Source: a virus | Length of the DNA stretch: 64,000 nucleotides | IMG/VR virus record: IMGVR_UViG_3300043598_000012 | Location: 1-64,000 of that record | Strand: one strand, 5' to 3' | Shown: one piece after another, positions 1 to 64,000 of the stretch | Layout of the letters: every line of letters begins with the position of its first letter | How positions within the stretch are numbered: the first letter of the stretch is position 1 | Translations under genes and position numbers: made by a program | Notes under the pieces: model-generated | Told to the model about the DNA's origin: nothing | The model's input: the letters and a program-made list of their open reading frames with translations, nothing else | The model's database searches: none

Positions 1-51
1 CCAAGGCTGCTGCCAAGCGGGCTTCTGAAACTCAGCAGTAGGGTTTAAGTT

Positions 52-429
52 ATGCCGACCGTCAGTCCGCCAAAGGTCTCCATGAGCCTGACGGTCACCT
101 CCAACCATATCCAGCCGATGATGCGGAGGATGCACATTAACGCAGATCTCGCTGCTGGGCGGTCAGCGAGGATCATCGCCAAGGACGCAGCTGATGCTGC
201 ACCGTACCTCACTGGAGCTCTGCAAGAGAGCATCAGGGCCGTCCGGGATGGTGATGGTTGGGTTGTGATCGTGGAAGTGGACTACGGCGGCTACGTCGAG
301 TTCGGGTCGATGTACATGCCCGCCCAACCTTTCCTACTCCCAGCTGCCATGAGGCGGTTCCCGGACTTCGCAGATGATATGAGGAACTCGATCATGTTTG
401 GAGGTGTGGCAGGTGCCATCTTTGGCTGA
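52..429 (+). CDS. HK97 gp10-like tail completion protein
   Basis: TGALQESI...YGGYVEFGS...MPAQPFLLPA motifs; lies upstream of the tail genes. Confidence 0.8.
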   Translation: MPTVSPPKVSMSLTVTSNHIQPMMRRMHINADLAAGRSARIIAKDAADAAPYLTGALQESIRAVRDGDGWVVIVEVDYGGYVEFGSMYMPAQPFLLPAAMRRFPDFADDMRNSIMFGGVAGAIFG

Positions 430-859
430 TACCGACTTGACAGACCTTGTGGAGCGTTGGATCTTTCAACGTGTCGAGCCCAATGTCGCAGCTCTAGATG
501 TTCCGATTCCTTCGGACCGAATCACCAAGCAGCCTGTAGGTGGGATAACGCTTCCTGCTGTCAAGTTTACCTACCAGAGCGATGTGGTGACTCGTGGTGT
601 AGGGCTCAATGCTTATTACTTCACGATGTACCACTACGCTGTTCGTGGGGTGACCACAGGAACAGACACAACCATCCTCAACCCCATCTCGGCGGCCATC
701 TACGCATCGCTGGCCGACGTGGTTGATGAGACCGATTACGGGCTCGTCGTCCTCGCTTCCACTTTCTTCAGTCATTTCAGGCTGGAGCATCATGAAGACC
801 AAGAGCGATACGTCGAGCTTGGTGGCATCTACCAGATCCACGCACAACTCAAGGAGTAG
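413..859 (+). CDS. putative tail terminator
   Basis: Synteny between gp10-like and major tail genes; GTG413 after GGAGG. Confidence 0.55.
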   Translation: MPSLADTDLTDLVERWIFQRVEPNVAALDVPIPSDRITKQPVGGITLPAVKFTYQSDVVTRGVGLNAYYFTMYHYAVRGVTTGTDTTILNPISAAIYASLADVVDETDYGLVVLASTFFSHFRLEHHEDQERYVELGGIYQIHAQLKE

Positions 860-865
860 CCAGCC

Positions 866-1849
866 ATGGCAGAAAGAGCAGCAATTACCCAGGGTGTCCA
901 GATCGGCGTGGAGAGCACGTCGGGCACCGCCGTGGCTGCCAACCGGCGTCTGCGGTCGATCGGCATCGAGCCGAACCCCCAGGCCAACATCGACACCTTC
1001 CGTCCTCCGGGCCAGAAGTACGCCGCGCTGACGGCGCTCGGCAAGGAGTGGATGGAGTTTGGCCTCAGCGGTCGCCCCAGTTACAACGAGCTCCAGTACG
1101 TGTTGGCTTCGATCTTGGGCAACACCGTCATCAGCACGCCCGTGGGTGCGACGGATGCTCGCAAGTGGGCCTTCGGCTCCAACACGTTCTCCGAGGACGC
1201 AGTGGAAACCATGACGGTGGAGCAGGGCGGATCTGTTCGTGCGCACCGCTTCGCCTACGGGCTCGTGACTGAGGCCTCGCTCGCCATCAGCCGAGACGCT
1301 GTGGAACTTGGTGGCTCCGGTATCGGTCGTCGCATCGAGGACGACATCACGCTCACGGCGGCCCCCACGAGCTTCCCTCTGGTTCCCATCCTGGGCAACC
1401 AGATGGACGTCTATGCGGACGGTGACTTCGCTGACATCGGAGACACCAAGCTGGGCAGGCTCCTGAGCTGCAACTGGAGCCTGAGCTCGCGGTTCAACCC
1501 GCTCTGGATCATCGACTCCTCGCAGCCGAGCTTCATCACGCACGTGGAGAACGAGCCTGGCCTCTCGTTCGAGATGATCGTCGAGGCTGATGAGGAGGGT
1601 ATGGCCTACCTCACGCAGCTGAGGGCTTCCGGGCGCTCATTCATCAAGATCAAGGCCACCGGCCCCATCATCGAGGCGGCCATCCCCTACAGCCTCAACC
1701 TGAACATGGCGGGCGAGATCGGCGCCATGGGCGGCTTCTCTGACCAGGATGGCGTCTACGCTGTCGGCTGGACCTTCAGTGGAGTCGACGACAGCGACAT
1801 GGGCAACGCCGTCAACGCAGAGCTCATCAACAAGGTCGCGGCCTTCTAG
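866..1849 (+). CDS. major tail tube protein
   Basis: 327 aa, AAGGAG RBS, strong codon bias, directly before chaperones and tape measure. Confidence 0.8.
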   Translation: MAERAAITQGVQIGVESTSGTAVAANRRLRSIGIEPNPQANIDTFRPPGQKYAALTALGKEWMEFGLSGRPSYNELQYVLASILGNTVISTPVGATDARKWAFGSNTFSEDAVETMTVEQGGSVRAHRFAYGLVTEASLAISRDAVELGGSGIGRRIEDDITLTAAPTSFPLVPILGNQMDVYADGDFADIGDTKLGRLLSCNWSLSSRFNPLWIIDSSQPSFITHVENEPGLSFEMIVEADEEGMAYLTQLRASGRSFIKIKATGPIIEAAIPYSLNLNMAGEIGAMGGFSDQDGVYAVGWTFSGVDDSDMGNAVNAELINKVAAF

Positions 1850-1895
1850 GCCGAGAGCAACAACAAGAAGCCAACGCAGTTAGGAGCAGCCAGCA

Positions 1896-2225
1896 ATGAA
1901 GCTCAGTACCGTCAAGTCTGAGAGGAAGCCGCTCACGATCCCATTCGAGGAGATGGGTGACGAGCTCCACATCGTCTACGTCCCAGGTGCCTTGACTCCA
2001 GAGGTCGAGGATCAGGTGATGGAGGCGCTGGAACAGCCGGGACAGGGCGCCTTCCTGACCGGCTTCATCACCAAGCTCATCGAGTCGTGGGACCTCCTCG
2101 ACGACGACGAGCAGCCCATCCCTCTGACACCTGGAGGGCTCAGGTCCATCCCCATCAACTTCCTCGGGGTCCTCTTGACCAAGATCAGGGAGGACATGAA
2201 TCCGGGGGAAGACAAGGGCGACTGA
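1896..2225 (+). CDS. tail assembly chaperone (G)
   Basis: Synteny; LIESWDL motif; slippery site near the 3' end. Confidence 0.8.
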   Translation: MKLSTVKSERKPLTIPFEEMGDELHIVYVPGALTPEVEDQVMEALEQPGQGAFLTGFITKLIESWDLLDDDEQPIPLTPGGLRSIPINFLGVLLTKIREDMNPGEDKGD

Positions 2226-2443
2226 TTGCCCGGTGGATCGTCACCGGTGAGGGCTATCCTCCGGGATGGTATCTCAGCATGAAAGCCGCTTCATTCCTAG
2301 GAGTACCAGTCTGGACGCTCCACGAGGAGGTACCGATCGTCTGGCGTAACCGAGCTCTCACCGCTATCCGTGCAGAGGGCGATGCGCACAGGCAGCAGAA
2401 AAATTGGGAGCAAGCCAAGAGTGACTGGGCTAGTAAGAATTGA
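1896..2443 (+). CDS. tail assembly chaperone GT, -1 frameshift product
   Basis: In-frame G GGG GAA at 2204-2210; the -1 frame stays open to 2443. Confidence 0.75.
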
Positions 2444-2456
2444 GGAGGGTCGATAG

Positions 2457-5400
2457 GTGCAAGGCATCTCACTGACGACCCTCCTCATTCACGTCAAAAC
2501 GGACGTGAATAAGGCCATTGGTGATCTCGCTCGGTTGGACGCCAAGGTTAAGGGCAGCTCCATTGTCGGTGGAGCTGCTGCCAAGGCTACCGGCTATGCT
2601 GTAGTGGCGGCGCTTGGCTATAGCGCGAAGGCGTTCATCGATTTCGATGCTGAGATGACTGAGTCTATCGCCATAATGGGCAACGTCTCTGACGCCATGC
2701 GTGATAAACTTGAGAAGGGTGCCCGTGACGTAGCGGCCACTACAACTTTCTCAGCCAAGAAGGCTGCTGAAGCCTACTTCTTCTTGGCGAGCTCTGGCTT
2801 GAATGCCACAGAGGCATTGGCGGCTATGCCTGCTGTGGCCAAGTTTGCCCAGGCAGGCATGTTCGATCTGGCCACTGCTACTGAGTACTTGGTTGATGCT
2901 CAGGCTGCGCTGGGTCTTAGCGTTAAGAACGATGCTATCAAGAACATGGAGAACATGGTCCGAGTCTCGGACGTGTTGGTCAAGGCTAACATCCTCTCAA
3001 ACGCCACAGTCGAGCAACTCGCAGACTCTCTCACCAACAAGGCTGGCGGTGCCCTACGCATCGTCGGCAAGGACATCGAGGAGGGCACTGCGGTTCTCGC
3101 TGCCTTTGCCAAGACTGGGTTGAAGGGGCAGGCAGCCGGTACGGCGCTCTACATCATCCTTCGAGATCTTCAAACCGCTGCCATCAAGAATGGTGACGAG
3201 TTTAAGAAGTTCGGCATCAGCGTGTACGACTCTACCGGCAACATGCGCAACATGGCAGACATCATCGGGGACTTGGAGGGTGCCTTCGAGGGAATGTCTG
3301 ACAAGGAGAAGCGAGCTACTCTACGCATGCTCGGCTTCCAGGATCGCTCCATCGCTTCCCTTCAGACCCTGATTGGGTTGAGTGGCGAGATCCGGAACTA
3401 TGAGAAGGAACTTCGTAATGCTGGGGGCACTACTGAGACCATCGCTAAGAAGCAGCTGGAGTCTTTCAAGAACCAGTTGATTCTGATCTGGCACCGCACC
3501 CAGAACCTTGCCATCCTGCTTGGCTCTTGGCTCGTACCCAAGCTCTTCGAAGCTGGAGCTGCTGTACACGACTTGGCCGACAAGGTCGTAGCCTTGCTGC
3601 GCGGGCCGTTCGGCACCATGGGTGACATCATTCACAAGATTCGGGATGCCTTCGGATCACTAGCAGGACCCTACGGGGTGGCTGGGTTCGCAGTCATCCT
3701 TGATGACCTGGTTGGCGGTGAGGGACGTTACATCGGGTTCTTCACCAACGTTGGGGATGTCATTATGGATGTCTTTAACTTCATCAAGCGCAACTGGGAG
3801 CCGATCAAGGTCGTGTTCTTGGGGCTTTTCGGCGGAGCTGCCGTCAGCATCTTGATTGCTTGGGCTGCCGCCTTGGCGGGACCTGTGGTGGGGGCAGTCG
3901 TTCTGCTAGGCTCCATCCTGGCCTCTCCCATCGCTTTGCTGGGGGCTCTGGCCGCTGGCCTCTACTACGCCTACACGGAAGTTGAGGGGTTCAGGAAGGC
4001 TGTAGATGGGGCTGCTCGTTGGGTGCGGGACACTCTCATCCCAGCTCTATCCGATTTTACCGATTGGGTTATCAAGACAGGCACACCTACTGTGCGAGCC
4101 TTTGCTGAATTCATCATTGGTGCTTGGAGGAGTGTGGCGACGTGGGCAGTGGAGAACTGGGGGTTGATCAAGGAGACGTTCCAGAAGGGCGTTAACACTG
4201 TAATCATTCTTGGTAAGTTTATGGTTAAGGTGTTGCAGGCTACTTGGAAAGCCTTTGGAGACAACATTGTTCGCCACATTCAGATAGTGTGGCGGCTTGT
4301 TACCGGCATTTTTGATGCAGCTCTCGATGTTATCTTGGGCCTCTACACGGTATTCATGGGTGTGTTCACAGGCAACTGGAGTAAGGCCTGGGATGGGGTC
4401 AGGCAGGTGTTTAGAGGTGTGTGGGGAGGCATCACCAACATATTCCGTGCCGCATGGGACACGCTGCTCAACATCCTTGACGTTGGGCTATCTGGTCTTC
4501 GTCTCATCTGGGATGTCGCCTGGGAGGGTCTCAAGGACGTTGTGCCCGGTTCCTTGCGAGCTGTGAGGGATTTGTTGTGGAGGTTCTTCGAGGAACTCCC
4601 TGGTAAGCTCGGGCGCCAATTTATCAACGTTCGCAACTGGCTTTACGACTTTGGCTTCAATCTGATTAAGGGATTTCTTCGGGGCGCCAAGGCAGCCTTC
4701 GTTAATGTGTTGACTTGGTTTGGTGGACTTTCTGCCAAGATTGCCATGAAGCTTCAAGACGCCACTGCTTGGATTTTCGATGAGGGCGACGATACCATGA
4801 AGGGGTTTCTAGCTGGCGTAGAAGAAGGTGCCGAAGATGTAACGACATGGTTCACTGAACTCCCCGCCAAGGTAGTGGGCTGGACGGGTGACGCTGGTGA
4901 ATGGTTGGTGACCGCTGGTAGTGACGCCATGATCGGTTTCTTCAAGGGAGTGAGCAACTACTTCCAGGACACAGTTGTCCCCTGGTTCATAGACCTCCCC
5001 AACAAGGCTGGTAGGTGGCTCACAAACACTGCCGAGTGGTTCCGTGAGGATGGTTTGGAAGCCGCCAAGGGGTTCCTACTGGGGGTGTGGGAGTTCATAG
5101 ACAACGAAGTTGTTCCTTGGTTTATGGATCTTCCCCACAAGTTGCAGGAGTGGATTCCCAATGCTATTGCTTGGCTTCAGGATGATGGCCTAAAAGTGAT
5201 GAAGGGACTACTGATCGGGTTGGGCATTGGAGCTTTGCTGGTCGGAGCTTTCTTCTTGGCCTTGCCGGGGATAGTTCTGTTGGGATTGGCAGCTGTCTTC
5301 ATTGCAGCCATGATCGGCGTCGCTCAGGCGTTGTTCAATGGGTTTGTTAGAGGGTTGGCGGCAGCCTTGCCAATTGCCATCAGGTGGTTCAAGAAGGTAC

Positions 5401-5996
5401 CGAGAGCCATTCTTGATGGGCTGGGCGAGTACTGGAATTGGCTAGTCCATGCTGGCAAGATGGTTGTGCAGGGGTTCATAGACGGTATGAAGAGCATGGG
5501 CAGAAAGCTTTGGGAGACCGCCACCGGTATGGCTAAGACGGTTATCGATGCCGTCACCAATCCACTGAGCATCCTCTCACCCTCCAAACTGTTTCATCAG
5601 TTTGGTGTCTATACTGCGCAGGGGTTCATCGACGGCATTAACTCGATGTCTTCTAAGGTGGACAGGGCTGTCGATGCCATGTTGACCATCCCCAAGAGAA
5701 ACAGGTTTGTGTTCCCTGTGCGTGACGTGTCCATTCCGCGCTCGTCTGCCAGCAACTTGGAGCCGTTGCGTAGGGCTGTGGCTCATCAGAGCATCTACCA
5801 ATATGGCGGAGGGGTTGGTGGTTCGCCCCTCGCTGGCGCAGCGCCTGGTGGTGACCTGGTGAGCCAGAGAGCTCTTGAGGAGATTGTGGCGCGTCTGATG
5901 CAGCACGCTAAGCCCAACGTCGACATGAAGGTGGACATGAAGGAGACCAAGGATCCGATGCTGGTCGGCGCAGAGCTTGCTTGGAACCTCAAGTGA
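2457..5996 (+). CDS. tape measure protein (TP901-type core)
   Basis: 1179 aa Ala/Gly-rich; G..AGT.L motif; Trp-periodic repeats; C-terminal SPSK motif. Confidence 0.95.
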   Translation: MQGISLTTLLIHVKTDVNKAIGDLARLDAKVKGSSIVGGAAAKATGYAVVAALGYSAKAFIDFDAEMTESIAIMGNVSDAMRDKLEKGARDVAATTTFSAKKAAEAYFFLASSGLNATEALAAMPAVAKFAQAGMFDLATATEYLVDAQAALGLSVKNDAIKNMENMVRVSDVLVKANILSNATVEQLADSLTNKAGGALRIVGKDIEEGTAVLAAFAKTGLKGQAAGTALYIILRDLQTAAIKNGDEFKKFGISVYDSTGNMRNMADIIGDLEGAFEGMSDKEKRATLRMLGFQDRSIASLQTLIGLSGEIRNYEKELRNAGGTTETIAKKQLESFKNQLILIWHRTQNLAILLGSWLVPKLFEAGAAVHDLADKVVALLRGPFGTMGDIIHKIRDAFGSLAGPYGVAGFAVILDDLVGGEGRYIGFFTNVGDVIMDVFNFIKRNWEPIKVVFLGLFGGAAVSILIAWAAALAGPVVGAVVLLGSILASPIALLGALAAGLYYAYTEVEGFRKAVDGAARWVRDTLIPALSDFTDWVIKTGTPTVRAFAEFIIGAWRSVATWAVENWGLIKETFQKGVNTVIILGKFMVKVLQATWKAFGDNIVRHIQIVWRLVTGIFDAALDVILGLYTVFMGVFTGNWSKAWDGVRQVFRGVWGGITNIFRAAWDTLLNILDVGLSGLRLIWDVAWEGLKDVVPGSLRAVRDLLWRFFEELPGKLGRQFINVRNWLYDFGFNLIKGFLRGAKAAFVNVLTWFGGLSAKIAMKLQDATAWIFDEGDDTMKGFLAGVEEGAEDVTTWFTELPAKVVGWTGDAGEWLVTAGSDAMIGFFKGVSNYFQDTVVPWFIDLPNKAGRWLTNTAEWFREDGLEAAKGFLLGVWEFIDNEVVPWFMDLPHKLQEWIPNAIAWLQDDGLKVMKGLLIGLGIGALLVGAFFLALPGIVLLGLAAVFIAAMIGVAQALFNGFVRGLAAALPIAIRWFKKVPRAILDGLGEYWNWLVHAGKMVVQGFIDGMKSMGRKLWETATGMAKTVIDAVTNPLSILSPSKLFHQFGVYTAQGFIDGINSMSSKVDRAVDAMLTIPKRNRFVFPVRDVSIPRSSASNLEPLRRAVAHQSIYQYGGGVGGSPLAGAAPGGDLVSQRALEEIVARLMQHAKPNVDMKVDMKETKDPMLVGAELAWNLK

Positions 5997-6733
5997 GTGG
6001 GCTCCAGGTCACCTTGGGTGGTGTCACCTTCAACAACGGGACGCCAGATGCCAACGGTTGTACTTGGTGGATGGACCGCTTCGATGGCTGGGATTCACCT
6101 GAGCTCCGCCAGGTGCTCCTGGATCCGACTGGGACTCAAGGTTCTGTTGTCGCATCGTCCACTCTGGCTCCTAGGGGCTTGATCGTAGGTGGGACGGTCA
6201 AGGCGCCCAACGACACTGCTTTCTGGCAGGCCTACGGTAAGCTCAGTCTGATATCCAACAACCTATTCACCACCAGAGACATGACGGTTGTTGAGGTGCC
6301 CACCACAAAGCGGGTGTCGTTTGTCCGCGGCGGGAAGGTGCGTAAGGAGATTAAGCCTGGACGAGTTGACTTTGAGATTCCTCTCTTGGCACCGGATCCA
6401 CGCAAGTACAACGACACTGAGGACACGGCTGCGCTCGCAGGCACCATCACCAATGAGGGTGACTTCGAGACTCACCCCACACTGACGCTGACTGCTGGCG
6501 GAGACTACACCATCACCAACACCACCCAAGGCGCTGGAGCTTCTTTGGTGATCGTTGGAGCTCCTGTTGGTGCTGTGGTGGACATGAAGCTACGGACGGT
6601 GCTGCTCGGCGCCGTCGACTACTACTCCACTGTTCAGCCACAGTCAATCTGGTGGACTCTGTTGCCGGGCGCTAACATCATCACTAAGAGCGGTGGTGCT
6701 GCCAGCATCACCTGGAGGGACGCATGGATCTGA
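5993..6733 (+). CDS. distal tail protein (Dit)
   Basis: Follows tape measure with GTGA overlap; APDPRKY, NEGD...P, LLPG.N, WRDAW motifs. Confidence 0.8.
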   Translation: MSGLQVTLGGVTFNNGTPDANGCTWWMDRFDGWDSPELRQVLLDPTGTQGSVVASSTLAPRGLIVGGTVKAPNDTAFWQAYGKLSLISNNLFTTRDMTVVEVPTTKRVSFVRGGKVRKEIKPGRVDFEIPLLAPDPRKYNDTEDTAALAGTITNEGDFETHPTLTLTAGGDYTITNTTQGAGASLVIVGAPVGAVVDMKLRTVLLGAVDYYSTVQPQSIWWTLLPGANIITKSGGAASITWRDAWI

Positions 6734-6750
6734 CAGGGAAGGTGCTGTAG

Positions 6751-7134
6751 ATGGCCAAGAGTGACTATCTCGAGAAGAAGGTTCTCGACCATGTGTTGCG
6801 GGTGGCGGCCTTCACCCAGCCTCCAGCCAACTACGTTGCGCTCTACACTACTGCAACGACGGACGCTGGTGGCGGCACTGAGGTCACGGGCGGCTCCTAT
6901 GCTCGTCAGACAGCCACCTTTGCAGCAGCCACTTCTGGAGCGGGTGCAACGAGCAACTCCAGCTCGATCAACTTTCCCAACATGCCAGCGTGCACAGTGA
7001 CGTACGTCGCCATCTGGGACGCGGTGACGGCCGGCAACTTGCTCTACCATGGCCCCTTGACCGCACCGCAGGTCATTGCCGCTGGCACCACATTCAACTT
7101 CGCCATCGGCGAGCTTGATGTGACGGAGTCGTAG
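6751..7134 (+). CDS. minor tail / tail-fibre-associated protein
   Basis: SDYLE..VLDH, YVALYT, EVTGGSYARQ, DA.TAGNLL signature. Confidence 0.75.
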   Translation: MAKSDYLEKKVLDHVLRVAAFTQPPANYVALYTTATTDAGGGTEVTGGSYARQTATFAAATSGAGATSNSSSINFPNMPACTVTYVAIWDAVTAGNLLYHGPLTAPQVIAAGTTFNFAIGELDVTES

Positions 7135-7749
7135 ATGGCCAACGAACTGAGGATCTATGCGAACTTCACGGGTGGCAGGATCGATGTAGATCTTGCAAGT
7201 GGCGGCACAACGATTTCTTCGCCGGGGTTTGCGTCCCTGCCGGTTGTCGATGCAACAAACCACATGCTCATCGTTCTTGATCCAGATGGTCGAACAGGGG
7301 CACCACAGGTAGTCAGGTGCACGGCACACACTGCTGCCGCAACAACGATCACAGTCGAAACGGCTGCGGTAGATGGGACAACTGCCCGAGCACACAAGGC
7401 TGGTGCGATCTGGACACATGGGACCGTTGCGAGTGATGTTGGGAAGTATTCCAGACAAGGTGGTTCCGCAACTGATTGGGATGTGTCTGGAACAACCCTT
7501 CGCTCGATTCCGGGTCAGCCACGGATTGAGATGGGTGTGTGGGACTTCGCAGCACTCGGTACAAAGGCCATCGCGTTCAGCACTGCGTTCGCAGACAAGC
7601 CCCTTGTGCTTGTCAGTTTTGGAGATGCCATCACAAACGGTCGAAGCGTTGTGAGAGCGGACTCCGTAAGTGCTACCGGCTTTGACCTGATTCTTGACAA
7701 CACCACAGCGGCAGGAGCAACCGTCCGATGGATGGCTGTTGGCAACTAG
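7135..7749 (+). CDS. minor tail protein with C-terminal H-type-lectin/gp53-like domain
   Basis: GT.ARAH.AG motif; F..AF...P.V...WMAVG C-terminus. Confidence 0.6.
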   Translation: MANELRIYANFTGGRIDVDLASGGTTISSPGFASLPVVDATNHMLIVLDPDGRTGAPQVVRCTAHTAAATTITVETAAVDGTTARAHKAGAIWTHGTVASDVGKYSRQGGSATDWDVSGTTLRSIPGQPRIEMGVWDFAALGTKAIAFSTAFADKPLVLVSFGDAITNGRSVVRADSVSATGFDLILDNTTAAGATVRWMAVGN

Positions 7750-7762
7750 GCTTGGAGCGTAA

Positions 7763-8275
7763 ATGACTTATCCACGGCATCAACTTTCACGAGCATTCCG
7801 GTACCTAACCAACAGCGCCGGTCATATCACGGTCAACACTCCAGCAAACACATGGCAGGAGTTGGCGGCGGAATCGGGTGGACCTGGCACTGGCGTCTTT
7901 GATCTGACCATCGAGGCAGAAGTTGGAGATGTGATCGAGGGTGGGTTCCAAGCCCTGATCTCCAACTCAACGCCAGACCTTTATATGGACATCAAAACGA
8001 TCGTGGCTGGGGCACCTGTCGGGAGTTTTGTTGCACAGGGTGCAACTAGTGCTACCGCACCGCCTTGTGGCCCTTGGTTTGCACCTGCGTCCACCTACCA
8101 GCGATTTGTTGGCTCCCATTTCTACACGATCTTGTCGGGAGACATAGCAACGGGGAGAGTTACCTTCCGACCATATGCGATGGGGTTGTCGGCGACGAAC
8201 CGTCTAGTCTTTGCCAACACTGATACAGGTTTCATGTTCTACGTGAAGAACCTCGGCCCTCCTGATCCGGAGTAG
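7763..8275 (+). CDS. putative minor tail protein
   Basis: Beta-rich ORF inside the tail module. Confidence 0.45.
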   Translation: MTYPRHQLSRAFRYLTNSAGHITVNTPANTWQELAAESGGPGTGVFDLTIEAEVGDVIEGGFQALISNSTPDLYMDIKTIVAGAPVGSFVAQGATSATAPPCGPWFAPASTYQRFVGSHFYTILSGDIATGRVTFRPYAMGLSATNRLVFANTDTGFMFYVKNLGPPDPE

Positions 8276-8277
8276 AT

Positions 8278-8958
8278 GTGACACTTCTTCATCAGGTTGT
8301 TCGGGCTGACACTCCGGCTGTCTACTGGCCGTTTGACGAGTTGGCTGATGGTGCTGTCTGTCGTGACCAGAGCGGGAACGGCCGTAATGGCACTGAGGTT
8401 GCGACGGGTGCTTCACTTGCGTCAACAGGGATAGTCCCAGGACATCCGAAGTCGTGTGTGAATGTCGGTGATGGTTATTGGTCTTTCGCAAATGTTGCTG
8501 CGCTAGATGTTGGAACTGGCGACTTCACTCATGAGATTTGGCTCAAGATAACTAACACGACAGCAAACTACGTTGAGATCGCAAGCCGTGATAGTTCTGC
8601 TACCGGCAACGGACAAATCCTCAACCTCAACATCACTACGGGTGGAGTCGGGGTGTGGTGCGGTGGCACAGCACTCAATTGTCCGACTCGTATTTCTGAT
8701 GATCGTCTTCATCATGTCATTTTTCGACGTATCGCCGGAGTTGTTTCTGTTTTTGTGGATGGAGTGCAGGATGGAACTGTAGCGGCGGCTGGTGGAACTG
8801 ATGTTGCTGCTAGACCGCTGCGTGTAGGCGTTGCTGACGGCACGTATGCAAGGCCGCTTGGCAGATGGGCACACTATGCCTACTACACGACAGGGTTGAC
8901 GGACGCACAGGTTCTTGTTCACTACCGCGCTGGCTTGCGAGACGGTGTGTCGTACTGA
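8278..8958 (+). CDS. LamG / concanavalin-A-like lectin domain protein
   Basis: YWPFDE...DQSGNGRNG, FT.E.W, HHV, VFVDG motifs. Confidence 0.85.
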   Translation: MTLLHQVVRADTPAVYWPFDELADGAVCRDQSGNGRNGTEVATGASLASTGIVPGHPKSCVNVGDGYWSFANVAALDVGTGDFTHEIWLKITNTTANYVEIASRDSSATGNGQILNLNITTGGVGVWCGGTALNCPTRISDDRLHHVIFRRIAGVVSVFVDGVQDGTVAAAGGTDVAARPLRVGVADGTYARPLGRWAHYAYYTTGLTDAQVLVHYRAGLRDGVSY

Positions 8959-10025
8959 TGGTCACTTCAAACACCCTGCCCGGCTGGTTTCCTGCCACGC
9001 CAACCATCTTCAAACAACCTGTGCTTGTCGAAAGTGCTGTGGGGGGGCTGTGTGGTGCAGCATTGCCAGGCGGTGGAGGTTGTCTTGTTTGGCCTAATGG
9101 CGGGGCTGCCAAGTTTGCAGTAACAGCTTCTCCGGAGGACTTTCTTGAAGACAATATCGTGCCAGCAGTTGACATTGGTGTTATCGTTGCTGGTGATGTG
9201 CGAGCTGTGTCTGTTTATGTGATTGGCGGCGTGCTGTATGCAACCGTTGTGACGTTTAGCGGTTCCACCACCACAACGAAGATCTACCAAGCTAATAACC
9301 CAGATGGCCCCACCTCTTGGTCTCCTGTAGCTACGCTGCAAAACGACAATACACCTGGAGCTCTGTTCGGGATGCAGACATGGGGCGCTTGCATACCGTT
9401 ACAACTCGCAAGCGGCAGGTGGGTGGCGGTACAGGGTTGTTGGCAATTCGGCCTTGTCGGCGGAGCAGCGTCTGGTGCAAATGGTGCTGCTTGGTACTCT
9501 GATGACGGCGCAGCTGGACCTTGGATTCTCACGAACCAGTACCGTCATCCATACTTCAATTTCTCAGAAATTGAATGGTGTTCAGCGCAGGTTGCACAAG
9601 ATCCTGTTACCGGCTATCTCTACTACACAACCGCAACGGGTGCTGGTGGTCCTGATTACGGGACGGTCTTGTGGGAATCCCAAGACGAAGCATTGACATG
9701 GGGCCTTCATGGTACTGGTGCTTGGGACACATTCCATCTTCTCTCAGCCTCAATTGACAATGGGCAGCAAGTGTTTGCCTTTGGCGGGAGTCCGGGTGGC
9801 GTGGATCAGTGGAGCGATGTTTTTGTAAGGACTGGAGACGCACACGATACAAACAGGTTCTCGGGAGGGTGGACAGACACCGGGCAGAATTGGTTCACTA
9901 CTTCTTATGGCTTCGAGAACACCCACAAGGCCATCGTTGCTCAACGGGCCGTGTATTCGTTTGTTCGAGATCGTGTTCATCGGCATGGCGCCACAGGCTG
10001 GACTATTGATGCGGTGGGGATCTAA
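8958..10025 (+). CDS. beta-propeller / sialidase-like tail-associated protein
   Basis: Asp-box-like YSDDG...W and SQDEALTW; TGATG coupling. Confidence 0.5.
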   Translation: MVTSNTLPGWFPATPTIFKQPVLVESAVGGLCGAALPGGGGCLVWPNGGAAKFAVTASPEDFLEDNIVPAVDIGVIVAGDVRAVSVYVIGGVLYATVVTFSGSTTTTKIYQANNPDGPTSWSPVATLQNDNTPGALFGMQTWGACIPLQLASGRWVAVQGCWQFGLVGGAASGANGAAWYSDDGAAGPWILTNQYRHPYFNFSEIEWCSAQVAQDPVTGYLYYTTATGAGGPDYGTVLWESQDEALTWGLHGTGAWDTFHLLSASIDNGQQVFAFGGSPGGVDQWSDVFVRTGDAHDTNRFSGGWTDTGQNWFTTSYGFENTHKAIVAQRAVYSFVRDRVHRHGATGWTIDAVGI

Positions 10026-11920
10026 TGGCTCTTGGCACACGATCACTTGGCACACGATCGCTTGGAGATTCTGCTGGTGAAGTGCCTCCGGCCGTCATAA
10101 CTGTTTCTGGTTCGGCCGTGTTGGCTGGTGATTCGACGTTTACTGGGACTTACACACCACCATCGGCAGGCTCTGTTGTCTTCGCTGGCGCCTCTACGAT
10201 CTCAACTAGTGGTACTGTGGTGGTGCATGGCCGAGCTCTTCTGGATGGTCGCAGCAAGTTCATTGCCACCCACCCCTTCATCTACACTTTCGAACCAGAG
10301 ACTCAGAAGACGCAGTACCGTCTTCGCATTGTTGATAAAGAAGGGAACGGGTACGCAGATCTAGACAAGGCGACGATCAAGACCATTGGCTGGGAACTTA
10401 ACGGCATCGGCTCAGTAACATTCTCGGTTCCCACGTTAGATCCCAAGGCCTTGTTCATTAGAGTGCCTGAGCGCGAGGTGCAAGTTTGGAGGGGCGCACA
10501 GCTTATCTGGTGGGGCGTGATGGTTAGAGCTGAGGCCAACGATAATTCGGTTGATGTGCAGTGTAGCAGTTTGGAGTGGTATTTCACAAAGCGGTTCTTC
10601 GGGAAGGTAGACCGCACCAACCACCTCCAGAACCCATCCTTCGAGGAGGGAGCTTCTCACTGGGACATAGACTACCTGACCTATGCGGAGCCTACGGCCA
10701 ACATCAACTACAGCAACTTCGTTTGGTCGATCGTTGATGAACCTGTCGTACTGGGGGGCAAGGCGCTACGCCTCCAGCAGACAGGGACCATCAAGTACGG
10801 CTTCAAGGTGAGCCAGGGGTTCCTCTTCACTCAGGACCCCGCCATTGACCCAGAAGGCACGCAGTGGACCTTCGCTATCTGGGTCTACATACCCAGCGAC
10901 GATTGGGTTGCTGCAAACGAGCAGAGCAGGGGGATCTCGGTAACCCGCTACTCTACTACTCAGTCCGATACTGTGACTCCAGAAGGCGGCGGTACACCCA
11001 GGAACTTTCCCAAGGTGGTGGAGGCTGTAAATGTCTCTATCGACGATGACACCCCAATGGACACTTGGGTGCGGTTCGAGGCAGAGCTCGTTGTGCCCTT
11101 CAAGAACAACGAGCCGGAGCAGATCACCTGTCGTGTGGTCTGCCCTAACGGGACCATCTACCTCGATGCAGCCTCGTTCACTGCGGCAGAGAAGCTCGGC
11201 GCTTATAGCGAGGATCAAACTTCTATCATCAGTCGCATAATTGAGCATGCCCAGGATCCCGATTATGGGAAGTCGGATCTCAACATCAACTACAACCTGC
11301 CGCCCACTGGCATCAAGCGGACCAGGGAGTATTGGCACAGTGAGCATCAGATAATCGGCGATGCCTTGGACGAGTTTTCTACGCTTGAAAATGGCGTCGA
11401 CTTGGAAGTGGTGGTTGGTCCTAACCACCGCATTTACACTTCTTACTTCCCGCGCAAGGGCATCTATAGGCCTGACATAGTGTTGGAGCACGGCCGCAAC
11501 ATCGAGGACTTCACCGTTTACTACGACGGCATTGACACTGCTAATAGCATCGTGGTGTTGGGGGATGGTGAAGGTAGCGACCGCGAAGAGGGTGGTGCCA
11601 TGGATGCCACAGCTCTTGAGGGCGGGCTTATCTTGGAGAAGGTTTACAACGCCACCCCTGGATCACATATACAGACGCTCGACGACCAGGCAGCTAGAGG
11701 ACTTGAACGGTTCAAGTCTCCCTTTGTTGTGCCCAACATCACAACACATGAACATGCCGGTCGTCTTATTGGTGTTCTTGGTACCGGCGACATTGTTTCG
11801 GTGCGAATCAACTACGGGTTTGTTCAGGTGAACGATTTGCATCGCATACATGGGATAACACTGGACCCCAACACGGAGCGGCTGACGTACTCGATCGCGA
11901 AGCTGGAGTTCGAGCTCTGA
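10025..11920 (+). CDS. baseplate hub / Tal-like minor tail protein with inserted carbohydrate-binding module
   Basis: ELNG.G...F and IWWG N-part; NHLQNPSFEEG...YLD insert; ANSIVVLGDGEG. Confidence 0.7.
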   Translation: MALGTRSLGTRSLGDSAGEVPPAVITVSGSAVLAGDSTFTGTYTPPSAGSVVFAGASTISTSGTVVVHGRALLDGRSKFIATHPFIYTFEPETQKTQYRLRIVDKEGNGYADLDKATIKTIGWELNGIGSVTFSVPTLDPKALFIRVPEREVQVWRGAQLIWWGVMVRAEANDNSVDVQCSSLEWYFTKRFFGKVDRTNHLQNPSFEEGASHWDIDYLTYAEPTANINYSNFVWSIVDEPVVLGGKALRLQQTGTIKYGFKVSQGFLFTQDPAIDPEGTQWTFAIWVYIPSDDWVAANEQSRGISVTRYSTTQSDTVTPEGGGTPRNFPKVVEAVNVSIDDDTPMDTWVRFEAELVVPFKNNEPEQITCRVVCPNGTIYLDAASFTAAEKLGAYSEDQTSIISRIIEHAQDPDYGKSDLNINYNLPPTGIKRTREYWHSEHQIIGDALDEFSTLENGVDLEVVVGPNHRIYTSYFPRKGIYRPDIVLEHGRNIEDFTVYYDGIDTANSIVVLGDGEGSDREEGGAMDATALEGGLILEKVYNATPGSHIQTLDDQAARGLERFKSPFVVPNITTHEHAGRLIGVLGTGDIVSVRINYGFVQVNDLHRIHGITLDPNTERLTYSIAKLEFEL

Positions 11921-12357
11921 TGGCTATCAGTCTTGAGGAGAACAACAAGCGAGCACCTTCTCTTGCTGCTGAAATGGCGGAGATCAAGCGTGAGATCCGC
12001 AAGCTTTGGATAGGCGTCAACCGTCGCAATGCCAACACGATCAAGGATGTCCCCTTCGTACTGTCCGGGTTCATCTTCCTCAGCATCTCTCCCAGGTTCT
12101 ACCTGTACGGGGGAGGTCGTCTTAGGAGGTTCTTGGCGTCCATCGACACTCCCGGTACAACCGCTACCGTGTTCACTATCTACAAGAACCTGGATGTGCT
12201 CACAACCATCACGTTGGCTGCTGGAGTCGACAGGGGTATCAAGACCATCGACGAGGCCTTCGTTGAGGACTCTGACTATCTGCGTGTGGGCATCACCACG
12301 GTAGGAGCTGGGGCCAAGGGTGCGGACGTGCAGTGCCGCTTCTTGCTCGGTCGGTAG
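11920..12357 (+). CDS. minor tail protein
   Basis: N-terminal coiled coil, C-terminal D.L.V.IT.VG.GA.G..V.....; end of tail module. Confidence 0.55.
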   Translation: MAISLEENNKRAPSLAAEMAEIKREIRKLWIGVNRRNANTIKDVPFVLSGFIFLSISPRFYLYGGGRLRRFLASIDTPGTTATVFTIYKNLDVLTTITLAAGVDRGIKTIDEAFVEDSDYLRVGITTVGAGAKGADVQCRFLLGR

Positions 12358-12393
12358 AGTGCCTGAGAATGGCTCTAAGGGAAGGAGGATCTC

Positions 12394-12594
12394 ATGGGTA
12401 AGGACAGCACCAAGGACGAGGCTCACCAGCCGCACGTCAAGGAGGTCCAGCTCGACACTGACTTGACGGTCGAGGACGGGTTGGAGGAGCCGGAGGTCCG
12501 CACTGAGGAGGAGATGGCTGAGGCTTGGGCGGGAGCTTGCACCGTCGAGGAAGCAGCCGAGTACCTCGAAGCTCTTGCAGCCAAGGACAAGTAG
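12394..12594 (+). CDS. small acidic hypothetical protein
   Basis: AGGAGG RBS; its TAG directly precedes the endolysin ATG. Confidence 0.6.
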   Translation: MGKDSTKDEAHQPHVKEVQLDTDLTVEDGLEEPEVRTEEEMAEAWAGACTVEEAAEYLEALAAKDK

Positions 12595-13332
12595 ATGGCC
12601 ATCCTCGGAACAACCGCTCTGCGCCGAGCCTGGGATCCGCACTGCAAGCACAAGTGGGAGATGCGGCCTGCCTACGAGGCGCTTGATGCTTGTCTCAAGC
12701 ATTGGGGTTACAAGCCTGGAGCGGGAACGGGGGCTGCCAACTGTCGCCAGATCACCCCTCCCGCATCCGGCTGGAGCCTTCATGCCTTCTTCGCCAAGCT
12801 CGGATCCTTCAAGTTCTGGAATGGGTTCAAGATGGGGGCCATGGCCTTGGCTGTGGACATCAACCCGTCACAGAACCCTTTCGGCAAGACGCTGATCACC
12901 GATATGCACCCAGGCATGATCAGGGACATCTGTGCAGTGCGCACCAACAGCGGCCATCAGGTTTGGCAGTGGGGCGGGTTCTTCAAGCCCTACCACGATG
13001 CCATGCATGATCAGATCTGCTGTACCCCCGATCAGCTAGCCACAGGGATCGATGCCAGCACCCTGCCGGGAGCTAAGCCAGCACCAACACCTCAACCAAC
13101 GCCAGAGCAGCCAGCTCAGAACCAGGAGGACCTTGTCATGATCTTTGCTATCACCGATCTGGATCGATCGTTCGTCGTGATGCCTGATGGGCTCGTGCGT
13201 ATCACCAAGGCCGAGTTCTGGGCGCTGTCCGGTGGTGGGATGAAGGTGATCCCCATGACCGATGCGCTCTTCAAGAAGCTCTATGAGGGCAAGCGGGTGA
13301 AGTCGTTCAACGACGATCCCGTCATGGAGTAG
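12595..13332 (+). CDS. endolysin, peptidase M15 family
   Basis: SLHA...AVDINP..N, WQWGG.F, DAMH zinc motifs; Pro-rich linker to a C-terminal domain. Confidence 0.85.
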   Translation: MAILGTTALRRAWDPHCKHKWEMRPAYEALDACLKHWGYKPGAGTGAANCRQITPPASGWSLHAFFAKLGSFKFWNGFKMGAMALAVDINPSQNPFGKTLITDMHPGMIRDICAVRTNSGHQVWQWGGFFKPYHDAMHDQICCTPDQLATGIDASTLPGAKPAPTPQPTPEQPAQNQEDLVMIFAITDLDRSFVVMPDGLVRITKAEFWALSGGGMKVIPMTDALFKKLYEGKRVKSFNDDPVME

Positions 13333-13372
13333 GTCAGACAACAACCTTTGATCAGGAAGCTTTGAGCCTCAG

Positions 13373-13747
13373 ATGATCCAGTCCATCCTCATTGCTATAG
13401 GCGGCTTGTTCACCGCGGTTTCTGCGGTGATGGGTTCTTACGCCCTGATTCAAGCTCGACGTACAGAGCGTCGCTCAGCCACCAAAGAAGAGACAGCCCA
13501 AGCCTTCGAGCTTCAGCAGAAGTCGATGGAGAATGTAGAGAAAGACAACGTTCGCCTCAGAGAACGTAGCGATCAGTTGCATGACCAGTTTGCTGATTTG
13601 GCGCTGAAGATCCATGATGTTGAGTACAAGCACCGAAAGTGTGAGCGTTCTTTGGAGGAGCAGAGCGCCAGACACCAAACGGAGATGGACAACTTGTTCA
13701 CGAGGCTTCGACATGCTGAGGCCAAGATATCCGAACTGGGAGGGTGA
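13373..13747 (+). CDS. lysis-cassette membrane protein with coiled coil
   Basis: One N-terminal TM helix plus long coiled coil, right after the endolysin. Confidence 0.55.
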   Translation: MIQSILIAIGGLFTAVSAVMGSYALIQARRTERRSATKEETAQAFELQQKSMENVEKDNVRLRERSDQLHDQFADLALKIHDVEYKHRKCERSLEEQSARHQTEMDNLFTRLRHAEAKISELGG

Positions 13748-13748
13748 G

Positions 13749-14150
13749 ATGAAGCCGCACAGGGATAGCCTCAGTTGGTGGAAGCGACCTGCTTATGTGA
13801 CAGCTTCTGCTGGGCTGGTTCTTTCGCTGGCGTTCAGTGCCTTTGTGGCCAACACCATCCTTACAAGGGATGACGTTTCAGATCTCACAACCGTGGTTGG
13901 ACAGCTGCAAGATCTGGCTGCTGCCAATGCCAAGGCCATCAAGGGGATTGAGGACAATCAGGCGGGCATCAACGAGCTCGTCGACTTCGTGCGCGACATG
14001 CAGAATCAACCGGACTCTGGTGTTGATGTCCAGCTGTTCATCGACTTGCTGTGCGCATCAGAGGATCCGGTTCGTAGAAACGCCTGCATCGAGCTTGGCT
14101 ACACGCCAGGAGAGGTCCACCGTTCGCCCAACGCAGGGCCATCGGGGTAG
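13749..14150 (+). CDS. lysis-cassette membrane protein
   Basis: TM segment, coiled coil, C-terminal Cys pair. Confidence 0.5.
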   Translation: MKPHRDSLSWWKRPAYVTASAGLVLSLAFSAFVANTILTRDDVSDLTTVVGQLQDLAAANAKAIKGIEDNQAGINELVDFVRDMQNQPDSGVDVQLFIDLLCASEDPVRRNACIELGYTPGEVHRSPNAGPSG

Positions 14151-14226
14151 CGAGGTCCCGCCAAGCCTCCTTCAGAGCTCCTTGGCTGCGGCTCTGTCGG
14201 TTCCTCCGGCAAGGCGGGACCTCGCT
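14149..14226. terminator. long structured hairpin between convergent genes
   Basis: 14-bp perfect IR AGCGAGGTCCCGCC/GGCGGGACCTCGCT; inner CAGAGC/GCTCTG stem. Confidence 0.6.
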
Positions 14227-14230
14227 CCAC

Positions 14231-14449
14231 CTACCTCCTACGTAGGACCTCTGTGATCTGTGAGGGGCTCCAGAGCGCCCAGCCATGACCGGTGTGGGAG
14301 GCTGGCTCCGGGACCTTACCGTTGCTCCTCCAGCGGCTGAAGGTGCGCATACTGATCCCCAGTGTGGAGGCGAACTCTCCCGAAGTGGCGTAGCTGATGT
14401 GTTCACCCTTCTCCTTGTCACGGTTGGCTGACCTGCCGGGAGTTGCCAC
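14231..14449 (-). CDS. MerR/excisionase-like HTH protein
   Basis: TSGEFA..LGIS.RT..RW...GKVPEP...W pattern. Confidence 0.75.
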   Translation of the reverse strand: MATPGRSANRDKEKGEHISYATSGEFASTLGISMRTFSRWRSNGKVPEPASHTGHGWALWSPSQITEVLRRR

Positions 14450-14451
14450 AA

Positions 14452-14853
14452 CTACTCCTTGAGGGTGATGGTGACGTAGGGAGTCCGTGGGACTATCTTG
14501 CTGTTGCGATCGATTACCCGCTTGGGGATCGTGCCCTTCTGCACCTCTGTCAGCAGAGCGGTGAAGTCGAGCGACACCGTGGTGCGGGTTATCCTCGCGT
14601 AGAGCTCGGGATCCTTGCGCTTGACAGCTCGGAGGATGGCGTCCTCGTCGTACTCAGTGCCTTCGGGGGTGGCTAGGCTGACTCGTACGAGGTCTTCTTC
14701 TACTCGTTGTTCGATGGCCTTCGTTCCGCTGGAGACCATGGCCTTGGTTACTTCGTCTCGGGCGCGCTTCGCCTTTGCAGCGATGGCATCAGCTTGAAGT
14801 TGGAGGTGCTTGGCCAGGCGCGCCTTCTTGGCGATGAACTCTTGTGAGGGCAT
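14452..14853 (-). CDS. hypothetical protein
   Basis: Coding-like bias; leaderless TAGAAT-N6-ATG. Confidence 0.65.
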   Translation of the reverse strand: MPSQEFIAKKARLAKHLQLQADAIAAKAKRARDEVTKAMVSSGTKAIEQRVEEDLVRVSLATPEGTEYDEDAILRAVKRKDPELYARITRTTVSLDFTALLTEVQKGTIPKRVIDRNSKIVPRTPYVTITLKE

Positions 14854-14886
14854 ACCCTGATTCTACGGCGGACGTATACTCTAGGC
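14854..14886. promoter_or_regulatory. back-to-back leaderless promoters
   Basis: CG-TATACT-N6-ATG14887 on + and CG-TAGAAT-N6-ATG14853 on -. Confidence 0.7.
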
Positions 14887-15123
14887 ATGACCCAGGGATC
14901 CACTCGCAACAGCCCCACCCGCATGGCCAATCGCATGGTGAAGGAGGCGCACACCAGGGACAAGCCCAAGAGGCGCCGAGCCAATCGCAACACCGAGCTT
15001 CAGCGCTGGGATCTTGAAGGCATGAGGAAGGGTGCTCTCACCGAGCTCTGCCTCGCACGGGGCATTCCCACCAATCCCAAGCTCCGCAAGAAGGATCTCA
15101 TCGAGATGCTAGTGGGCCGCTGA
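14887..15123 (+). CDS. basic protein with Rho-N/SAP-like domain
   Basis: LEGMRKGALTELC..RGI......RKKDLIEML. Confidence 0.6.
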   Translation: MTQGSTRNSPTRMANRMVKEAHTRDKPKRRRANRNTELQRWDLEGMRKGALTELCLARGIPTNPKLRKKDLIEMLVGR

Positions 15124-15254
15124 TGCTGGTGTTCTTCATCATCGTAGGAGGGGTAGCCCTATTGCTCTTCGTTCTGATGACGGCACTCCTTCCCAAGAAC
15201 CAGACCTACGAGTTCGAGGTCAGCAAGCGGAAGCGACGTCGTGGCACTTCATAG
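15123..15254 (+). CDS. small membrane protein (43 aa)
   Basis: Hand-translated MLVFFIIVGGVALLLFVLMTALL...KRKRRR; TGATG coupling. Confidence 0.55.
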   Translation: MLVFFIIVGGVALLLFVLMTALLPKNQTYEFEVSKRKRRRGTS

Positions 15255-15261
15255 CGCTGAG

Positions 15262-15396
15262 GTGATAGAGGCAGCAGCAGTGGTCAAGTGCCTCGACTGC
15301 CGGATGAAGGACGAGGGTGCCGTTTTCATCAGCGAAGAAACGGGTGAGCCTGAGTGTCCCAACTGTTGCAGTGACCGGCTGGCTGTCTCCTCGTAG
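15262..15396 (+). CDS. small zinc-ribbon protein (44 aa)
   Basis: Hand-translated CLDC...CPNC. Confidence 0.5.
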   Translation: MIEAAAVVKCLDCRMKDEGAVFISEETGEPECPNCCSDRLAVSS

Positions 15397-15433
15397 CATC
15401 ACCTGAGCCAGCTCCCACCAACAGAGGACACAG

Positions 15434-16753
15434 GTGCCCACACTCGACGAGACTGCCATCGCCTACGCTTGCACTCGCAAGAACGGGTTCAACAAGCTGA
15501 GGCGTAGCGGAATCACCGAGGAGCACTTTGTAGACGACTTCTCACCCGTCTGGCGGTTCCTCACCAAGACCAAGTCACAGCATGATGCTGTGCCGAGCCC
15601 TGACCTCGTGCGACAGCGGTTCCCGGATCTGGACTTCCCCATGGTCCGGAACACGGACATGCCTATGGTCGTCAACCAGATCAAGCAGCGACACAAGTAC
15701 ATCCAGCTGCTCCGGCTTCTGAATGACACGGCCATCGGGGCCAACTCGTGGGAGACGGTAGACGAGGACATCCAGTCGCTTCAGGGGTCACTCAACAGCA
15801 TCGCTTTCCGGAGCGCCACGGGCACCCACCTAATCGACCTCTTCACCCCGGACGCTCAGAGGAAGGTCATCGCCGAGCTCCACCGTCGACGTAGCGGTCG
15901 AGTCACTGGCATGCCCACTGGATTGCGGAGGTTGGACGCGGTCACAGGTGGGCTCCAGCGACAGAAGATGTCAGTGGTTATTGGCAGGACGGGCGGAGGC
16001 AAGAGCTGGCTGAACCTCTTCTTCGTGGCCAACGCCATCAAGAGCGGGCACACCTTCATCCTCTACCCGTTGGAGATGACCCTCTACGACACAGCCTTCC
16101 GGCTCTACACGATCTTCAGCCACCAGATGTTCGGTGCGGATAAGGCCATCAGTAACCTTGACCTGATGCATGGCAAGGTGACTAAGGCCAAGATCGTGCG
16201 GCTCATGCACTTGCTGGAGGACCGCTTCGCTGGGCGGCTGCTCGTTGCTGACGTGGGGTCTCTTAGCGACCCCTACACCATCGAGAGAATCGACGCAGAG
16301 GTCGAGCTCCATCGCCCGGACGGGTTCTGGGTAGACTACATCACCCTGATGAAGGCGCCAGGAGGTAAGGGGATAGATGACTGGGGAGCCATCCGGGTCC
16401 TCTCGCAGGGCATCAAGGGCATCTCGATGCGACGCAACACGATGGGGGGATGCAGTGCTCAGGTCAACCGAGAGGCTCTTCGGCAGAAGGTGTTCCTTCC
16501 TCGACTTGAGCACATCTCCTACGGCGACTCCATTGGTCAGGACTCTGATCTTGTTGTCAGCATCAATCGTCCTGCGAACGACCCACATCTCTACTACGCT
16601 CTTGTTAAGCATCGTGGGGGACCAGAATTCGGTAAGACAAGAGTCAAGTGGGACGTCGACAGCGGCGACATCGGAGAGACCGCCCACCAAGACCCCGATG
16701 GCAGTGATGAGGGAGGCGTCGATGGCGTCCAAGTCGAGACGAGCATTAGCTAA
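15434..16753 (+). CDS. dnaB: DnaB-like replicative helicase
   Basis: PTG...LD..TGG, Walker A GRTGGGKS, LEM, VDY, AQVNR, SIGQDSD, KHRGG. Confidence 0.92.
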   Translation: MPTLDETAIAYACTRKNGFNKLRRSGITEEHFVDDFSPVWRFLTKTKSQHDAVPSPDLVRQRFPDLDFPMVRNTDMPMVVNQIKQRHKYIQLLRLLNDTAIGANSWETVDEDIQSLQGSLNSIAFRSATGTHLIDLFTPDAQRKVIAELHRRRSGRVTGMPTGLRRLDAVTGGLQRQKMSVVIGRTGGGKSWLNLFFVANAIKSGHTFILYPLEMTLYDTAFRLYTIFSHQMFGADKAISNLDLMHGKVTKAKIVRLMHLLEDRFAGRLLVADVGSLSDPYTIERIDAEVELHRPDGFWVDYITLMKAPGGKGIDDWGAIRVLSQGIKGISMRRNTMGGCSAQVNREALRQKVFLPRLEHISYGDSIGQDSDLVVSINRPANDPHLYYALVKHRGGPEFGKTRVKWDVDSGDIGETAHQDPDGSDEGGVDGVQVETSIS

Positions 16754-17027
16754 GAAGGAGATCGAGGAGCACTTCGCCAAGTTGCGTTATCACTACGGCT
16801 CCGAGGGTGCCTCCTGGCTGATGCTCATGCTCAACGACTACGTCGACGAGCACTCGCTTACTGTGGCGCAGGCGCTGTTCGCGGTCGACCTGTGGGCTCG
16901 TACCTCCCAGCTCATCTACGACGAGCAGGGGTTCGAACGTCTGAGGGAGTGCCAGCAGCTGGCCATGGCTTCTAGCCACCCGCATGCCGAGCTCCGTCAG
17001 ATGTACTTGGCGATGGTGTCGGGCTGA
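16722..17027 (+). CDS. hypothetical protein
   Basis: ATG after GGGAGG; coding-like. Confidence 0.55.
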   Translation: MASKSRRALAKKEIEEHFAKLRYHYGSEGASWLMLMLNDYVDEHSLTVAQALFAVDLWARTSQLIYDEQGFERLRECQQLAMASSHPHAELRQMYLAMVSG

Positions 17028-17153
17028 TGCGTGAATCAGAGTTCGTGCGCAGGTTGGACGAAGTCATCAGACAGATTGCAGTGGATATCGGCTGTAAGAC
17101 TGGAGACATGCCTCCCGACCTCAATCCGTTCCCTCGTTTGAACTGGCGATACC

Positions 17154-17336
17154 GTGCACGCTGACAACCCACACCTGTCGATAGATGACCTGGAGCGGAT
17201 GCGAGAGAAGTATGTAAAGGCTGGTAGGACAGCCTGGTTTGAGGGCCTCTACCCAGACGAGTTTGAAGAGGCGGAGCGTTTGTTGAACGAGTTGCCCGCC
17301 AACCACCCTCTTAGCAAGATCACACGCAGATGCTAG
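17154..17336 (+). CDS. hypothetical protein
   Basis: Overlaps primase start. Confidence 0.45.
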   Translation: MHADNPHLSIDDLERMREKYVKAGRTAWFEGLYPDEFEEAERLLNELPANHPLSKITRRC

Positions 17337-18340
17337 CCGAAGAACTCGGCATAACAAGCGTGGAAGATGTATTAGAACGACGGCTTGGGCTAGACGGTCT
17401 ACGACAGGGTCGTGAGTACCAAATTTATTGCCCGAACCCCAATCACGAGGACCACAATCTGGGCAGCTGCTCCGTCAACCTCACTACGGGGCTCTGGAAG
17501 TGTTGGGCATGCGGAGCGCACGGAGACCTCATTCGGCTTGTCTCGCTCTCCCAGGGCATCGCTACCCTGGAGGCCAAGCGAGCTCTACAGCCGAACACGA
17601 GGGAGGCTCTAGCTGCCTCGACTAGCTACAAGTTGAGTCAGGCGCTGGCTTCTGCTAGGCCGAGCAAGCATGCGCGCGCGTTGGGCGGACCCTACGAGAG
17701 CGGTCCTCTGACGGAGCTCCGCAACAGAGGGTTCTCCGCAGAGACGCTCAAGCGGTGGGGGGTGCGTTGGGTGGCGGAAGAGCAGCTCGCCAAGAAGGAT
17801 CCCAAGCCGGACGAGCTTCCGACCTACACTATCCGTCAGTGCTACGCCATCCCTGTAGAGGACGAGCACAGCCAGCTCCTCTCTTGGTGTTATCGGCGGA
17901 CAGGTGATTCGCCCAACTGGCAGCCACGGTACCTCTACTCCACCCACGCTGACATCGGGGCTATGTGGTTCGGGCTCCGCCACCACGCCAACGAGCGAGC
18001 CGTCTACGTGGTCGAGGGGGCTCTCGACGCCATGTGGCTGGACCAGGCGGGGCTGCCAGCTCTGGCGATGCTCGGCGCCGGTCTCAGCGACCAGAAGGTG
18101 CGCAGGTTGCTCCGCTATCGAGAGGTCACGGTGTTCGCCGATCGGGACAACGGCGGGCTTCAAGCTCTTCTCACCCTAGGTCGAGTGCTGGGAGGCAACC
18201 TACGTCTAAGGGTAGCCCGGTACCCAAGCTGGTACTCCAAGGACGGCAAGGTTGACCCGCAGAACGTTCACCCAGTAGATCTCGAGATCGCGGCGCACCG
18301 AGCTCTACCGTGGCAAGTCTTCCTACGAGCCTTCGCTTGA
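17330..18340 (+). CDS. dnaG: DNA primase (CHC2 zinc finger + TOPRIM)
   Basis: CP...H...CWACG..GD; VVEG.LDA; FADRD.GG. Confidence 0.92.
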   Translation: MLAEELGITSVEDVLERRLGLDGLRQGREYQIYCPNPNHEDHNLGSCSVNLTTGLWKCWACGAHGDLIRLVSLSQGIATLEAKRALQPNTREALAASTSYKLSQALASARPSKHARALGGPYESGPLTELRNRGFSAETLKRWGVRWVAEEQLAKKDPKPDELPTYTIRQCYAIPVEDEHSQLLSWCYRRTGDSPNWQPRYLYSTHADIGAMWFGLRHHANERAVYVVEGALDAMWLDQAGLPALAMLGAGLSDQKVRRLLRYREVTVFADRDNGGLQALLTLGRVLGGNLRLRVARYPSWYSKDGKVDPQNVHPVDLEIAAHRALPWQVFLRAFA

Positions 18341-18401
18341 GGTAGCAGATTTTTTCTACGAATCACGTGCCTTCTGTTGGCGTCTGTGCTAAGATGCTCG
18401 T
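18341..18401 (+). promoter_or_regulatory. class I promoter, copy 1
   Basis: GGTAG18341, CACGTGC18364, TAAGAT18390, ATG18402. Confidence 0.8.
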
Positions 18402-18704
18402 ATGACCACCACTAACGAGTGCCTCCACGGAGGCTACCACCAGCCAGGGCAGTGCCCGGAGGCCAATGTCTTCGAGCGAGAGGCCTTCTACGACGAGCTC
18501 TACGAGCGGCAGGTGATGTCGGTCCTCGACCATGCCGAGACCATCGACGATTCCCGCACGCTCGCCGACCTGGACTTCGAGCCCCGCACCGTTGAGATCT
18601 GTCCAGACTGTGGCTCTGGTCACACCACTGAGTCTCGCATCTGGCGTGATGGCGAGCCGACCAACTTCTGCTGCACCGAATGCGGAGCGAGGTGGACGCT
18701 GTGA
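18402..18704 (+). CDS. zinc-ribbon hypothetical protein
   Basis: CPDCGS...CTECG..W; leaderless start. Confidence 0.65.
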   Translation: MTTTNECLHGGYHQPGQCPEANVFEREAFYDELYERQVMSVLDHAETIDDSRTLADLDFEPRTVEICPDCGSGHTTESRIWRDGEPTNFCCTECGARWTL

Positions 18705-19111
18705 ACATCATCGACAAGCTCGCAGAGCAGGGCATCGATCGAGAGCGGTTGGAGCGGGTGATGAAGCCCAAGGCAGAGAACTGGGGTCACCTCGTCTATG
18801 CCTTCGAAGTGGTCACTGTGTTGGGAACGGTCCTCGACGCCATGCAAGAGGAGGTTCGCTGGCCTGACGTTGCTGACGAGCTCTATGACGCTCTTCAAGA
18901 CGCTGCTGATGACAACAGCAATTGGTTGGAGCGTACCTACAGAGAGATCGAGGTCGCTTACTCCCGAGCATCTGTTGATGCTCTCAGCAAGATCTTCAAG
19001 CACTTGCGTGACCTTGATCAGCGTGGCCGCGATGAGGTGACTCGGGACGGTTGCCGTCGGGCCATGGCCATAGTCGAGCGACTTCGATCTGCAACGGCAG
19101 CGGGCAGTTAG
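18701..19111 (+). CDS. hypothetical protein
   Basis: GTGA coupling. Confidence 0.55.
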   Translation: MNIIDKLAEQGIDRERLERVMKPKAENWGHLVYAFEVVTVLGTVLDAMQEEVRWPDVADELYDALQDAADDNSNWLERTYREIEVAYSRASVDALSKIFKHLRDLDQRGRDEVTRDGCRRAMAIVERLRSATAAGS

Positions 19112-19184
19112 CATCTGTGCGCAGCTCAACCAGCTCAGCCAAGATGAACCAGCACACCACCAACCATGTAGAAGCAGGAGACCG

Positions 19185-19640
19185 ATGACCCCCACTGCAA
19201 CCCCCATCTCTGTCGACGACCAATGGGCAGCCGCCCAGCGGGAGTTCGGTAAGAAGGTGAAGACCTTCGCCCGCAATAGTGCCTATGCCGTACCCGGCTA
19301 CGACGAGGTGGACATGGAGCAAGAGCTCCTCGTCGTGCTGTGGGAATGCGTGGTGAACTACGACCCCGGCAAGGGAGCTCGGTTCAACACCTACTTCCAG
19401 ACCTCCGCCAAGAACCGTATCGTGAGCCTGATCCGGCGGTTCCAGGCTCTGAGCCGCACGGCTGAAGTAGCATCTCTAGACGTAGAGGCTGTGTCGCTAG
19501 CGGTGGACGAGGTGTTCGCCAAGGGCTACTCCGCTGAGGACACCGCGCTGTTGCGCATGGAAGTGCGTGAGGCAGTAGCCACCCACGGAGAGGCATCCCT
19601 TGAGGGACGACGAGGACGGAAGCCGAAGCGGGTCGCCTAG
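19185..19640 (+). CDS. sigma-70 family factor, region 2 only
   Basis: DMEQE....LWE....YDP.KG.RFNTY......NRI; no region-4 HTH in 151 aa. Confidence 0.75.
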   Translation: MTPTATPISVDDQWAAAQREFGKKVKTFARNSAYAVPGYDEVDMEQELLVVLWECVVNYDPGKGARFNTYFQTSAKNRIVSLIRRFQALSRTAEVASLDVEAVSLAVDEVFAKGYSAEDTALLRMEVREAVATHGEASLEGRRGRKPKRVA

Positions 19641-19862
19641 CTCTAGGCAGGTAGACCACCTGGCCAACCCTCGTGCCGCTAGGTTCCTCGACTCGCTGGC
19701 TGCCCACCCGTTCCTCTGCATCGTCGTAGAGGGCGATAGGGTCAAGCTCTACGAGAAGGACATGGCGCCGGAGGCTCTAGAGGACCTCCTCACGGCTCTG
19801 GAGCGTACCATACCAGAGCGAGCTGCTGACCTAGGCAGCGAAATGCCCGGAGGAGGCAGTTA

Positions 19863-20636
19863 GTGGGTCTCACTGCTAAGACGTTTAAGGGACTTGACAA
19901 GAAGCGCATGAAGAAGCGGTCAGGTGGTGGCGGGGACCGCGTCAAGGTGGAGGACGACAAGCCCAATACCGTGCAGTTCTACGTCGCTCCTGACGAGTTC
20001 GAGGAGTTCGAGCAGCACGGGTGGCAGAGCGGCGGCAACTGGAATTTCGTCCCCTGCGCAGGCGAGGGTTGCCCGCTGTGCACCAATGAGGATGAGAAGA
20101 TCCGTAAAACGAGCTACCGCTTCTGTGCGCCGGTCTTCGACCACAAGCAGAAGAAGAGTCTCATCCTCGAAGGTCCGCAGACGATGGCGAGCATCATCTT
20201 CCGGCGCTACGAGGCTTGCGAGCGTCGGCGGGCGGGCTCGTTCCTCCGCAAGGTTTGGGATGTCACTCGGTTCAGCGGGACTCCCACTACCTTCGATTGC
20301 GAGGAGAGCGAGAGCACGGCCAAGAACCCCAACGGGTTGCCGGAGCGGCTCGACCCCGCCAAGTACATCCAGGCTCAGATGGACCGCTACTACGAGAACG
20401 CCTCGGCGGACGTGTCAGCCCTGGATGATAACTTCGATGGCGACAGCTTCGAGGAAGACGAGGATTGGCTGGACCTCGACGAGGAAGGTGAAGAGGCCTG
20501 GGACAAGGAGTCCCTCCTGGCCCTGAAGCCGTCTGAGCTCAAGGACGCCGCCGCCGAGTTCAACATCAAGGTGCGCGAGGTCACTCGGGAGAACCGACCC
20601 AAGCTCATCGCAGCCATCCTGCGCAAGCAGGGCTAG
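19863..20636 (+). CDS. gp32-like single-stranded DNA-binding protein with C-terminal Rho-N-like domain
   Basis: H...C.G..CP.C zinc site; acidic tract; position in replication block. Confidence 0.7.
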   Translation: MGLTAKTFKGLDKKRMKKRSGGGGDRVKVEDDKPNTVQFYVAPDEFEEFEQHGWQSGGNWNFVPCAGEGCPLCTNEDEKIRKTSYRFCAPVFDHKQKKSLILEGPQTMASIIFRRYEACERRRAGSFLRKVWDVTRFSGTPTTFDCEESESTAKNPNGLPERLDPAKYIQAQMDRYYENASADVSALDDNFDGDSFEEDEDWLDLDEEGEEAWDKESLLALKPSELKDAAAEFNIKVREVTRENRPKLIAAILRKQG

Positions 20637-20676
20637 TCCAACCCCAAGCAAAACCAACAACAAGGAGACCACACAC

Positions 20677-21204
20677 GTGGGAAGCAGCAAGATCAAGAAG
20701 GCACTCACGGCGCTGGAGGAGGCGCTCGGTGAAGCGGGGTTGGACTCTGTCCACGTCTCGCTCCAGATCCCGATCGGCTCCGGAGGCGTCTCGGAGGACG
20801 ACCTCGACGACGGCGAAGAGGCCGTCGACGACGAGGACTGGGAGGAGGGTGGCGAAGAGGAAGAGGGCGAAGGCGAGCCCTACACTCGCGACGAGCTTGA
20901 CGCCATGGAGACCAGCGACGTGCAGGCCATCTACAAGGAGCTCGTCGGTCCCCTGAAGCCTCGTACTCGCAAGAACACCCTCGTCACCGAGATCCTGGAG
21001 GCGCAGGAGGCTGGCGACGAGGAAGAGGGCGAGGAGGCTGGTGACGACGACTGGGACGACGAGGTCGTTGACGAGGAGGCTGAGCCCGAGGAGGAGGCCG
21101 AAGACGGCTGGGACGACGACTGGGATGACGAGCCGGAGCCCGCTCCCACCAAGCGTCCCGCCAAGAAGGCTGCTCCGGTCAAGAAGGCGGCGAAGCGCCG
21201 ATGA
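20677..21204 (+). CDS. very acidic protein with Rho-N-like domain and basic tail
   Basis: D/E-rich; ELDAM...VQAIYKEL......RKNTLVTEILEAQ; PAKKAAPVKKAAKRR. Confidence 0.65.
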   Translation: MGSSKIKKALTALEEALGEAGLDSVHVSLQIPIGSGGVSEDDLDDGEEAVDDEDWEEGGEEEEGEGEPYTRDELDAMETSDVQAIYKELVGPLKPRTRKNTLVTEILEAQEAGDEEEGEEAGDDDWDDEVVDEEAEPEEEAEDGWDDDWDDEPEPAPTKRPAKKAAPVKKAAKRR

Positions 21205-21485
21205 ACCGCACCGAGTTCATCAACGACCTCACCGAGTCCATGGATGGCCACGGTCTGAGCAAGACAGTCGTCAAGGCCACGGTGGAGGCCTTCGAGGAGC
21301 TCGTCAAGGACGAGCTCGCCGAGGGAAGCGGCAGCGTCGTGCTCAGCGGGTTCGTCAAGTTCGAGCGGAAGGAGCGTGCCGCTCGCACGGGTCGCAACCC
21401 TCAGACGGGTGCGGAGATCCAGATCCCCGCCAAGACGGTGGTCAAGGTTACCCCGCTGAAGGCGTTCAAGGACGCCGTCCTCTAG
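21201..21485 (+). CDS. hup: HU/IHF family DNA-binding protein
   Basis: MNRTEFI, GF.KF, R.ARTGRNPQTG..I.IPA. Confidence 0.95.
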   Translation: MNRTEFINDLTESMDGHGLSKTVVKATVEAFEELVKDELAEGSGSVVLSGFVKFERKERAARTGRNPQTGAEIQIPAKTVVKVTPLKAFKDAVL

Positions 21486-21505
21486 TCCGCCCACCATAGC
21501 AGCCA

Positions 21506-21543
21506 GAAGGGGAGTCGTCTCGGTGTTGGGGCGACTCCCCTTC
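21506..21543 (+). terminator. hairpin terminator after HU
   Basis: GAAGGGGAGTCG/CGACTCCCCTTC. Confidence 0.75.
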
Positions 21544-21562
21544 CTCGTCTAGGAGGTGCAGC

Positions 21563-22159
21563 ATGCGCATGAAGAAGGGGTCCCTCGTCGTTGTGGAGGG
21601 GCTCGACTCAACAGGAAAGACGACGCTCGTGGACGCTCTAGCAGAGCACGTCCACGGCATCACGGCGGTGCACTCGCCCAGCGGTGGCGGTGAATTGGGC
21701 CAGGAGATCTACGAGCTCACCGAGCGGCCCAGGCCAATGGAGGGGCTTACTCGTCAGTTCTTACATCTTGCGGCCCACGTTGAGATTTACCAGAACACAG
21801 TAATCCCTGCCCTCTCGCAGAGCGCGGTCGTGATGGACAGGAACTGGTGTTCTACTTACGCCTACGGGATCGCAGGAGGCGTGCTGAAGAGCACCCCCAT
21901 CTTCTCAGCCGATTGGTATGACACCGTGCAGTACCCTGCTCAGGGACAGGTGCCAGATCTCGTCGTGCTCTGCTTGGAGCCTCATCGAGACGACCGCCAC
22001 AACACGCCGGAGCTCGAAGCTGCGTACCTTGATCTCAAGCGGAGGCTCGACAAGGACCCCGCTCTCAAGCACGTCCGGATCATGCCCAAGCTCAGCAAGC
22101 GGGCACAGCTCATCGCTTTGATGCAGATGTGCCAGGAAGCCAACCTCACAAGGAGCTAG
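21563..22159 (+). CDS. tmk: thymidylate (dNMP) kinase
   Basis: VEGLDSTGKTT, MDR...STYAYG, PDL. Confidence 0.9.
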   Translation: MRMKKGSLVVVEGLDSTGKTTLVDALAEHVHGITAVHSPSGGGELGQEIYELTERPRPMEGLTRQFLHLAAHVEIYQNTVIPALSQSAVVMDRNWCSTYAYGIAGGVLKSTPIFSADWYDTVQYPAQGQVPDLVVLCLEPHRDDRHNTPELEAAYLDLKRRLDKDPALKHVRIMPKLSKRAQLIALMQMCQEANLTRS

Positions 22160-22161
22160 CG

Positions 22162-23268
22162 ATGCACGAGTTCGTAGGCGAGGTCAATGAGGTGTACCCC
22201 GCCATGCTGCAAGCGGTGTTCAAGTTCGGCGAGCGTGTGCCGTCGAGAGTCGCCCCCACCATCGAGCTGCACCCCCTCGTGGCCGAGTTCGAGAACCCTC
22301 GTCGGCGTCTCGTCACCTCGTACGGCAGGGCAGTCAACGTGCCGTTCATGCTGGCTGAGGTGGTGCACATCCTCAACGGGCGAGAAGACCTCGCCTTCCT
22401 CGACCAGTTCAACAGCCAGGTCAAGGAGTACAGCGACGACGGTGTGCGCTTCAATGCTGCCTACGGACACCGGCTCCGTCACGCACACGGCTACGACCAG
22501 GTCAGGGATGTCATCAAGCTCCTCAAGCGGGACCGGGGTACCCGTCAGGCGACGCTCACGATCTGGCACCCAGACGACCGCCATCACGAGCTTGTGCACG
22601 TCGAGTCGCACAACGGCGGTGTCGGTGATGGATGGAGCAAGGAAGAACCTCGCCAGGTCAAGGACCGGGCCTGCAACCTGCTCGCCCACCTGATGATCCG
22701 GGATGGTGTGCTCAACTGGATGCAGGTCATGCGGAGCAATGACGCCATCTGGGGGCTCCCCTACAACCTCATGCAATGGACCTACCTCATGGAGTACATC
22801 GCCAACGAGGTGGGCGTGGAGCTCGGCGTCTACCGGCATATCGCCGACAGTTTCCACATCTACGACTACCACGAGGACGAGGCAAGCAAGGTCGCGCCCT
22901 TCGACCTCTACGAGCATCAGGGCCTGCGCTCTCGTTCGCATGCTCCGATGATCGCTGACGAATCTGCGTTGGAAGCAGCGGTCGAGCTCGCCAACCATGG
23001 TTGGAGCAGCGTTCATCACCCCGGCAACGTTCCTCAGTGGGTGATCGACTTTGGCCAGATCTGGTCAAGCTGGCGCTCCTATAAGGAGCTCGACGATGCC
23101 GGAGCCCAGCATCAACTGACACGCGCCAACGATCAGATCTTCGCAGCGGCGACTTATCGCTTCTACTGGTCCAACCGCTGGCACAAGCAGGACCCCGGTC
23201 ATCCGCGCCCAGACACCGTCAGAGCCGCATGGGGTTCGACCATCGGTGACTGGATCATGGCGTCATGA
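22162..23268 (+). CDS. thymidylate-synthase homologue, probable dUMP hydroxymethylase
   Basis: YSDDG...AYG.R, DQ, TRQA, catalytic C in DRACN, MRSND..WGLPYN, SFHIY. Confidence 0.85.
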   Translation: MHEFVGEVNEVYPAMLQAVFKFGERVPSRVAPTIELHPLVAEFENPRRRLVTSYGRAVNVPFMLAEVVHILNGREDLAFLDQFNSQVKEYSDDGVRFNAAYGHRLRHAHGYDQVRDVIKLLKRDRGTRQATLTIWHPDDRHHELVHVESHNGGVGDGWSKEEPRQVKDRACNLLAHLMIRDGVLNWMQVMRSNDAIWGLPYNLMQWTYLMEYIANEVGVELGVYRHIADSFHIYDYHEDEASKVAPFDLYEHQGLRSRSHAPMIADESALEAAVELANHGWSSVHHPGNVPQWVIDFGQIWSSWRSYKELDDAGAQHQLTRANDQIFAAATYRFYWSNRWHKQDPGHPRPDTVRAAWGSTIGDWIMAS

Positions 23269-23435
23269 CCACACTGCTTCAGATGCCTGTCGAGAAGTAC
23301 ATGGACGAGCGGGCGTTCGAGTTCGAGCAACTCGCCGCTCACGCCAAGACCAACCCGCTCGACCTACGGGTGGCGCTCTCCAACGTCTTCGTCTCTATGG
23401 CCCGCCAGGGTCACATGCGTACCCTCAAGAGGTGA
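23265..23435 (+). CDS. small hypothetical protein (56 aa)
   Basis: Hand-translated; ATGA coupling. Confidence 0.5.
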   Translation: MTTLLQMPVEKYMDERAFEFEQLAAHAKTNPLDLRVALSNVFVSMARQGHMRTLKR

Positions 23436-23469
23436 CTCGCCTAGTACACTAGAGGCTACAATGGTCCGT

Positions 23470-24009
23470 ATGGACCACGTCTCGATCTACGCCCTTTGCG
23501 ACCCTGGCGGAGAGATCCGTTATGTAGGAAAGACGATGCAGCCGGTGAGCAACCGACTATCCATGCACGTCGCTGAAGCCAAGAACCCTCGATACCAGTG
23601 TCACAGACTCAACTGGATTCGATCTCTGTTGGATCAGGGAGCTCGCCCGGAAGCTGTGCTGCTGATGAAGGTGCCTGTCGCAGAGTGGGAGCTCTGGGAG
23701 TGCACCTAGATTGCTGTGTTGCGGGAGGCAGGCTACCGCCTGGTTAACAACACAGACGGTGGGGACGGGCGTGTAGGCCCATTGAGCGAAGAGACGCGCC
23801 GCAAGATCGGCGAGGCCCATCGGGGGAAGCCGGTCAACCAGCCTGGCGTACCTTTGAAGGTGACGCACCGAGCGGCCATCAGCCGGTCGCTGGCAGGGAA
23901 CCAACGAGGCAAAGGGAACCGTGGCAAGAAGCTCAGTGAAGAGCACAAGCGGAAGATCGGCGAGGCGCGACGCCGAGCCTACGAGCGCCAGAGGGCAGAA
24001 GCCAGGTGA
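23470..24009 (+). pseudogene. GIY-YIG/NUMOD3 homing endonuclease with in-frame amber stop
   Basis: IYAL.DP...IRYVGKT...RL..H; TAG at 23707-23709; frame continues as LVNNTDGGDG and two SEE..RKIGEA repeats. Confidence 0.8.
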
Positions 24010-27000
24010 TGCAGCGAAGGCGAAGGGCTCCAGGCTCGTTCACCTTCATTAGCTACGTGCACACCGATTATTCGTCACTAGACGGACTCGGTACCGTGCC
24101 TGAGTACGTCGAGAGGGCCAAGGCGGACGGCCAGGAGGCCCTGGCGATCACGGACCACGGCAACCTCTGTGGGCTCCCGGAGTTCTACAAGGAGTGCCGC
24201 AAGGCGGACATTGAACCAATCCTTGGTGAGGAGTTCTACTTCACCATCGACGCTGAACGCCACCGGCTAGAGACCAAGGGCAAGTCCACCAAGCACGAGG
24301 AAATGGCGGAGGCCGAGAGCGAGGGCCTGGGCCGCTACCACGTCGTGATCCTCGCCCGTGGGCAGCGAGGCTACGAGACGCTCTGCGAGCTCTCGACAGC
24401 CACGCACCACAACTTCTACGGCAAGCCGCTCCTCGACCGCAACATCGTCAACGAGCTCTCCGACAAGGACCGGGACAGCCTCGTGTGCCTCTCGGGCTGT
24501 GCGACCTCTGTGATCTCGAGAGCGGTGCTAGCAGGCGACATGCAAGGTGCTGCCCGACACCTCATCTGGTGGCGTGAGATGTTCCCGCACTTCTACATCG
24601 AGCTTCAGCACCACGACACCGACTTCGATCGAGAGATCAACCGAGGGCTCTTGCGGCTCGCCAAGCGGTACGAGGTGCCCATCGTCGTCACCAACGACCC
24701 GCACTACGCCGTGCCAGAGGACCATGAGCATCATGACGCGCTGCTTGCCATCCAGACGGCCAGCGACATCGACGACCCCGAACGTTTCGCCTTCTCCGGC
24801 TCCGGCTACCACCTCCGTACCGAGCGGGAGATGCGGGAGGCCTTCTCTCGCTATGGGTCTGAGGTCTGGAAGCCAGGCATCCTCAACACGCAGGTGGTGG
24901 CTAAGCTTTGCCACACCAGGATCAAGGACTGGGAGAGCAAGACCTGGCACATCCCCAAGTTCCCTGACGTTGAAGACAGCCAAGCCTTCCTCCAGAAGTT
25001 GACCATCAAGGGGCTCAAGGAGCTGGGTCGGTTCAGCGACAGAGAGTACGTCAAGCGCGCCAAGTACGAGCTGGGCGTCTTCGAGGAGGTGGGCATAGCC
25101 GACTTCCTACTCATCACCTGGGACATCATCGAGGAGGCCAGGCGGCTTGGCATCGGTGTAGGTCCTGGGCGAGGCTCCGTGTGTGGAACCCTCGTTGGCC
25201 AGACCATCCGTCTCCACAAGATCGATCCGATCAAGTACGAGCTGCGGTTCGACCGCTTCTTGAACCCCGCTCGCCCAAAGATGCCCGACATCGACACCGA
25301 CTTCAGCCAGGAGCGGCGGGAGGAGCTCTTCCCCTACATCATCAGGAAGTACGGCGCCGAGAACGTGGTGACTGTCTGCGCCTACCAGACGCTGAGGCTC
25401 AAGAGCGCCTTCCAGTCCATGGCCCGAGCCTACGGCATCGAGTGGAACGAGCGGCAGAAGCTGACTAAGCTCCTCGCCAACGACGACGAGAACAGCATCG
25501 ACCTCCTGCCCGACGAGCTCCGTGAGGCACACCCCGAACTGGCTTCACGCATGCTTCGGCTCTCGGGCACCAAGAAGGGTGTCAGCCAGCACCCAGCCGG
25601 AGTGATCATTGCTGACCCCAAGGATCGTATTGCCAAGATGGTCCCAGAGATGTGGATCGCCTCCAGCAAGCGGATGGTTGGCCAGTACGATCTCTTGGCA
25701 GCAGAGGCAATGCACCTGCTCAAGCAGGACCTACTTGGGCTCCGCACGATCGACACCATCGAGCACAGCGTCGATCTCATCGAGCAGAGCACAGGTGAGG
25801 TGCTAGATCCTGACTCGTGGGTGCCAGACGACGAGCCAGGTGACGACAAGGTCTGGGAGATGCTGGCGGAGGGTCGCACAGGTGGCGTGTTCCAGATGGA
25901 GGGACCGGCCAACCAGCAGGGTTGTCGAGAGGTGCAGCCCAATTGCTTTGAAGACGTGGTGAGCATCACCGCGCTCTACCGCACCGGCGCCATGTCGGCG
26001 GGCTTTCCCAAGGTGTTCAATGAGAACCGCCGTAAAGGCACCATCGACTTCATCCACCCTGACCTAGAGCCTATCCTGGGCCACACCTCTGGCGTGGTGC
26101 TCTACCAGGAGCAGGTCATGGACATGGGGGAGTTCCTCGCTGGGTTCGACATGGTACAGGTAGACGATATCAAGGACGCCATCAAGAAGAAGGATCCCAA
26201 GGTCTTCGCCATCATCTCTCCCCTGTTCATCAGGGGTTGCATGGAGCACAGCGGGATGAGTGAGTCGGTAGCCAAGGAGATCTGGCGTTACATCGAGGGC
26301 TATGCGGGGTATGGCTACAACCGGTCGCATGCCGTGGCCTACACCATGCTGACCTACCAGACAGCTCGACTCAAGGCTCTTTACCCCCTAGAGTTCCTCA
26401 CAGCTCTGCTCCGCACGGTCAAGGGCTCCTCCAAGGAGGCCAAGGCCAAGCGAGAGGGCTACATGAGGGAGCTCATGGAGTACGGCTACACGATGCTGAC
26501 TCCTTGCATCAACCGCTCTGACGAGCTCGCCACACCAGACGTCGAGCACGAGGGTGTCAGGTTTGGACTCTCAGACATCGCTGGCGTAGGTCACAAGGCC
26601 GCCAGCAAGATCGTTGATGGGCGCCCCGAGGGAGGCTACACGTCGGTCAAGACGCTGATGGCGGTGGCCAACAACACCGGCACCATGGACCACCTGCACG
26701 ACGCCTGTGCCCTGGAGGTGCTCGGGGCTCCAGGAGACCTTAACGTAGCAGAAGAGAAGCTCAACTGGCAGTTCGTCGACCGCATGGCAACTTACCGAGA
26801 GAAGTACGCGCTCAAGGTGCGGTTGCCCGTCGAGAACAAGAACGACAAGTGCCTGATCATCGGGGAGATCCGCAAGATCACTCGGGGCACTACCAAGGGC
26901 AACAAGCCATACGTCACCTGGCACCTTCAGTGGGACATCACGCACACGTACGATATCCGTCTGTGGAGCGGGACCGACTCGCTCTGGAAGCTCAACGAGG

Positions 27001-27095
27001 GATCCGTGGTGGCTGTGCAGGGTGAGTGGGAACCGACATGGCATAACCTGAGCGTTGGTCGGTCCAAGCAGGTCAAGATCATCAAGGCCATTTGA
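24006..27095 (+). CDS. dnaE: DNA polymerase III alpha subunit
   Basis: PHP HTDYS.LDG, TDHG, NDPHY; GPGRGS; PDIDTDF; HPAG; YQEQ; YNRSHA; C-terminal OB fold. Confidence 0.97.
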   Translation: MMQRRRRAPGSFTFISYVHTDYSSLDGLGTVPEYVERAKADGQEALAITDHGNLCGLPEFYKECRKADIEPILGEEFYFTIDAERHRLETKGKSTKHEEMAEAESEGLGRYHVVILARGQRGYETLCELSTATHHNFYGKPLLDRNIVNELSDKDRDSLVCLSGCATSVISRAVLAGDMQGAARHLIWWREMFPHFYIELQHHDTDFDREINRGLLRLAKRYEVPIVVTNDPHYAVPEDHEHHDALLAIQTASDIDDPERFAFSGSGYHLRTEREMREAFSRYGSEVWKPGILNTQVVAKLCHTRIKDWESKTWHIPKFPDVEDSQAFLQKLTIKGLKELGRFSDREYVKRAKYELGVFEEVGIADFLLITWDIIEEARRLGIGVGPGRGSVCGTLVGQTIRLHKIDPIKYELRFDRFLNPARPKMPDIDTDFSQERREELFPYIIRKYGAENVVTVCAYQTLRLKSAFQSMARAYGIEWNERQKLTKLLANDDENSIDLLPDELREAHPELASRMLRLSGTKKGVSQHPAGVIIADPKDRIAKMVPEMWIASSKRMVGQYDLLAAEAMHLLKQDLLGLRTIDTIEHSVDLIEQSTGEVLDPDSWVPDDEPGDDKVWEMLAEGRTGGVFQMEGPANQQGCREVQPNCFEDVVSITALYRTGAMSAGFPKVFNENRRKGTIDFIHPDLEPILGHTSGVVLYQEQVMDMGEFLAGFDMVQVDDIKDAIKKKDPKVFAIISPLFIRGCMEHSGMSESVAKEIWRYIEGYAGYGYNRSHAVAYTMLTYQTARLKALYPLEFLTALLRTVKGSSKEAKAKREGYMRELMEYGYTMLTPCINRSDELATPDVEHEGVRFGLSDIAGVGHKAASKIVDGRPEGGYTSVKTLMAVANNTGTMDHLHDACALEVLGAPGDLNVAEEKLNWQFVDRMATYREKYALKVRLPVENKNDKCLIIGEIRKITRGTTKGNKPYVTWHLQWDITHTYDIRLWSGTDSLWKLNEGSVVAVQGEWEPTWHNLSVGRSKQVKIIKAI

Positions 27096-27463
27096 TGGCA
27101 AGGTGCCTTTACACTTACCCCTCTCAGGATCGATGCATGTTCACCGGCTGCGGGGAAGGTGAGGATTTCTGCCCTGCCCACAGGATTATTATCAGAGAGC
27201 AGCGCAGCGAGCAGAAGCGGCTAGAGCGTAAGCGTCAGGAAACGGTTGAGAGGCGTCGCAACAAGAAGCCGGAGGTACCGATGGCAGTCGAGCGGCGCCC
27301 ACCTGTGATCGGTCCTCCTGGAGACCCCACTGCACCCTACTGCACCTGCAAGGGCAGAACAGCAGACCACGAGCCGTGCACCAACTGCGGAAAGCCGCAC
27401 TTCATGGACTGGCGAGAGAGCAAGCTCAAGAAGAAGGAGACCGCTAGTGGCAACCAAGGATAA
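27095..27463 (+). CDS. Cys-rich hypothetical protein
   Basis: C..C...C..H and CTC...CTNC. Confidence 0.55.
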   Translation: MARCLYTYPSQDRCMFTGCGEGEDFCPAHRIIIREQRSEQKRLERKRQETVERRRNKKPEVPMAVERRPPVIGPPGDPTAPYCTCKGRTADHEPCTNCGKPHFMDWRESKLKKKETASGNQG

Positions 27464-28481
27464 GGAAGTCACACTGCTGGAGCTGGAAGCGGCACTCCAG
27501 AAGAGGTTCGGCAGGGGTGTTATCCGTCGGGCTAGCGATCCATCTCTCGAGATCACGCGCATCCCTACGGGCGTCCTGAGCGTCGACTACCTGCTTGGTG
27601 GAGGCATCGCTCGCAACCGTCACACGGAGCTCTACGGGCAGTACAGCGTGGGCAAGAGCCTTCTGGCCCAGCGGACCATCGCTTCGGCTCAAGCGAACGG
27701 CCTGAGGTGCGCCTACGTAGACGTCGAGGGCTCCTTCGACCCTGTCTTCGCCGAGCACCTTGGGGTGGACCTCGAAGAGCTCTTCATCCCCGACGAGCTG
27801 GAGCATGGGAACGCCATCGTCGACTACATCGAGTTCCTCCTGCGCAGCGAGCTCTACGACACCATCACCATCGACTCCATCGCTGCTCTCCTACCCAAGG
27901 AAGAGCGCGAGGCCAGCTCGGAGAAGAGTACCTACGGAGCGAGTCAGGCGAAGCTCATGAGCTCGGGGTTGCGCAAGCTGACCACAGCCAACAAGAAGAC
28001 GGCTCTGGTGTGGATCAACCAGATGCGGGACTCTATGAGCATGTTCGTCCCCAACACCACCTCCGGGGGTCGAGCGATGGGCTTCTACGCCGGTGCTCGC
28101 ATCGAGATGAACCGTGTCGAGATCATCAAGCAGAGCCGCAAGCGTCGCAACGTCAAGACCGGCAAGGTGGACACGGTAGATGTGCCGGTGGGGCATCGTG
28201 TGCTGCTCAAGGTTGATAAGGACAAGACCGGCGGGGCTCGGCAGTTCGCCCAGGGCACCTTCGTGTTCAACTACGAGGACAGCTGCATCGACGAGATCGA
28301 GGAGCTCATCTACGTCGGCTCCGAGCTCGGCCTTGTGATGAACAAGGGCAACATGTACGCTGTCAAGAGGTTTGCTGACGAGCGTCAGAACGGTCGACCT
28401 CGTTTCAAGGCTTGGCTTCTCAAGCAGAAGGCTGTCCAGGAAGAGCTCCAGGAGCTGTGCGAGGAGCAGGTCTATGCGTAG
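27447..28481 (+). CDS. recA: RecA-family recombinase
   Basis: IPTG...D..LGGG, GQYSVGKS, IDSIAAL.P, INQMR, SGGRA..FYA. Confidence 0.95.
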   Translation: MATKDKEVTLLELEAALQKRFGRGVIRRASDPSLEITRIPTGVLSVDYLLGGGIARNRHTELYGQYSVGKSLLAQRTIASAQANGLRCAYVDVEGSFDPVFAEHLGVDLEELFIPDELEHGNAIVDYIEFLLRSELYDTITIDSIAALLPKEEREASSEKSTYGASQAKLMSSGLRKLTTANKKTALVWINQMRDSMSMFVPNTTSGGRAMGFYAGARIEMNRVEIIKQSRKRRNVKTGKVDTVDVPVGHRVLLKVDKDKTGGARQFAQGTFVFNYEDSCIDEIEELIYVGSELGLVMNKGNMYAVKRFADERQNGRPRFKAWLLKQKAVQEELQELCEEQVYA

Positions 28482-28737
28482 GCTCCGCAAGTGGTGGAGG
28501 CTTAGAAACTCAAGGCCCGTCTACGTCTCGCTGTACGGCTCTGATGGCGAGGTGGCAGGGCAGTTGGTGCCCTTCTACAGGGGATCCAATGTGGATGAGA
28601 TCATGTTCACAAACATGCCAACATGCACGATAGAGGCCGTGTATGTCAATGGTAAGGAGATCCCGATGTTCTTCCCACGCACACTGAACCGTGGCCAGTC
28701 TATCTTCTGGCGAGGCGAGGAATTTCACATTGGGTGA
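28474..28737 (+). CDS. small protein resembling the 6751 tail protein
   Basis: YVSLY, EVAG, SN...I.F.NMP.CT shared with the 6751 product. Confidence 0.55.
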   Translation: MRRLRKWWRLRNSRPVYVSLYGSDGEVAGQLVPFYRGSNVDEIMFTNMPTCTIEAVYVNGKEIPMFFPRTLNRGQSIFWRGEEFHIG

Positions 28738-29050
28738 GTTGCCTCCTTGGCTCACTGGCAAGGAGCGGCTCCGCGAGCAGAACAGATCGAGTAGGAAGCA
28801 AGAGACAGCTAGGGCAGCTGAGGTGGGCGGCAAGCGACAGCGAGGCTCCGGCTCCAAGCATCAAGCACCCAGAGACGTCAAGACAGCAACGCACCTCGAA
28901 GAACTGAAGGAGACCGATGGAAACAGGATCACCATTGACGCCAGGGACTTCGCCAAGCTCCAACGGCAAGGACGGCAGCAAGGTCGGTCCGTCCGCTTCG
29001 TCGTCGAGTTCAAGCAGCACGGACTCCGCCTCATCATCGAAGAGGGCTAG
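28730..29050 (+). CDS. PD-(D/E)XK nuclease, Holliday-junction-resolvase-like
   Basis: S.KQE...A...GG....GSG......DV......E.K.T. Confidence 0.7.
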   Translation: MGELPPWLTGKERLREQNRSSRKQETARAAEVGGKRQRGSGSKHQAPRDVKTATHLEELKETDGNRITIDARDFAKLQRQGRQQGRSVRFVVEFKQHGLRLIIEEG

Positions 29051-29343
29051 GTGCCCCAGCTGCAAGAGTGAGTACCCGGAGAGGGGCAACAAGGTTCGCT
29101 ACGACGCTGGCGATGCATTCCGCCACAAGGATTGTGACGATCCATTTCATTACGTACGAGACCAGCACTCTCCTGCGATCATGTCTCAGCACCGGGAGAG
29201 CGACATGCGGGTGCACACCAACCTCTCCTTCAGCCTTTACGGCTCGCGCATCCATGTCGAGCAGGCCTTGAAGGATCTCAGGCGGCTGTTGGAGCTGAAC
29301 GGCTATCGAGATGCCAAGATCAGCGGGTTGGTCACCTCACTCA

Positions 29344-30246
29344 GTGGATCCTGATAAGAAGCTCCTCTCCAAGCTCGTAAGGGCTATGAAGAACACGGAG
29401 CAGGATCCTCTGCGCCCGCTCATCGACGAGTACCTCGTGAAGCGGGAGCGGCGGGACCTACGCTCCAAGCGCCTGAAGGAGTACAGGGTTCCTCTTCTAC
29501 CGGACGTGCGGCCAGGTGGGCGTCTCTCTCCCAGCGCCATCTGCGGCTGTAAGCGGCTCGCTGCGTTCAAGTACGCCGGTGTGCAGGGCGACGAGAGGAT
29601 CGACCCTGACACTGAGTTGATCTTCGACGACGGCAACTGGCGGCACCACCGTTGGCAGGCTACCTTCCTCGACATGGAGGCCTTGCTCGGGCGAGAGCGG
29701 ATCCGTGTGCTCGGGATCGAGGATCGTGTCGGCGACGAGCGGCTTCACATTGCAGGTTCACTAGACGTCTTGCTGGCTATCAAGGTGCGACGAGGCAACG
29801 GGATGGTGTGGGAGAAGTACCTCATTGACATTAAGGGGATCAACACCTACGGGTTCAGCCGCATCACCATGGACAACGCGGCCAAGTCGGAGCACGTGCG
29901 GCAGGTCATCACTTACTGCAAACTGCGGCAGATTCGCAGAGGGTTGCTGCTCTACGAGAACAAGAACAGCAACGAGATCCGGGTCTTTCAGGTGCCGTTC
30001 AACCAGAAGCTCTGGCAGGAGGTCGAGGACTGGTCTTTGGAGGTGCTCGACGCCTTGGAGCACAAGCGGCTACCCCCGATGCACCCCGAGTGCGAGGGAG
30101 GCACCTACCTGTGGGAGAAATGCCCTTACCGTCGGCTCTGCTACGGCATGGAGCCAGCTGAGGCGAGGCGTGAGACCTACGTACACTTCAAGGGTGTCGA
30201 CGAGGCTTGGGCGGCTGGCCACGAGGATTGGGAGGAGCGGGGTTGA
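29344..30246 (+). CDS. Cas4-like PD-(D/E)XK exonuclease
   Basis: SPS....C.R, GSLD, DIKG, Q...Y, C-terminal C...CPY...C. Confidence 0.8.
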   Translation: MDPDKKLLSKLVRAMKNTEQDPLRPLIDEYLVKRERRDLRSKRLKEYRVPLLPDVRPGGRLSPSAICGCKRLAAFKYAGVQGDERIDPDTELIFDDGNWRHHRWQATFLDMEALLGRERIRVLGIEDRVGDERLHIAGSLDVLLAIKVRRGNGMVWEKYLIDIKGINTYGFSRITMDNAAKSEHVRQVITYCKLRQIRRGLLLYENKNSNEIRVFQVPFNQKLWQEVEDWSLEVLDALEHKRLPPMHPECEGGTYLWEKCPYRRLCYGMEPAEARRETYVHFKGVDEAWAAGHEDWEERG

Positions 30247-30641
30247 GCAAGCGAGCGTTCTATGGGGAGATTGACGAAGAGCTGGGTTGGTATTGGCTTT
30301 CACCGTCACCTGTTCCTGGCAACCCTCCTTATGCCGAGCTGATGAAGCTTGGCGAGCTGCCTTCCATCGAAACGCAGATCTGTCGTTGGATGGAACACCT
30401 GGCAACTAAGGGCGCCGTTTTCACCGCCGAAGGCACTCTCAAGAAGATCGAGGAGGAGATCGGCGAGCTGAAGGATGCCCCCGACGATCCAGAAGAGGTG
30501 GCAGACATCATCATCGCAGCCATCGTCTTCTTCCATCAGAGTGGACATCGAAATCTTGGCGCTGAGCTGTGCAAGAAGATGCGCAAGAACGAGGCTCGCA
30601 CTTGGGCCATCCAACCAGATGGGAGTTTCCACCATGTCTGA
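30243..30641 (+). CDS. MazG-like all-alpha dNTP pyrophosphohydrolase
   Basis: KIEEEIGEL, EEVADI, KM.KN..R.W....DG...H. Confidence 0.8.
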   Translation: MSKRAFYGEIDEELGWYWLSPSPVPGNPPYAELMKLGELPSIETQICRWMEHLATKGAVFTAEGTLKKIEEEIGELKDAPDDPEEVADIIIAAIVFFHQSGHRNLGAELCKKMRKNEARTWAIQPDGSFHHV

Positions 30642-31161
30642 GGTTTTGCACAGCGATCAGCCAGGCGACATCTCAGGGCCTTCACAAATGGGCGTCGGCA
30701 TGCGAGTACCTGCCATCGTGTTTGACATCGATGGTGTGCTGTGCGACTCGGCCCAGAGCATCGCAGATGCCATCGAGGCAGCTCATGCCGTTGCTGAGCA
30801 TGTCGACTGGATCGAGTGGAACAAGGGCGAATTCGCCTGCCACCCCGAGTACGTAGCCTTGGCTCAGCTACTCGCTCAGGCGGACGTGGCGATCATCCTG
30901 CTCACAGCCCGCCAGGAGCCTTCAAGGGAAGTCACGGAGTTGTGGCTCCAGAAGCACAGCATCCCCTTCGATGAGTTGCTCATGCGACCCATGGACCACG
31001 ACTACTTCACCTGGAAGCAGGATGCTCTCTTGGCCTTGCGGAGCTCCGCATTTGACGTAAAGGTGGTGCTGGAGGATTCCTCCGCACACGTCGCTGCCAT
31101 TCGCCGAGAGGTCGAGCTGCCGGTGATCCACGTGCAGAACGTGGGGAGTCACCTCCAGTAG
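30634..31161 (+). CDS. HAD phosphatase (PseT/PNK phosphatase-like)
   Basis: FDIDGVL, LTAR, T..WL, LLMRP, K...ED. Confidence 0.85.
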   Translation: MSEVLHSDQPGDISGPSQMGVGMRVPAIVFDIDGVLCDSAQSIADAIEAAHAVAEHVDWIEWNKGEFACHPEYVALAQLLAQADVAIILLTARQEPSREVTELWLQKHSIPFDELLMRPMDHDYFTWKQDALLALRSSAFDVKVVLEDSSAHVAAIRREVELPVIHVQNVGSHLQ

Positions 31162-31163
31162 CC

Positions 31164-31352
31164 GTGGCACTCGATGACATCCCTTCCGCCGCCACCGCTG
31201 ATCCCCATTGTCCGGCATGCAGGCTCGGACGAGGTGACGAGATCGACTATGCACTCGGCGGGGAGACGATCTATCAGTGTGACACGTGTCAGCACCGTTG
31301 GGCCGAGCGAGATCGAGGTCACCAGAGCTCTGCGCACAGGCCAGGGAACTAG
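31164..31352 (+). CDS. small zinc-ribbon protein
   Basis: CPAC...YQCDTCQHRW. Confidence 0.5.
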   Translation: MALDDIPSAATADPHCPACRLGRGDEIDYALGGETIYQCDTCQHRWAERDRGHQSSAHRPGN

Positions 31353-31540
31353 GGACGCCAGGGGCGCCGCCGACTCCTTCGCCCTGGCCCGCATGCTCGA
31401 ACTGTTCGCCGCGGTCGATGATGTATGCTCTGAGGACGACGCATTCGCCCCCGACAAGTTGCGCATGGGCCTAGGGAGGATTTACAGAGCATGGAAAATC
31501 TGTCGGGCGGAGTTGGATCCCAACTTCAATGCTGAACGTG

Positions 31541-31972
31541 ATGGACTGGCTAAGGCGGAAGGCGGAGCAGTCAGTCATGGAGCAGGAGGAACCGATGCTA
31601 CCATGCACACTTCTCATGCACCTGTTCTACGGCCCCGATATCGACGGAAGGTCAGAGCCCGCCCGTGATCAACGAGAGCAATTGGCCAAGGCCTTATGTG
31701 CCACATGCGAGCAGCGGGTTCCCTGCCTTAGACGAGCGGTGCGGAACAGGGAGAATCTAGGTGTACAGGGCGGCATGGGCGAAGGAGAGCGAAGAGCTTA
31801 CCTTCAGCACCTCAAGGATGAAGGTTACGAGAACTGTCCAGAGGATGATGTCGAGTTGTACGCATCACTTAGAGAGTTTTACCAGAAACACGAAGGCCGC
31901 TACATACATACGCTGGAGTTGGATGTGATGGCTGAGTGGGAAGCTTATCATTGGATGCTAGAGTCCGAATGA
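31541..31972 (+). CDS. whiB: WhiB-family transcription factor
   Basis: C...LF...AKALC..C.....C...A.....GVQGG....ERR. Confidence 0.85.
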   Translation: MDWLRRKAEQSVMEQEEPMLPCTLLMHLFYGPDIDGRSEPARDQREQLAKALCATCEQRVPCLRRAVRNRENLGVQGGMGEGERRAYLQHLKDEGYENCPEDDVELYASLREFYQKHEGRYIHTLELDVMAEWEAYHWMLESE

Positions 31973-32451
31973 GCTTTTCAGTACTCGGTGTAGACCTTTC
32001 GTTGACAGCCACCGGCATCAATTTGAACGACGGCAAGCCTCGACAGCACCGTCTTATCCGCACCAAGCCGGATGAGCATCTGGAGGTGCGAAAAGATCGG
32101 ATCGTCACTTCCATCCTCCGCTATGCGAAGAGGTCGAGGTGCAGCATCGTGCTCTTGGAGAAACTCAACAGCGGTCCCAAGAACCACGACAACCGACCAG
32201 CTCAGGCCATGAGCGTCGTGACTCGGGAACTCTGGTTGGCGGGCATCCCTTACGATGAGGTGGCCAGCAACACGGTCAAGCTCTACGCCACCGGCAACGG
32301 TCGAGCTGAGAAGCCGGAGATGGTCGAGGCAGCAGAGGCGCTCGGGGTGGACCTGAGCGCGTACGCCAAGTCGCTCCGCCACAACGTGGCTGATGCCATC
32401 TGGGTTGCTGCTTGGGGATACTCCCACCGAGATACGCTGTCTGTGATATAG
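31969..32451 (+). CDS. ruvC: RuvC-like Holliday junction resolvase
   Basis: VLGVDLSLTATG, LE, VK.YATG.GRA.K..M, N.ADA. Confidence 0.88.
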   Translation: MSFSVLGVDLSLTATGINLNDGKPRQHRLIRTKPDEHLEVRKDRIVTSILRYAKRSRCSIVLLEKLNSGPKNHDNRPAQAMSVVTRELWLAGIPYDEVASNTVKLYATGNGRAEKPEMVEAAEALGVDLSAYAKSLRHNVADAIWVAAWGYSHRDTLSVI

Positions 32452-32458
32452 TGGTGGG

Positions 32459-33004
32459 GTGCGGACGTGTCCCAAGTGTGGTCAGACCAAGCCTGAGTCG
32501 TGCTTCTACCAGAGTAAGAAGACCAACGGTTGTAGAGCGTGCGAGCGTTTGGCTGCTGGCAAGTACAAGAGGAAACTGACGCCTGAGCGTAGGGCAGAGA
32601 TCAACGCTAGAGCTCGTCAGCGACACCAAGAGCGCCGGAAGGATCCTGAGTACGTAGAGGCCAGGAACGCAAGAGCGAGGGCGCAGAGCCGAGCAGCACG
32701 AGAGGACCCTGTGCGTCGAGCTGCCATAGCGGCAGCCACTAGAAGTCGCAACCTGTTGAAGGCCCACGGCATGCAGGAGGAGGACTTCGACGAGCTCTGC
32801 GAACTGCAAGGTGGCGTCTGTGCCTTGTGCGACGGGATCCCGAGTGGCCGCGGCCCGAACAAGTTCTTGCACGTAGACCACGATCACACTTCTGGTGTGC
32901 TGAGGATGCTCCTGTGTAGCAACTGCAACACGGCTCTCGGGCTCATGAAAGACAACCCTGATCTGCTTCGAAAGGCAGCCGAGTACTTGGAGATCTTCGC
33001 ATGA
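32459..33004 (+). CDS. endonuclease VII-family HNH homing endonuclease
   Basis: C..C, VDHDH..G..R.LLC..CN..LG...D; leaderless TATAGT-N6-GTG. Confidence 0.88.
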   Translation: MRTCPKCGQTKPESCFYQSKKTNGCRACERLAAGKYKRKLTPERRAEINARARQRHQERRKDPEYVEARNARARAQSRAAREDPVRRAAIAAATRSRNLLKAHGMQEEDFDELCELQGGVCALCDGIPSGRGPNKFLHVDHDHTSGVLRMLLCSNCNTALGLMKDNPDLLRKAAEYLEIFA

Positions 33005-33017
33005 TCCATGTGGCCCG

Positions 33018-33314
33018 TTGGGGCAAGCACCACGAGCACGAGCTCGACGTAGGATAGGTGCTGTGAAGTCCCCCAGCCACTTCCGATGCTTCCCCTGTCG
33101 AGCGCTCACCGAGATCGATCGGTCGCTGGAGCTCATGACGTGCGCCAACTGCGGAACGCACGAGGGAGACCTGGTCAACATAGTGGCTTGCCCACGGCCA
33201 GAGACCTACACGCTTCCCGGCGAGAGCTGGCGGTGCAGCCTTCCCTTCCACGACTACCAGCGGGACGCCCACGTGGTCCCTTGGGAGCAGCGTGAGATGC
33301 TGCTGACGGACTGA
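33018..33314 (+). CDS. Cys-rich hypothetical protein
   Basis: CFPC, CANC; start uncertain. Confidence 0.45.
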   Translation: MGQAPRARARRRIGAVKSPSHFRCFPCRALTEIDRSLELMTCANCGTHEGDLVNIVACPRPETYTLPGESWRCSLPFHDYQRDAHVVPWEQREMLLTD

Positions 33315-33511
33315 TGGCTACTGCAACCAAGACCCTCAACTTCAAGATCAACCTGGCCCCACTCCGCTGGGCGCTGCGCCAGATCGACCACACGCTCACG
33401 ACTTGGTTCAACAAGCCATGGAACGTTGAGAACAAGTACGACCGACAGCGGCTGCGCGAGCTCGCCCAGAACGCAGTCGTGCTCGATGCTCTCGCTGATG
33501 ACGATGCCTGA
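33314..33511 (+). CDS. hypothetical protein
   Basis: TGATG coupling. Confidence 0.5.
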   Translation: MATATKTLNFKINLAPLRWALRQIDHTLTTWFNKPWNVENKYDRQRLRELAQNAVVLDALADDDA

Positions 33512-33807
33512 GCCCACCAAGCGGGAGATCAACCGGGGCATCGCCAGGGGGGCTCGTTGCCCCAACTGTCGAGCCTTCTGGTCTTGGTGTGTCTGCTCTG
33601 CTGTGGAGCGAGCATCTGCCATGCGAGCCCTGCTGGAGGAGCAGGTGCTGCTCTTCCGAGAGGTGGCTCACTGTGCCTGGCACCTCCTCGACGATGGTGG
33701 TGAAGTCGAGGGCGATGATGAGATGTGGCAAGGATCCAAGCGGGATGCCGACAGACTCTCGGATGCGCTCAACGACCTAGAGGCGAGTGGCTGGGACGCA
33801 CACCCTG

Positions 33808-34764
33808 ATGCCTGACTTCCTGCCTGATGGTGAAGAGCGCTTCGAGGAGCTCGTGGAGTTCATGCTCCACATGCACAGCAGCCGGGACCTCGATCCGCTG
33901 TACCCAGTGCTGCGCAAGCTCCAGAACAACTTCAACCGAGAGCAGGGGCTCTGGTTCAGCTTCCTCTACGTGGCGTGGTACAACCTGCCTTCGGCTTGGG
34001 CAGCGTTCAACATGTCTACCTACCCGACCGAGCTGCTACCTCTGTGGCTGGACCCCAAGTGGCCGACCGGCACAGAGCGTCGAGCCAACCGTGGTGGCAA
34101 GGTGGCCGAACACATCCAGGACTACATGCTCAAGATCGCGGGGAGCCGTAGTCAGTACCGCTGGTACACCAAGGACTTGGTGCTGGATGATCTTGATCAA
34201 GCAACCAAGGAGATCAACTGGTACACGCTCAACGAGCGCATCCAGTCACTCTTCATGAACGGTCGTTGGGCGGGATACAAGCACTGCGAGGTGCTGGCCA
34301 AGGTCAACGGCATCCCAGTGCTAGCTCCCCACATGGGTCACGCCAACAGTAGCGGACCTCGCCAAGGTCTTGCTATGATCTACGATTGCAGCGAGCTGAC
34401 TGGCAACGACCCAGGCACCATCGCTGTGCTCGATGAGATGAGCGCGGACCTGACCTTCCAACTCGACCAAGCTCTCCCCGGCTTGAACCTGGAGATAGAG
34501 GACGTGGAGACGATCCTCTGCAACTGGAAGTCGCTGATGAAGGGCAAGTACTACGTCGGTCACGACATCGACGAGCTGCAAGAGCAGATCCTCCGAGCAG
34601 AGGAGCGTGGCATCCTTTCGAAGGAGTCCTCGCGCTACCTGTGGCGGGCTCGCAAGGCCGTCTTGCCGCACGAGTACCTCGGTGAACTGGGAGGATGGGA
34701 GGGCGTAGACCGACGGCGCATGGCTGCGTACAAAGACACTGGAAGGATTGAGGTGCGATCGTGA
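33808..34764 (+). CDS. amino-acid:DNA transferase (aGPT-Pplase2/AADT family)
   Basis: DLDPLY, Y..WYN, TERR, GRW..YK..E, SSGPR.GL, ETILC..K, YYVGHDIDE. Confidence 0.82.
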   Translation: MPDFLPDGEERFEELVEFMLHMHSSRDLDPLYPVLRKLQNNFNREQGLWFSFLYVAWYNLPSAWAAFNMSTYPTELLPLWLDPKWPTGTERRANRGGKVAEHIQDYMLKIAGSRSQYRWYTKDLVLDDLDQATKEINWYTLNERIQSLFMNGRWAGYKHCEVLAKVNGIPVLAPHMGHANSSGPRQGLAMIYDCSELTGNDPGTIAVLDEMSADLTFQLDQALPGLNLEIEDVETILCNWKSLMKGKYYVGHDIDELQEQILRAEERGILSKESSRYLWRARKAVLPHEYLGELGGWEGVDRRRMAAYKDTGRIEVRS

Positions 34765-34894
34765 AGAAGTTCGAACCGCCCCGTGAGGGCGACAGCTGGA
34801 GGGTGTACACCAAGCGAGAGGCCAAGCGTCTCCGCACCACCCGGCGTCGTGTCATCCGGGCCATGGCCAAGAACAACCGGAAGGTGGTCGAGAA

Positions 34895-35143
34895 GTGAGG
34901 CTCATCACAGCAGCCATAGGAGGTGCCATCGCCGGAGGAGTCATGGCGTGCTCTGCCAGTTCTGGCGCTGATGTCTCTGACGTCAAGACGGACAGCTTCG
35001 AGCTGGACCTTCGAGAGCCAGGCATCCAGGTCGCGGACTTCGTGAACGAGCACGGCAAGCCGTGCACCGTCGTCGGCGAGCGTGCAGGTGATGGCGGAGA
35101 CGGCGTGTCGCTCTCCCTTTCCTGCGACTGGAGTGCTCGATGA
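34895..35143 (+). CDS. putative lipoprotein
   Basis: Signal peptide with VMAC lipobox-like site. Confidence 0.5.
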   Translation: MRLITAAIGGAIAGGVMACSASSGADVSDVKTDSFELDLREPGIQVADFVNEHGKPCTVVGERAGDGGDGVSLSLSCDWSAR

Positions 35144-35442
35144 GCTCTCGAGAGATCGTCGCAGTCATCCTCATGGTGGCAGCAGCAGCGGTGCTCGCCA
35201 ACGGAGGACACGTGTGGGCCGCTGCTGCTGTGCTCATCTTCGGCGGCATCATCGCAGCAGCGAGTGGGAGCTCTGGGCACGATGGCTGAGGGCTACGACG
35301 TAGAGCTCTCTGACGCCAACGGCGAGATCTTCACCGCCACGCTCTACTCCGAAGATCAGTTCGAGCGGGTCAAGCGAGCCAACGAGTCGGGACTACTCAA
35401 GGTGCGCACATTCATCATCGAGCACAACAAGAGAGAGGTCTG

Positions 35443-35829
35443 ATGAGCGCTGTTCGAGAGCGTCCGCCGGTCATGCGCCATGGCCAGACCACCTCGTTTC
35501 ACGTGGGCGAGGCCAAGGGCTACATGACCGTCAACCTGTCGGAGGATGGCAGGCCCATCGAGATCTTTCTGAAGCTCGCCAAGCAGGGTTCCACCCTCTC
35601 CGGCATCTTCGACTCGCTCGCCATCCTCATCAGCCACTCGCTACAGCGGGGCGTTGGCGTCGAAGAGATCTGCGACTCGCTCATCGGGCTCCGCTTCGAG
35701 CCTTGGGGGCAGACCAACGACCCTGACATCCCTGAGGCACGTTCGATCAGCGACTACATCGGTCGTCGGCTCGCGCTCGACTACGTGGACTGGGAGGTCG
35801 CTTCCGAGCTCCTCCAGAAGCACCAGTGA
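35443..35829 (+). CDS. stand-alone TSCPD domain (class II RNR C-terminal-like)
   Basis: GYMTVN..DGRP.EIF....KQGST..G, S.SLQ.GV, RFEP.G.T....I..A.SI.DY. Confidence 0.85.
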   Translation: MSAVRERPPVMRHGQTTSFHVGEAKGYMTVNLSEDGRPIEIFLKLAKQGSTLSGIFDSLAILISHSLQRGVGVEEICDSLIGLRFEPWGQTNDPDIPEARSISDYIGRRLALDYVDWEVASELLQKHQ

Positions 35830-36386
35830 CCTGCATCGCAGCCGTCGCTGGTGAAGACGGCACCGTGTACATGGGCGGGGACTCCGCAGGGATCGACTCG
35901 CGTCTCGACCTTGGCATCCACGCTGAGACCAAGGTGTGGCGCTCAGGTCCGGCGCTCTTCGGGGCGTGTGGCTCCTTCCGAGTCGCCCAGCTCATCCGCA
36001 ACAAGATGCACGTGCCGACCTACGAGCCGGGTGACGATGTCTGGCCCTACCTGGTCGGCCCGTTCATCGACGCCATGCGTGAGTCGCTGGCCATGGGCGG
36101 AGCCCTGGCGCAGTGGCTGGAAGATGCTAACGAGTCGATGTTCGGCAGCTTCGTGGTGGCCGTCGGCGGCAGGGTCTTTGAGATGTACGAGGACTTCGGC
36201 GTCGGAGAGCTTGTGCACGGCTACGCCGCAGTGGGTTGCGGAGCTCCGATGGCTGTCGGTTCCTTGGCGACCACCGAGCACCTTCGAGTAGGCCCCAAGC
36301 GTCGAGTCGAACTTGCTCTAGAGGCAGCGGAGCGACACAGCGGAGGGGTGCGAGGCCCCATGCATATTGAGAAGCTCCCTGCATGA
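35826..36386 (+). CDS. Ntn-hydrolase, HslV/proteasome-beta-like peptidase
   Basis: M-T-C-I N-terminal Thr, GGDS, K, G.CGS.R, YAAVG.G...A.G.L. Confidence 0.8.
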   Translation: MTCIAAVAGEDGTVYMGGDSAGIDSRLDLGIHAETKVWRSGPALFGACGSFRVAQLIRNKMHVPTYEPGDDVWPYLVGPFIDAMRESLAMGGALAQWLEDANESMFGSFVVAVGGRVFEMYEDFGVGELVHGYAAVGCGAPMAVGSLATTEHLRVGPKRRVELALEAAERHSGGVRGPMHIEKLPA

Positions 36387-36964
36387 CTCTTCCTGACCAC
36401 GAGATCGAAGCGGCGGTGCGCAGCCACAACCTGGGCATCGAGCCATTCAACGAGGAACAGCTCCAGCCTGCGAGCTACGACTTGCGGTTGGATCGCTACT
36501 TCCGCCGAGTGCGTGGTGCAGCTTCTGAGGCGCGGCTCGTGGACCCCGCTAAGGACCAGGACTGGACTGTCGAGGCGCACCCTGTGCACCGTGGCGGCAG
36601 GCCTATGATCGGCTTGGAACCTAACAAGATGCTGCTGGCGAGCACTGTGGAGCGGATCCGGATGCCCGCCCACCTCGTCGCCCGTGTTGAGGGCAAGAGC
36701 TCGCTGGCTCGGCTAGGCCTGTTCGTGCACGTCACGGCAGGCTTCATCGACCCAGGCTTCGAAGGTCACATCACGCTGGAGCTCTACTGCGGCAACGGGC
36801 GGGGCATCATCCTCTACCCCGGCATGCCCATTGCTCAGATCGCTTTCGACCGGATGGACTCGCCACCCCGCCAGGTGTACGCCGGGAAGTACCAGGGCTC
36901 CAACGAGCCTGGGCCAGTGCCTTCTAGGTACCACCAGAACTTCCCACTCAAGGAGATGACATGA
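36383..36964 (+). CDS. dcd: dCTP deaminase
   Basis: QLQPASYDLRL, EGKSSLARLGL.VH.TAGFIDPGF.G.ITLE, GKYQG. Confidence 0.95.
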   Translation: MTLPDHEIEAAVRSHNLGIEPFNEEQLQPASYDLRLDRYFRRVRGAASEARLVDPAKDQDWTVEAHPVHRGGRPMIGLEPNKMLLASTVERIRMPAHLVARVEGKSSLARLGLFVHVTAGFIDPGFEGHITLELYCGNGRGIILYPGMPIAQIAFDRMDSPPRQVYAGKYQGSNEPGPVPSRYHQNFPLKEMT

Positions 36965-37206
36965 ATAACGGCGACAAGGTCAAGGACAAGATCACGGGCT
37001 TTGAGGGCACCGTGACCGGGCGGGTCGAGTACATCACCGGCTGCAACCAGCTGTTGGTGCAGCCATCTTCCAAGGACGGCACTGAGATGCCCAAGTCGTC
37101 TTGGATCGACGAGGACCGTTGCGAGCTCGTCGTGGCCATGTTCGTCGACCCCAACACGCTCCAGAAGCGCAACCCTGGCTTCGGCGAGCCTGCTCCGATC
37201 CGATGA
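36961..37206 (+). CDS. small conserved phage protein (SH3-like)
   Basis: GDKVKD.ITGF.G.VT.R..Y.TGC....VQP...W.DE.R. Confidence 0.7.
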   Translation: MNNGDKVKDKITGFEGTVTGRVEYITGCNQLLVQPSSKDGTEMPKSSWIDEDRCELVVAMFVDPNTLQKRNPGFGEPAPIR

Positions 37207-37587
37207 AGTACTTCATGAGCGATGCCGAGATCGCCAACCGCAAGAAGGCTCGTTGCGACATCCTCGATGCCGTCAACAAGGGCCGGGACAAGCCTCTTCG
37301 CATGCGCCACATCCAGCGAGCAGCGCACGTCGCCCGCCATCAGAAGCTCGTCAAGAAGAACGTGCTGGTGGCAGTGGGGTTCAACCCAACCAGCCGGTGA
37401 GGGCGGAGCCAGGGGATCGAGTTCTGTTGCGAGGAGATCACCCCTACTGCGGGCATACAGGTTCCGTAACAGAACCTTTGCACTCTACGGCAGCAGGTCA
37501 GGCCATCAAAGTGCGTGTTGATGGTGGACCTGAGGTCTACGCCTTCGGCGATCAATGGACGGGCACACCCAAGGGAAGAAGTGTTCA

Positions 37588-38514
37588 GTGAGAGTTCACC
37601 TGGAAGGGTTCGGGCTTATGGGCAGCCTGCTGGCCCCTCACCTAGAGGACGTTGGTATCGAATTCACTTTCCACGACATCGGTGAAGAGCGAGTGCAGAG
37701 CTGGCGGGCAAGCACCGGCGCCATCATGCCTTTTGGGGACGAAGACTCCATGCAAGGGTTGGAGGACTGGCGGCAGATGGTTCGCTGCAAGGGTACGTTC
37801 CGGGAGCTCTACCTACCACACATCCAGCGAGCTCGGTTCTGCTATTACAGCCAGAACCCTCCGCACGGTGGGGCCAAGTTTGGTGTGGAGGAGATCGCCA
37901 AGGTTGGCGGTGTGCGCATCAGCAACAAGCACAGCTTCCACATTGACGCTCAGCAGGTGGTAGAAATTGCCCGCAGCCACTACCGAAAGCAGCGTCTCGC
38001 CCATCGCCCATCCAAGAAGGCTGACGATGATCTGCTCATCGTGACGCATGGATGGCGTCCGAACACCATCGGCGCCTACTCGTGGGGTTGGAGTGCCATT
38101 GTTACTGCCAGGATGAGTGATGAATTGCAGATCGCCTTAGGCTTTGGGGAGGGTTGCTTCTACCTGCGCAACGGATATCAGGTTTGTTACCTTTACCCTG
38201 TGGGGCGGACGGGCGCCTTTTACGCAGGAACCACACTTGTGACTCAGAAGAACGGCCCCAAGGACCTCGACCCTGAGCCGCACTACAGGCGATGGGCAAA
38301 CCAGCTAGAGAACTTCTCTGGAGGCCACCTCGCTGTCCGAGAACTGCTTCCGAACACTCTGCGGCAAGCCTGGCGCCCTAAGCCTCGCGACGACCAGAGC
38401 GAGCTTGTATGGAGGCGAGGCAGCACGGTCTACTTCCGGCCTGCGGCAGGTAACGGGATCAGGCTTTTCCCGCTCTACCTCGACGCCCTGTTGGCCGAGC
38501 TCGGGGTACGATAG
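37588..38514 (+). CDS. FAD-dependent oxidoreductase (DAO/glycine-oxidase-like)
   Basis: N-terminal GFGLMG Rossmann motif, S..ASTG, AGTT, RP, GNG.R..P. Confidence 0.65.
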   Translation: MRVHLEGFGLMGSLLAPHLEDVGIEFTFHDIGEERVQSWRASTGAIMPFGDEDSMQGLEDWRQMVRCKGTFRELYLPHIQRARFCYYSQNPPHGGAKFGVEEIAKVGGVRISNKHSFHIDAQQVVEIARSHYRKQRLAHRPSKKADDDLLIVTHGWRPNTIGAYSWGWSAIVTARMSDELQIALGFGEGCFYLRNGYQVCYLYPVGRTGAFYAGTTLVTQKNGPKDLDPEPHYRRWANQLENFSGGHLAVRELLPNTLRQAWRPKPRDDQSELVWRRGSTVYFRPAAGNGIRLFPLYLDALLAELGVR

Positions 38515-38536
38515 TACAGAGCCGACTTAACCGGGA

Positions 38537-38785
38537 GTGCAAATGCCGAACGAAGAGAACTACGTGGACCGCACCTACAAGGTTAGGGAGAAGATCGCTC
38601 CTGGCCTGCATGAGGGCGTCACCTTCACGGTGCTACATCAAGACGACGCCGGATTGATCGTAGGGGTGCCCGAGGAGCGCCCAGTGGTGAAGGCTGAGGG
38701 GATCTCCAAGGAGGAGATGGACACCAACCACCGCATCCCCGTCTCCGCTCTCGGGAAGTGCGATGGGGTCACTGATGGCGAGTGA
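38537..38785 (+). CDS. hypothetical protein
   Basis: Coding-like ORF. Confidence 0.5.
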   Translation: MQMPNEENYVDRTYKVREKIAPGLHEGVTFTVLHQDDAGLIVGVPEERPVVKAEGISKEEMDTNHRIPVSALGKCDGVTDGE

Positions 38786-39293
38786 CATCCAGCCCATCAG
38801 TGGCGAGGAGTTTCGGCAGCTCGGCTACCTCCAGGAAGTCAACCGTCAGGTGCTGCATCCGCTCGGGCTCGCGCTCTACAACGACCAGGGTTGGAGCAGG
38901 GAGCGAGTCGAGAAGCTGCTCCAGGAGCAAGGTGTCCAGTTCGGCGAGGACGCCATCGACAACATCATGACCTTCCTGGCTCGTGCTGGCCTCATGGAGG
39001 AGCACATCGCCGGAGCTCTCGACGATCGGAGCGACCCCGAGGGTTGGCAGTTCGCTGTGCGAGCCGACCACCTCGAAGAGGACATGGCGGAGTTCACCCG
39101 CAAGCGGATCAACATCGAGGGTGAGTGGACCAGCCGGTCGCTCACTCGCATCGCCAACCTTGGCTACATCGTTCAGGAGGACATCCACGTCCCTGGCATG
39201 CAGCCGCTAGCCTTCGGCGAGGATGATGAGCCAGTTGACGATGAACCAGAAGTTGGTTCTGTCGATTCTGCCTCGCTTCCGGAGGGATCGTGA
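38775..39293 (+). CDS. conserved hypothetical phage protein
   Basis: EFR.LGYLQE.NR..LHPLGLAL motif. Confidence 0.65.
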   Translation: MASDIQPISGEEFRQLGYLQEVNRQVLHPLGLALYNDQGWSRERVEKLLQEQGVQFGEDAIDNIMTFLARAGLMEEHIAGALDDRSDPEGWQFAVRADHLEEDMAEFTRKRINIEGEWTSRSLTRIANLGYIVQEDIHVPGMQPLAFGEDDEPVDDEPEVGSVDSASLPEGS

Positions 39294-39616
39294 GCGAGCC
39301 CACCTACTCTAGAGAGGTGCTCGTCGACCTGTGCGAGCGGGCAGCTGTCCCTGTAGACCACTGGCACGACCGCGACTCAGCGGGGGCTCAGAAGCAGGTG
39401 GGCGAGGCCTTGATGCTCCTCAAGGCTGGGTGCGATTTCTCTATGAGCGAGGATCCCGTCACGGACGAGAAGACCGTCTGGATCAGGGTTGTCTACCCAG
39501 GGTTCAACGCCTTCGAGTGTGGTCGGGATCGTGCCGACGGATACTGGGATGATGACACCTTCTACATCCCCACCAACGTGCGGCTCGCTCGCTCAGAAGG
39601 CAAGGACTGGTACTGA
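39290..39616 (+). CDS. hypothetical protein
   Basis: W.DRDS..AQ.Q, FYIPT..RL....G.DWY; GTGA coupling. Confidence 0.6.
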   Translation: MSEPTYSREVLVDLCERAAVPVDHWHDRDSAGAQKQVGEALMLLKAGCDFSMSEDPVTDEKTVWIRVVYPGFNAFECGRDRADGYWDDDTFYIPTNVRLARSEGKDWY

Positions 39617-39894
39617 TGGGTCTCGTTGGCGCCATGGCCTACCCGCACGCGCTACGAGCAGGGCAGAAGGTGATCTGGGATCAGCGTGATGGTGTGGCGA
39701 CCGTCCTCGTGGTAAAGGACGTGAAGCGCATCACCGTCGAGCACGCTCGTCCGTTCTATGAGGGTAGGCACGGAGTCCGAGATGCCGACTTCACACATGT
39801 TGTGGTGAACTTCAAGGGGCTGCCATGGCCGGTGATCTTCGGGCACATGCAATCGGTGTCCGTGTTCGAACAGCAGTTCCGAGGAGATGACTGA
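39616..39894 (+). CDS. hypothetical protein
   Basis: Coupled on both sides. Confidence 0.5.
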   Translation: MGLVGAMAYPHALRAGQKVIWDQRDGVATVLVVKDVKRITVEHARPFYEGRHGVRDADFTHVVVNFKGLPWPVIFGHMQSVSVFEQQFRGDD

Positions 39895-40460
39895 TGAAGC
39901 GTTACATGTGTTACATCGTGGGAGAACCTGGCAGCGGCAAGACAACGCTGTGCCGAGAGTTCACATCTGACCTTCGCAAGAAGGTCAAGACTGTCCCCTA
40001 CGTGAGCTATACTCACTTCGGCAAGGAGACCATGGAGCTCGGCCACGATCGGGAGACATTCGGGGGTACTGATGCTCTCGGGATGGCTGCCCAGAACCAT
40101 GTGCTGGAGTTCCTGCGTAACGGACCTGGCGCCGAGTACCGCTACATCCTGGCGGAGGGGGACCGGCTTGCCAACGCCAAGTTCTTCGAGGCGGTGCGGG
40201 GCATGGGCATCGACCTGAACGTCTACGCCTTGCTACCTCCGGCCAAGGTCATCGAGCGTCGTCGAGCTGCCCGCAACGCATCCATTGGCAAGGAGCAGAA
40301 CGAGCGGTGGCTGAAGACGAGGGCCACCAAGGTTGCCAACATTGTCCACGATTGGGTTCCACCAGAGCATCGGCTGACCCAAAGACCAGAAGAGGTCCTT
40401 CGGATCATACTGGCAGACGATCCGGTGGCGAAGCAGTTGGCTCGGATGCGCGACTCCTAG
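39894..40460 (+). CDS. P-loop nucleotide kinase, candidate 5-hmdU DNA kinase
   Basis: GEPGSGKTT, F.GTD.L...Q, EGDRL....F, R..R....Q...W...R.TK. Confidence 0.75.
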   Translation: MKRYMCYIVGEPGSGKTTLCREFTSDLRKKVKTVPYVSYTHFGKETMELGHDRETFGGTDALGMAAQNHVLEFLRNGPGAEYRYILAEGDRLANAKFFEAVRGMGIDLNVYALLPPAKVIERRRAARNASIGKEQNERWLKTRATKVANIVHDWVPPEHRLTQRPEEVLRIILADDPVAKQLARMRDS

Positions 40461-40497
40461 TTGGAGTTGTCTGATTCGGTTGTCCTATGCTGTTGTC

Positions 40498-40956
40498 GTG
40501 GAGCTCAAGACGTGTAGCAAATGCAAAGAGAAGAAGCCAATCAGCGAGTTCCACCTCGTGCGCAAAAGCGGTACACAACGGTTCTCTCGATGCAAGCCGT
40601 GCAGGCTACAGGACCAACGCGATTGGTATTCTAGGTTGTCTTCAGAGGAGCGGCGAGCTCGGCAAAAGGCGCCCGAAAGAAACCGAGACCTGCACCTTCG
40701 TCGCACTTATGGAATCACGCTTGCAGAGTTCAATGCCATGTTGCGCCACCAACGAGGACGCTGTGCTATCTGCCGCACCAAGGAGCCAGGTGGCAGGTCT
40801 CGTCACAAGCACGGTTGGTTCGTTGACCATTGTCACAAGACCGGTAAAGTGCGAGGTCTCTTGTGCAGTGACTGCAATTTGCGCCTACTTCCTGGAGCTA
40901 AGGACAGCGTGAAGATCCTTCGAGCGGCCGTCGCGTATCTGGAGCGGACATCGTGA
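40498..40956 (+). CDS. endonuclease VII-family HNH homing endonuclease
   Basis: YGIT, Q.G.CAIC, VDHCHKTGKVRGLLC..CN; leaderless TATGCT-N6-GTG. Confidence 0.88.
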   Translation: MELKTCSKCKEKKPISEFHLVRKSGTQRFSRCKPCRLQDQRDWYSRLSSEERRARQKAPERNRDLHLRRTYGITLAEFNAMLRHQRGRCAICRTKEPGGRSRHKHGWFVDHCHKTGKVRGLLCSDCNLRLLPGAKDSVKILRAAVAYLERTS

Positions 40957-42749
40957 GGATTTGGCTCGCAAAGAAGGATGAGGCACGGGAGCGGCACGTA
41001 GTTGTCGACCTGAACGCTACGGAGGAGAGCGAGTTCATCTTCGTAGTGCGGCGGTTCGTGCTGCCCGAGGGCGTACAGCCTTGGCGAGAGCGGAGTCCCG
41101 CAGGTACCAAGGTTCGCTATCGCTTTGGGATGAGGTGGCTGGACCGACTCATCATGACCTTCCCAGTAGCGGAGCGGTCAGCAGCCATCGATGCCAAGCT
41201 CGCAGCGGACAGCCAGGCACACCTACATCGTCTGAAGAACCCTCCCACGTTCTCGGCGCCCAGCTTCCGAGAGCATGCTCGCACAGGGCGCCACAAGGAC
41301 GGCACACCCTTCACGCTCTACCCACATCAGCTCGTGAGCATCTCCAACGGCTTGCGGGATCCCCGACACATGGTCAACCTGGGTATGGGGTTGGGCAAGA
41401 CAGCCATCGGCTGGGCCATGGCCTGCAAGCTTCGGCCCAAGCGCATGGCCATCATCACCACCTACGGCGGTAAGGCGGTGTGGGAAGACGAGATGGCAGA
41501 GTGGACTCACATCCGCCCAGACCGGCTCCAGGTGGTTGACGGCACAGCCGCTAAGCGCCGAGACCAGATCGGTCAGTTCATGGAGGCTGACCCCAACGAG
41601 GCACGCATCCTGGCCTTCAACTGGGATCTCCTCCGTCTACACCCGGAGATGGCAGACGTCGTGTTCGACTTCATGGTGGTTGACGAGTTCCACCGAGCCA
41701 AGAACCACGAGGCAGCGGTGACGGAGGCTTTCCTCAAGCTGCGAGCGCACCGAGAATTGCTGCTTTCGGGGACTCCCATGATCAACCGTACCGAGGAGCT
41801 CTGGACTCCCCTGCACCGTGTGTGTAGGCGCCGAGACAGCCTCCGGCCGACGGACACCAACAGCAAGTATCCCTCCTCGTGGCTGTTCAACAAAACGCTG
41901 CGCATCAAGTTCGGGGGCAGTGATAGCCTGCTGGGTCGCAACCCCGACTTCATGGAGATGATCAAGCAGGACCTCGACGATCACTCCACTCGTTTCCGTC
42001 GCGATCAGGTGGATCAGGACCTGCCAGAAGTTATTCCGTTTACGGTGAAGGTGCGACTCACCTCCGAGCAGCGGAAACTCTATAACAAGATCCGTGATGA
42101 GTTCAAACTGGAATTGGAGGATGGCCGCACTCACACGGTAAGCGATGCACGCGCCCTGATCACTCGATTGAAGCAGGCCTGTTGGAGCCCCGAGCTCTAC
42201 GGAGGATCGCAAAAGAGCGCCAAGGTCGATGAGCTCCGAGGGATCGTGCGAGACCTTGTAGACGCTGGGGAGAAGGCCATCCTCTTCTCCCAGTGGAGCA
42301 AGGCCACTCGCATCCTTCAGCGTGAGTTCGGACACTACGGGATCGCCTACGTCGATGGCGGAATCAATGCAGCTAAACGGAAGTTGGAAGCGAAGCGGTT
42401 CAACACGGACCCCGATTGCAAGCTCTACATCGGCACTATCGGGGCTAACCGAGAGTCGATTACCCTGGGTGCAGCAACCAATGTTGTCTTTACTGACAAG
42501 GAATGGAGTGACGAGTATAACGACCAGGCTCGGGATCGCTCTGCATCCGGCGGTCTGCGAGGACTCGGCGTCAGCCACGTTAACCTCATCGAGCTGCTAG
42601 CCGAGGACACCGTGGACTTCGACATCGAAGCTGTGCTTGGACGCAAGAGCAATGAGTTCGACGTGGTGGTCGAGAGCGACGGAGGCAATCGGGCCAAGAA
42701 GAAGAGACGGCACCCGCTTACTTTTGACGAATTGATGGCGGCCATCTAG
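40953..42749 (+). CDS. SNF2-family helicase
   Basis: LYPHQ, MGLGKT, VDEFH, LSGTP..N, FSQW, QA.DR. Confidence 0.9.
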   Translation: MRIWLAKKDEARERHVVVDLNATEESEFIFVVRRFVLPEGVQPWRERSPAGTKVRYRFGMRWLDRLIMTFPVAERSAAIDAKLAADSQAHLHRLKNPPTFSAPSFREHARTGRHKDGTPFTLYPHQLVSISNGLRDPRHMVNLGMGLGKTAIGWAMACKLRPKRMAIITTYGGKAVWEDEMAEWTHIRPDRLQVVDGTAAKRRDQIGQFMEADPNEARILAFNWDLLRLHPEMADVVFDFMVVDEFHRAKNHEAAVTEAFLKLRAHRELLLSGTPMINRTEELWTPLHRVCRRRDSLRPTDTNSKYPSSWLFNKTLRIKFGGSDSLLGRNPDFMEMIKQDLDDHSTRFRRDQVDQDLPEVIPFTVKVRLTSEQRKLYNKIRDEFKLELEDGRTHTVSDARALITRLKQACWSPELYGGSQKSAKVDELRGIVRDLVDAGEKAILFSQWSKATRILQREFGHYGIAYVDGGINAAKRKLEAKRFNTDPDCKLYIGTIGANRESITLGAATNVVFTDKEWSDEYNDQARDRSASGGLRGLGVSHVNLIELLAEDTVDFDIEAVLGRKSNEFDVVVESDGGNRAKKKRRHPLTFDELMAAI

Positions 42750-42763
42750 CGTACCATGTCTCG

Positions 42764-42875
42764 GAGAGCCGCAGGTGTTTGCAACACTTCAACCCCATGG
42801 GGTAGATGAGCGACGGAGCCGTGATCCACTTGACCTCTGAGTGGTGCAGGCAGTAGAGGGGCGCCTGCGGCTCTC
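42764..42875 (+). ncRNA. candidate structured sRNA 1
   Basis: CG-TACCAT42752-N6-G; 12-bp terminal stem; internal hairpins; no ORF. Confidence 0.65.
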
Positions 42876-42912
42876 GCTCCCAACTTGGCGAGCATTGGTG
42901 TAAGATGTGGCT

Positions 42913-43209
42913 ATGACCACCGAAAAGGTTCAGCTGCTCGTTCTTCTCACCACCTCTGGGCCGTTGCCCATGGGCTACGCCGACAGTGACAGGGGCAAGG
43001 TGAGCCTGGGGCTCTCAGCGGCTCGCTACCAGCAAGCCAGGCTGGCGCACGGCCACCGCATCGTCGAGCTCTCTCAGCGCCGAGCTTCCTGGTGGATGTG
43101 CCACCAGATGTACGCAGAGCGGCAGATGATGATTGGGCATGCCTTGGCACGGCTCGAAGGCCGCACCTCCATGGGCTACGACGAGTGGCGGTGGGGTCGC
43201 TTCTCTTGA
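42913..43209 (+). CDS. hypothetical protein
   Basis: Leaderless TAAGAT42901-N6-ATG. Confidence 0.55.
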   Translation: MTTEKVQLLVLLTTSGPLPMGYADSDRGKVSLGLSAARYQQARLAHGHRIVELSQRRASWWMCHQMYAERQMMIGHALARLEGRTSMGYDEWRWGRFS

Positions 43210-43270
43210 GGTAGAGGTGTTCTTTCCAACAAGACGTGCGAAGTTGCCAACCGTGAGGCAAGATGTTCCT
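43210..43270 (+). promoter_or_regulatory. class I promoter, copy 2
   Basis: GGTAG43210, GACGTGCG43233, CAAGAT43259, ATG43271. Confidence 0.8.
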
Positions 43271-43681
43271 ATGACCACCACACCTAAGACCGCTGCCGAG
43301 TGGATGCGCCACTACGAACATCTGCCGCTGAAGGATCTGAAGATCCACGCTGGACAGAGCATGGGGCTCAGCACCGCCGGAGGCAGGGAGGCGATCCTGG
43401 ACCGCATCAGGGCTCTTCAGATCGAGGTGTATGGCCTTCCGACTCTTCCGATCAAAGACAAGATCTGGGACGACACGCTCTCCGAGTTCGAGAGCAGCTA
43501 CGAGGCTGTAGGCCATGCGGCCTTCTGGATGTCCTTCACCGGCTCAACCTACGACCACAGCGGCTACTATGAGCTGCGCACTCAACTGGAGGATCTTATC
43601 GACGAGGGCGAGCCTGAAGATGAGAATTGCCAGGATTTCGAGGCGTCACGTTGGAACGTCTACCAGGACTGTGCGTTCTGA
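43271..43681 (+). CDS. SAP-like domain protein
   Basis: YEHL.LKDLK......GLSTAG.R..IL.RI. Confidence 0.6.
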   Translation: MTTTPKTAAEWMRHYEHLPLKDLKIHAGQSMGLSTAGGREAILDRIRALQIEVYGLPTLPIKDKIWDDTLSEFESSYEAVGHAAFWMSFTGSTYDHSGYYELRTQLEDLIDEGEPEDENCQDFEASRWNVYQDCAF

Positions 43682-43874
43682 TGGCCCGCTCCAAGAGGAC
43701 CCTGTTCCTCGACAACCGCAACCGCTGGATCATGTCGGAGCCGACAGACAGCGGGTTCCTCCACACTCGACTCGGCACCACCAACACCTTCCAGACGCGA
43801 GAGCTCGCCGAGAAGGAGATGGTCCGAGTGGTTCGTCGCAGGCAGCGTGCTGCCGTCAAGCAAAGGAAGTCGGC

Positions 43875-44219
43875 ATGACCACCTTCATCACAAAGTTCGA
43901 GAACGACTCGATCCACGCTGTGACGCGTCACACATGGCACGTCACAGGTGTTGAGTATCACCGCAACGGCAGCGGAGGGGAGGGGTTCTATCTCGTCGAG
44001 TTCCACCGTGCGGTCATGGCTTCAGAAGACCATCGGCCCAGAGCAGCAAAGCTCTCCAAGGACAGCATCGTCCGCTACTTGAGCCTTCGAGCGGTAGTCT
44101 TCCGGACGGATTGCCATTGTGCTGTGTTCAACCCAGCCAAGGCAGACGACTGTTACCGTGGTGACAATTTCGAGCGTGGCCTCCGTGAGGTTATCAAGGT
44201 CTACGAGAAGTCGCTCTGA
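43875..44219 (+). CDS. hypothetical protein
   Basis: YHRNG.GGEGF...RGD.FE; ATGA coupling. Confidence 0.55.
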   Translation: MTTFITKFENDSIHAVTRHTWHVTGVEYHRNGSGGEGFYLVEFHRAVMASEDHRPRAAKLSKDSIVRYLSLRAVVFRTDCHCAVFNPAKADDCYRGDNFERGLREVIKVYEKSL

Positions 44220-44497
44220 TGGGCACCCACATCAACGTCGGCCCCCTTCGCTTCCCCAAGCAGGGAGAATGGCTTGGCAAGCGGGTCAACGTCTGCTTCC
44301 ACTTCAAGACCGAGGATCTCTTCCCTGGCACCATCGTGCGGGAGGACAGCGAGGAGCCTGGGCGCCTGATCATTGCGCTCGACGACGGGCGCTACGTCAT
44401 AAGCACGGAGTGCATGTATAGCTTCAACAACGTGCCAACCAACGAGGGTAACACGCCACCGTTCCCCGGCTTCGAGCATGTGATGGGAGGTGCGTGA
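44219..44497 (+). CDS. hypothetical protein
   Basis: FPKQG..LG.RV.VCF...G.IVR.D.EEP...I.LDDGR....EC.Y. Confidence 0.6.
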   Translation: MGTHINVGPLRFPKQGEWLGKRVNVCFHFKTEDLFPGTIVREDSEEPGRLIIALDDGRYVISTECMYSFNNVPTNEGNTPPFPGFEHVMGGA

Positions 44498-44749
44498 TGT
44501 TCAAGGGCTACCTCACGAGGATGGGAACAGTCACCCAGGACACCAAGTCAGCCGTAGATCCCGGGCTGGCTCGCAAGGGTGTGCGCTACTCTACCCGTAC
44601 TGGTGAGGACATCATCGGCGACGTGCACTTGATCCGCTCCTCACCAGCCTTGTGGGATGTCTTTTCACGGAACCCCTATAGGTTTGCCAGGGTGCAGGCT
44701 CCTAACCGGCGCTTCGCCATTGAGGCTGCCTTGGAAGAGGTGAACAGCA

Positions 44750-45172
44750 ATGCCGAAGGGTGATTGCTTCTCACTTGCACTATCGCTCGTGGCGGGGTAC
44801 GTGCATGGTGACCCCGTCAACAATCCCGACGATCAGGCTCCGATGCCTGGCGGCAAGGTCGTCCACGGGCTCCCCATTGGTCGCGGCCCAGAGAACATGG
44901 GCAAGCGGTACTGGCATGCATGGGTAGAGGTTGTCATCAACGGGGTGGTCACCGTCATGGACTACTCCAACGACCAGCGGATCACTATGCCCAGGGACGA
45001 GTACTACCGCTTCGGTAACATACAGCAGGTGTGGCGCTACAACGCTCACCAAGCCCGAGCTCAGTTCAAGAAGCAGCAGCGTTGTGGCCCTTGGGTCAAG
45101 GGCTGGGAGTCCATGAGCGAGGCCAGCGAGCACCGTCTGGCCGCTGAGCAAGCCGTCGCGGAGGGGTCGTGA
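44750..45172 (+). CDS. transglutaminase/papain-like fold protein
   Basis: GDCF, VHG, HAWVE, D.SN give a candidate Cys-His-Asp triad. Confidence 0.55.
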   Translation: MPKGDCFSLALSLVAGYVHGDPVNNPDDQAPMPGGKVVHGLPIGRGPENMGKRYWHAWVEVVINGVVTVMDYSNDQRITMPRDEYYRFGNIQQVWRYNAHQARAQFKKQQRCGPWVKGWESMSEASEHRLAAEQAVAEGS

Positions 45173-45807
45173 AGAAGAACATCGAGCGCGAGGAGCATCC
45201 TGCCTTTGCTATGGCAGAGGTCAACAGGGTGCACGCCACACCGGGCGCCGCTCTGTTCGACAGTGAGCTCCAGCACAGTGAGTACGTGGTGCTCCGCATC
45301 AAGCGAGCCATGCGTAGGCGAGAACTGAAGCGTGATTGGATCACCGACGCCGAGCAGCTCGTTGAGGTTTCCATGAGCATGGCCCAGTGGGGTGCCTTAG
45401 TGTCTTCGTTTGGCACCAACGGAGTGCCTGTGACCCTCAACTGGCTGTCGGGCGAAGGTGATGTAGAGCGGCTTTCCTACGAACCACGCATGGCCGAGTC
45501 GCTCAAGGAGATCGAAGGTGCAGCCACAGAGCTGGTGCATGACATTAGGTGGGCAGCGGACGAGCTCCGGGAGGCCTTCGACAACAAGGCCAGTCGTCGC
45601 GAGGTTGAGGATAAGCTGAGTCACCTGGAGGCCATGATCAACAACGCCCGTGCCGACGCTTGCTTCACGGCCACTCAGTTCTCCAAGCACGTTGAGAACA
45701 CCGTCACCAAGGCTCGTGCGGACATCGAAGCCATGGCCGCATCTGCCCAGCAGCGAGGGATCGAGGCGGGTAGCCTGCCGCTGATGGAGCTTCCTAGTGC
45801 CGACTGA
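45169..45807 (+). CDS. conserved hypothetical phage protein
   Basis: HPAF...LF.S...H...R.L..DW...EV.MS.AQW....S...GVP.T. Confidence 0.7.
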   Translation: MKKNIEREEHPAFAMAEVNRVHATPGAALFDSELQHSEYVVLRIKRAMRRRELKRDWITDAEQLVEVSMSMAQWGALVSSFGTNGVPVTLNWLSGEGDVERLSYEPRMAESLKEIEGAATELVHDIRWAADELREAFDNKASRREVEDKLSHLEAMINNARADACFTATQFSKHVENTVTKARADIEAMAASAQQRGIEAGSLPLMELPSAD

Positions 45808-45974
45808 GAAGCGATGTCGATGCGGGCATCTGATGCGCTGGCACAGGAAGCAGTGGCCAGACCAATGCACGATCTGTGAGCGTCGCTACGGTCCGACTAG
45901 CGCATGCCTACCACCTAAGGGGTGTTCGAACAAGACATCCGCACATAGCACAAAGGCAGGTGTATAATCATTGC

Positions 45975-46298
45975 GTGGCAACGAGAAAGTCAGGAGCAGC
46001 CAACCCAGGAGGAACAGAACGAACAAGGAGGCCAGCAGCCAACCTCGTCCAGCTAGCACTCGGGCGAAGCGTCCGGGTGTGGGGCGAAGCATCGATCACC
46101 GTCGCAGTGACGGACGATCCACCGCAGTTCGTCAAGGTGACGTTCGGGCACGAGCGGCTCGCAAGCAACGACAGCGAGCAGGAGATCCTCAAGACCGAAC
46201 GTCAGATTCACGCAACCAACAGCAAGGTCGTCGAGCGGAGAGCAAGGGAGCTCCGGCAGCTCGTGCATCGGACGATGGACGAGGGCGACTACGGCTGA
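45975..46298 (+). CDS. hypothetical protein
   Basis: Leaderless TG-TATAAT45963-N6-GTG. Confidence 0.6.
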   Translation: MATRKSGAANPGGTERTRRPAANLVQLALGRSVRVWGEASITVAVTDDPPQFVKVTFGHERLASNDSEQEILKTERQIHATNSKVVERRARELRQLVHRTMDEGDYG

Positions 46299-46534
46299 AG
46301 CTCGCACACAAGGATGTTCGCTCCGGTCAGTTCGTCGACCGGCTCGGACAGAAGCTGAGGCAGGGAGCCAAGGTTTGGCACTATCCCTACCGAGGTGAGA
46401 CACGGCATCGAGCCGTAGTGGCGAACGACGGCATCCTGGGACGGATGCTTGCAATCCAACTGGAGGGGGACCCCTTTCCGGTCAACGTAGACCACCGCAG
46501 GGTGGAACTCATGAAGGAGAGAGGACAACAGCAA

Positions 46535-47122
46535 ATGGCAACGACAGCAGCAGCCAACAAGCCTGCGAACGCCCGAGAGGCGCGAGCCATGGCGAAGGAG
46601 CTGGGCATCGAGGGTTGGGAGGACTTGGGCCGAGAGGACCTGCTGTCCGCCATCGCCACTGCTCAGAAGGGAAGTTCAGCAGCAGCTCCGACCAAGGCTC
46701 CAGCAGCCAAGAAGGCTTCAGGGGCCAAGAAGGCTCCGGCGAAGAAGGCAGCCACCAAGCGAGCTCCGGCCAAGGCCAAGGCTCCAACCAAGAAGGCCAG
46801 TGGTGGTCGGGCCAACCCCGATCCCGACGATCCGATCCCGTTCCGTCCGGGCACCAACCTGTACGAGATCGCCAAGGCGCTCCTCAAGGGCGGCAAGCGG
46901 TCGGTCCTCGTCAAGCACCTGAAGCCCAGGCTCAGCTTCAACCCCCGCAAGCAGAGCGCCAAGGACTTCGACACGGATGCCGAGATCGACCGTCGGCTGA
47001 AGGTCATCGGCTACATCCTCAAGAACCAGCACGGCTGGACCTACGCCTCCAACGGCCGCGGTCCCGACGCCCTGATCCAGGCGACGCCTCCGGGCACTGA
47101 GAACAAGGTCGCTGCCAAGTAG
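46535..47122 (+). CDS. histone-H1-like protein: Rho-N-like domain, AKKA repeats, C-terminal domain
   Basis: AKELGI.G...L.R.DL..AI; KKAPAKKAA repeats; purine-rich RBS; strong codon bias. Confidence 0.7.
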   Translation: MATTAAANKPANAREARAMAKELGIEGWEDLGREDLLSAIATAQKGSSAAAPTKAPAAKKASGAKKAPAKKAATKRAPAKAKAPTKKASGGRANPDPDDPIPFRPGTNLYEIAKALLKGGKRSVLVKHLKPRLSFNPRKQSAKDFDTDAEIDRRLKVIGYILKNQHGWTYASNGRGPDALIQATPPGTENKVAAK

Positions 47123-47152
47123 CTCATCCCCAACGGCTACTAGCGGCTGAGC

Positions 47153-47178
47153 CAGTGGGACCCTTCGGGGTCCCACTG
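47153..47178 (+). terminator. UUCG-capped hairpin terminator
   Basis: CAGTGGGACCC-TTCG-GGGTCCCACTG. Confidence 0.85.
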
Positions 47179-47193
47179 TCGCGTATGGATGAG

Positions 47194-47274
47194 AATTGCT
47201 GCTTTCTTGAGCCGTCAGTGAATTGCTGTTATTTTGGGGCGTCAGTAAATTGCTGCTTTTCGGGGCGTACTATG
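47194..47274 (+). repeat. three 27-bp imperfect tandem repeats
   Basis: AATTGCTG at 47194, 47221, 47248. Confidence 0.85.
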
Positions 47275-47279
47275 TCGGT

Positions 47280-47684
47280 GTGGAACCTCGCAACCCTGCT
47301 CTCCGAGAGCACGTCACACGAGTCGGCTTCAACCTCTCGCTCACCACCACGCAGATCGCCATCCTCGTCGAGATCAACGAGTGCTGGGCCAAGGACCGGC
47401 ACGTCGTAGGTTGGGGTTCTCCTTGGTCACACTTCGCCAGCACGTCGAGAGCTCTCCGAGTTCGAGGTCTGGTGTGGCACGAGTTCCCGGAGTGCAGTGC
47501 GGAGGATCGCTACAAGCACCCTCCCAGCGAGTACTTCGGGCTCACTGCGGCTGGTCAGTTCGTTGTGGGGTTGCTGTCTGAGGCAGGCCTCTACGAGGAC
47601 GTGCTGGAGATGATGCGCCGTCACGAGGCGGAGGGGCGCCTGAAGACGTGGTCTCACGAGCAGCATCTAGCGAACAGACCTTGA
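47280..47684 (+). CDS. possible winged-helix protein
   Basis: Leaderless CG-TACTAT-N6-GTG; L..RGLV...LT.AG..V..LL.EAGL. Confidence 0.55.
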   Translation: MEPRNPALREHVTRVGFNLSLTTTQIAILVEINECWAKDRHVVGWGSPWSHFASTSRALRVRGLVWHEFPECSAEDRYKHPPSEYFGLTAAGQFVVGLLSEAGLYEDVLEMMRRHEAEGRLKTWSHEQHLANRP

Positions 47685-47749
47685 GGTAGAAGGGTCTTTC
47701 CAGAAACTTTCAGAAATCACGTGCGTTCTGGTTACGGCTGGGGTATAGT
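47685..47749 (+). promoter_or_regulatory. class I promoter, copy 3 (10-bp internal duplication)
   Basis: GGTAG47685, CACGTGCG47718, TATAGT47744. Confidence 0.8.
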
Positions 47750-47800
47750 CACTTCAGACCGCTTCACCGAGGAGCGGACCCAGCACCAAGGAGTACCACC

Positions 47801-48082
47801 ATGTTCATGTCCGCCAAGGCCATCAAGCGGTTCGAGGATCTCTACGAGGTGTCCCCCAAGGACGTCAAGGGCCTCAAGTTCCTCTCCATCTCCCGCTCCA
47901 CCGGCACCCTCGTCGCCACGTACGACGGCACCAAGATCGACGTCGGCCAGACCGCTGACGACTTCCGTTGGGTGACCGTCGACGAGGACAAGGGCATCCT
48001 CACCACCCACGAGTCCCTCTCGGACGCTCGCTACGCAGCCAGCTTCCCCGAGCTCTGGGCCGACGAGTCCGTCGCTGCCTGA
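47801..48082 (+). CDS. hypothetical protein
   Basis: AAGGAG RBS; strong codon bias. Confidence 0.7.
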   Translation: MFMSAKAIKRFEDLYEVSPKDVKGLKFLSISRSTGTLVATYDGTKIDVGQTADDFRWVTVDEDKGILTTHESLSDARYAASFPELWADESVAA

Positions 48083-48105
48083 CCCCCTCAACGTACACTA
48101 GATCT

Positions 48106-48273
48106 GGTAGGGGCTCCGGCCCCTGTTCTAGGAGAGGGGGTGAGGCCGATGCGGGCAAGCGTCGCCAAAGCGACATCGGATGCGCACCGATTGCCCTAGC
48201 AATTCAACCACACAATGATGCGCAACGACACTTGTCTGGTTACGGTAGGTAGGCCTCTTTCCGGAGGCCTACC
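48106..48273 (+). ncRNA. candidate structured sRNA 2
   Basis: CG-TACACT48094-N6-G; 3-way junction; two TGCGCA loops; 3' hairpin GGTAGGCCTC/GAGGCCTACC. Confidence 0.6.
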
Positions 48274-48431
48274 GCCGCGTTTGGGCTTTGTTCGTGCTTC
48301 TTGGGGCGAGCTCGGCGTATACTCTTGGTGAAGCGGTTGGTGGTACTTCTGCTTCCGCTCCCCGCGAGCGTTGCTGGTCATCGAGTTGGAGCCCTTGCTA
48401 CGGCGAGGGCTTCGCTCGTGTTGCGTACAAG

Positions 48432-48890
48432 TCAAGCGGCTCTCAGGTATGCAGCAGCTCGCTCTAGCACGGCAGGGTCGTCGTTCGCAGCGGGCAGCAG
48501 GCTGCTGTTGCAGCGATGACAGAGGAGACCCCGCACTCTACCGGTCTTGTGGCAGTGATCGACATGCAAGGTACCCCATCTGCCCGAAGGCTTCTTCCGG
48601 CAGATGGCACAGCGTCCTCTTTGTTTCTTGAGCATGGCCTCGTACTCAATGAGAGTGATGCCGTACTTGCTCATCAGGAAGGTTTCTTTGTTGCGACGCT
48701 TCACAGCTGCAAGTCGCTTGGGGTCCTCCTTGATGGCATGCCAGCGAGCCTTTGCTGCTTCTGGAGAGTCAACCACGGAGCATCGGTAGCCGCCAGACCT
48801 ATGTCTGACCTTCACAGGCCCACACTGAGCACATCTTGCTGTCATCGCTTCTGGATCTATATCGCTCAGCCTGTGTAGGTGTTTGCCCAT
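48432..48890 (-). CDS. endonuclease VII-family HNH homing endonuclease
   Basis: KYGIT, Q.GRCAIC, HVDHCHKTGRVRGLLC..CN. Confidence 0.88.
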   Translation of the reverse strand: MGKHLHRLSDIDPEAMTARCAQCGPVKVRHRSGGYRCSVVDSPEAAKARWHAIKEDPKRLAAVKRRNKETFLMSKYGITLIEYEAMLKKQRGRCAICRKKPSGRWGTLHVDHCHKTGRVRGLLCHRCNSSLLPAANDDPAVLERAAAYLRAA

Positions 48891-48936
48891 AGAGGACGAT
48901 CATACCGCAAATGGCTTGTGCGTAAGATACTAGCCT

Positions 48937-49356
48937 ATGACCAAGCGAACCAAGCAGGACGAGTGGCCTCCTCTCTGGGCCATCTGGGGGCTCAGGAAGG
49001 GCTGGCACCCTCTGGAAGCTGGAGCATGGCATCCCCTGTTCCACTACAAGTCAGAGGCTGGAGCCAGGCGAGGAGAGCGGCTCGTGATCGAAGCTCAGGC
49101 TCATGAGAAGCACCTGCTGAGCCTCACACGAGGAGTCCGCGGTAGGCACGGTGCAGGCATCCAGGGCTACGTCCGCTTCAAGGCGGTGAGGCCAGGGTCC
49201 ACGCCAGTCAACCCGGCCAAGGTGCGCCCCACGAGGCGCCGTAAGAGCTGCCTCCGCTGCCACCACTCGATGCCGGTGAAGCGTTGGCGCATGCTCCGGC
49301 AGTGCTCCGAGTGTGGGTGGGTGCCCAAGCCCTACCGTCGAGCGCGAGCTGCATAG
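48937..49356 (+). CDS. basic zinc-ribbon protein
   Basis: CLRC...CSECGW. Confidence 0.5.
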   Translation: MTKRTKQDEWPPLWAIWGLRKGWHPLEAGAWHPLFHYKSEAGARRGERLVIEAQAHEKHLLSLTRGVRGRHGAGIQGYVRFKAVRPGSTPVNPAKVRPTRRRKSCLRCHHSMPVKRWRMLRQCSECGWVPKPYRRARAA

Positions 49357-49361
49357 TCCCA

Positions 49362-49422
49362 GGTAGCAATGTTCTTTCCACAAGCACGTGCGGAGCTTGA
49401 AGGGATGTGTAAAGATAGCGTC
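49362..49422 (+). promoter_or_regulatory. class I promoter, copy 4
   Basis: GGTAG49362, CACGTGCG49385, AAAGAT49411, ATG49423. Confidence 0.75.
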
Positions 49423-49665
49423 ATGGACACCAACGATCGTCGCCAAGGACCCCGTCGGGCATCCGAGCAGAGGGCACACCTCGCTCGGGAGCTCATCCTG
49501 GAGCAGGCACGAGCTCTCGTCAGCATAAACCGCCGACCGGCCACCACGTTGGTCGAGCAGAGCGAGCAGGCAGTCGACATGCGTCGCAAGGTGGCCGACC
49601 TGGGCACCCTGATCGACACGCTCGACGAGGCAGAAGAGCTTGTCAAGCAGGAGCGAGTCAAGTGA
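49423..49665 (+). CDS. hypothetical protein
   Basis: Leaderless start; GTGA coupling to the next gene. Confidence 0.55.
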   Translation: MDTNDRRQGPRRASEQRAHLARELILEQARALVSINRRPATTLVEQSEQAVDMRRKVADLGTLIDTLDEAEELVKQERVK

Positions 49666-51023
49666 GCGAGTTCGTCGGCAACGACCCCATGATGAAGCAC
49701 CTCGTGGAAGGCACCTTGCCTGCCGTCCTCTCCGAGGACGACCAGCTCATCGCAGGACGAGGCAAGACCTCCGGCGACAAGCTGGAAGCGATGCTCCGCA
49801 AGGTGAGGGCTCTCCTCACTCAAGCGGAGGACCCCGGAGCCACCCCGCAGGAGGCTCAGATCTTCCGCAACAAGGCGGAGGCTCTCATGCTCCGCTACCG
49901 GATCGACGAGGCCATGCTGGCCGACGCTCCGGACACCGGTCTCATGCCTCAGTGGAACACGATCATCGTGTGTGAGAAGAGCCAGTACCGCTCCTTCTAC
50001 GAGGGCATTGCCAAGAAGGTCGTCGAGCACGTTGGTGCTCGGGGCGAGATCAAGCGCACCTGGGATGACCGTGGACACTACATCGTCGAGCTGCACTACG
50101 TTGGGTTCCCCAGCGACATCCGGCTTGTCGACATGCTGTACACCACAGCACAGGTGGCCTTCAACACCAAGCTGGAGCCCAAGTACAACCCGGAGCTCTC
50201 CGACCAGGAGAACGCCTACAACATGCGCCATGCGGGCATGGAGGGTTGGCGCATCGCCATGGCCATCTGGGGGACACGAGGCAACAGTGTGTGCTGCGAC
50301 AAGCGGAGCCACTGGAGGCAGTGCGAGCCGTGCGGCCAGGGCCACCATGACCAGTGCGCCATCCCGGAGGTCAACGACGCCAACCTGTACAAGGCACGTC
50401 GGCTCTTCAAGAAGGAGGCCTTGGAGCGCGGGGAGGATCCGTCCTCATTGCTCGGCCAAGGCAACTCGATGCAGGTGTACCGGGACAGCTACGCCAATGG
50501 CTTCTACTGGGAGCTGTTGCGGCGCCTCCGGGAGATGCAGGACAGCCGTGGCTCCGAGTCCGTCGGCATTGAGCTCGGCGGACGTAGGGAGAAGATCGAC
50601 CAAGCCTTCTACCGTGAGTACCCGCAGTACGCTCCAGCCAAGGCAGCCATTGGTTACGTGGCTCCGGAGGGTGAAGCAGACATCGACGAGGAGGAGGCTG
50701 ACAAGGAGCTCCGTTGCCCGTGGGATGGCTGTGGCGAGGTCGTCGAGGCAGGAGACGACCCGTGTCCGCACTGCGGGCTCCCCATTGATTGGGCAGCCAA
50801 GCTGGACCGCAACCACGGTCGAGGCACCTATCAGGACCCCCGAGAGGGCTGTGAGAAGTGCCAGCGGGCCAAGAGCGGCTACTGCCGAGACCACTCGTAC
50901 CTCCGGCCCAGCACGGCTCAGTACCGAGAGCGTGCCCACAGCCCAGCGGGGGAGCGTGCCGGTCGTGCAGCGGCTCGCAGCGTGGACCTTGGGCGAGGAC
51001 CACGAGGCAGGTTGGGCTCGTAG
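49662..51023 (+). CDS. DUF2786-domain protein with inserted zinc fingers
   Basis: KVRALL..AE......EA.....KA..LM..Y.ID; C-terminal G..AGR.AA..VDLG. Confidence 0.8.
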   Translation: MSEFVGNDPMMKHLVEGTLPAVLSEDDQLIAGRGKTSGDKLEAMLRKVRALLTQAEDPGATPQEAQIFRNKAEALMLRYRIDEAMLADAPDTGLMPQWNTIIVCEKSQYRSFYEGIAKKVVEHVGARGEIKRTWDDRGHYIVELHYVGFPSDIRLVDMLYTTAQVAFNTKLEPKYNPELSDQENAYNMRHAGMEGWRIAMAIWGTRGNSVCCDKRSHWRQCEPCGQGHHDQCAIPEVNDANLYKARRLFKKEALERGEDPSSLLGQGNSMQVYRDSYANGFYWELLRRLREMQDSRGSESVGIELGGRREKIDQAFYREYPQYAPAKAAIGYVAPEGEADIDEEEADKELRCPWDGCGEVVEAGDDPCPHCGLPIDWAAKLDRNHGRGTYQDPREGCEKCQRAKSGYCRDHSYLRPSTAQYRERAHSPAGERAGRAAARSVDLGRGPRGRLGS

Positions 51024-51028
51024 TCCCA

Positions 51029-51089
51029 GGTAGAGAGGTTATTTCCAGAATCACGTGCGAAGTTGGAAAGCCTGAGGTAAGATGCTCTC
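51029..51089 (+). promoter_or_regulatory. class I promoter, copy 5
   Basis: GGTAG51029, CACGTGCG51052, TAAGAT51078, ATG51090. Confidence 0.85.
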
Positions 51090-51344
51090 ATGACCACCAC
51101 CGCCTTCCCAACCACGGTCCTCCGCTCCGAGTGGGGCACCTCGTACCACACGAGCTCTGCCTTCGAGGGCTGCAACCTCAGCGTCAAGCGGCTCGTCGAT
51201 GAGCCCAACGAGCACGGAGGCGTTGGCAACACCCATCGCCATCCCATCTACGACGGCATCCACTTCCCCACGAGCGATGCGGCTCGCTTCTTCGCTCTCC
51301 TCGTCGGCCTCGTCCGGCCCTACACCTACTGGGGTGCCAAGTGA
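51090..51344 (+). CDS. hypothetical protein
   Basis: Leaderless start. Confidence 0.6.
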   Translation: MTTTAFPTTVLRSEWGTSYHTSSAFEGCNLSVKRLVDEPNEHGGVGNTHRHPIYDGIHFPTSDAARFFALLVGLVRPYTYWGAK

Positions 51345-51628
51345 CCAGCACGACCACCTACGACGCAGACCTCGCTGCTGCGGGCATCAAGCTCCTCTCC
51401 AAGAAGGATCGGGAGCACCTCCACCCCCGAGCCCAGGTCCAGAAGCTCCGCAGGATCGCTGTCCGGGCCACCAACAAGGCCGACTGGAACGGGGAGCTCG
51501 CCGCACAGTACCCCGGTGACGAGATGTACGCCACCGATCCGGAGGAGCAGACCAAGCTGCGGCTCAAGGCACGCCAGGCCACGGAGGCCATGTGCCTCCT
51601 CAACGCCGAGCACGGGCTGGGCTACTGA
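51341..51628 (+). CDS. hypothetical protein
   Basis: GTGA coupling. Confidence 0.55.
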   Translation: MTSTTTYDADLAAAGIKLLSKKDREHLHPRAQVQKLRRIAVRATNKADWNGELAAQYPGDEMYATDPEEQTKLRLKARQATEAMCLLNAEHGLGY

Positions 51629-51794
51629 TGGCCAGCAAGGACAAGCGAGGCACTCAGGGTGGACCTTGGGCTGTGCTCGGATACGACGGACAGGTCCTTG
51701 AAGGCCGCTGGCCTACCGAGCTGATGGCCGTGGAAGAGGGCTTGTGTGGGCGCTACCTGCTCACCGGCCTGGAGGTCAAGGAGGTGGGCGGGGC

Positions 51795-52823
51795 ATGAGC
51801 AAGCTCGTCTACAAGAGCTGGAAGCCCCAAGCGGAGGCCATCCGCACGGTGGAACTCGCCAACCGCATCTGCGCCGAGTACGCGGCCGACGGGTACGACC
51901 TCACGTTGCGTCAGCTCTACTACCAGTTCGTGGCGAGGGGCTACATCCCCAACAACCAGAAGTCCTACGACCGCTTGGGGAGCACCATCAACCGTGCTCG
52001 GCGAGCAGGGATGATGGACTGGAACTACATCGTCGACCGCACGAGGAGCCTCTCCGGCGCCGAGCACTTCGCCAAGCCTGGGGACAGCATCCTCAAGTCG
52101 GCTCGCAAGTACAGCGAGGACCTCTGGGCCAAACAGCCCCTCCGCATTGAGGTGTGGGTGGAGAAGGAGGCACTGGCTGGAGTCATTGAGCGAGTGTCCG
52201 GCACCAACGATGTGGACAGTTTCGCATGCAGAGGCTACGTCTCCCAGAGCGAGCTCTGGAGTGCTGGACAGCGGATCCTCAACTACATCCAGCACGGCCA
52301 GAGGGTTCTCATCCTGCACTTGGGAGACCACGACCCCTCCGGCATCGACATGACTCGGGACATGAGGGAGCGCCTTGAGCTCTTCACCGAGAGGGACTGG
52401 CACCGAGCCAACCTCGACGAGCTCGGAGCGTCCACCACGCTTGGCTCCATCCGAGACCACATGCGGGCAGCAGTCGGCTACGAGCAGCCTCTCGAGATCC
52501 GGCGGATCGCACTCAACATGGATCAGGTCGAGCAGTACGCTCCTCCGCCCAACCCGGCCAAGTTGACCGACAGCCGAGCGGAGGGCTACGTGGAGCTCTA
52601 CGGCGACGAGAGCTGGGAGCTAGACGCTCTGGAGCCGCAGGTGATCAGCGACCTCGTGCAGCGGCACATCGTGGCCGAGAGGGACGACATTGCCTGGGAC
52701 CGCGCCGTCAAGCACGAGGAGGAGAACCGTCGCAACATGGTGGCGGCTGCTGAGCGGTGGGACGACCTCGTGAACCTGCTCCCCACGCTTCCGCCGAAGG
52801 AGTCTTCCCAGGTAGAAGGGTAA
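51795..52823 (+). CDS. Topo VI-A/Spo11-like wHTH + TOPRIM protein
   Basis: TLRQLYY, EVWVEK.AL, RGY.S, LGDHDPSG, RIAL, WELDAL.P. Confidence 0.8.
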   Translation: MSKLVYKSWKPQAEAIRTVELANRICAEYAADGYDLTLRQLYYQFVARGYIPNNQKSYDRLGSTINRARRAGMMDWNYIVDRTRSLSGAEHFAKPGDSILKSARKYSEDLWAKQPLRIEVWVEKEALAGVIERVSGTNDVDSFACRGYVSQSELWSAGQRILNYIQHGQRVLILHLGDHDPSGIDMTRDMRERLELFTERDWHRANLDELGASTTLGSIRDHMRAAVGYEQPLEIRRIALNMDQVEQYAPPPNPAKLTDSRAEGYVELYGDESWELDALEPQVISDLVQRHIVAERDDIAWDRAVKHEEENRRNMVAAAERWDDLVNLLPTLPPKESSQVEG

Positions 52824-52871
52824 TTTCCAAGAACACGTGCGAATCTTCGCAGGGTGAGGCATAGTGTTGGT
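52811..52871 (+). promoter_or_regulatory. class I promoter, copy 6
   Basis: GGTAG52811, CACGTGCG52834, CATAGT52860, ATG52872. Confidence 0.85.
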
Positions 52872-53102
52872 ATGACCGCAACCACCTTCACCAACTCAGC
52901 CTTCGTTCGCAGCCACGTCAAGCAGCCACGTGGGTTCGGGCACTGGGGCTTCCAGGCCACCACCAAGGACACCGCTTTCTCTGAGGAGCTCTTCGGGCCG
53001 GTCGTTTGGGCCACTGGCACTCTCACAGAGGCCAAGACCTCTGCTGTCCAGCAACTCCGCAACCAAGGTGTCGACACCTCGCTCGTGGCGGTCCTGCCGT
53101 GA
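52872..53102 (+). CDS. hypothetical protein
   Basis: SH.KQPRG.G.W.F...GTLTEAK; leaderless start. Confidence 0.65.
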   Translation: MTATTFTNSAFVRSHVKQPRGFGHWGFQATTKDTAFSEELFGPVVWATGTLTEAKTSAVQQLRNQGVDTSLVAVLP

Positions 53103-53840
53103 GCCACCTTTCCGACCTCAGCTGGGAGGACTCCGCCAGCCTCGTCTCCTACGACGACAACCACGCCGACCTCCGAGCCGACTCACACCGCATCACGATG
53201 CAGCCAGGACCCACCTCCATCAAGCAGGACGTCGTCATCGACCTGCGGGACAGCAGCAAGGTGGACGCCTGATGGCTCGCCACAAGCACACGTGGGAGGC
53301 CACCTTGTCGAAGCCAAGGCCTGCCGATGGATGGGTGCCCTACGAGCACGTGGTCGTCACCACGGCCTGCACCTCATGCCCAGCGAACTCCAGCTCTACG
53401 AGGGCGACGTGAAGGTCGCTCCGCTGGCTCACCAGCAATCGTGGCCGCTCCGAGCCCTGTTGTGGGCTCTGTGGCTCGCTCGCGTGGCCTTCGGGGTCAC
53501 CCTGCACATGCTCCGCTCGTTGGCCACCTACGAGGCACCTCCGACTCCGAGGCAGGCTTCAGATCGCCGAGCAGCACGCCTAGTGACCCAAGAGCGAGTC
53601 GAGAGGCACAGCGCCACAGTGCGAGCCGAGCAGGACACCCTGCACCCAGGAGAGGAGCCCTTCTGATGAGAAGCAACTTCGATCCAGCTGAGGATACCGC
53701 TCCCGATGCGGGTGAGTATTGGGAGAACTATGTCGACGTCTCAGCCGAGCTCGCTGCTGCCCGAGCAGCGGTAGAGGCAGACAAGGCCAAGGAGGCAGCG
53801 CGGGTGGCTGCCTGGGAGGCAGATCGCACACGTCTTCCCT

Positions 53841-53901
53841 GGTAGGAGCGTTCTTTCCAGAAAGGCGTGCGAAGTGGAGAGCGGTGAGGCATAGTGTCCC
53901 T
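53841..53901 (+). promoter_or_regulatory. class I promoter, copy 7
   Basis: GGTAG53841, GGCGTGCG53864, CATAGT53890, ATG53902. Confidence 0.85.
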
Positions 53902-54228
53902 ATGACCACAACCACTGACACCACCACCGCATTCTACGCTTGGGGCTCCGAGCAGGAGAGCATCGACAACAAGCAGATGGCCCGCATCGTCTCCGGAGTC
54001 GACGAGGTCGTCCGCTCCGCCAAGCAGGCCATCAAGGAGCTGGAGGAGCTCGTCGCCAAGGTCACGGCCGTGGATCCGGAGGAGATGGTTCTCTCGGGCG
54101 ATCGTGCCCTGTCCGCTGTCCAGCACTTCGCACGGCATGCTGGCTACAGCAACTCACCGGCCACCTACGTCGCCGAGACCTACGCAGCCGCTGGCAAGGT
54201 GGCTGGGCAGCTGGAGATGGTCTTCTAG
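53902..54228 (+). CDS. hypothetical protein
   Basis: Leaderless start. Confidence 0.65.
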   Translation: MTTTTDTTTAFYAWGSEQESIDNKQMARIVSGVDEVVRSAKQAIKELEELVAKVTAVDPEEMVLSGDRALSAVQHFARHAGYSNSPATYVAETYAAAGKVAGQLEMVF

Positions 54229-54268
54229 CCTCCGCAGACCAACAGCAGAACTCAGGCACAACGGAGTC

Positions 54269-54295
54269 AGGCCACTCGCAAGAGTGGCCTTCTTC
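54269..54295 (+). terminator. GCAA-capped hairpin terminator
   Basis: AGGCCACTC-GCAA-GAGTGGCCT-TCTTC. Confidence 0.8.
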
Positions 54296-54431
54296 GTGTG
54301 CATAGGACCTTCTTAGCATCCGCAGAGGCCGCTTGCTACAGATCGAGGCACCTACACCTCCAGCAGGACGCTCGGGAGCCCTTAGCGGACGTTTCACCGA
54401 GCCACTCGGCACTTGAGGTAACATGGCTGGC

Positions 54432-55124
54432 ATGGGAACAACCACACGCCGAGCTCGACCTCCTGTCCCGCCGACGCGCCCTGGCAAGGGTGGCCACGGG
54501 CGCCTCAAGCAGGGAGGATCCAAGTCCGCCTCTCCGTTCAACCGTGCCGAGCGTAGGGAGAAGGGCTTCAAGCTCATCGCCAAGGGCTACACCAACGTCG
54601 AGATCGCTGCTGAGCTCAAGGTGCATCCAGACACGGTGACGAGGCTCCGCAAGGCCTACGCCGACCAGGTGCAAGCGGAGGCAGCCGCCAACCCGCACTT
54701 GCTCAACGAGGTCATTGCCAACACCATCCGGACGCTCAATGAGCTCGATCTCATCCGCAAGGAAGCATGGGCAGCACACGACACCATGCATGCAGAAGGT
54801 CGGGAGTGCTCCGAGTGCGGACATGAGGATGTCGTCTACCGAGGTCCCAAGGGCGAGACCAAGGCACAGATGCTCCGCATCCTGCTTCAAGCCAATGACC
54901 AGAAGGCGAAGCTGTTCCAGCTGTTCGGTGTCAAGGCCGAGTTCATGGCGCACGTCAACCAGGTGGCCCAGCTCCAGACACGGCTCATGGCCTTCATGCG
55001 GGACAACCTCTGCGAGGCAGACCGCAACAGGCTGGAGGACTTCCTGGGCACCCTCACCGGTGCCGTGGCCTCCAACGAGGCTCTCGCTGAGCTGGACGTG
55101 GTGGAGGCAGAGCTCGTAGGCTGA
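54432..55124 (+). CDS. HTH protein, probable terminase small subunit
   Basis: ERR...L...GYT..EIA..L.V...TV; L.ELD.....AW; KAKL..L. Confidence 0.55.
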   Translation: MGTTTRRARPPVPPTRPGKGGHGRLKQGGSKSASPFNRAERREKGFKLIAKGYTNVEIAAELKVHPDTVTRLRKAYADQVQAEAAANPHLLNEVIANTIRTLNELDLIRKEAWAAHDTMHAEGRECSECGHEDVVYRGPKGETKAQMLRILLQANDQKAKLFQLFGVKAEFMAHVNQVAQLQTRLMAFMRDNLCEADRNRLEDFLGTLTGAVASNEALAELDVVEAELVG

Positions 55125-55134
55125 CTAGTTACCA

Positions 55135-55195
55135 GGTAGAAGCGTTCTTTCACAGAACGCGTGCGTTCTTGTCACTGATCAGGCATAGTGTTGGT
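55135..55195 (+). promoter_or_regulatory. class I promoter, copy 8
   Basis: GGTAG55135, CGCGTGCG55158, CATAGT55184, ATG55196. Confidence 0.85.
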
Positions 55196-55402
55196 ATGAC
55201 CGCTTCCGAAACCACCGCAGTGCTCCACGAGCTCATCAACACAGGGTCGGCTCGCCGCCAGGGTGGAGTCAAGATCTCCACCATCGCCTCTCGGCTCGGC
55301 TGCTCCGTCAGCGAGGTCGAGTTCGACGCTGCTGTCCACCAGATCAACCACGCCACCTGCGTGGTGTCCTTCCGACCCAACTCGGCGGAGGCCTGCAAGT
55401 GA
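55196..55402 (+). CDS. small HTH-like protein
   Basis: ISTIASRLGCSVSEV; leaderless start. Confidence 0.5.
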   Translation: MTASETTAVLHELINTGSARRQGGVKISTIASRLGCSVSEVEFDAAVHQINHATCVVSFRPNSAEACK

Positions 55403-55845
55403 GCATCACCTTCACCTTCGGCACCGTCGCTGACAACGGCGCCACCAGCATCGGTCTCCTCCACGAGCACCTGTGCCCGACGCCCGACGCCTGCGAGGAC
55501 GCCCAGATGTACTCGCCTGCCTGCTGCGACCATGCCGAGGCACTCGTGGCTATGTGTGGCTGCCAGCACTTCGACGTCAACGCCTCCTCGGCCAACGCAT
55601 CTGTCATCCTCTCCCGGATGGGCATCGCAGGCCAGATGGTGGGCACCATGGACGCTGAGGACTACCTGGGCAGAGTGCTGCTGGCCCAGCTGGAGGATCC
55701 AGCGCCAGTCATGGTTGGTGGAGCTGTCGAGGCAGCCTTCGGGGTGGGCGCAGTCGAGGCCAACGCTGAGGCACACCACTGGCACCGGCTGGAGCGTCTG
55801 GCCCACGAGGCTCGGCTCTCGGGCTGGCTTGTGGCCTGGGCCTAG
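55399..55845 (+). CDS. Cys-rich hypothetical protein
   Basis: VN.S.ANA...L..MG; L..LA......V.WA. Confidence 0.6.
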   Translation: MSITFTFGTVADNGATSIGLLHEHLCPTPDACEDAQMYSPACCDHAEALVAMCGCQHFDVNASSANASVILSRMGIAGQMVGTMDAEDYLGRVLLAQLEDPAPVMVGGAVEAAFGVGAVEANAEAHHWHRLERLAHEARLSGWLVAWA

Positions 55846-55899
55846 GGGCTCGCCAGGAAACCGCGTGTCGAGGAGCTCGACATGGGGTAGAGTGGGGCC

Positions 55900-56046
55900 A
55901 TGGACATGGCACTCGCACTTCGTCGGCAGCTGGCCACCACGGCACAGCGACGGCTCGCCGAGCTCCGCATCGCTGCTCCCCACCGGGAGATCGGCTCCGC
56001 CATCGTCGACGAGCTCGACGAGGACGAGGTGCTGCGAGCCTCCTAG
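55900..56046 (+). CDS. small hypothetical protein (48 aa)
   Basis: Hand-translated; CGCGTG55862 and TAGAGT55888-N6-ATG. Confidence 0.5.
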   Translation: MDMALALRRQLATTAQRRLAELRIAAPHREIGSAIVDELDEDEVLRAS

Positions 56047-56415
56047 AGCTCCCAGCCAGGAGGTGGGCTGTCCGTCTCCTCGATGGTGAGGCCAGGCAGA
56101 TCGAGCCGGATGGCGTAGCCCCAGTCCATGTGCGCCCAGAGGAAGCCGTGCTGGTCTCTGGAGACGTGCTCTAGGACGCCAGCAGCGCCTCCTGCTTGGC
56201 CTGCCTTGCCTCGCCACTGGATGTGCACGTAGCGGCCCACCAGGCTACGAGCTCCGCCTCGACATGGATCGGGACAGCGAGACCTACATGCAGGACGTGC
56301 CGGTCTACTTCGACGAGGCTCGCCTCTACGCCACCATCGACCACCTCTCCGACGTGCGCTACGGGCTCGTCTGAGGCATAGTTCCTACGTACCACCAACC
56401 ACAAGGAGACACACC

Positions 56416-56799
56416 ATGCGTACCCTGAAGACCCTCGCTCTGGCCGGAGGCCTCGTGCTCGGAGCAGCTGCCTGCTCTCCGCTCTCGATCCACGGCACCT
56501 GGGTCAAGACACCTCCGGCGCAGACCTCCCAGGTCGAGGACGACCCCAACTGGGACTGCCTCAACTCGGGCAACGGGCTGTGCGGACCTCTCAAGGCACA
56601 GGTCAACTGCTCGACGGGCTGGGTCAAGGTCTACGACCGCTTCGGCACTCAGGTCATGAACCTCGCTCCGGCTCAGGTCGAGGTCCTGCCCACGGGCTAC
56701 ATGGTCCTGGAGGACACGGACGGAGACGCCCCCTACGGAGGCACGCAGCTCGACGGGTTCCTGGGCACGGTGTTCCCAGGCAACTACAACGCCTGCTAG
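56416..56799 (+). CDS. putative lipoprotein
   Basis: AAGGAG RBS; signal peptide ending GAAAC; EDDP.WDC...GN..CGP. Confidence 0.7.
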   Translation: MRTLKTLALAGGLVLGAAACSPLSIHGTWVKTPPAQTSQVEDDPNWDCLNSGNGLCGPLKAQVNCSTGWVKVYDRFGTQVMNLAPAQVEVLPTGYMVLEDTDGDAPYGGTQLDGFLGTVFPGNYNAC

Positions 56800-56875
56800 A
56801 CCTCCTCTACTCCGCTCTACGGCTGCGTGGCGCCCCTTGTGGGCGCCACTGCCGCGCTTGAGGTAGGATGTCAGC

Positions 56876-57211
56876 ATGGACGCTCTAGATCTCGCTTGGT
56901 TGGCTGGGCTGTTGGAGGGTGAGGGCTCCTTCGGACTCAAGAAGTACAAGAGGAAGCGTGGAGGAGAGCGTGGCTATCCCATTGTCAAGGTCAAGATGAC
57001 GGACAGGGATGTCGTCGAGCGTGCGGCTGTTCTCTTCGGAGACAGTGCGGTGCTCGTGTGTCCTCCTCCAGCCAACTATCCACACCACAAGGTCCAGTAC
57101 AGGACAGAGGTGACTGGCTCTCGGGCTCGCCAGATGATGTGCGAGCTTCGACCTATGCTTGGGCTACGACGCCAAGCGCAAGTGGATACAGCTCTCAGCT
57201 GGCAGCACTAG
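56876..57211 (+). CDS. single-motif LAGLIDADG endonuclease
   Basis: LAWLAGLLEGEGSF, V.MTD.DV; leaderless TAGGAT-N6-ATG. Confidence 0.85.
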   Translation: MDALDLAWLAGLLEGEGSFGLKKYKRKRGGERGYPIVKVKMTDRDVVERAAVLFGDSAVLVCPPPANYPHHKVQYRTEVTGSRARQMMCELRPMLGLRRQAQVDTALSWQH

Positions 57212-57533
57212 AGCCACCGTCGCGTCCGGGCTCCGATGCTGCTAGGAGGAGCGAGGCCAGAACGTCCGGGACCTCGACTCGTAGGTCACGAGTGCCTCCT
57301 GCTCCAGTCAACCACACGGTGTTCTCGTGGACTGTCAGGCCTGCCTCCACGAGTAGCTGGAGCAGGGTGCGGTGTAGGTCGAGCTCCTCCCATGCCTCGC
57401 CCAACTCCTCCCAAGCCTCGTTGAGCATGCGGTCCTGCTCCAACCGAGGGGCCAGAGCCTCCTTGTCGAGACCCTGTAGTAGGTCTACGGGCGGGTGCTC
57501 GGAGGGTACATGGATGTGTAGGTGGAGGTCCAT
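57195..57533 (-). CDS. hypothetical protein
   Basis: Leaderless CG-TACTAT-N6-ATG on the minus strand. Confidence 0.5.
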   Translation of the reverse strand: MDLHLHIHVPSEHPPVDLLQGLDKEALAPRLEQDRMLNEAWEELGEAWEELDLHRTLLQLLVEAGLTVHENTVWLTGAGGTRDLRVEVPDVLASLLLAASEPGRDGGSSAAS

Positions 57534-57549
57534 GCCACCATAGTACGGC

Positions 57550-58310
57550 ACTCCAACTGAAGTGCGGGCGGTTCTAGAGGCAGACCCTCTACTACTCCAG
57601 CATGCTCTCACCTACAGGTCTATCTATAGGTGACAAGAGAGACCTACCATCTACCACATAGTCCCAGTACAACTGTCTCACTTCGACCTTCGGTCCCACG
57701 ATCCCAGGGTCCAATGACGATGAGAGTAGGTCTATCACTCTCCATGGATCTGTGGACATCTCCTTGTCACTAATAGGTCTATCATTGTCATGCTACTCCA
57801 CTCTATGCTGGGGTAGTAGAGCTCCCGCAAACAACCTATTGGTGACAAGCCTGCCCTTCTTTAACCTTAAACTAAAGGACTCAGACTCCTTCACTCCAAG
57901 CAATAGACCTCTAGGCTTCTACTTCTACCCTTGAGTCTAAGAGGGCATCGTGACAACCCTCTACTTGGCGGTGATCCTCTAACCCAGTGAGGTGAGGTCT
58001 ATCCATACACCTCTATGACTCTACCCTCTACTCTATATAGACTGATGATCATCATGACTCTATGTCTATCTACTGCTATGCTCCTACTCCTCGTCACTTC
58101 ATGTAGGTCTATAGGCCTATCCTCTTGTCATCATGTAGGCCTATTGGACCCCGCCCCTCTTTATCCTTGCGATTTTTTGTCTACCTCTGATCCACCTCCC
58201 CAATCCCAATGTCACAGATAGAAGCATTCCACTCTTTCCACATAGCACGGCGCCATCTACGTCTACTAGACCAACTTCGGCTACACGCCGCCTGATTTCC
58301 ATGACAGGTA
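57550..58310. other. lower-GC non-coding repeat-rich region (candidate origin or packaging site)
   Basis: No convincing ORF; repeated AGGTCTAT and TGACAA/TTGTCA. Confidence 0.6.
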
Positions 58311-58354
58311 GCGTAAGATAGAGGGGGTACCAGCCAACCCACTTGGGAGACCCA

Positions 58355-58573
58355 ATGGCATCACCCATGACCACACATCTAGTAGAGGAACTCGACCGTC
58401 TCACACGGGAGAACGGCACGGAGCATCCAAGCTGCCCCATCTGCAAGGGCAAGGTGGAGTTGACGCCCACGCATGCCATCGTCTGCGTAGATTACGGTTC
58501 TGATCACTACCGCTGGGAGCTACCTGCGGTTGAGGTGCGGGAGCCCAAGCCTTCAGGTGTCCATGGCAGGTAA
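58355..58573 (+). CDS. zinc-binding hypothetical protein
   Basis: CPIC...C......H. Confidence 0.45.
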   Translation: MASPMTTHLVEELDRLTRENGTEHPSCPICKGKVELTPTHAIVCVDYGSDHYRWELPAVEVREPKPSGVHGR

Positions 58574-59056
58574 GCACACACCCCGAGACACGGGCAACCG
58601 AGGGCACATGACCCACACCCCCTTCCGGGCGTCGGTGCTACCTACGGTGCACCTAGAACAGCCGGGTACGTCCGCCAACGCAGACGCCTATGGGCGGCAG
58701 GCCATCCCGCTCCAGCGGACCCTGACGGTGTTCTGCTGGTGCTACTACCGGGAAGTGCCCGTGGCCCAGCGAGACGTCAAGGCGGGCCTCACGGGACCCT
58801 GCGAGCTGCTCTGGTGCTTGGAGACCGACCGCATCAAGCGTAACCAGTACGGGCCACCGGGACCCACGTCATGACTGCTTACAACGGGATGTACCGCTGC
58901 CCTGGAGGCCAGAAGCCGCCTGCTAGGCGTCGAGGGTGGGCGGCGCAGTGCTCGGAGTGCGGACGCTGGGGAAAGACCTATCCAAATGGCACGGTGGTCA
59001 TGCACAAGCGGCGCCGAGCAACCAAACCGCCTTCGCCTGCGGCGTAGGATATGGTT

Positions 59057-59359
59057 ATGGGAACCATCGAAGCGTTGGAAGAAGCGATCACCTACCTGGC
59101 GGACACGCACAACCTGTACCTGTGGCGTGTGAACGAGAGACTGGGTGGAGAACATGTGAAGGGTTGGGCCTTCGCTCGTCGGGGGCTCCGTAATGACTTC
59201 CAGGCCGACACCATCAGCGGCGCCGTGACCTTCAACCTGGAGAAGATTCGGGAGGACAACAGGCTGGCACAGAAGAAGACTCAGGAGAGCTTGGAGACCA
59301 CCATGTACACCTCCACCAGAGTCGGCGAGCTTCTCAGCAAGATTCGCACAGCGGAGTGA
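59057..59359 (+). CDS. hypothetical protein
   Basis: Leaderless CG-TAGGAT-N6-ATG. Confidence 0.55.
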   Translation: MGTIEALEEAITYLADTHNLYLWRVNERLGGEHVKGWAFARRGLRNDFQADTISGAVTFNLEKIREDNRLAQKKTQESLETTMYTSTRVGELLSKIRTAE

Positions 59360-59688
59360 CGGTTACCGTCAACATCCCTGGGCGAGCCTACCTGGCTTGC
59401 CTCGATCCCCTCGCTACTGGCGTACCCGAAGAAGAGGGGTGGCCGGAGCCCCGCATCATCAAGCGAGGTAGGCTGGAGTTCAGTGCTCGCTACGAACTCA
59501 CCCGGTACCAGGCCTACCAGATGATGACGCACATGCGGGACTTCGGGGAGACGCTGGGCGGCGCAGGCGTCGACGATGAGCTGCGAGAGGGTCCTGCCTG
59601 CCTCAGGGGCGCCTATGCCCTGGCCAAGGCTCTCGGCCACGAGGACGAGCTCTACCCCGCCACTCGGCCACCTCGTGACGTAGGATAG
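59356..59688 (+). CDS. hypothetical protein
   Basis: GTGA coupling. Confidence 0.55.
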   Translation: MTVTVNIPGRAYLACLDPLATGVPEEEGWPEPRIIKRGRLEFSARYELTRYQAYQMMTHMRDFGETLGGAGVDDELREGPACLRGAYALAKALGHEDELYPATRPPRDVG

Positions 59689-59692
59689 GTCT

Positions 59693-59780
59693 GAAAGAGG
59701 GGCGAGTACTCTTGGTGAACCTCCGAGCCAGATGGGGACGATCTGGCCGCAAGGTCGACCGGCTCTGCTCGCCCCTCTTC
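59693..59780 (+). ncRNA. candidate structured sRNA 3 (rod-like)
   Basis: CG-TAGGAT59681-N6-G; AAGAGGGGCGAG/CTCGCCCCTCTT; apical GCCAGAT/ATCTGGC. Confidence 0.6.
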
Positions 59781-59793
59781 GTACCATGGGGGT

Positions 59794-60183
59794 ATGACAC
59801 CCACACTTGGACGCATCGTGCTCTATCGGACGGACGGTCGCAACGGGCTGGTCTATGACCTCCCGGCGATCATCACCTGCACGGCGGAGACCCACCCTGG
59901 CAACTACCCGGACGGCAGCACCAACCCGTTGCCGGTGCCCGGACGAGACGAGGTGCACCTGACGGTGTTCACTCCCGGAGGGTTCGGCACCAAGGTGGGA
60001 CCGTGGCCTGACTCGGGACCTCGTCAGCCTGACACGGACGCCGACTTCAAAGATGCCACGCAGCTGGTTCCTGGGAGCGGCACCTACGTCGAGCTCTTGG
60101 TGCCCTACGCCTTCGGCGGTGAGGCAGCACAGAGAGGTGCCGACCTCCCGCATCGCACCTGGCGTTGGCCGGAGCGCGTCTGA
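59794..60183 (+). CDS. conserved hypothetical phage protein
   Basis: PTLGRIV.Y...PAIIT...V.L.VF.P...TW.WP.RV; leaderless start. Confidence 0.7.
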   Translation: MTPTLGRIVLYRTDGRNGLVYDLPAIITCTAETHPGNYPDGSTNPLPVPGRDEVHLTVFTPGGFGTKVGPWPDSGPRQPDTDADFKDATQLVPGSGTYVELLVPYAFGGEAAQRGADLPHRTWRWPERV

Positions 60184-60449
60184 TGGAAGACATCAGGGGC
60201 GTCGAGTTCACCACCTACATCCCGGCTGGCATCAAGAGCACCGAGGAAGCCGTAGCGCACCTTGCTCCACTGTTCTCGCCCGATGCGAGCGTCGTCATCG
60301 CTGCCATGGAGTACGACTACATCGGCGAGTACGGGCAGACAGCTCAGCATCCTGTCAAGCTGGAGGTGCGAGACCGAGCCTGGGTCACCCTCACCACGGA
60401 GCCTCCGCAGCCACGAGACCCTGGTCGGAAGACCTCAACGGGGACCTGA
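60183..60449 (+). CDS. hypothetical protein
   Basis: TGATG coupling. Confidence 0.5.
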   Translation: MEDIRGVEFTTYIPAGIKSTEEAVAHLAPLFSPDASVVIAAMEYDYIGEYGQTAQHPVKLEVRDRAWVTLTTEPPQPRDPGRKTSTGT

Positions 60450-60799
60450 TGGACCTCAACGAAGCTACTGAGCAAGAGCTGGTCAAGGCGCTCGCTCGCC
60501 TCAACCTTAATCGGGACACTTCAACCCGGTACGTCTACGACGGGCTTGGCCAGCGGTTCGAGATCGCTTACCTTTCCACATACAGGACCGGCAAGCGGCA
60601 GTACACTTGCCTTGACGCTCCGTTCGATGGCTAACACACCCAGGAGCTCAGAGAGCGCCATCTACCTTGTGGTGCCCACTTGGTGGAGTTCTGTGATGGT
60701 TTGGCAGACACGCTGGAGCATCTGGCGCATCGACCAGAACCGCAAGGCCATCGCCAGGCATAGGAAGAGCCTCCAGGTCTACGCCGAGCGTGCGAAGAG

Positions 60800-61042
60800 G
60801 TGGTTGTGATGGAGCGACCCACCAACGAGTACTTGGTCTTCGAGGAGCACGAGCCTGCTCAAGGAAAGAAGACCAAGACGGTTCATGTCAAGTCGGTTCG
60901 AGGCGCCTACTTGGGGATGATCATCTGGTACGGGGCCTGGCGGTGTTACACCTTCCAGCCAGCTCCCGTCACGGTGTTCAACCACGGGTGTCTCAAGACG
61001 ATCAACGAGTACATCGCTCAGCTGATGGATGAACGCCGGTGA
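60800..61042 (+). CDS. hypothetical protein
   Basis: LG.I.WYG.WR.Y.F.P...T.FN..CL..I. Confidence 0.6.
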   Translation: MVVMERPTNEYLVFEEHEPAQGKKTKTVHVKSVRGAYLGMIIWYGAWRCYTFQPAPVTVFNHGCLKTINEYIAQLMDERR

Positions 61043-61108
61043 CATCTTGGTGGCATTGGGCGCTCTGGGGTCACGACCTCTTCTGGCCCTGGGAGTAGGA
61101 TTCACTTC

Positions 61109-61390
61109 ATGGGAGCGCCCTTCACACAAATGGACATGGCAGCCGCGAACGAGAGCTGTGGAGCCCCAGAGCCTGTGTTCGACGACTGCCCCGCTTGCAG
61201 GGGTCGAGTGGGGCTGCATTGCGCCGAGTGCAAGATTCAGGTCACCGGCTGCACTTGCACGGAGGCAGCCCGCTTCGACCCCCTCACAGCTTGGGAGGCC
61301 ACCTGCCAGAGGTTGGGGGAGGACGAGGCGAGGAAGGCATACAAGTCGGCGGGCATCCCGATCCCCGGAGAGGGGCTGATCCTTCCATGA
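61109..61390 (+). CDS. Cys-rich hypothetical protein
   Basis: CPAC...C..C.....C.C. Confidence 0.5.
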   Translation: MGAPFTQMDMAAANESCGAPEPVFDDCPACRGRVGLHCAECKIQVTGCTCTEAARFDPLTAWEATCQRLGEDEARKAYKSAGIPIPGEGLILP

Positions 61391-61514
61391 GCCAGTATAA
61401 GAATCCACACAAGAGCGCGGTGCCGTGGGGACTTTGGGCGCTGGTGATCGTCATGTTGGCGGTCGTGTTCTGGAACGTCTACCAGATGGCGGAGCACTGA
61501 CGTACGATCCTCTC

Positions 61515-61636
61515 GGAAGGTCCTGGCTCGGCAGCATGGACCTTTCGGCAGTGCGGGGTACTGAGAGCGGGGCGGCTTGGGCTTGGTGTCAGAAACGGCT
61601 CCTCGGAGGCCTGAGTCGCCTCGCTCTTCGCTTTTC
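61515..61636 (+). ncRNA. candidate structured sRNA 4
   Basis: CG-TACGAT61503-N6-G; three hairpins, the last 21 bp with 5 G-U pairs, then a T-rich tail. Confidence 0.65.
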
Positions 61637-61649
61637 GTAGCATAGGTGT

Positions 61650-62117
61650 ATGGCACACCCCCGCAACATGACGCAGACGGCGCCGTACCCCACAGAGCTC
61701 GCTGAGCTCGTGGAGGGCTTCCACTACCGTCCTGGCTGGCAATGTCGACTGCTCGACGACTTCGTGCGAGAGCGGGAGGATCCTGCTGATGACAGCTCTC
61801 CGCCGCTGGTCTGGGGACTGACCCTCGACATCATCACTCGGGGCTACAACTCCTACCACCCTGAGCAGGGCCAGAACTACGGGGTTCATCACTACATGAT
61901 CGTGCCAGCGGCCACGTACAACCGTGAGTCATGGCAGAGGTGGCTCCTCAACCAGCACTTCCTCGTCGAGCAGCACGAGACGTGCGAGTTCTTCGTGGTG
62001 AACGGTGAGCATCCGTTCGCGCCTAACCACGGTCCTGGCAACGACCCCTACAGGGTGGTCGAGTACGCTCCTGATGAGGACCGGCGGACCTCGTTTCGAG
62101 GCGTCGTCAAGGACTAG
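61650..62117 (+). CDS. conserved hypothetical phage protein
   Basis: YRPGW, H...VP, E.HE.CEFF...PF.P.H; leaderless start. Confidence 0.7.
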   Translation: MAHPRNMTQTAPYPTELAELVEGFHYRPGWQCRLLDDFVREREDPADDSSPPLVWGLTLDIITRGYNSYHPEQGQNYGVHHYMIVPAATYNRESWQRWLLNQHFLVEQHETCEFFVVNGEHPFAPNHGPGNDPYRVVEYAPDEDRRTSFRGVVKD

Positions 62118-62119
62118 AC

Positions 62120-62470
62120 GTGCCCAAGAGCTGCGAGGACTGCAACGGCAAGGGAGCTCGCTCGGCTGTCGCTGGGCACTGCTTCGACATCGACGGCGGG
62201 CTCTGGCATGGCCCAGGCGAGTGCCACAGCTGTGCCCCAAGTTGCTGCCCGCCTTGTCCCACCTGCGGCGGCAGAGGGACCCTCTCGACGCCAGAAGAGC
62301 TCGCTCTGAGACTGGTAGAGGCCTTCTGGGGGGATGAGACCAACTGGATCGACTTGAATGGCACGTATTTGACACTAGATGGCCAAATTGGGGGCGTTTC
62401 TGACGAAATTCGGGGTTTTATCAACGAAATGGACCAAAAGTGGCGAAATTCGCCACTAGGAGGCGGATAA
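62120..62470 (+). CDS. DnaJ-type zinc-finger protein
   Basis: CEDCNGKG and CPTCGGRG. Confidence 0.55.
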   Translation: MPKSCEDCNGKGARSAVAGHCFDIDGGLWHGPGECHSCAPSCCPPCPTCGGRGTLSTPEELALRLVEAFWGDETNWIDLNGTYLTLDGQIGGVSDEIRGFINEMDQKWRNSPLGGG

Positions 62471-62519
62471 TGTGGAAAATCTGCCATTTTGGCCATTTTT
62501 CGTCATTTTGGGGTGAAAA

Positions 62520-62678
62520 GTGACAGAAATCACATGCGGTGCCTGTGGGGGCACCGGAGAGATAGAAATGGCAAATCCTCCGTTGGATCCTGTCACTTGG
62601 GAGTGCAGGGAGTGTGATGGGATGGGGATTGACCCTAAATACACCCGTCGCATGGAAAAGCGCCAGGATCAGCTGTGA
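62520..62678 (+). CDS. small DnaJ-type zinc-finger protein
   Basis: Hand-translated CGACGGTG...CRECDGMG. Confidence 0.55.
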   Translation: MTEITCGACGGTGEIEMANPPLDPVTWECRECDGMGIDPKYTRRMEKRQDQL

Positions 62679-62890
62679 ATCTCCGCTGGGAGGGCTGGGT
62701 GCGCACCAGAAACGGCGCTATCACCTGCTATGTGCGGATCAAGGCTGAAGATGCCGTGGACGCCGTCCATCGAGCACAGGCATCTGCTCACCGCAAGCAT
62801 GGCAACAAGCAGTACGGGCTCGACGACTTCGTCTGCATCGGGGTCTCGCTCCACGAGGGCGACCAGAACCTGATCGGCGACGTACCATAA
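62675..62890 (+). CDS. hypothetical protein
   Basis: GTGA coupling. Confidence 0.5.
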   Translation: MNLRWEGWVRTRNGAITCYVRIKAEDAVDAVHRAQASAHRKHGNKQYGLDDFVCIGVSLHEGDQNLIGDVP

Positions 62891-62894
62891 CGTC

Positions 62895-63044
62895 GAGAGA
62901 GTGGCCGGTCATGTACCGTCTGCGTTGTGCTCACAAGACAGCGGACCAGCAAAGGCAAGCTCTGTCAGTACGTGGATGTCGTGCGGAAGCCCGACGTGAT
63001 GCGGCCTTCAACTTGCGGGCTCTGAGCGTCCGGTCACTCTCTCG
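62895..63044 (+). ncRNA. candidate structured sRNA 5
   Basis: CG-TACCAT62883-N6-G; terminal stem GAGAGAGTGGCCGG/CCGGTCACTCTCTC; GGAA tetraloop hairpin. Confidence 0.7.
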
Positions 63045-63114
63045 CCTAAGATGTTCTTGGAGCCGAGCTGGCCCGCCTCCGCGGCGACACCGAACGGCCC
63101 CTGCGGAGGGCGTC

Positions 63115-63441
63115 ATGAGCGACCAGACACCGGAACACGTTTGCGAAACAGTTCCGCCTACGGAGCGTGAGGAGCCGTTCCTCGTCGACCCCGGCTGGGT
63201 CGATATGCGGCTCGTCACAAACCTCCACGGCGACGATCACCGCATCCTGTTCTACGAGGACGGCACGGCCCGGTTCGAGCACCGCTGCTGGCGGTGGGAA
63301 GACGAGTCGGTCATCTGTGCCCCGGTCCTGTTCGACCACCAGATCACCCGTGACCCGCTGGTCATCACCCCGTCGATCGACTGCCCGGATTGCCGCCTGC
63401 ACGGCCTCATCATCAACGGGAGGTGGCTCGATGCAGCCTGA
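63115..63441 (+). CDS. metal-binding protein (DUF6527-like)
   Basis: HRC...ITPSI.C..C..HG.I..G.W. Confidence 0.55.
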   Translation: MSDQTPEHVCETVPPTEREEPFLVDPGWVDMRLVTNLHGDDHRILFYEDGTARFEHRCWRWEDESVICAPVLFDHQITRDPLVITPSIDCPDCRLHGLIINGRWLDAA

Positions 63442-63670
63442 CGAGCGAACCGAACAAGTACCAGCGACGGAACGTAGGGACGAGCCTGTCCGCATCCCGA
63501 AGGACAAGGCAGCGCGTGACCGCCTCGCCAACATGGCGGGGCTCACCGACGAGGAGCGAGCCGCTCTCGACGAGTGGTGCCGACAGCAGGCCATCGAGGA
63601 CGACGCCCGCCGCCGCCGAGGGTTGGAAGCCCACGGGAACGACGTGATGGGCGGTGCCGACCGTGGCTGA
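63428..63670 (+). CDS. hypothetical protein
   Basis: ATG after GGAGG. Confidence 0.4.
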   Translation, partial: SMQPDERTEQVPATERRDEPVRIPKDKAARDRLANMAGLTDEERAALDEWCRQQAIEDDARRRRGLEAHGNDVMGGADRG

Positions 63671-64000
63671 ACCCATGCCCACCATCACCCCGCAGGACTG
63701 GGCCATCACCGAGGGCGTGACGTGCGTGTCCTGCCCGTCCTGCGCCTTCACCTTCGACGCCAGCCACACCGAGGTCGACAGCGGCCAAGGAGGGCCGTAC
63801 GACTGCCCGCCTGCTTCGTCCAGCGGTCGCTCTACCTGCGCTGCTCCTTGTGCGGTCAGACCAAGTGGGCGAGCACTCCTGAGCGAGCCACCTACCTGCT
63901 GGCGTTCCACTTGAACCGCCGCCACAAGGGCTGGACGAAGGCTACGGAGGGTGACTCTTGACCGCGCGAAACCACCCTCGCGAGCAGTCGGCACCGCGGC

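Follow-up and report, generated by a model that had tools for sequence, protein, structure and literature searches.

An intergenic repeat family with the layout of leaderless sigma-70-type promoters in an uncultured soil actinophage

The repeat family and its genomic setting

The repeat family described here originates from an uncultured soil actinophage with a genome of 80,880 bp (80.9 kb; circular assembly, ~60% GC), the first 64,000 nucleotides of which constitute the window, i.e., the whole stretch of DNA presented above. The large terminase of this phage gave no match among 50,697 phage records. The family is made up of units of approximately 65-75 bases, which are located on the same strand and exclusively in intergenic gaps. 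An earlier note on this sequence had listed eight full copies reaching from GGTAG to ATG. All of them were recovered on the + strand, and the coordinates given there hold with a single exception, the fourth GGTAG, which starts at 49362 instead of 49363. Copies are named after the first position of their GGTAG; the scores are explained below.

18341..18404, + strand: P18341, from GGTAG to ATG; most divergent copy (leave-one-out score 33.1 bits)
43210..43273, + strand: P43210; predicted leaderless ATG at 43271, ORF of 136 aa (67.8 bits)
47685..47756, + strand: P47685; AT-rich box duplicated in tandem, +10 bp (34.3 bits with the core matrix)
49362..49425, + strand: P49362; -10 hexamer AAAGAT, predicted leaderless ATG at 49423, ORF of 80 aa (42.6 bits)
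51029..51092, + strand: P51029; predicted leaderless ATG at 51090, ORF of 84 aa (66.2 bits)
52811..52874, + strand: P52811; predicted leaderless ATG at 52872, ORF of 76 aa (63.4 bits)
53841..53904, + strand: P53841; predicted leaderless ATG at 53902, ORF of 108 aa (60.9 bits)
55135..55198, + strand: P55135; predicted leaderless ATG at 55196, ORF of 68 aa (58.9 bits)
56351..56388, + strand: core-only copy, composed of GACGTGCG, an 18-nt stretch and TGAGGCATAGT (21.3 bits, rank 9)
55862..55902, + strand: doubtful family member; -10 hexamer TAGAGT, 6 nt before an ATG at 55900 (7.0 bits, rank 31)

All eight full copies lie within the non-structural part of the genome and might form the early regulon proposed earlier; the family does not extend to 62-81 kb and 1-14 kb, the regions of the structural and lysis genes. 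Family, position and orientation are established observations, and so is the fixed geometry of the units. A matrix built from the seven copies without insertion, applied in a leave-one-out manner to both strands of the 80,880-bp genome, assigned 33.1-67.8 bits to these copies, compared to 7.5-11.4 bits for the best site elsewhere. Taken by itself, the motif CACGTGCG does not reach significance (6 matches observed vs 3.35 expected), and its match at 29893, which lies within a gene, is due to chance.

The repeats had been thought to start right at upstream stop codons. This is true for three of the eight copies, which follow the stop with a gap of 0 nt, while the gap amounts to 5 nt in two copies and 10 nt in one, and the remaining two are entered by the upstream ORF over 5 or 13 nt. 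The latter is the case for P52811, where the upstream ORF terminates 13 nt within the repeat; the overlap at P53841 holds only if the short ORF that ends at 53845 is genuine. P18341 directly follows the stop codon of the primase gene and heads an operon composed of a sigma-like gene, HU, nucleotide and DNA-modification genes, and DnaE. When the eight downstream proteins were aligned, only their first residues (approximately MTTT) turned out to be common, with a mean column identity of 23%. The downstream genes are unrelated, and thus the conservation belongs to the DNA element.

Core promoter layout and leaderless start

Positions within the unit count from the A of the ATG (+1), which is taken as the inferred start point. 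GGTAG then spans -61 to -57, followed by an AT-rich box, TTCTTTCC-AGAA, at about -51 to -39, CGTGCG at -36 to -31, TGAGG at -17 to -13, and an adjoining -10 hexamer YAnnnT at -12 to -7, from which 6 nt lead to ATG-ACC. The spacings reported in the earlier note proved correct throughout: All 10 sites have 26 nt between the CACGTG-type hexamer and the -10 hexamer, and GGTAG is separated from the CACGTG-type hexamer by 23 nt in seven of the eight full copies and by 33 nt at 47685. Likewise, seven of eight copies carry an ATG 6 nt after the -10 hexamer, and in six of these seven the ATG is followed by ACC. ORFs of 68-136 aa continue in frame from each of the seven ATGs.

Within the -10 hexamer, A at the second and T at the sixth position are found in 10 of 10 sites, and the first position is occupied by T in four, C in five and A in one of them. 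TGAGG is replaced by TGGGG in P47685. CGTG in the -35 position is invariant (8/8 copies), and it is tied to the -10 box rather than to GGTAG, since the same spacing recurs in the core-only copy at 56351. With a spacer of 17-18 bp, the box reads GTGCGA or CGTGCG; GTGCGA agrees with the TTGACA of E. coli at three of six positions only, which is why a scan of 42000-58000 with the E. coli consensus yielded no promoter (0 sites vs 2.7 expected).

A -10 box, combined at this spacer length with a box conserved at the -35 position, argues, by sequence logic, for the promoter function proposed earlier, and the eight repeats are probably sigma-70 (principal sigma) type promoters of non-structural genes, which would start on the ATG and give rise to leaderless mRNAs. 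That the ATG occupies the expected transcript start is supported on a genome-wide scale: HAnnnT is present exactly 6 nt upstream in 15 of 125 predicted gene starts on the + strand, compared to 0-8 of the 125 at 20 other offsets. The 6 nt ahead of the ATG are unconserved and devoid of a Shine-Dalgarno site. As the ATG follows the -10 hexamer by 6 nt in seven of eight copies, the mRNAs would be leaderless; RNA polymerase would initiate on the start codon, and translation would proceed in the absence of a Shine-Dalgarno site. Promoter activity, start point, the sigma factor that would act here and the functions ascribed to the upstream boxes are all read from the DNA sequence; among the runs on record as RNA, none contains this DNA. 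For annotation, seven gene starts would be corrected to leaderless ATGs, and a predicted transcription map becomes available that covers the non-structural half of this phage, which has no cultured relatives.

In P47685 the ATG is lost through a 1-nt gap relative to P55135, and the alignment of the two copies runs through the degraded start (CA-GACCGCTTC vs TATGACCGCTTC). Judged by this alignment, P47685 is a copy with a lost start codon. The gene downstream of it, at 47801, has a Shine-Dalgarno leader, as does the gene at 56416 downstream of the core-only copy, which is composed of neither GGTAG nor AT-rich box. This core-only copy and the site at 55862 had been regarded as two partial copies. 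Both were scored with a -35-to-(-10) matrix deduced from the eight full copies, over 161,698 positions. The core-only copy is supported as a relative, its score exceeding the best background of 16.4 bits; the site at 55862 falls inside the background, with its CGCGTG at the family distance being within chance, and is doubtful as a family member, but still looks like a leaderless promoter.

A relaxed core pattern revealed 15 sites on the + strand, five of them beyond those listed earlier, and one on the - strand. TGAGG[TC]AnnnT occurs nine times on the + strand and twice on the - strand of the genome, and seven of the nine + strand sites are located in a promoter-like intergenic context, including the non-family promoters at 54414 and 56859. 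Elsewhere, another nine leaderless promoters are predicted that have a -10 box only (TAGRRT-like). These -10-only promoters fit the TAGRRT consensus of Streptomyces.

Upstream boxes and candidate readers of the units

In the seven copies without insertion, the AT-rich box has A or T in 7/7 copies at -51, -50, -48, -47 and -40, in 6/7 at -46 and -39, and in 3/7 at -49, and the positions -61 to -52 are of mixed composition. The box probably functions in the manner of a UP element, or else an accessory factor binds there. The 10 additional bp at 47685 arise from the CTTTC(C)AGAAA box being present twice in tandem; one of the two box copies lies 7 nt from GGTAG (usually 8), the other at exactly the usual spacing to CGTG. 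Helical phasing of GGTAG, as postulated from the 10-bp shift, is not supported, as it depends on this one variant, whose insert duplicates the AT-rich box itself. The insert is thus as long as the unit that was duplicated, and its length is silent on face-of-helix dependence.

The conserved CGTGCG and 25 further upstream bases exceed the needs of a host promoter, and a dedicated factor may be involved. GGTAG is invariant in 8/8 copies, and its distance is constant apart from a 10-bp shift in one copy, which would fit the class I-like, activator-dependent promoters read into the sequence by the earlier note: GGTAG, at about -60, could be bound on one helix face by the alpha C-terminal domain or by a factor of phage or host origin. 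Equally, a repressor could use the upstream boxes as its operator. Along this line, 6/10 sites (5/8 full copies) have no T at the first -10 position, as is the case for factor-dependent promoters. Candidate regulators are encoded by the phage, namely a 233-aa HTH_23 protein, whose gene has a -10-only promoter of its own and a terminator hairpin upstream, a WhiB-like protein, and a divergent leaderless gene pair (14853/14887). A loose TTC...GAA dyad centred at about -44 can be seen by eye in every copy; however, its arms comprise 3-7 bp only and its register drifts by 1-2 nt among the copies. Moreover, the phasing derives from the single copy with the duplicated box, and GGTAG is associated with promoters elsewhere only inside -10 regions (GGTAGGAT at 56861, GGTAGAGT at 55885). 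On balance, regulation of this kind appears rather unlikely. If a phage factor does read the upstream boxes, the eight copies would define its regulon.

The copies look paralogous, as if the unit had been duplicated as a whole, because spacer bases and first codons are also common to them. Taken further, the units could be promoter cassettes of a portable kind, which duplication has spread and whose homology allows gene cassettes to be swapped, comparable to the PeSLs (promoter-early stem-loops) of T4-like phages, a proposal that is compatible with their being promoters. The copies have bases without an obvious promoter role in common, i.e., the spacer (37-83% pairwise identity) and the first four codons, and different segments are common to different subsets: The 5' edge reads CTTGAGG in three copies and is YCCCAGG-like in five, and the groups formed by the 3' segments cut across these 5'-edge groups. 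In addition, every unit fills the entire gap between unrelated small ORFs, and PeSLs are described as exchange points between unrelated sequences (PMC4122927). However, the earlier suggestion that the repeats act as recombination points found no statistical support in a PHI-type test among the copies (49 informative columns, p = 0.119), and the terminator stem-loop, a defining half of a PeSL, was not found in the units. A search for relatives likewise yielded none with the motif. We thus regard spread as exchangeable cassettes as improbable.

A further candidate reader is encoded by the phage itself. The sigma-like protein of the P18341 operon comprises 151 aa, with sigma domain 2, two short helices, a basic GRRGRKPKR tail and no domain 4. 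It matches Pfam Sigma70_r2 (E = 1.7e-7) and, by profile, residues 24-141 of FliA (E = 1.2e-4). The structural model is confident for residues 10-90 (block means 89-98); helices at 100-112 and 117-139 come next, and the tail is disordered. Sigma factors make up all of the top structural matches, with domain 2 fitting at 2.0-2.2 A over 72-77 residues, although none of these matches attains E <= 0.001. Most of the 19 homologues retain the basic tail. Sigma-like proteins with 80-91% identity also occur on other contigs.

The domain 2 evidence from Pfam, profile and structural matches, together with a promoter conservation above the needs of the host, would be consistent with promoters read by this protein, in which case they would be middle-class or late-class rather than early promoters read by the host; a region-3-like helix could read the TGAGG box adjoining the -10 hexamer. 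However, the sigma-like gene lies 0.8 kb downstream of P18341, and therefore at least P18341 must fire without its product. A protein without domain 4 leaves the conserved box in the -35 position unexplained. Phage sigma factors usually act on structural and lysis genes, precisely those at which the family is missing. Finally, the relative L041 encodes a sigma-like protein (44% identical), yet the repeat was not found in the 20.4 kb of it examined, where TAGAAT-N6-ATG/GTG junctions are present. Recognition by the phage sigma-like protein is consequently quite improbable. Very doubtful is the specific version in which the units are its cognate promoters, an AT-hook-like tail reading TTCTTTCC-AGAA and the helices reading TGAGG, although, if true, it would represent promoter recognition without sigma domain 4.

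An upstream half acting as intrinsic terminator, RNA processing site or REP-like GTAG-tagged hairpin repeat is largely refuted and highly improbable: It is favored by one terminator-scan match overlapping P43210, by a 7-bp DNA hairpin directly after GGTAG in P55135 (-7.2 kcal/mol, z = -2.78) and by a perfect hairpin at 48248-48273, in which GGTAG likewise comes first and the loop contains TTTCC, but RNA folds of the eight upstream regions reveal no common structure (z from -1.80 to +1.47), and DNA folds from GGTAG to CGTGCG (0 to -2.1 kcal/mol in 7/8 copies) are no better than shuffles. P55135 is the sole copy with a significant hairpin in the upstream part, and the identification as REP or GTAG-tagged hairpin repeat was rejected on this 1/8 ratio and on the lack of a Y1 or RAYT-type transposase among 132 ORFs scanned with Pfam. 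Rfam families gave no match.

Comparison with known systems

UP elements of strong bacterial and phage promoters, such as those of the E. coli rrnB P1 type, are A/T-rich tracts at about -40 to -60; a tract of this kind would bind alpha C-terminal domains. The phage units partly resemble them in an A/T tract between about -40 and -60 that is T-rich distally and A-rich proximally, but this tract is shorter and broken by C and G, and the region from -61 to -52 is not AT-rich.

Like the family described here, the operator repeats of phage phiC31 are phage-specific and present in many intergenic copies, and they control transcription; so do the stoperators of Cluster A mycobacteriophages, which are named in PMC3203893. 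Such repeats are repressor sites of temperate phages; in contrast, the repeat studied here always comes with a full predicted promoter, and neither an integrase nor a recognisable repressor was found among the 132 ORFs scanned. The SAS and ESAS (start-associated sequences) of Cluster K mycobacteriophages are asymmetric repeats in one orientation, located in the non-structural half beside start codons of unrelated genes (PMC3203893), and in this respect they are similar to our units. SAS is a 13-bp motif, GGGATAGGAGCCC, that contains an AGGAG core and precedes the start codon by 3-7 bp, in the position of a ribosome-binding site, and ESAS adds 17-bp inverted repeats (PMC3203893). Unlike these, the phage unit is about 65 bp long, has promoter geometry and is devoid of a Shine-Dalgarno-like core; with unconserved sequence and no Shine-Dalgarno site in the 6 nt before the ATG, SAS/ESAS are ruled out.

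In T4-like phages, PeSLs are likewise short composite regulatory repeats between small, variable, non-structural genes, and they are proposed as genetic exchange points (PMC4122927; see also PMC2839356). They consist of a terminator stem-loop and an early promoter, in contrast to the phage units, which have no stem-loop. A terminator-promoter cassette of the PeSL type was rejected on the folds reported above (RNA z from -1.80 to +1.47; 7/8 DNA folds no better than shuffles).

Close counterparts are the SigA/HrdB leaderless promoters of actinobacteria, with a TANNNT-type -10 box, a start on ATG or GTG and no Shine-Dalgarno site (PMC6448022). For M. smegmatis, this source reports ANNNT at -6 to -13 in 79% of promoters, TANNNT as the preferred SigA -10 box and 24% leaderless transcripts, and it describes mycobacterial promoters as having no conserved -35 box (PMC6448022). 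In contrast to host promoters as described there, CGTGCG and approximately 25 further upstream bases are conserved in the eight phage copies, and the first -10 position deviates from TANNNT, with C in 5/10 and A in 1/10 sites. The repeat family of this phage is real, yet as probable leaderless promoters its units are an ordinary kind of element for high-GC Gram-positive hosts, and the compact unit of 65-75 bp is a possible part for use in actinobacteria. By its sequence, each unit carries a phage-specific upstream extension beyond an ordinary leaderless promoter.

Copies and layout of the repeat family

The eight full copies claimed in the earlier note were returned directly by a repeat finder and confirmed by reading the sites. 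The distances reported there were all correct, and a single copy start was one base off (49362, not 49363). Each full copy is named after its GGTAG start, e.g., P18341, and positions are counted from the A of the ATG as +1, the inferred start.

Members claimed for the repeat family
18341, 43210, 47685, 49362, 51029, 52811, 53841, 55135; + strand; full copies, from GGTAG to ATG
56351; partial copy, core only
55862; partial copy as claimed, within background

The layout of the family is fixed. With the C of CGTG taken as anchor, GGTAG starts 25 nt upstream, the -10-like hexamer (a YAnnnT box) occupies anchor +24 to +29, and the ATG follows from anchor +36. In a leave-one-out position matrix, the seven insertion-free copies score 33-68 bits, while the best scores elsewhere in the whole genome, on both strands, are 7.5-11.4 bits. 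A relaxed core pattern yields five extra + strand matches, which lie in coding DNA. The occurrence of CACGTGCG at 29893 is a chance match inside a gene and unrelated to the family; by itself the 8-mer shows no enrichment (6 seen, 3.35 expected). Of the two claimed partial copies, 56351 does belong to the family as a core-only member (rank 9 of 161,698 positions) and shares its TGAGGCATAGT with two full copies; 55862 scores inside the background at rank 31. The repeats had also been said to start at upstream stop codons: they adjoin one in three of eight cases, and the remaining ones are 5-10 nt off or begin before the upstream ORF has ended.

Past their first residues, the eight encoded proteins show no relation to one another, which marks the conserved unit as a DNA signal rather than a duplicated gene. 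Spacer bases and first codons are common to copies, with different segments common to different subsets, which suggests that whole units were duplicated. Their proposed role as recombination points found no statistical support, as recombination among the copies was not significant in a PHI-type permutation test (49 informative columns, p = 0.119).

Readings of the repeat as a terminator or an RNA structure are rejected on the basis of folding: the eight upstream regions, folded as RNA, gave z-scores of -1.80 to +1.47 without a common structure, and DNA folds of the GGTAG-to-CGTGCG segment were no better than shuffles in 7/8 copies, P55135 alone having a real hairpin of 7 bp. A REP-like element is likewise rejected, given that a conserved hairpin is absent and no transposase occurs among 132 ORFs. 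Strong terminator-like hairpins were located at 21506, 47153, 48106, 48248, 48387, 54269, 56827, and 79776. None of them directly precedes a family copy, and read-through of transcription between successive units is therefore probable. Three strong hairpins (48106-48127, 48248-48273, and 48387-48414) lie within 48083-48515, a stretch of approximately 430 nt without a convincing ORF and without an Rfam or tRNA match; the second has an uninterrupted 9-bp stem, GGTAGGCCTC...GAGGCCTACC.

Probable promoter elements and the variant copy P47685

Every copy carries A and T at the two hexamer positions that are most important for sigma-70-type factors. In 7/8 copies an ATG follows exactly 6 nt past the hexamer, each opening an ORF of coding-type base composition, so that a transcript begun 7 nt past the hexamer would start with AUG. 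This geometry is a genome-wide habit of the phage: HAnnnT occurs exactly 6 nt upstream of 15 of the 125 predicted + strand starts, compared with 0-8 at each of 20 other offsets. According to PMC6448022, ANNNT/TANNNT at -6 to -13 marks 79% of mycobacterial promoters and 24% of mycobacterial transcripts are leaderless, the normal layout of such genes matching the hexamer, 6 nt, and ATG of the phage family. Two members are leadered, with GGAG 7 nt before the ATG, namely those behind P47685 (gene 47801) and 56351 (gene 56416). Judged from its sequence, the repeat family appears as a set of real, well-defined promoter cassettes of an ordinary kind.

Upstream of the hexamer, several family-specific boxes can be distinguished. 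CGTG at -36 to -33 is invariant in all eight copies and extends to CGTGCG in seven. In the core-only copy 56351 this box recurs, equally far from the hexamer, without anything further upstream; CGTGCG would therefore act together with the -10 element, in the manner of a -35 box. Its resemblance to TTGACA is poor (3/6 positions), and a promoter scan with the E. coli consensus found nothing in the family region. The sole AT-rich stretch of the unit spans -51 to -39 and reads TTCTTTCC followed by AGAA; by position and T-then-A polarity it can be likened to the UP elements of E. coli. GGTAG at -61 to -57 is invariant. TGAGG, which directly precedes the hexamer, is common to two promoters outside the family (54414 and 56859). 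It does not qualify as a Shine-Dalgarno sequence, lying 12 nt before the ATG as opposed to 7 nt for the GGAG of the two true leaders in the region. The 5' edge of three copies is CTTGAGGTAG, matching how the extended -10 region begins at the 54414 and 56859 promoters; unlike in those promoters, the sixth hexamer base at this edge is never T (0/8).

Helical phasing of the upstream element had been proposed from P47685, the one copy with a different spacing. The 10 columns that it adds to the alignment are a second AT-rich box, CTTTCCAGAAA then CTTTCAGAAA. The first box keeps its GGTAG spacing within 1 nt and the second keeps its CGTG spacing exactly. Since the insert is a duplicated AT-rich box, its length of 10-11 bp is just the size of the duplicated unit, and any binder of box plus GGTAG, or of box plus core, would still meet its native arrangement. 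P47685 is also atypical in having TGGGG for TGAGG and in having lost its ATG through a 1-nt gap when compared with P55135. This single copy would be compatible with face-of-helix dependence yet cannot demonstrate it, and the evidence in hand does not support the phasing claim.

Candidate readers and a second putative promoter class

Nine further sites outside the full-copy family carry only a TAGRRT-like hexamer.

The -10-only sites
14887, 32459, 42913, 54432, 55900, 56876, 59057, 61650; -10-only sites
14853; - strand; divergent partner of 14887

In this second class the -10 box lies 6-8 nt before the start codon, and 48937 and 61109 are possible extra members. CTTGAGG precedes two of the sites, as CTTGAGG-TAACAT at 54414 and CTTGAGG-TAGGAT at 56859. 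The only convincing - strand gene (14452-14853, 133 aa, no family match) faces a 78-aa + strand gene (14887-15123) across 33 bp, with a hexamer 6 nt before both ATGs (TAGAAT and TATACT). This divergent leaderless pair looks like a regulatory switch. No integrase was found among the 132 ORFs scanned.

The phage encodes a sigma-like protein of 151 aa (gene 19185-19640), 0.8 kb downstream of P18341. Domain 2 is confident and is followed by two short helices and a basic tail, GRRGRKPKRVA, which is disordered; domain 4 is absent. Its 19 homologues are all metagenomic (142-171 aa), and most keep the tail. Three of them, 91%, 84%, and 80% identical to the phage protein, are encoded on contigs of 25.8, 2.6, and 68.4 kb, respectively. 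This protein is a rival candidate for reading the repeat family. A factor lacking domain 4, however, would presumably rely on promoters that have no -35 box; the -10-only class is then no less plausible as its target than the repeat family, and the protein's own gene sits behind a family copy. For both reasons we favour the host principal sigma as the predicted reader of the family, possibly aided by a phage factor.

The gap before the sigma-like gene (19112-19184) contains TGTGCG, an 18-nt stretch, and CAAGAT at family spacing, followed by an AGGAG-bearing leader; it may be a weak extra promoter, its score of 8.3 bits (rank 23) lying within background. Downstream, ORFs at 19863-21204 include an acidic low-complexity repeat (20452-21132, GAG/GAC codon runs).

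Two other candidate regulators are a WhiB-like protein (31529-31972), whose acidic C-terminus rules out a WhiB7-like AT-hook, and an HTH_23 protein (54423-55124), whose gene lies inside the promoter cluster, preceded by a terminator hairpin and then a -10-only promoter of its own. The upstream extension of the family is phage-specific.

Genome setting, relatives and known systems

The virus record, of which the window is bases 1-64000, comprises 80,880 bp, with a GC content of 54-64% and a repeat at its two ends whose length, 127 bp, suggests that the assembly of a circular or permuted genome overlaps itself there. Apart from the gene at 14452-14853, convincing genes are on the + strand, which carries nearly all of them.

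Gene layout, from Pfam assignment of 132 ORFs
72.6 kb through the junction to ~14 kb; terminase, portal, capsid, tail, and lysis genes
15434-16753; DnaB helicase
17330-18340; primase
18.4-42.7 kb (24-kb block); sigma-like gene, HU, thymidylate kinase and synthase homologues, DnaE, RecA, WhiB, two endonuclease VII genes, amino-acid:DNA transferase, dCTP deaminase, nucleotide kinase, SNF2 helicase
43-72 kb; numerous small ORFs without annotated function

Genes for thymidine hypermodification lie at 21563-40460 (thymidylate synthase homologue, amino-acid:DNA transferase, P-loop nucleotide kinase 3, and dCTP deaminase). Small nuclease genes at 23461-24009, 32459-33004, 40480-40956, and 56876-57211, some with their own -10-only promoter, encode GIY-YIG and NUMOD3 pieces just before DnaE, two endonuclease VII domains, and an HNH endonuclease; they are likely homing-type insertions. 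Two non-coding, AT-richer stretches, 57544-58014 and 62471-62674, are possible candidates for an origin, a packaging site or a region of late control. The latter has three CATTTT repeats and AGAAATCACATGCG, which resembles the family's AGAAATCACGTGCG in degenerate form and precedes an 8-bp hairpin.

The WhiB gene and the leaderless gene starts together point to an actinobacterial host. The phage DNA was detected in one soil-metagenome sample only; the two sequencing runs recorded for it both stem from that probable source sample, and no RNA run was among them. Among 50,697 phage records, megablast and tblastn revealed no near relative (terminase without a match, DnaE at most 34% identical).

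The motif was not found in any other record, either by scanning IMG/VR or by protein-led searches of viral, metagenome, and genome contigs. The scan gave 26 single matches in unrelated contexts, none with the downstream half, which look like chance. In viral contigs, neither the DUF2786 protein nor the sigma alignment led to a locus, and the primase led only to loci of 27-30% identity lacking the motif. With the sigma alignment, genome contigs gave one weak, irrelevant match and metagenome contigs two loci. One of these, L041, has a sigma-like protein 44% identical to that of the phage. Within the 20.4 kb compared of its 72.9-kb contig, L041 reveals TAGAAT-N6-ATG/GTG junctions, one of which runs into the preceding gene's stop codon, and the repeat family is absent. 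An acidic repeat similar to the one at 20452-21132 of the phage lies downstream of its sigma-like gene (11507-11838).

A literature search for an actinophage leaderless promoter family returned nothing specific, although one may nonetheless have been published. The nearest analogues described are the leaderless SigA promoters (PMC6448022), the PeSL promoter-terminator cassettes of T4-like phages (PMC4122927), and the SAS/ESAS repeats and stoperators of mycobacteriophages (both PMC3203893), from each of which the phage element differs in a defining feature.

Follow-up and report, generated by a model that had tools for sequence, protein, structure and literature searches.

The locus described here raises the question of which modified base is the end product of a phage thymidine hypermodification pathway in which no acetyltransferase can be recognised. 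It lies in a window of 64,000 nucleotides (positions 1 to 64,000 of IMG/VR record IMGVR_UViG_3300043598_000012) from a soil virus whose genome record spans 80,880 bp, is bounded by direct terminal repeats and has a CheckV completeness of 100%. A first-pass annotation of the window had read seven modification genes as such a pathway. All seven are present, intact and on the plus strand in the complete 80.9-kb genome, and the pathway assignment is supported by significant family matches for six of them, the exception being the flavoenzyme (37555/37588-38514; no Pfam or PHROG match). The gene list stands with one correction, as position 21563 belongs to a dNMP kinase and the dCTP deaminase is found at 36383. 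The genes, with a polymerase and a phosphatase that lie among them, are:

21563..22159, plus strand: dNMP (thymidylate-type) kinase, at the left end of the locus (PF02223, E=2.4e-13)
22129..23268, plus strand: thymidylate-synthase-family enzyme, candidate dUMP 5-hydroxymethylase (PF00303, E=1.5e-21; phrog_5131, E=5e-66)
24006..27095, plus strand: DnaE-like DNA polymerase III alpha (PF07733, PF02811, PF17657)
30207..30641, plus strand: MazG-like all-alpha NTP pyrophosphohydrolase (PF04447, E=1e-6)
30475..31161, plus strand: HAD-family phosphatase (PF25109, E=1.9e-7; PF00702)
33787..34764, plus strand, start maybe the ATG at 33808: amino acid:DNA transferase (AADT; aGPT-Pplase2; PF18724, E=3.2e-23)
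36383..36964, plus strand: dCTP deaminase, predicted to supply dU nucleotides (PF22769, E=6.6e-47; phrog_1663, E=1.8e-50)
37555..38514, plus strand, probable start the GTG at 37588: type-B DAO-fold flavoenzyme (assigned by fold, FAD motifs, gene slot and fusions)
39894..40460, plus strand: P-loop kinase, candidate 5-hmdU DNA kinase (5-HMUDK; PF18751, E=1.2e-23)

This gene set suggests a two-stage thymidine hypermodification whose end product is, on balance, probably free 5-aminomethyl-2'-deoxyuridine (5-NmdU), which is positively charged. While the genes, their folds and catalytic residues, the synteny, the fusions and the lack of further tailoring enzymes are observations, we infer every substrate and product of the pathway. 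The first stage would precede replication, as judged from the family membership of its enzymes. The dCTP deaminase, aided by the MazG-like pyrophosphohydrolase, would supply dUMP for conversion to 5-hmdUMP by the thymidylate-synthase-family enzyme; the dNMP kinase together with host kinases would then make 5-hmdUTP, and the DnaE-type polymerase of the phage would synthesise 5-hmdU DNA. The second stage would act on polymerised DNA: the P-loop kinase would phosphorylate the 5-hydroxymethyl group, and the AADT, through the conserved Cys and the metal site, would swap the phosphate for the alpha-amine of an amino acid, with glycine as the default, uncertain, guess for the donor. The DAO-fold flavoenzyme would oxidise the N-C-alpha bond of the adduct, and hydrolysis of the imine would leave 5-NmdU and a 2-oxo acid, which for a glycine donor would be glyoxylate. 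Because no acetyltransferase follows, the base would retain a cationic primary amine, as in phages M6 and ViI.

The first stage depends on the identity of the thymidylate-synthase homologue. Asn at the base-reading position of this family is characteristic of uracil-specific thymidylate synthases and Asp of dCMP hydroxymethylases. The Asn that had been reported in a GLPYN motif is borne out by the translation, which reads WGLPYN and continues into a C-terminal extension of ~120 aa. Among relatives of solved structure the CMP hydroxymethylase MilA scores highest (75 bits; thymidylate synthases score <=40 bits), and identity to the dUMP hydroxymethylase gp51 of Pseudomonas phage PaMx11 is 31%. 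These comparisons point indirectly to a putative dUMP 5-hydroxymethylase, an enzyme that would hydroxymethylate rather than methylate its substrate. The dNMP kinase, with a substrate taken from context, would convert 5-hmdUMP to 5-hmdUDP, and the MazG-like enzyme is predicted to clear dTTP and dUTP, in analogy with the phage 15599 dTTPase/dUTPase (PMC13458397). The DnaE-like polymerase has <=34% identity to any phage record and, from its context, would be the replicase that incorporates 5-hmdUTP. The HAD phosphatase may act on nucleotides or DNA ends and is a doubtful member of the pathway. Six-frame searches of the whole genome found no TET/JBP or ThyX, and the nucleotide pool is thus the sole visible source of 5-hmdU.

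Profile searches for the AADT and P-loop kinase families, suggested in the first-pass annotation as a check, recognised both proteins at the E-values listed above. The kinase falls into one cluster with those from 46 related AADT modules, and its match to PaMx11 gp49 is weak (30% identity over 141 aa, pairwise E=2e-4); the validated gp49 itself has no match to PF18751. These relationships make the P-loop kinase a candidate 5-hmdU DNA kinase. A partner of the HMUDK_hel family (PF18723) has no six-frame match here or in Gordonia phage CaiB, Mycobacterium phage Phelemich and Rhodococcus phage Tonitrus, and the PaMx11 partner is found at E=1.2e-42. The AADT (P0002) scores 83.1 bits against PF18724, for which the curated cut-off is 26.2; PaMx11 gp46 reaches 97.1 bits in the same type of search. 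It belongs to the same clade as the AADTs of actinophage modules (36-41% identity) and keeps the gp46 residues D24, E92, W146, K150, E243, T244, C247, Y257, D262 and E265. The catalytic Cys (C247), the metal ligands (E243/T244) and the pocket residues (D24/E92/W146/K150/D262/E265) are invariant in an alignment of P0002, gp46 and three actinophage AADTs, and their roles as nucleophile, metal ligands and donor/phosphate pocket were assigned from the gp46 structure (PMC11472151).

The amino acid donor is less clear. For the YuA enzyme, K248 binds the glycine carboxylate and forms with Y257 a glycine-specifying pair, and the Pplase2 family uses varied amino acid donors (PMC13458397). Position 248 is Asn in the AADT described here, most relatives have Asp there, and position 256 is Lys or Arg; Y257 is present. 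Since residue 248 is Asn and not Lys, the donor may be other than glycine. An unlikely but serious alternative builds on this residue and on the varied donors of the family: a non-glycine adduct would be oxidised differently by the flavoenzyme, either on the base side to give 5-formyl-dU or to a retained oxidised or decarboxylated adduct, and the final base would not be 5-NmdU. A change of donor would not by itself alter the outcome, as N-C-alpha oxidation of any N-alpha-linked amino acid still gives 5-NmdU.

The flavoenzyme (P0001) was previously read as an FAD oxidoreductase. It has a DAO-type fold and is not a recognisable sequence homologue of gp47. Its probable GTG start at 37588 is preceded by the Shine-Dalgarno-like sequence AAGGGAAG, and the pipeline start at 37618 would remove part of the GxGxxG motif. 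No Pfam family, DAO included, is matched. The AlphaFold (AF2) model (pLDDT 90.3) resembles D-amino-acid oxidase, glycine oxidase and the MnmC FAD domain, with Z scores of 20-22 over about 285-298 residues; 8Z2O is not among the 50 structure matches listed. The GxGxxG motif (within a GxGxxG...D fingerprint), D41, ASTG, THG, GWRP and GNG are conserved across 155 representatives of a sharply bounded, previously unannotated family of ~200 clusters, which we designate type B. Homology to gp47 was sought with hhalign, which aligns just 35-48 N-terminal Rossmann residues (probability 12-17%), and with tblastn, which finds nothing in the genome; gp47 itself matches Pfam DAO (E=2.6e-15). The type-B flavoenzyme is, by these sequence comparisons, a separate DAO-fold family with no recognisable sequence homologue in gp47.

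That the type-B family and gp47 have no sequence similarity outside the FAD motif favours a different oxidation chemistry, against which stands the GWRP arginine (R274), a residue typical of amino-acid-oxidising DAO enzymes that is 99% conserved in the type-B family. In one MAFFT alignment R274 aligns with Arg242 of the gp47 GIRP motif, the proposed carboxylate binder (PMC11472151), and the hhalign profile alignment stops short of this arginine; that alignment and the position of the motif suggest that the two residues may be equivalent. The base cage of gp47 (W51, Y180, Q182, K268) could not be mapped onto the flavoenzyme by alignment, and an apparent match of W50 to cage residue W51 is contradicted by hhalign.

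Gene position and fusions also bear on the reaction. The oxidase slot of related loci holds either a gp47-like (type A) or a P0001-like (type B) protein, and this replacement of one by the other in the same slot argues against a different chemistry. The type-B gene directly follows the AADT gene in CaiB, Tonitrus and several IMG/VR loci (L033/34, L038, L041/55, L051), and in this genome lies between AADT and kinase, 2.8 kb from the former and 1.4 kb from the latter. In one fusion protein (P0182) the partner of the type-B oxidase is a kinase with 30% identity to the validated 5-HMUDK gp49 (E=3e-30); in another (P0071) it is a GNAT that shares 31% identity with the PaMx11 acetyltransferase gp48. 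Fusion to a gp48-like GNAT implies that the product of the oxidase is an acetylatable amine, which again counts against the base-side or retained-adduct products. Fold, gene position and fusions together suggest that the flavoenzyme is the oxidase of the amino-acid-thymine adduct.

The spacing of these genes, with AADT, oxidase and kinase dispersed over 6.7 kb here and adjacent in relatives, could also indicate that the post-replicative genes are inactive or otherwise used, and that virion DNA contains only 5-hmdU or ordinary T. This is very improbable, as all of the ORFs are intact, the catalytic residues are conserved and the genes for the pool route to 5-hmdU are present.

The reported lack of GNAT, PLP and radical-SAM genes holds for six frames of the whole genome, including the part beyond the window where an acetyltransferase might have lain. 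None of the GNAT profiles (PF00583, PF13508, PF13673) reaches E<=1 in a six-frame search of the complete genome, and tblastn with gp48 as query yields no hit below E=3; the same PF00583 search recovers PaMx11 gp48 at E=2.6e-16. Radical SAM (PF04055), PALP-type PLP (PF00291) and Methyltransf_25 families are likewise absent from six frames of the whole genome, and where related loci do carry GNAT, PALP or rSAM genes, Pfam detects them. Even so, 5-NmdU could be made and then altered further (acetyl, methyl, formyl or other) by a phage protein that escaped recognition or by an enzyme of the host, so that the DNA would contain the known 5-AcNmdU or a novel base. No function can be assigned to much of the genome, including six small ORFs between AADT and kinase; some relatives add a GNAT (L047, the fusion P0071), and a host acetyltransferase may be a source. 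We regard such further modification as quite unlikely given the searches and their working controls, and the M6 and ViI phages provide a precedent for a terminal cationic amine as the end state (PMC8989533). The suggestion that a neighbouring ORF makes a new derivative was followed for one ORF in the oxidase-kinase interval (38763-39293, 176 aa), whose confident model is mostly helical and matches no known fold; this ORF is not a GNAT. Moreover, the terminase gene follows the module directly in CaiB and Phelemich, with no additional gene between them, whereas in Tonitrus other genes intervene.

The wider distribution of the AADT-oxidase-kinase trio supports a terminal 5-NmdU. Of the 49 related IMG/VR loci, 39 have the trio and no acetyltransferase, which makes this arrangement the commonest in the modules examined; CaiB, Tonitrus and Phelemich show it too. 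None of the 10 complete relatives has a GNAT, and the five complete genomes that carry a type-B oxidase all lack one. Relatives within the AADT clade that have PALP and rSAM genes are also known (L052, L056, L057). The description of an acetyltransferase as the expected last enzyme is therefore not upheld, as its absence is real yet is the usual state in this phage group and not a gap. No chemically characterised product has been reported in the literature for phages with this module (PMC11955845). Pathways of this kind are already known; what is unusual here is that the trio is joined to a nucleotide-pool route to 5-hmdU, whereas elsewhere it is coupled to TET/JBP. A broader reading, to which we give slightly less than even credence, is that in a large group of soil actinophages the natural terminal DNA base is 5-NmdU, known so far only as a PaMx11 intermediate. 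In part of this group the base would be made by the previously unannotated type-B flavoenzymes, which occupy the slot of the NGTO/gp47-type oxidases and have no detectable sequence relation to them outside the FAD motif, and the trio could be coupled to 5-hmdU from either source.

Four known systems provide points of comparison. The 5-AcNmdU pathway of PaMx11 comprises gp46 (AADT/PUGT), gp47 (NGTO flavoenzyme), gp48 (acetyltransferase), gp49 (5-HMUDK) and gp51 (dUMP hydroxymethylase), and the gp47 reaction from N-alpha-GlyT to 5-NmdU is established (PMC8989533, PMC11472151); the mass given for 5-NmdU is 257 u (PMC8989533). Both phages have a thymidylate-synthase-family enzyme (here a candidate hydroxymethylase), an AADT with identical catalytic residues, a P-loop kinase and a short DAO-fold flavoenzyme of about 290-300 aa, and the predicted chemistry is the same as far as 5-NmdU (PMC8989533, PMC11472151). 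This genome differs in lacking an acetyltransferase and a gp50-like HMUDK helical partner, in drawing its flavoenzyme from a different sequence family and its kinase from another Pfam family, and in having dispersed rather than adjacent modification genes. The M6 pathway to 5-NedU (AADT, radical-SAM isomerase, PLP decarboxylase, kinase) shares the first two post-replicative steps, but rSAM and PLP genes are absent from this genome. The glycine oxidase ThiO and the MnmC FAD domain (DAO/GR2) share the fold and FAD motifs of the phage flavoenzyme, and MnmC converts cmnm5U to nm5U in tRNA (PMC8989533), an RNA counterpart of the reaction proposed here. Identity is however only 11-14%, and the phage enzyme is shorter, lacks the Pfam DAO match and has a base in double-stranded DNA as its presumed substrate. 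The fourth system comprises the actinophage modules (CaiB genes 1-5, Tonitrus, Phelemich and the 49 IMG/VR loci), with which this phage shares the AADT clade, the PF18751 kinase and, for the named phages, the absence of a GNAT; the type-B oxidase is common to this phage, CaiB gp5 and Tonitrus gp8 (29-31% identity). In those modules 5-hmdU is made on DNA by a TET/JBP dioxygenase and the genes form one block, in the order ParB-TET/JBP-AADT-oxidase-kinase in the IMG/VR loci and beside the terminase gene in CaiB and Phelemich, whereas this genome has neither TET/JBP nor ParB and carries instead the predicted pool route of hydroxymethylase, dNMP kinase, dCTP deaminase and pyrophosphohydrolase.

All the genes that the first-pass annotation had named as a thymidine hypermodification pathway were located, every one on the + strand. 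The sole correction of place concerns the left end of the block, which is a dNMP kinase and not, as first read, the dCTP deaminase. HMM searches identified both the amino acid:DNA transferase (AADT) and the P-loop kinase as members of the proposed families, and the genes and their neighbors are arranged as follows.

Pathway genes and neighboring features of the window
19185-19640, +, sigma-70 region-2 protein
21201-21485, +, HU-type DNA-binding protein
21563-22159, +, dNMP kinase (PF02223)
22129-23268, +, thymidylate synthase (TS) homologue (PF00303)
30207-30641, +, MazG-like pyrophosphohydrolase (PF04447)
31529-31972, +, WhiB-type regulator (PF02467, E=2.9e-11)
32459-33004, +, endonuclease VII-domain paralogue 1 (PF02945)
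33787-34764, +, AADT (PF18724, E=3.2e-23)
35443-35829, +, stand-alone TSCPD-domain protein
35826-36386, +, 186-aa Ntn-hydrolase-like protein (phrog_1040, E=1.7e-14)
36383-36964, +, dCTP deaminase (PF22769, E=6.6e-47)
37555-38514, +, flavoenzyme P0001
38763-39293, +, 176-aa ORF
39894-40460, +, P-loop kinase (PF18751, E=1.2e-23)
40480-40956, +, endonuclease VII-domain paralogue 2 (PF02945)
48432-48890, -, endonuclease VII-domain paralogue 3 (PF02945)

The record is an 80,880-bp soil metagenome assembly with direct terminal repeats and a completeness rated at 100%, of which the window covers the first 64 kb. Megablast of the region matched no phage record, and the DnaE-type polymerase reaches no more than 34% identity with any phage record, indicating that the virus has no close cultured relative. 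The WhiB-type regulator and a G+C content of ~60% would fit an actinobacterial host. The phage's own sigma-70 region-2 protein, HU-type protein and WhiB-type regulator all lie near the nucleotide-metabolism genes. Replication and recombination genes surround the pathway (PolIII alpha, RecA, a Cas4-like exonuclease, an SNF2 helicase and the three endonuclease VII-domain paralogues), together with a weak RuvC-like match that falls under the cut-off (E=0.007). The paralogues, two of which flank the modification genes, match PF02945 with E=4e-20 to 6e-25 and could be of the homing or the resolvase type. Flanked by the AADT and the dCTP deaminase, the TSCPD-domain protein adjoins the 186-aa protein, which begins M-T-C-I-A-A-V...G-G-D-S and resembles an HslV/proteasome-type Ntn hydrolase with a Thr1 nucleophile.

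The TS homologue scores 75 bits against the hydroxymethylase MilA versus at most 40 bits against any thymidylate synthase, is 31% identical to gp51, the dUMP hydroxymethylase of phage PaMx11, and on direct reading carries the Asn previously reported in its GLPYN motif (WGLPYN). Neither TET/JBP nor ThyX was found in this genome (all three actinophage references have TET/JBP), leaving the nucleotide pool as the sole visible origin of 5-hydroxymethyl-dU (5-hmdU). Before replication, the pool would be converted to 5-hmdUTP for incorporation into DNA, where the P-loop kinase would phosphorylate 5-hmdU, the AADT would exchange the phosphate for an amino acid, and the oxidase would cut the N-C-alpha bond, leaving 5-aminomethyl-dU (5-NmdU) as the end point with no later tailoring. 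The whole of this pathway, from pool-made 5-hmdU to a terminal 5-aminomethyl-dU, is given a somewhat better than even chance of being correct. In this genome, the pairing of the AADT, oxidase and kinase trio with a nucleotide-pool route that replaces TET/JBP is new.

A rival explanation holds that the pathway is inactive. The structure of gp46, the PaMx11 AADT, assigns residues to catalysis, metal binding and the donor/phosphate pocket (PMC11472151), and all of these are kept in the window AADT. Position 248 is Asn in this genome and Asp in most relatives; the YuA enzyme has a Lys there that binds the carboxylate of glycine, and substitution of this residue along with the counterpart of Y257 switched donor preference (PMC13458397). 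With Asn at the position of the glycine-binding Lys, the amino-acid donor is uncertain, and another rival invokes a different donor followed by a different oxidation. For the proposed pathway the same base would be expected from any N-alpha-linked amino acid. The window kinase shares the family PF18751 with the kinases of actinophage modules, a family that a Pfam scan of the validated PaMx11 5-hmdU DNA kinase, gp49, did not match; from its synteny it is predicted to be a 5-hmdU DNA kinase.

The flavoenzyme P0001 has no match to any Pfam or PHROG family, and its profile finds only Rossmann N-termini among PDB sequences (E ~0.4 or weaker). The start first proposed at GTG 37588 is backed by an N-terminal fingerprint common to 14 homologues (HLEGMGxxGS...FTWHD) and by a Shine-Dalgarno-like AAGGGAAG 5′ of the GTG; the public gene call (P0004, 298 aa) begins at Met22 and loses part of the GxGxxG FAD motif. 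An AlphaFold model built from the family alignment (pLDDT 90.3) resembles D-amino-acid oxidase, glycine oxidase, iminodiacetate oxidase and the FAD domain of MnmC (Foldseek E down to 4e-13), with Z of 20-22 over ~285 residues against DAO-type structures (VIA-align), and the original label of FAD oxidoreductase is thus right as far as the fold goes. When 1.84 billion representatives were searched exhaustively with the profile, 214 clusters emerged at E<=1e-3, 185 of them at E<=1e-30. Nearly all members are 275-340 aa long; the family thus has sharp limits and shows no continuum with the large DAO superfamily. At least 95% conservation among 155 representatives was found for G20, G23, D41, W50, T54, G55, P103, W177-G178-W179, Y212, G225, G272-W273-R274-P275, G301 and R303.

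The PaMx11 flavoenzyme, gp47, matches Pfam DAO (E=2.6e-15). Homology between P0001 and gp47 is not detectable, as their profile-profile alignment covers only the first 35-48 residues with a probability of 12-17%. The GWRP arginine of the P0001 family lies ~24 residues N-terminal to a C-terminal GNG FAD motif, the same spacing separates the GIRP of gp47 from its own C-terminal motif, and the two align with each other in MAFFT. Arg242 in the gp47 GIRP is the proposed carboxylate binder of the adduct (PMC11472151), and we infer that the GWRP arginine is its equivalent. A MAFFT pairing of P0001 W50 with the base-stacking W51 of gp47 was dropped, since hhalign pairs AWRASTG with the GAGS...A FAD motif of gp47.

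Two members of the P0001 family carry an extra domain. In P0071 (456 aa), the oxidase domain shares 34% identity with P0001 and precedes a GNAT (PF00583, 32.6 bits, E=1.1e-7) that is 31% identical to the PaMx11 acetyltransferase gp48. In P0182 (643 aa), the oxidase domain shares 30% identity with P0001, and a P-loop kinase with 30% identity to gp49 over 211 residues (E=3e-30) comes after it. These natural fusions tie the P0001-like (type-B) oxidase to the 5-hmdU pathway, a link that is new, and they suggest that its product is an acetylatable amine.

Six-frame searches of the whole genome, including the part outside the window, found no GNAT (three families), radical-SAM, PALP or Methyltransf_25 gene; tblastn with gp48 found nothing in the genome, and a control search with PF00583 recovers gp48 (E=2.6e-16). 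No additional tailoring enzyme emerged when ~90 ORFs from across the genome were scanned with Pfam. PF00583 likewise has no match in the actinophages CaiB, Phelemich and Tonitrus, and a GNAT occurs in 2 of 33 related records and in none of the 10 complete ones. The absence of a GNAT is thus real and is the usual state of the group, not a gap in a PaMx11-like pathway. The observation behind the first-pass annotation is confirmed and its interpretation partly supported: the pathway and the missing GNAT stand, and the acetyltransferase as expected last enzyme does not. The 176-aa ORF between the oxidase and kinase was considered as a hidden acetyltransferase and rejected, because its confident, mostly helical model (pLDDT 87.6, five helices, two strands) matches no known or solved fold. 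It belongs to a widespread small-protein family whose members invariably carry GYLQExNRxxLHPLGLAL and DxRxDPEG motifs. Further modification of the amine by an unknown or host enzyme is a third rival to a terminal 5-aminomethyl-dU.

The tblastn hits to P0001-like proteins are confined to Gordonia phages (gene 5 of CaiB and its relatives) and Rhodococcus phage Tonitrus (gp8), the latter announced as a hypothetical protein in a putative five-gene hypermodification system (PMC11955845). The gene block in these phages comprises ParB, TET/JBP, AADT, kinase and the P0001-like protein, directly followed in CaiB by the terminase gene. Viral, metagenome and genome contigs searched with the oxidase alignment yielded no related loci, and genomic context was therefore taken from 49 IMG/VR loci whose AADTs are 30-41% identical to that of the window and whose ORFs were clustered. 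Their canonical order is ParB-TET/JBP-AADT-oxidase-kinase-terminase. The oxidase, present in 39 of the 49, is either type A, tied to gp47 (best E=2.4e-13) and including Mycobacterium phage Phelemich gp4, or type B. A separate flavoenzyme family in the gp47 slot is new, as is the finding that the trio without an acetyltransferase is the commonest layout of the AADT clade. ORF clusters c41 and c123, which in some loci had seemed to separate the oxidase from the kinase, proved to be overlapping-frame artefacts of the oxidase gene.

Three loci end immediately after the AADT, and in four others (L032, L035, L036, L044) the kinase follows it directly with no oxidase. The AADT pocket motif after the catalytic Cys is C-G...G-D-Y-Y in these four, C-D...G-[RH]-Y-Y in all oxidase-linked AADTs, and C-N...G-K-Y-Y in the window. 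Position 248 and the one beside 256 (257) are reported as a diamine/glycine donor switch (PMC13458397); the four oxidase-free loci, which stem from only about two separate lineages, may therefore use a donor that is not an amino acid.

Thymidine hypermodifications shield phage DNA against restriction enzymes and other nucleases and are a source of DNA-labelling enzymes. In the searchable literature, the PaMx11 intermediate is the sole record of 5-NmdU in phage DNA, and no chemistry is given for the actinophage modules. If the proposed pathway is correct, 5-aminomethyluracil would be a natural genomic base and not just an intermediate, a new family of DNA-acting flavoenzymes would gain a function, and cultured SEA-PHAGES isolates (Gordonia phage CaiB and relatives, Tonitrus and Phelemich) would be ready test material. 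A single AADT clade is combined with no tailoring gene, an oxidase, an oxidase and a GNAT, or a radical-SAM and a PLP enzyme; such varied contents show that the tailoring step is modular and the base predictable from gene content. Pfam detects PALP, radical-SAM and GNAT enzymes in related loci, and so finds them where they are present. A terminal cationic amine, the predicted outcome here, is also where the modifications of phages M6 and ViI end (PMC8989533). L047, with a GNAT immediately behind the AADT, is like PaMx11, and L052, L056 and L057 (TET/JBP, AADT, PALP-type PLP enzyme, radical-SAM enzyme, kinase) carry a tailoring set like that of phage M6, but fed by DNA-level oxidation of T and not by a dUMP hydroxymethylase.

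Follow-up and report, generated by a model that had tools for sequence, protein, structure and literature searches.

The five loci described here lie in the genome of an uncultured soil phage of actinobacteria, 80.9 kb long and about 14% noncoding, which carries a sigma-like gene of its own. Within the window, the 64,000-nucleotide stretch that was analysed, each locus is a noncoding gap with the same reading on the + strand: NCGTAnn(A/C)T, six nucleotides, and a G (five of five sites), from which a strongly folding segment extends. An earlier sequence-only reading had proposed that five gaps share one design, and direct reading of the sequence confirmed this at A, B, C, D, and E, where the predicted +1 triplets are GAG, GGT, GAA, GGA, and GAG, respectively. 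All boxes and elements below are on the + strand.

Element A lies behind an SNF2 helicase gene (40953-42749), whose TAG stop codon is directly followed by box P1-A (CGTACCAT, 42750..42757), the spacer gtctcg, and the predicted +1, G42764. The element (42764..42893) consists of a 112-nt multibranch fold with a 17-pair closing stem (42764-80 / 42859-75), after which comes a small 3' hairpin (42876-93). A second box, P2-A (GTGTAAGAT, core TAAGAT at 42901), then leads through gtggct to the leaderless ATG42913 of a 98-aa gene (box through start codon, 42898..42915). Box P1-B (CGTACACT, 48092..48099) begins 9 nt 3' of the stop of the gene at 47801-48082 and is followed by agatct and the predicted +1, G48106. 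The 168-nt element B (48106..48273) has an 11-bp GC-rich hairpin as its 3' end (48248-73), then a T-rich tail. Its site is a convergent gap beside a minus-strand endonuclease VII gene, a setting missed in the earlier description. Nearby, an extra box (CGTATACT), six nucleotides, and G48330 precede a folded segment of 102 nt (48316..48431; z -3.70; -46.4 vs -29.7 kcal by strand). Any transcript from the extra box at 48316 would extend in antisense direction to the minus-strand endonuclease VII gene (48435-48890).

The remaining three elements lie further downstream. Box P1-C (CGTAGGAT, 59679..59686) overlaps the TAG stop (59686-88) of the gene at 59356-59688, and aggtct separates it from the predicted +1, G59693. 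Element C (59693..59781) is an 89-nt rod-like hairpin closed from the +1, with 12 perfect base pairs between 59695-706 and 59768-79. It runs into box P2-C (CGTACCAT, core TACCAT at 59782), which is followed by gggggt and a leaderless ATG59794 (59780..59796). Box P1-D (CGTACGAT, 61501..61508) is directly 3' of the TGA of a 37-aa membrane-like ORF (61387-61500); after cctctc and the predicted +1, G61515, element D (61515..61637) forms three hairpins (61515-46, 61549-63, and 61564-627), the last being a 64-nt rod followed by GCTTTTCG. Box P2-D (CGTAGCAT, core TAGCAT at 61638), then aggtgt, places the leaderless ATG61650 of a conserved 155-aa gene (61636..61652). Box P1-E (CGTACCAT, 62881..62888) lies within the final codons of the gene at 62675-62890, with aacgtc between it and the predicted +1, G62895. 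Element E (62895..63044) is a 150-nt four-way fold with a 15-bp closing stem (62894-908 / 63030-44). The box after it, P2-E (CCTAAGAT, core TAAGAT at 63047), has its predicted +1 at G63059 and serves ATG63115 through a 56-nt leader with GGAGGG (63045..63117). A coding extension of this gene through E (ORF 62911-63441) was rejected because its Arg-rich composition is untypical, and also because the GGAGGG Shine-Dalgarno precedes ATG63115.

Placement of the box is non-random. No more than six of its bases are fixed, and in the window it occurs overall about twice as often as in shuffles (CGTANNAT 17 times vs 8.35 +/- 3.2; 3 of 100 shuffles reach 17), but 14 of the 15 occurrences of CGTAnnAT on the + strand of the genome are at gene borders. 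At least 10 leaderless genes with long ORFs start at an ATG or GTG 6 nt after the same box type. The earlier reading had cited such leaderless starts in support of its +1 positions, an inference that holds. The earlier claim of a separate -10 box ahead of the next gene in four cases was also correct (42901, 59782, 61638, and 63047). The argument that this box serves the next gene is sound for A, C, and D, in which a leaderless ATG needs it. Two results bear on whether these are independent small-RNA genes: on in silico grounds, box and 6-nt spacing match those of the at least 10 leaderless genes, and codon-bias-supported ORFs are absent from all five gaps.

All five elements fold better than 200 dinucleotide shuffles, with z-scores between -2.6 and -5.1 for borders picked by eye, which bears out the description of strongly base-paired segments of 88-168 nt. 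They are also more structured than 178 other gap windows of the genome (Mann-Whitney p = 7e-4). Individual scores were z -2.75 for A (-51.5 kcal), z -2.56 for B (z -5.25 in the sub-window 48183-48282), z -5.12 for C (-51.6 kcal), z -4.35 for D, and z -3.28 for E with full ends, falling to z -1.0 if four 3' bases are trimmed. Structure begins at the predicted +1 in A, C, D, and E. As had been proposed, A, C, and E are clamped by 5'/3' stems and B and D end in terminator-like hairpins. The closing stems of A and C are perfect over 12 bp, and that of E spans 15 bp with a single mismatch; in the MFE folds they lengthen to 16-17 pairs. Counting E, there are four perfect inverted repeats of at least 12 bp with 30-200 nt spacing in the 80.9-kb genome, and A, C, and E are three of them. 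Folding favours the + strand via G.U pairs, by 27.5 kcal in D (-68.3 vs -40.8; 8 G.U pairs), 11.9 kcal in E (-65.8 vs -53.9; 10 G.U pairs), and 6.1 kcal in A (-51.5 vs -45.4), and most clearly so in D and E. This G.U-dependent advantage implies that the structure exists in RNA and rules out a purely DNA-level inverted repeat.

Searches for known families returned nothing. Rfam covariance models gave no match at gathering scores in the whole window, nor any at E<=5 in 42700-64000 (two chance matches fell elsewhere), and ARAGORN found neither tRNA nor tmRNA. These searches agree with the earlier reading, which did not recognise the elements as tRNA, tmRNA, SRP, 6S, or a known riboswitch. Complementarity between elements and the phage genome was limited to 13-18 nt (E>=0.1), none beyond chance. 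Among roughly 40 neighbouring small proteins, Pfam and PHROGs identified no RNA-binding or RNA-processing protein.

Comparison with relatives was constrained by their distance. Megablast and tblastn found nothing near among cultured phages. In IMG/VR, JGI metagenomes, and GTDB genomes, scans with single proteins and with alignments yielded only relatives with 32-58% protein identity, in which the elements are absent at matching places. Closer relatives, at 72-84% identity, are known as proteins only: P0122-P0126 (72-84% identical to the product of gene 61650-62117) and P0002-P0004 (SNF2, 71-76% identical). Neither homologues nor paralogues were detected when the elements were compared by blastn with all relatives' loci obtained and with their own genome. 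Searches of 401 Actinomycetota genomes with elements C and D, and of five genomes with the 4-kb region, brought up only short matches at chance level and the 155-aa gene. The sequencing runs listed as containing the sequence are two DNA datasets from the source soil, with no RNA run among them, and the contigs of that sample show no population variants. The same box is in use in relative G001 (SNF2 identity 37%), where two box-plus-structure units in tandem, one 135 nt long (z -5.0) and the other 165 nt (z -3.5), precede a third box and a gene judged by eye to be DnaB-like. No close relatives of G001 were found.

A further property had escaped the sequence-only reading: every element stands at an operon end, as the sole terminator candidate. 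The boxes are on or just 3' of the last stop codon, with C and E overlapping the final codons, A and D immediately after them, and B 9 nt away. No further terminator candidates exist between the upstream gene and each element, so the upstream operon and the element presumably share one terminator. The earlier proposal of separately promoted, structured small RNAs stands as to noncoding, strand-specific RNA folds of no known family, but it overlooked this terminator position. In B and D the hairpin is followed by a U-rich tail. The long closing stems of A, C, and E lack a U-tract; hence, termination there is assumed. A consensus terminator scan did not list the five elements.

These observations suggest that the five loci are short noncoding transcription units at operon 3' ends, a prediction to which we assign a probability of about 0.5. 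The five segments would most likely be short stable RNAs that double as operon stop signals, and judging from sequence, it is plausible that the elements are new phage ncRNAs. Under this model, a -10-type box (NCGTAnnAT) lacking a -35, placed on or right after the last stop codon, would direct a start at the G seven bases downstream, and its reader would most likely be the primary sigma factor of the actinobacterial host. The RNA would fold from its first nucleotide into the 88-168-nt structure, with 5' and 3' ends clamped in A, C, and E and with hairpin chains closed by a terminator-like end in B and D. One structure may then halt not only the short transcript but also transcription reading through from the operon upstream, leaving the next gene to be expressed only from its own box. 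Because leaderless ATGs without a Shine-Dalgarno follow A, C, and D, a message continuing from the first box could not be translated at its first gene; for translation, the next gene must be a leaderless mRNA, as its own box would supply. The small RNAs produced would be stable and protected at their ends. Firing of the boxes, stopping at the element, and any role of the RNA in trans are putative. Nothing speaks in favour of sponge, anti-defence, or packaging roles. Put-like antitermination RNAs were considered and rejected, there being no fold or sequence common to the copies. A broader idea, which we regard as doubtful, is that this group of uncultured ~80-kb actinophages builds end-clamped stable small RNAs into its early-operon terminators, as a multi-member repertoire of no known family that acts in trans on the host (e.g., by decoying RNA polymerase holoenzyme, RNases, or an RNA-sensing defence).

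The elements may instead be operon terminators or insulators that end upstream operons and protect 3' ends, with boxes that are silent, weak, or incidental and a separate RNA that is irrelevant. Because the elements sit where operon terminators are needed, each as the sole candidate at its operon end, termination alone explains much of the structure without a promoter. The U-rich tails of B and D fit this explanation, as do closing-stem elements found directly upstream of promoters in relatives G002 and G005, with no box in front. The phage itself has a box-less look-alike (14149..14226; 78 nt, 14-bp closing stem, z -5.65) directly 3' of a stop codon between convergent genes, and its strands are equally stable. 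However, all five elements have the exact box at the exact 6-nt spacing from the first paired G, and chance would not place a six-base motif in this way five times. Elsewhere, the motif is almost restricted to working junctions. Moreover, the box-less terminators of the same genome are far smaller, simple 25-40-nt hairpins (21507, 47153, 54268, 56826, and 79776), in contrast to box-linked elements of 88-168 nt that are multibranched. We view termination alone as possible, but well short of probable.

Less likely still is that the segments are structured 5' leaders, such that the first box yields a long leadered mRNA stabilised or regulated by its 5' fold and the second box yields a leaderless form. 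True 5' UTRs of the phage (19804, 63047) also open with a hairpin at or near the +1, and the closing stems of A, C, and E lack a following U-tract. Nevertheless, the first genes after A, C, and D have no Shine-Dalgarno and start 6 nt after their own box, so there would be no translation from the long form. Terminator-like hairpins end B and D, and there were no matches to riboswitch or leader families. It is very improbable that the segments are DNA-level elements, such as recombination cassette junctions (MITE-like or integron attC-like hairpins) or replication/priming sites: inverted terminal arms do enclose 60-120 bp between gene cassettes, with a GAGAG...CTCTC flavour in A, D, E, and C (as AAGAG) as well as in G001 and G005, but blastn found no sequence in common among copies, the flanking boxes are not duplicates of one another, GTTRRRY/RYYYAAC cores are absent, and the folds rely on G.U pairs, with the other strand much weaker in D, E, and A.

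If the boxes of these predicted transcription units fire, a single genome would carry five to seven structured small RNAs that are unrelated to one another. That number would far exceed any described from an actinophage, a group in which even single abundant ncRNAs have no known function. The succession of promoter, terminator-RNA, promoter, and leaderless gene would then also indicate how units are insulated in a genome made up of leaderless cassettes. With silent boxes, the finding shrinks to unusually elaborate terminators.

Several known systems resemble parts of this arrangement. The I-shaped (U-tract-poor) intrinsic terminators of actinobacteria are GC-rich stems directly after stop codons, often with no U-run. 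The phage elements are also GC-rich stems behind stop codons, but they are 88-168 nt, multibranched, and have a box in front, whereas the phage's plain terminators measure 25-40 nt. In phage lambda, the PR'-tR' '6S' RNA and oop RNA arise from a constitutive promoter with a terminator within 80-200 nt, which gives a short structured RNA upstream of other genes. Here, too, a box is followed by a candidate terminator structure within a similar distance, before other genes. However, the lambda PR'-tR' unit is one site that serves Q antitermination, while the phage has five unrelated units and next genes with their own promoters. The 3'-end sRNAs of the MicX, DapZ, and MicL type have their own promoter and a shared terminator (PMC9438474). 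Judged by the stop codons, the phage boxes likewise fall inside the upstream ORF or at its very end (9 nt after it in B), and the terminator structure would be shared. The known sRNAs regulate by base pairing in enterobacteria and Vibrio, depend on Hfq, and have single-stranded seeds and U-tailed terminators (PMC9438474), whereas the phage RNAs are almost fully paired, belong to an actinobacterial host, have no target that we could see, and are predicted only. Abundant intergenic ncRNAs without known function have been described from actinophages, as in L5, D29, and StarStuff (PMC5712189) and Rhodococcus phage WC1 (PMC10986025). These were detected by RNA-seq, number one to three per genome, and in some cases are ~500 nt and lie at genome ends (PMC5712189, PMC10986025). 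Although we found no sequence similarity to them, both groups are phage-encoded, intergenic, noncoding, and associated with actinobacterial hosts.

Each of five folded non-coding segments on the + strand, sites A to E, is preceded by a -10-type box and a 6-nt spacer and begins with a G at the predicted +1. This shared design, proposed in a sequence-only reading, was present in all five cases: CGTACCAT/gtctcg/G42764 at A (42764-42893), CGTACACT/agatct/G48106 at B (48106-48273), CGTAGGAT/aggtct/G59693 at C (59693-59781), CGTACGAT/cctctc/G61515 at D (61515-61637), and CGTACCAT/aacgtc/G62895 at E (62895-63044). Judged from sequence, the box is a genuine signal in the phage genome, an argument carried by its placement rather than its count. 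On the + strand, 14 of 15 copies of CGTAnnAT lie at gene borders, while only ~14% of the genome is non-coding, and at least ten long ORFs have their ATG or GTG exactly 6 nt behind a box of this type (NCGTAnnAT, GGTAnnAT, or GTGTAAGAT). The raw count of 17 boxes was only about twofold the 8.35 ± 3.2 found in shuffles. Second boxes stand before the next genes downstream of A, C, D, and E, as had also been claimed; three of these four lead to leaderless ATGs (42913, 59794, 61650), and the fourth to a 56-nt leader with a GGAGGG Shine-Dalgarno sequence ahead of ATG63115.

The virus record, from a soil metagenome, is 80,880 bp with direct terminal repeats, the window being its first 64 kb. Its G+C content is ~60%, nearly every gene is on the + strand, and its products include a tape-measure protein, DNA polymerase III alpha, DnaB, RecA, a SNF2 helicase, and an amino acid:DNA transferase. 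It has no close relative among cultured phages. The host is most likely an actinobacterium, given that a gene beyond the window (genome 65213-65764, +) codes for a secreted protein that joins an Rpf-type transglycosylase domain (PF06737, 1.2e-29) to a linker rich in Thr and Pro, and that the cellular homologues of the phage's 155-aa gene come almost exclusively from Actinomycetota. Actinobacteria typically have TANNNT -10 boxes without a -35 element, and leaderless mRNAs (PMC3898074). A 151-aa protein with sigma-70 region 2 (19185-19637, +; PF04542, 1.7e-7) suggests that the phage may redirect RNA polymerase and that some promoter classes may depend on a phage sigma factor. Promoters of a second class, TAAGAT + 6 nt + ATGACCACC, occur at 18387-18404 and 51075-51092 (and 42898-42915). 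The boxes at 18390 and 51078 have GAATCACGTGC in common ~30 nt upstream. These sites are repeated cassette heads.

Compared with dinucleotide shuffles, the folds had z-scores of -2.75 (A), -2.56 (B), -5.12 (C), -4.35 (D), and -3.28 (E, falling to -1.0 when four 3' bases of its closing stem are omitted), with 3-10 G.U pairs per fold. As a set, the segments showed more structure than the 178 other gap windows compared (p = 7e-4). The 12-15 bp closing stems described earlier were found in A, C, and E (inverted repeats of 12, 12, and 15 bp; 16-17 pairs once folded), where they start at the predicted +1. These are three of only four perfect inverted repeats of at least 12 bp with 30-200 nt spacing in the genome, counting E despite one mismatch. 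The two terminator-like ends proved to be those of B and D, chains of hairpins ending in a GC-rich one with a U-rich tail behind it. The folds are strand-specific: on the opposite strand, stability fell sharply for D (-68.3 vs -40.8 kcal), E (-65.8 vs -53.9), A (-51.5 vs -45.4), and an extra unit at 48330 (-46.4 vs -29.7), which assigns the structure to + strand RNA rather than to DNA. The elements had not been recognised as tRNA, tmRNA, SRP, 6S, or a known riboswitch, and Rfam gave no match at gathering scores across the window; at E ≤ 5 in 42.7-64 kb there was none except two chance matches elsewhere. With ARAGORN, neither a tRNA nor a tmRNA was found.

What the sequence-only reading missed is that every element sits at an operon's end and is the sole terminator candidate there. 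The SNF2 gene precedes A, and the operons from boxes 59043, 59780, and 61636 end at C, D, and E, respectively. The upstream box lies on the last codons (C, E), directly behind the stop codon (A, D), or 9 nt behind it (B). Other operon ends (21507, 47153, 54268, 56826, 79776) have plain 25-40-nt hairpins with weak U-tracts, then the next box. An element without a box at 14149-14226, between convergent genes, has a 14-bp closing stem (z -5.65) and folds with equal stability on both strands, behaving as expected of a putative two-way terminator. B occupies the convergent gap ahead of a minus-strand endonuclease VII/HNH-type nuclease gene (48435-48890; Pfam PF02945, 5.9e-25; PHROG 7e-33). This gene, the only clear minus-strand one in that part of the window, looks like an inserted free-standing nuclease, and a + strand box at 48316 would give a predicted folded transcript antisense to it.

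The feature is real and non-random. We predict, with a probability of about one half, that A-E are promoter-driven small RNAs sharing operon terminators. All observations are covered most simply by a non-coding cassette set between protein cassettes: a box would drive a structured RNA that doubles as its terminator, and the next cassette follows. Their location would also suit terminators and nothing more, which we consider unlikely because the exact box and spacing recur in 5/5 cases, the fold begins at the predicted +1, and the elements far exceed the genome's plain terminators in size and complexity. Read-through into structured leaders of the following genes seems more improbable still, since the first genes behind A, C, and D lack a Shine-Dalgarno sequence and need their own box for the leaderless form. 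That the elements act as junctions at the DNA level is hardly credible, with the structure apparently in the RNA. For the predicted small RNAs, sponge, anti-defence, and packaging roles are guesses, and Pfam and PHROGs searches with about 40 small proteins encoded nearby recognised no RNA-binding protein.

Two other stretches of the window stand out. The 740 bp at 57570-58310, bounded by a leaderless gene on the minus strand (box 57540-47) and a box at 58312, are ORF-poor and A/T-richer, with many AGGTCTAT(C) and TTGTCA/GTGACAA repeats (e.g., TAGGTCTATCATTGTCA). They recall the 13-mer repressor sites (YGWCTATTGTCAA) of cluster A/CA actinophages (PMC10986025) and are a candidate operator array or origin. 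The A/T-richer 62330-62560, flanked by two small Cys-rich ORFs, folds strongly (z -3.75 at 62418-62517) and holds a 31-nt imperfect inverted repeat (62370-400 with 62475-505) and the palindrome GGCGAAATTCGCC.

The relatives read were distant group members only (SNF2 36-45% identical). G001 (IMGVR_UViG_3300012984_000016) has 18 copies of the same CGTAnnAT box, 13 of them intergenic and several with a leaderless ATG. On its minus strand (~30330-30700 in + coordinates), three tandem boxes spaced 150-180 nt apart precede a gene that we take to be DnaB-like, by eye from its translation alone; boxes 1 and 2 each lead, from +1 on, into a folded non-coding stretch (135 nt, z -5.0; 165 nt, z -3.5). In G002 and G005, closing-stem elements, some with the GAGAG...CTCTC flavour also seen in the arms of A, D, and E (as AAGAG in C), lie directly upstream of promoters. 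G002 (IMGVR_UViG_3300028007_000001) has 18 copies of a palindromic motif, GAAAGTTTC, three of them inside TTGACA-N17-TACCAT promoters on the gene strand (in the regions 12599-12750, 15752-15965, and 17874-17950). The promoters at 12.6 and 15.7 kb are 9-10 nt from closing-stem elements of 124 and 186 nt, and that at 17.9 kb adjoins a simple hairpin. Elaborate RNA structure just ahead of a promoter is therefore a habit common to the group, and the added upstream box is common to the studied phage and at least G001. No element of these relatives is homologous in sequence to A-E, and no homologues were found in the relatives' loci compared, in the genome itself, or, for C and D, in 401 Actinomycetota genomes. 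Among sequencing runs, only two DNA runs of the source soil sample were found to contain the sequence, no RNA run among them, and contigs from that sample showed no population variants.

A-E are best seen as new, family-less RNAs of an already known type, promoter-driven small RNAs that share a terminator. Among known layouts, that of the 3'-end sRNAs MicX, DapZ, and MicL comes closest: each is transcribed from a promoter of its own within the upstream ORF and shares its terminator (PMC9438474). In terms of biology, the nearest known counterparts are the abundant actinophage ncRNAs without assigned function (PMC5712189, PMC10986025).
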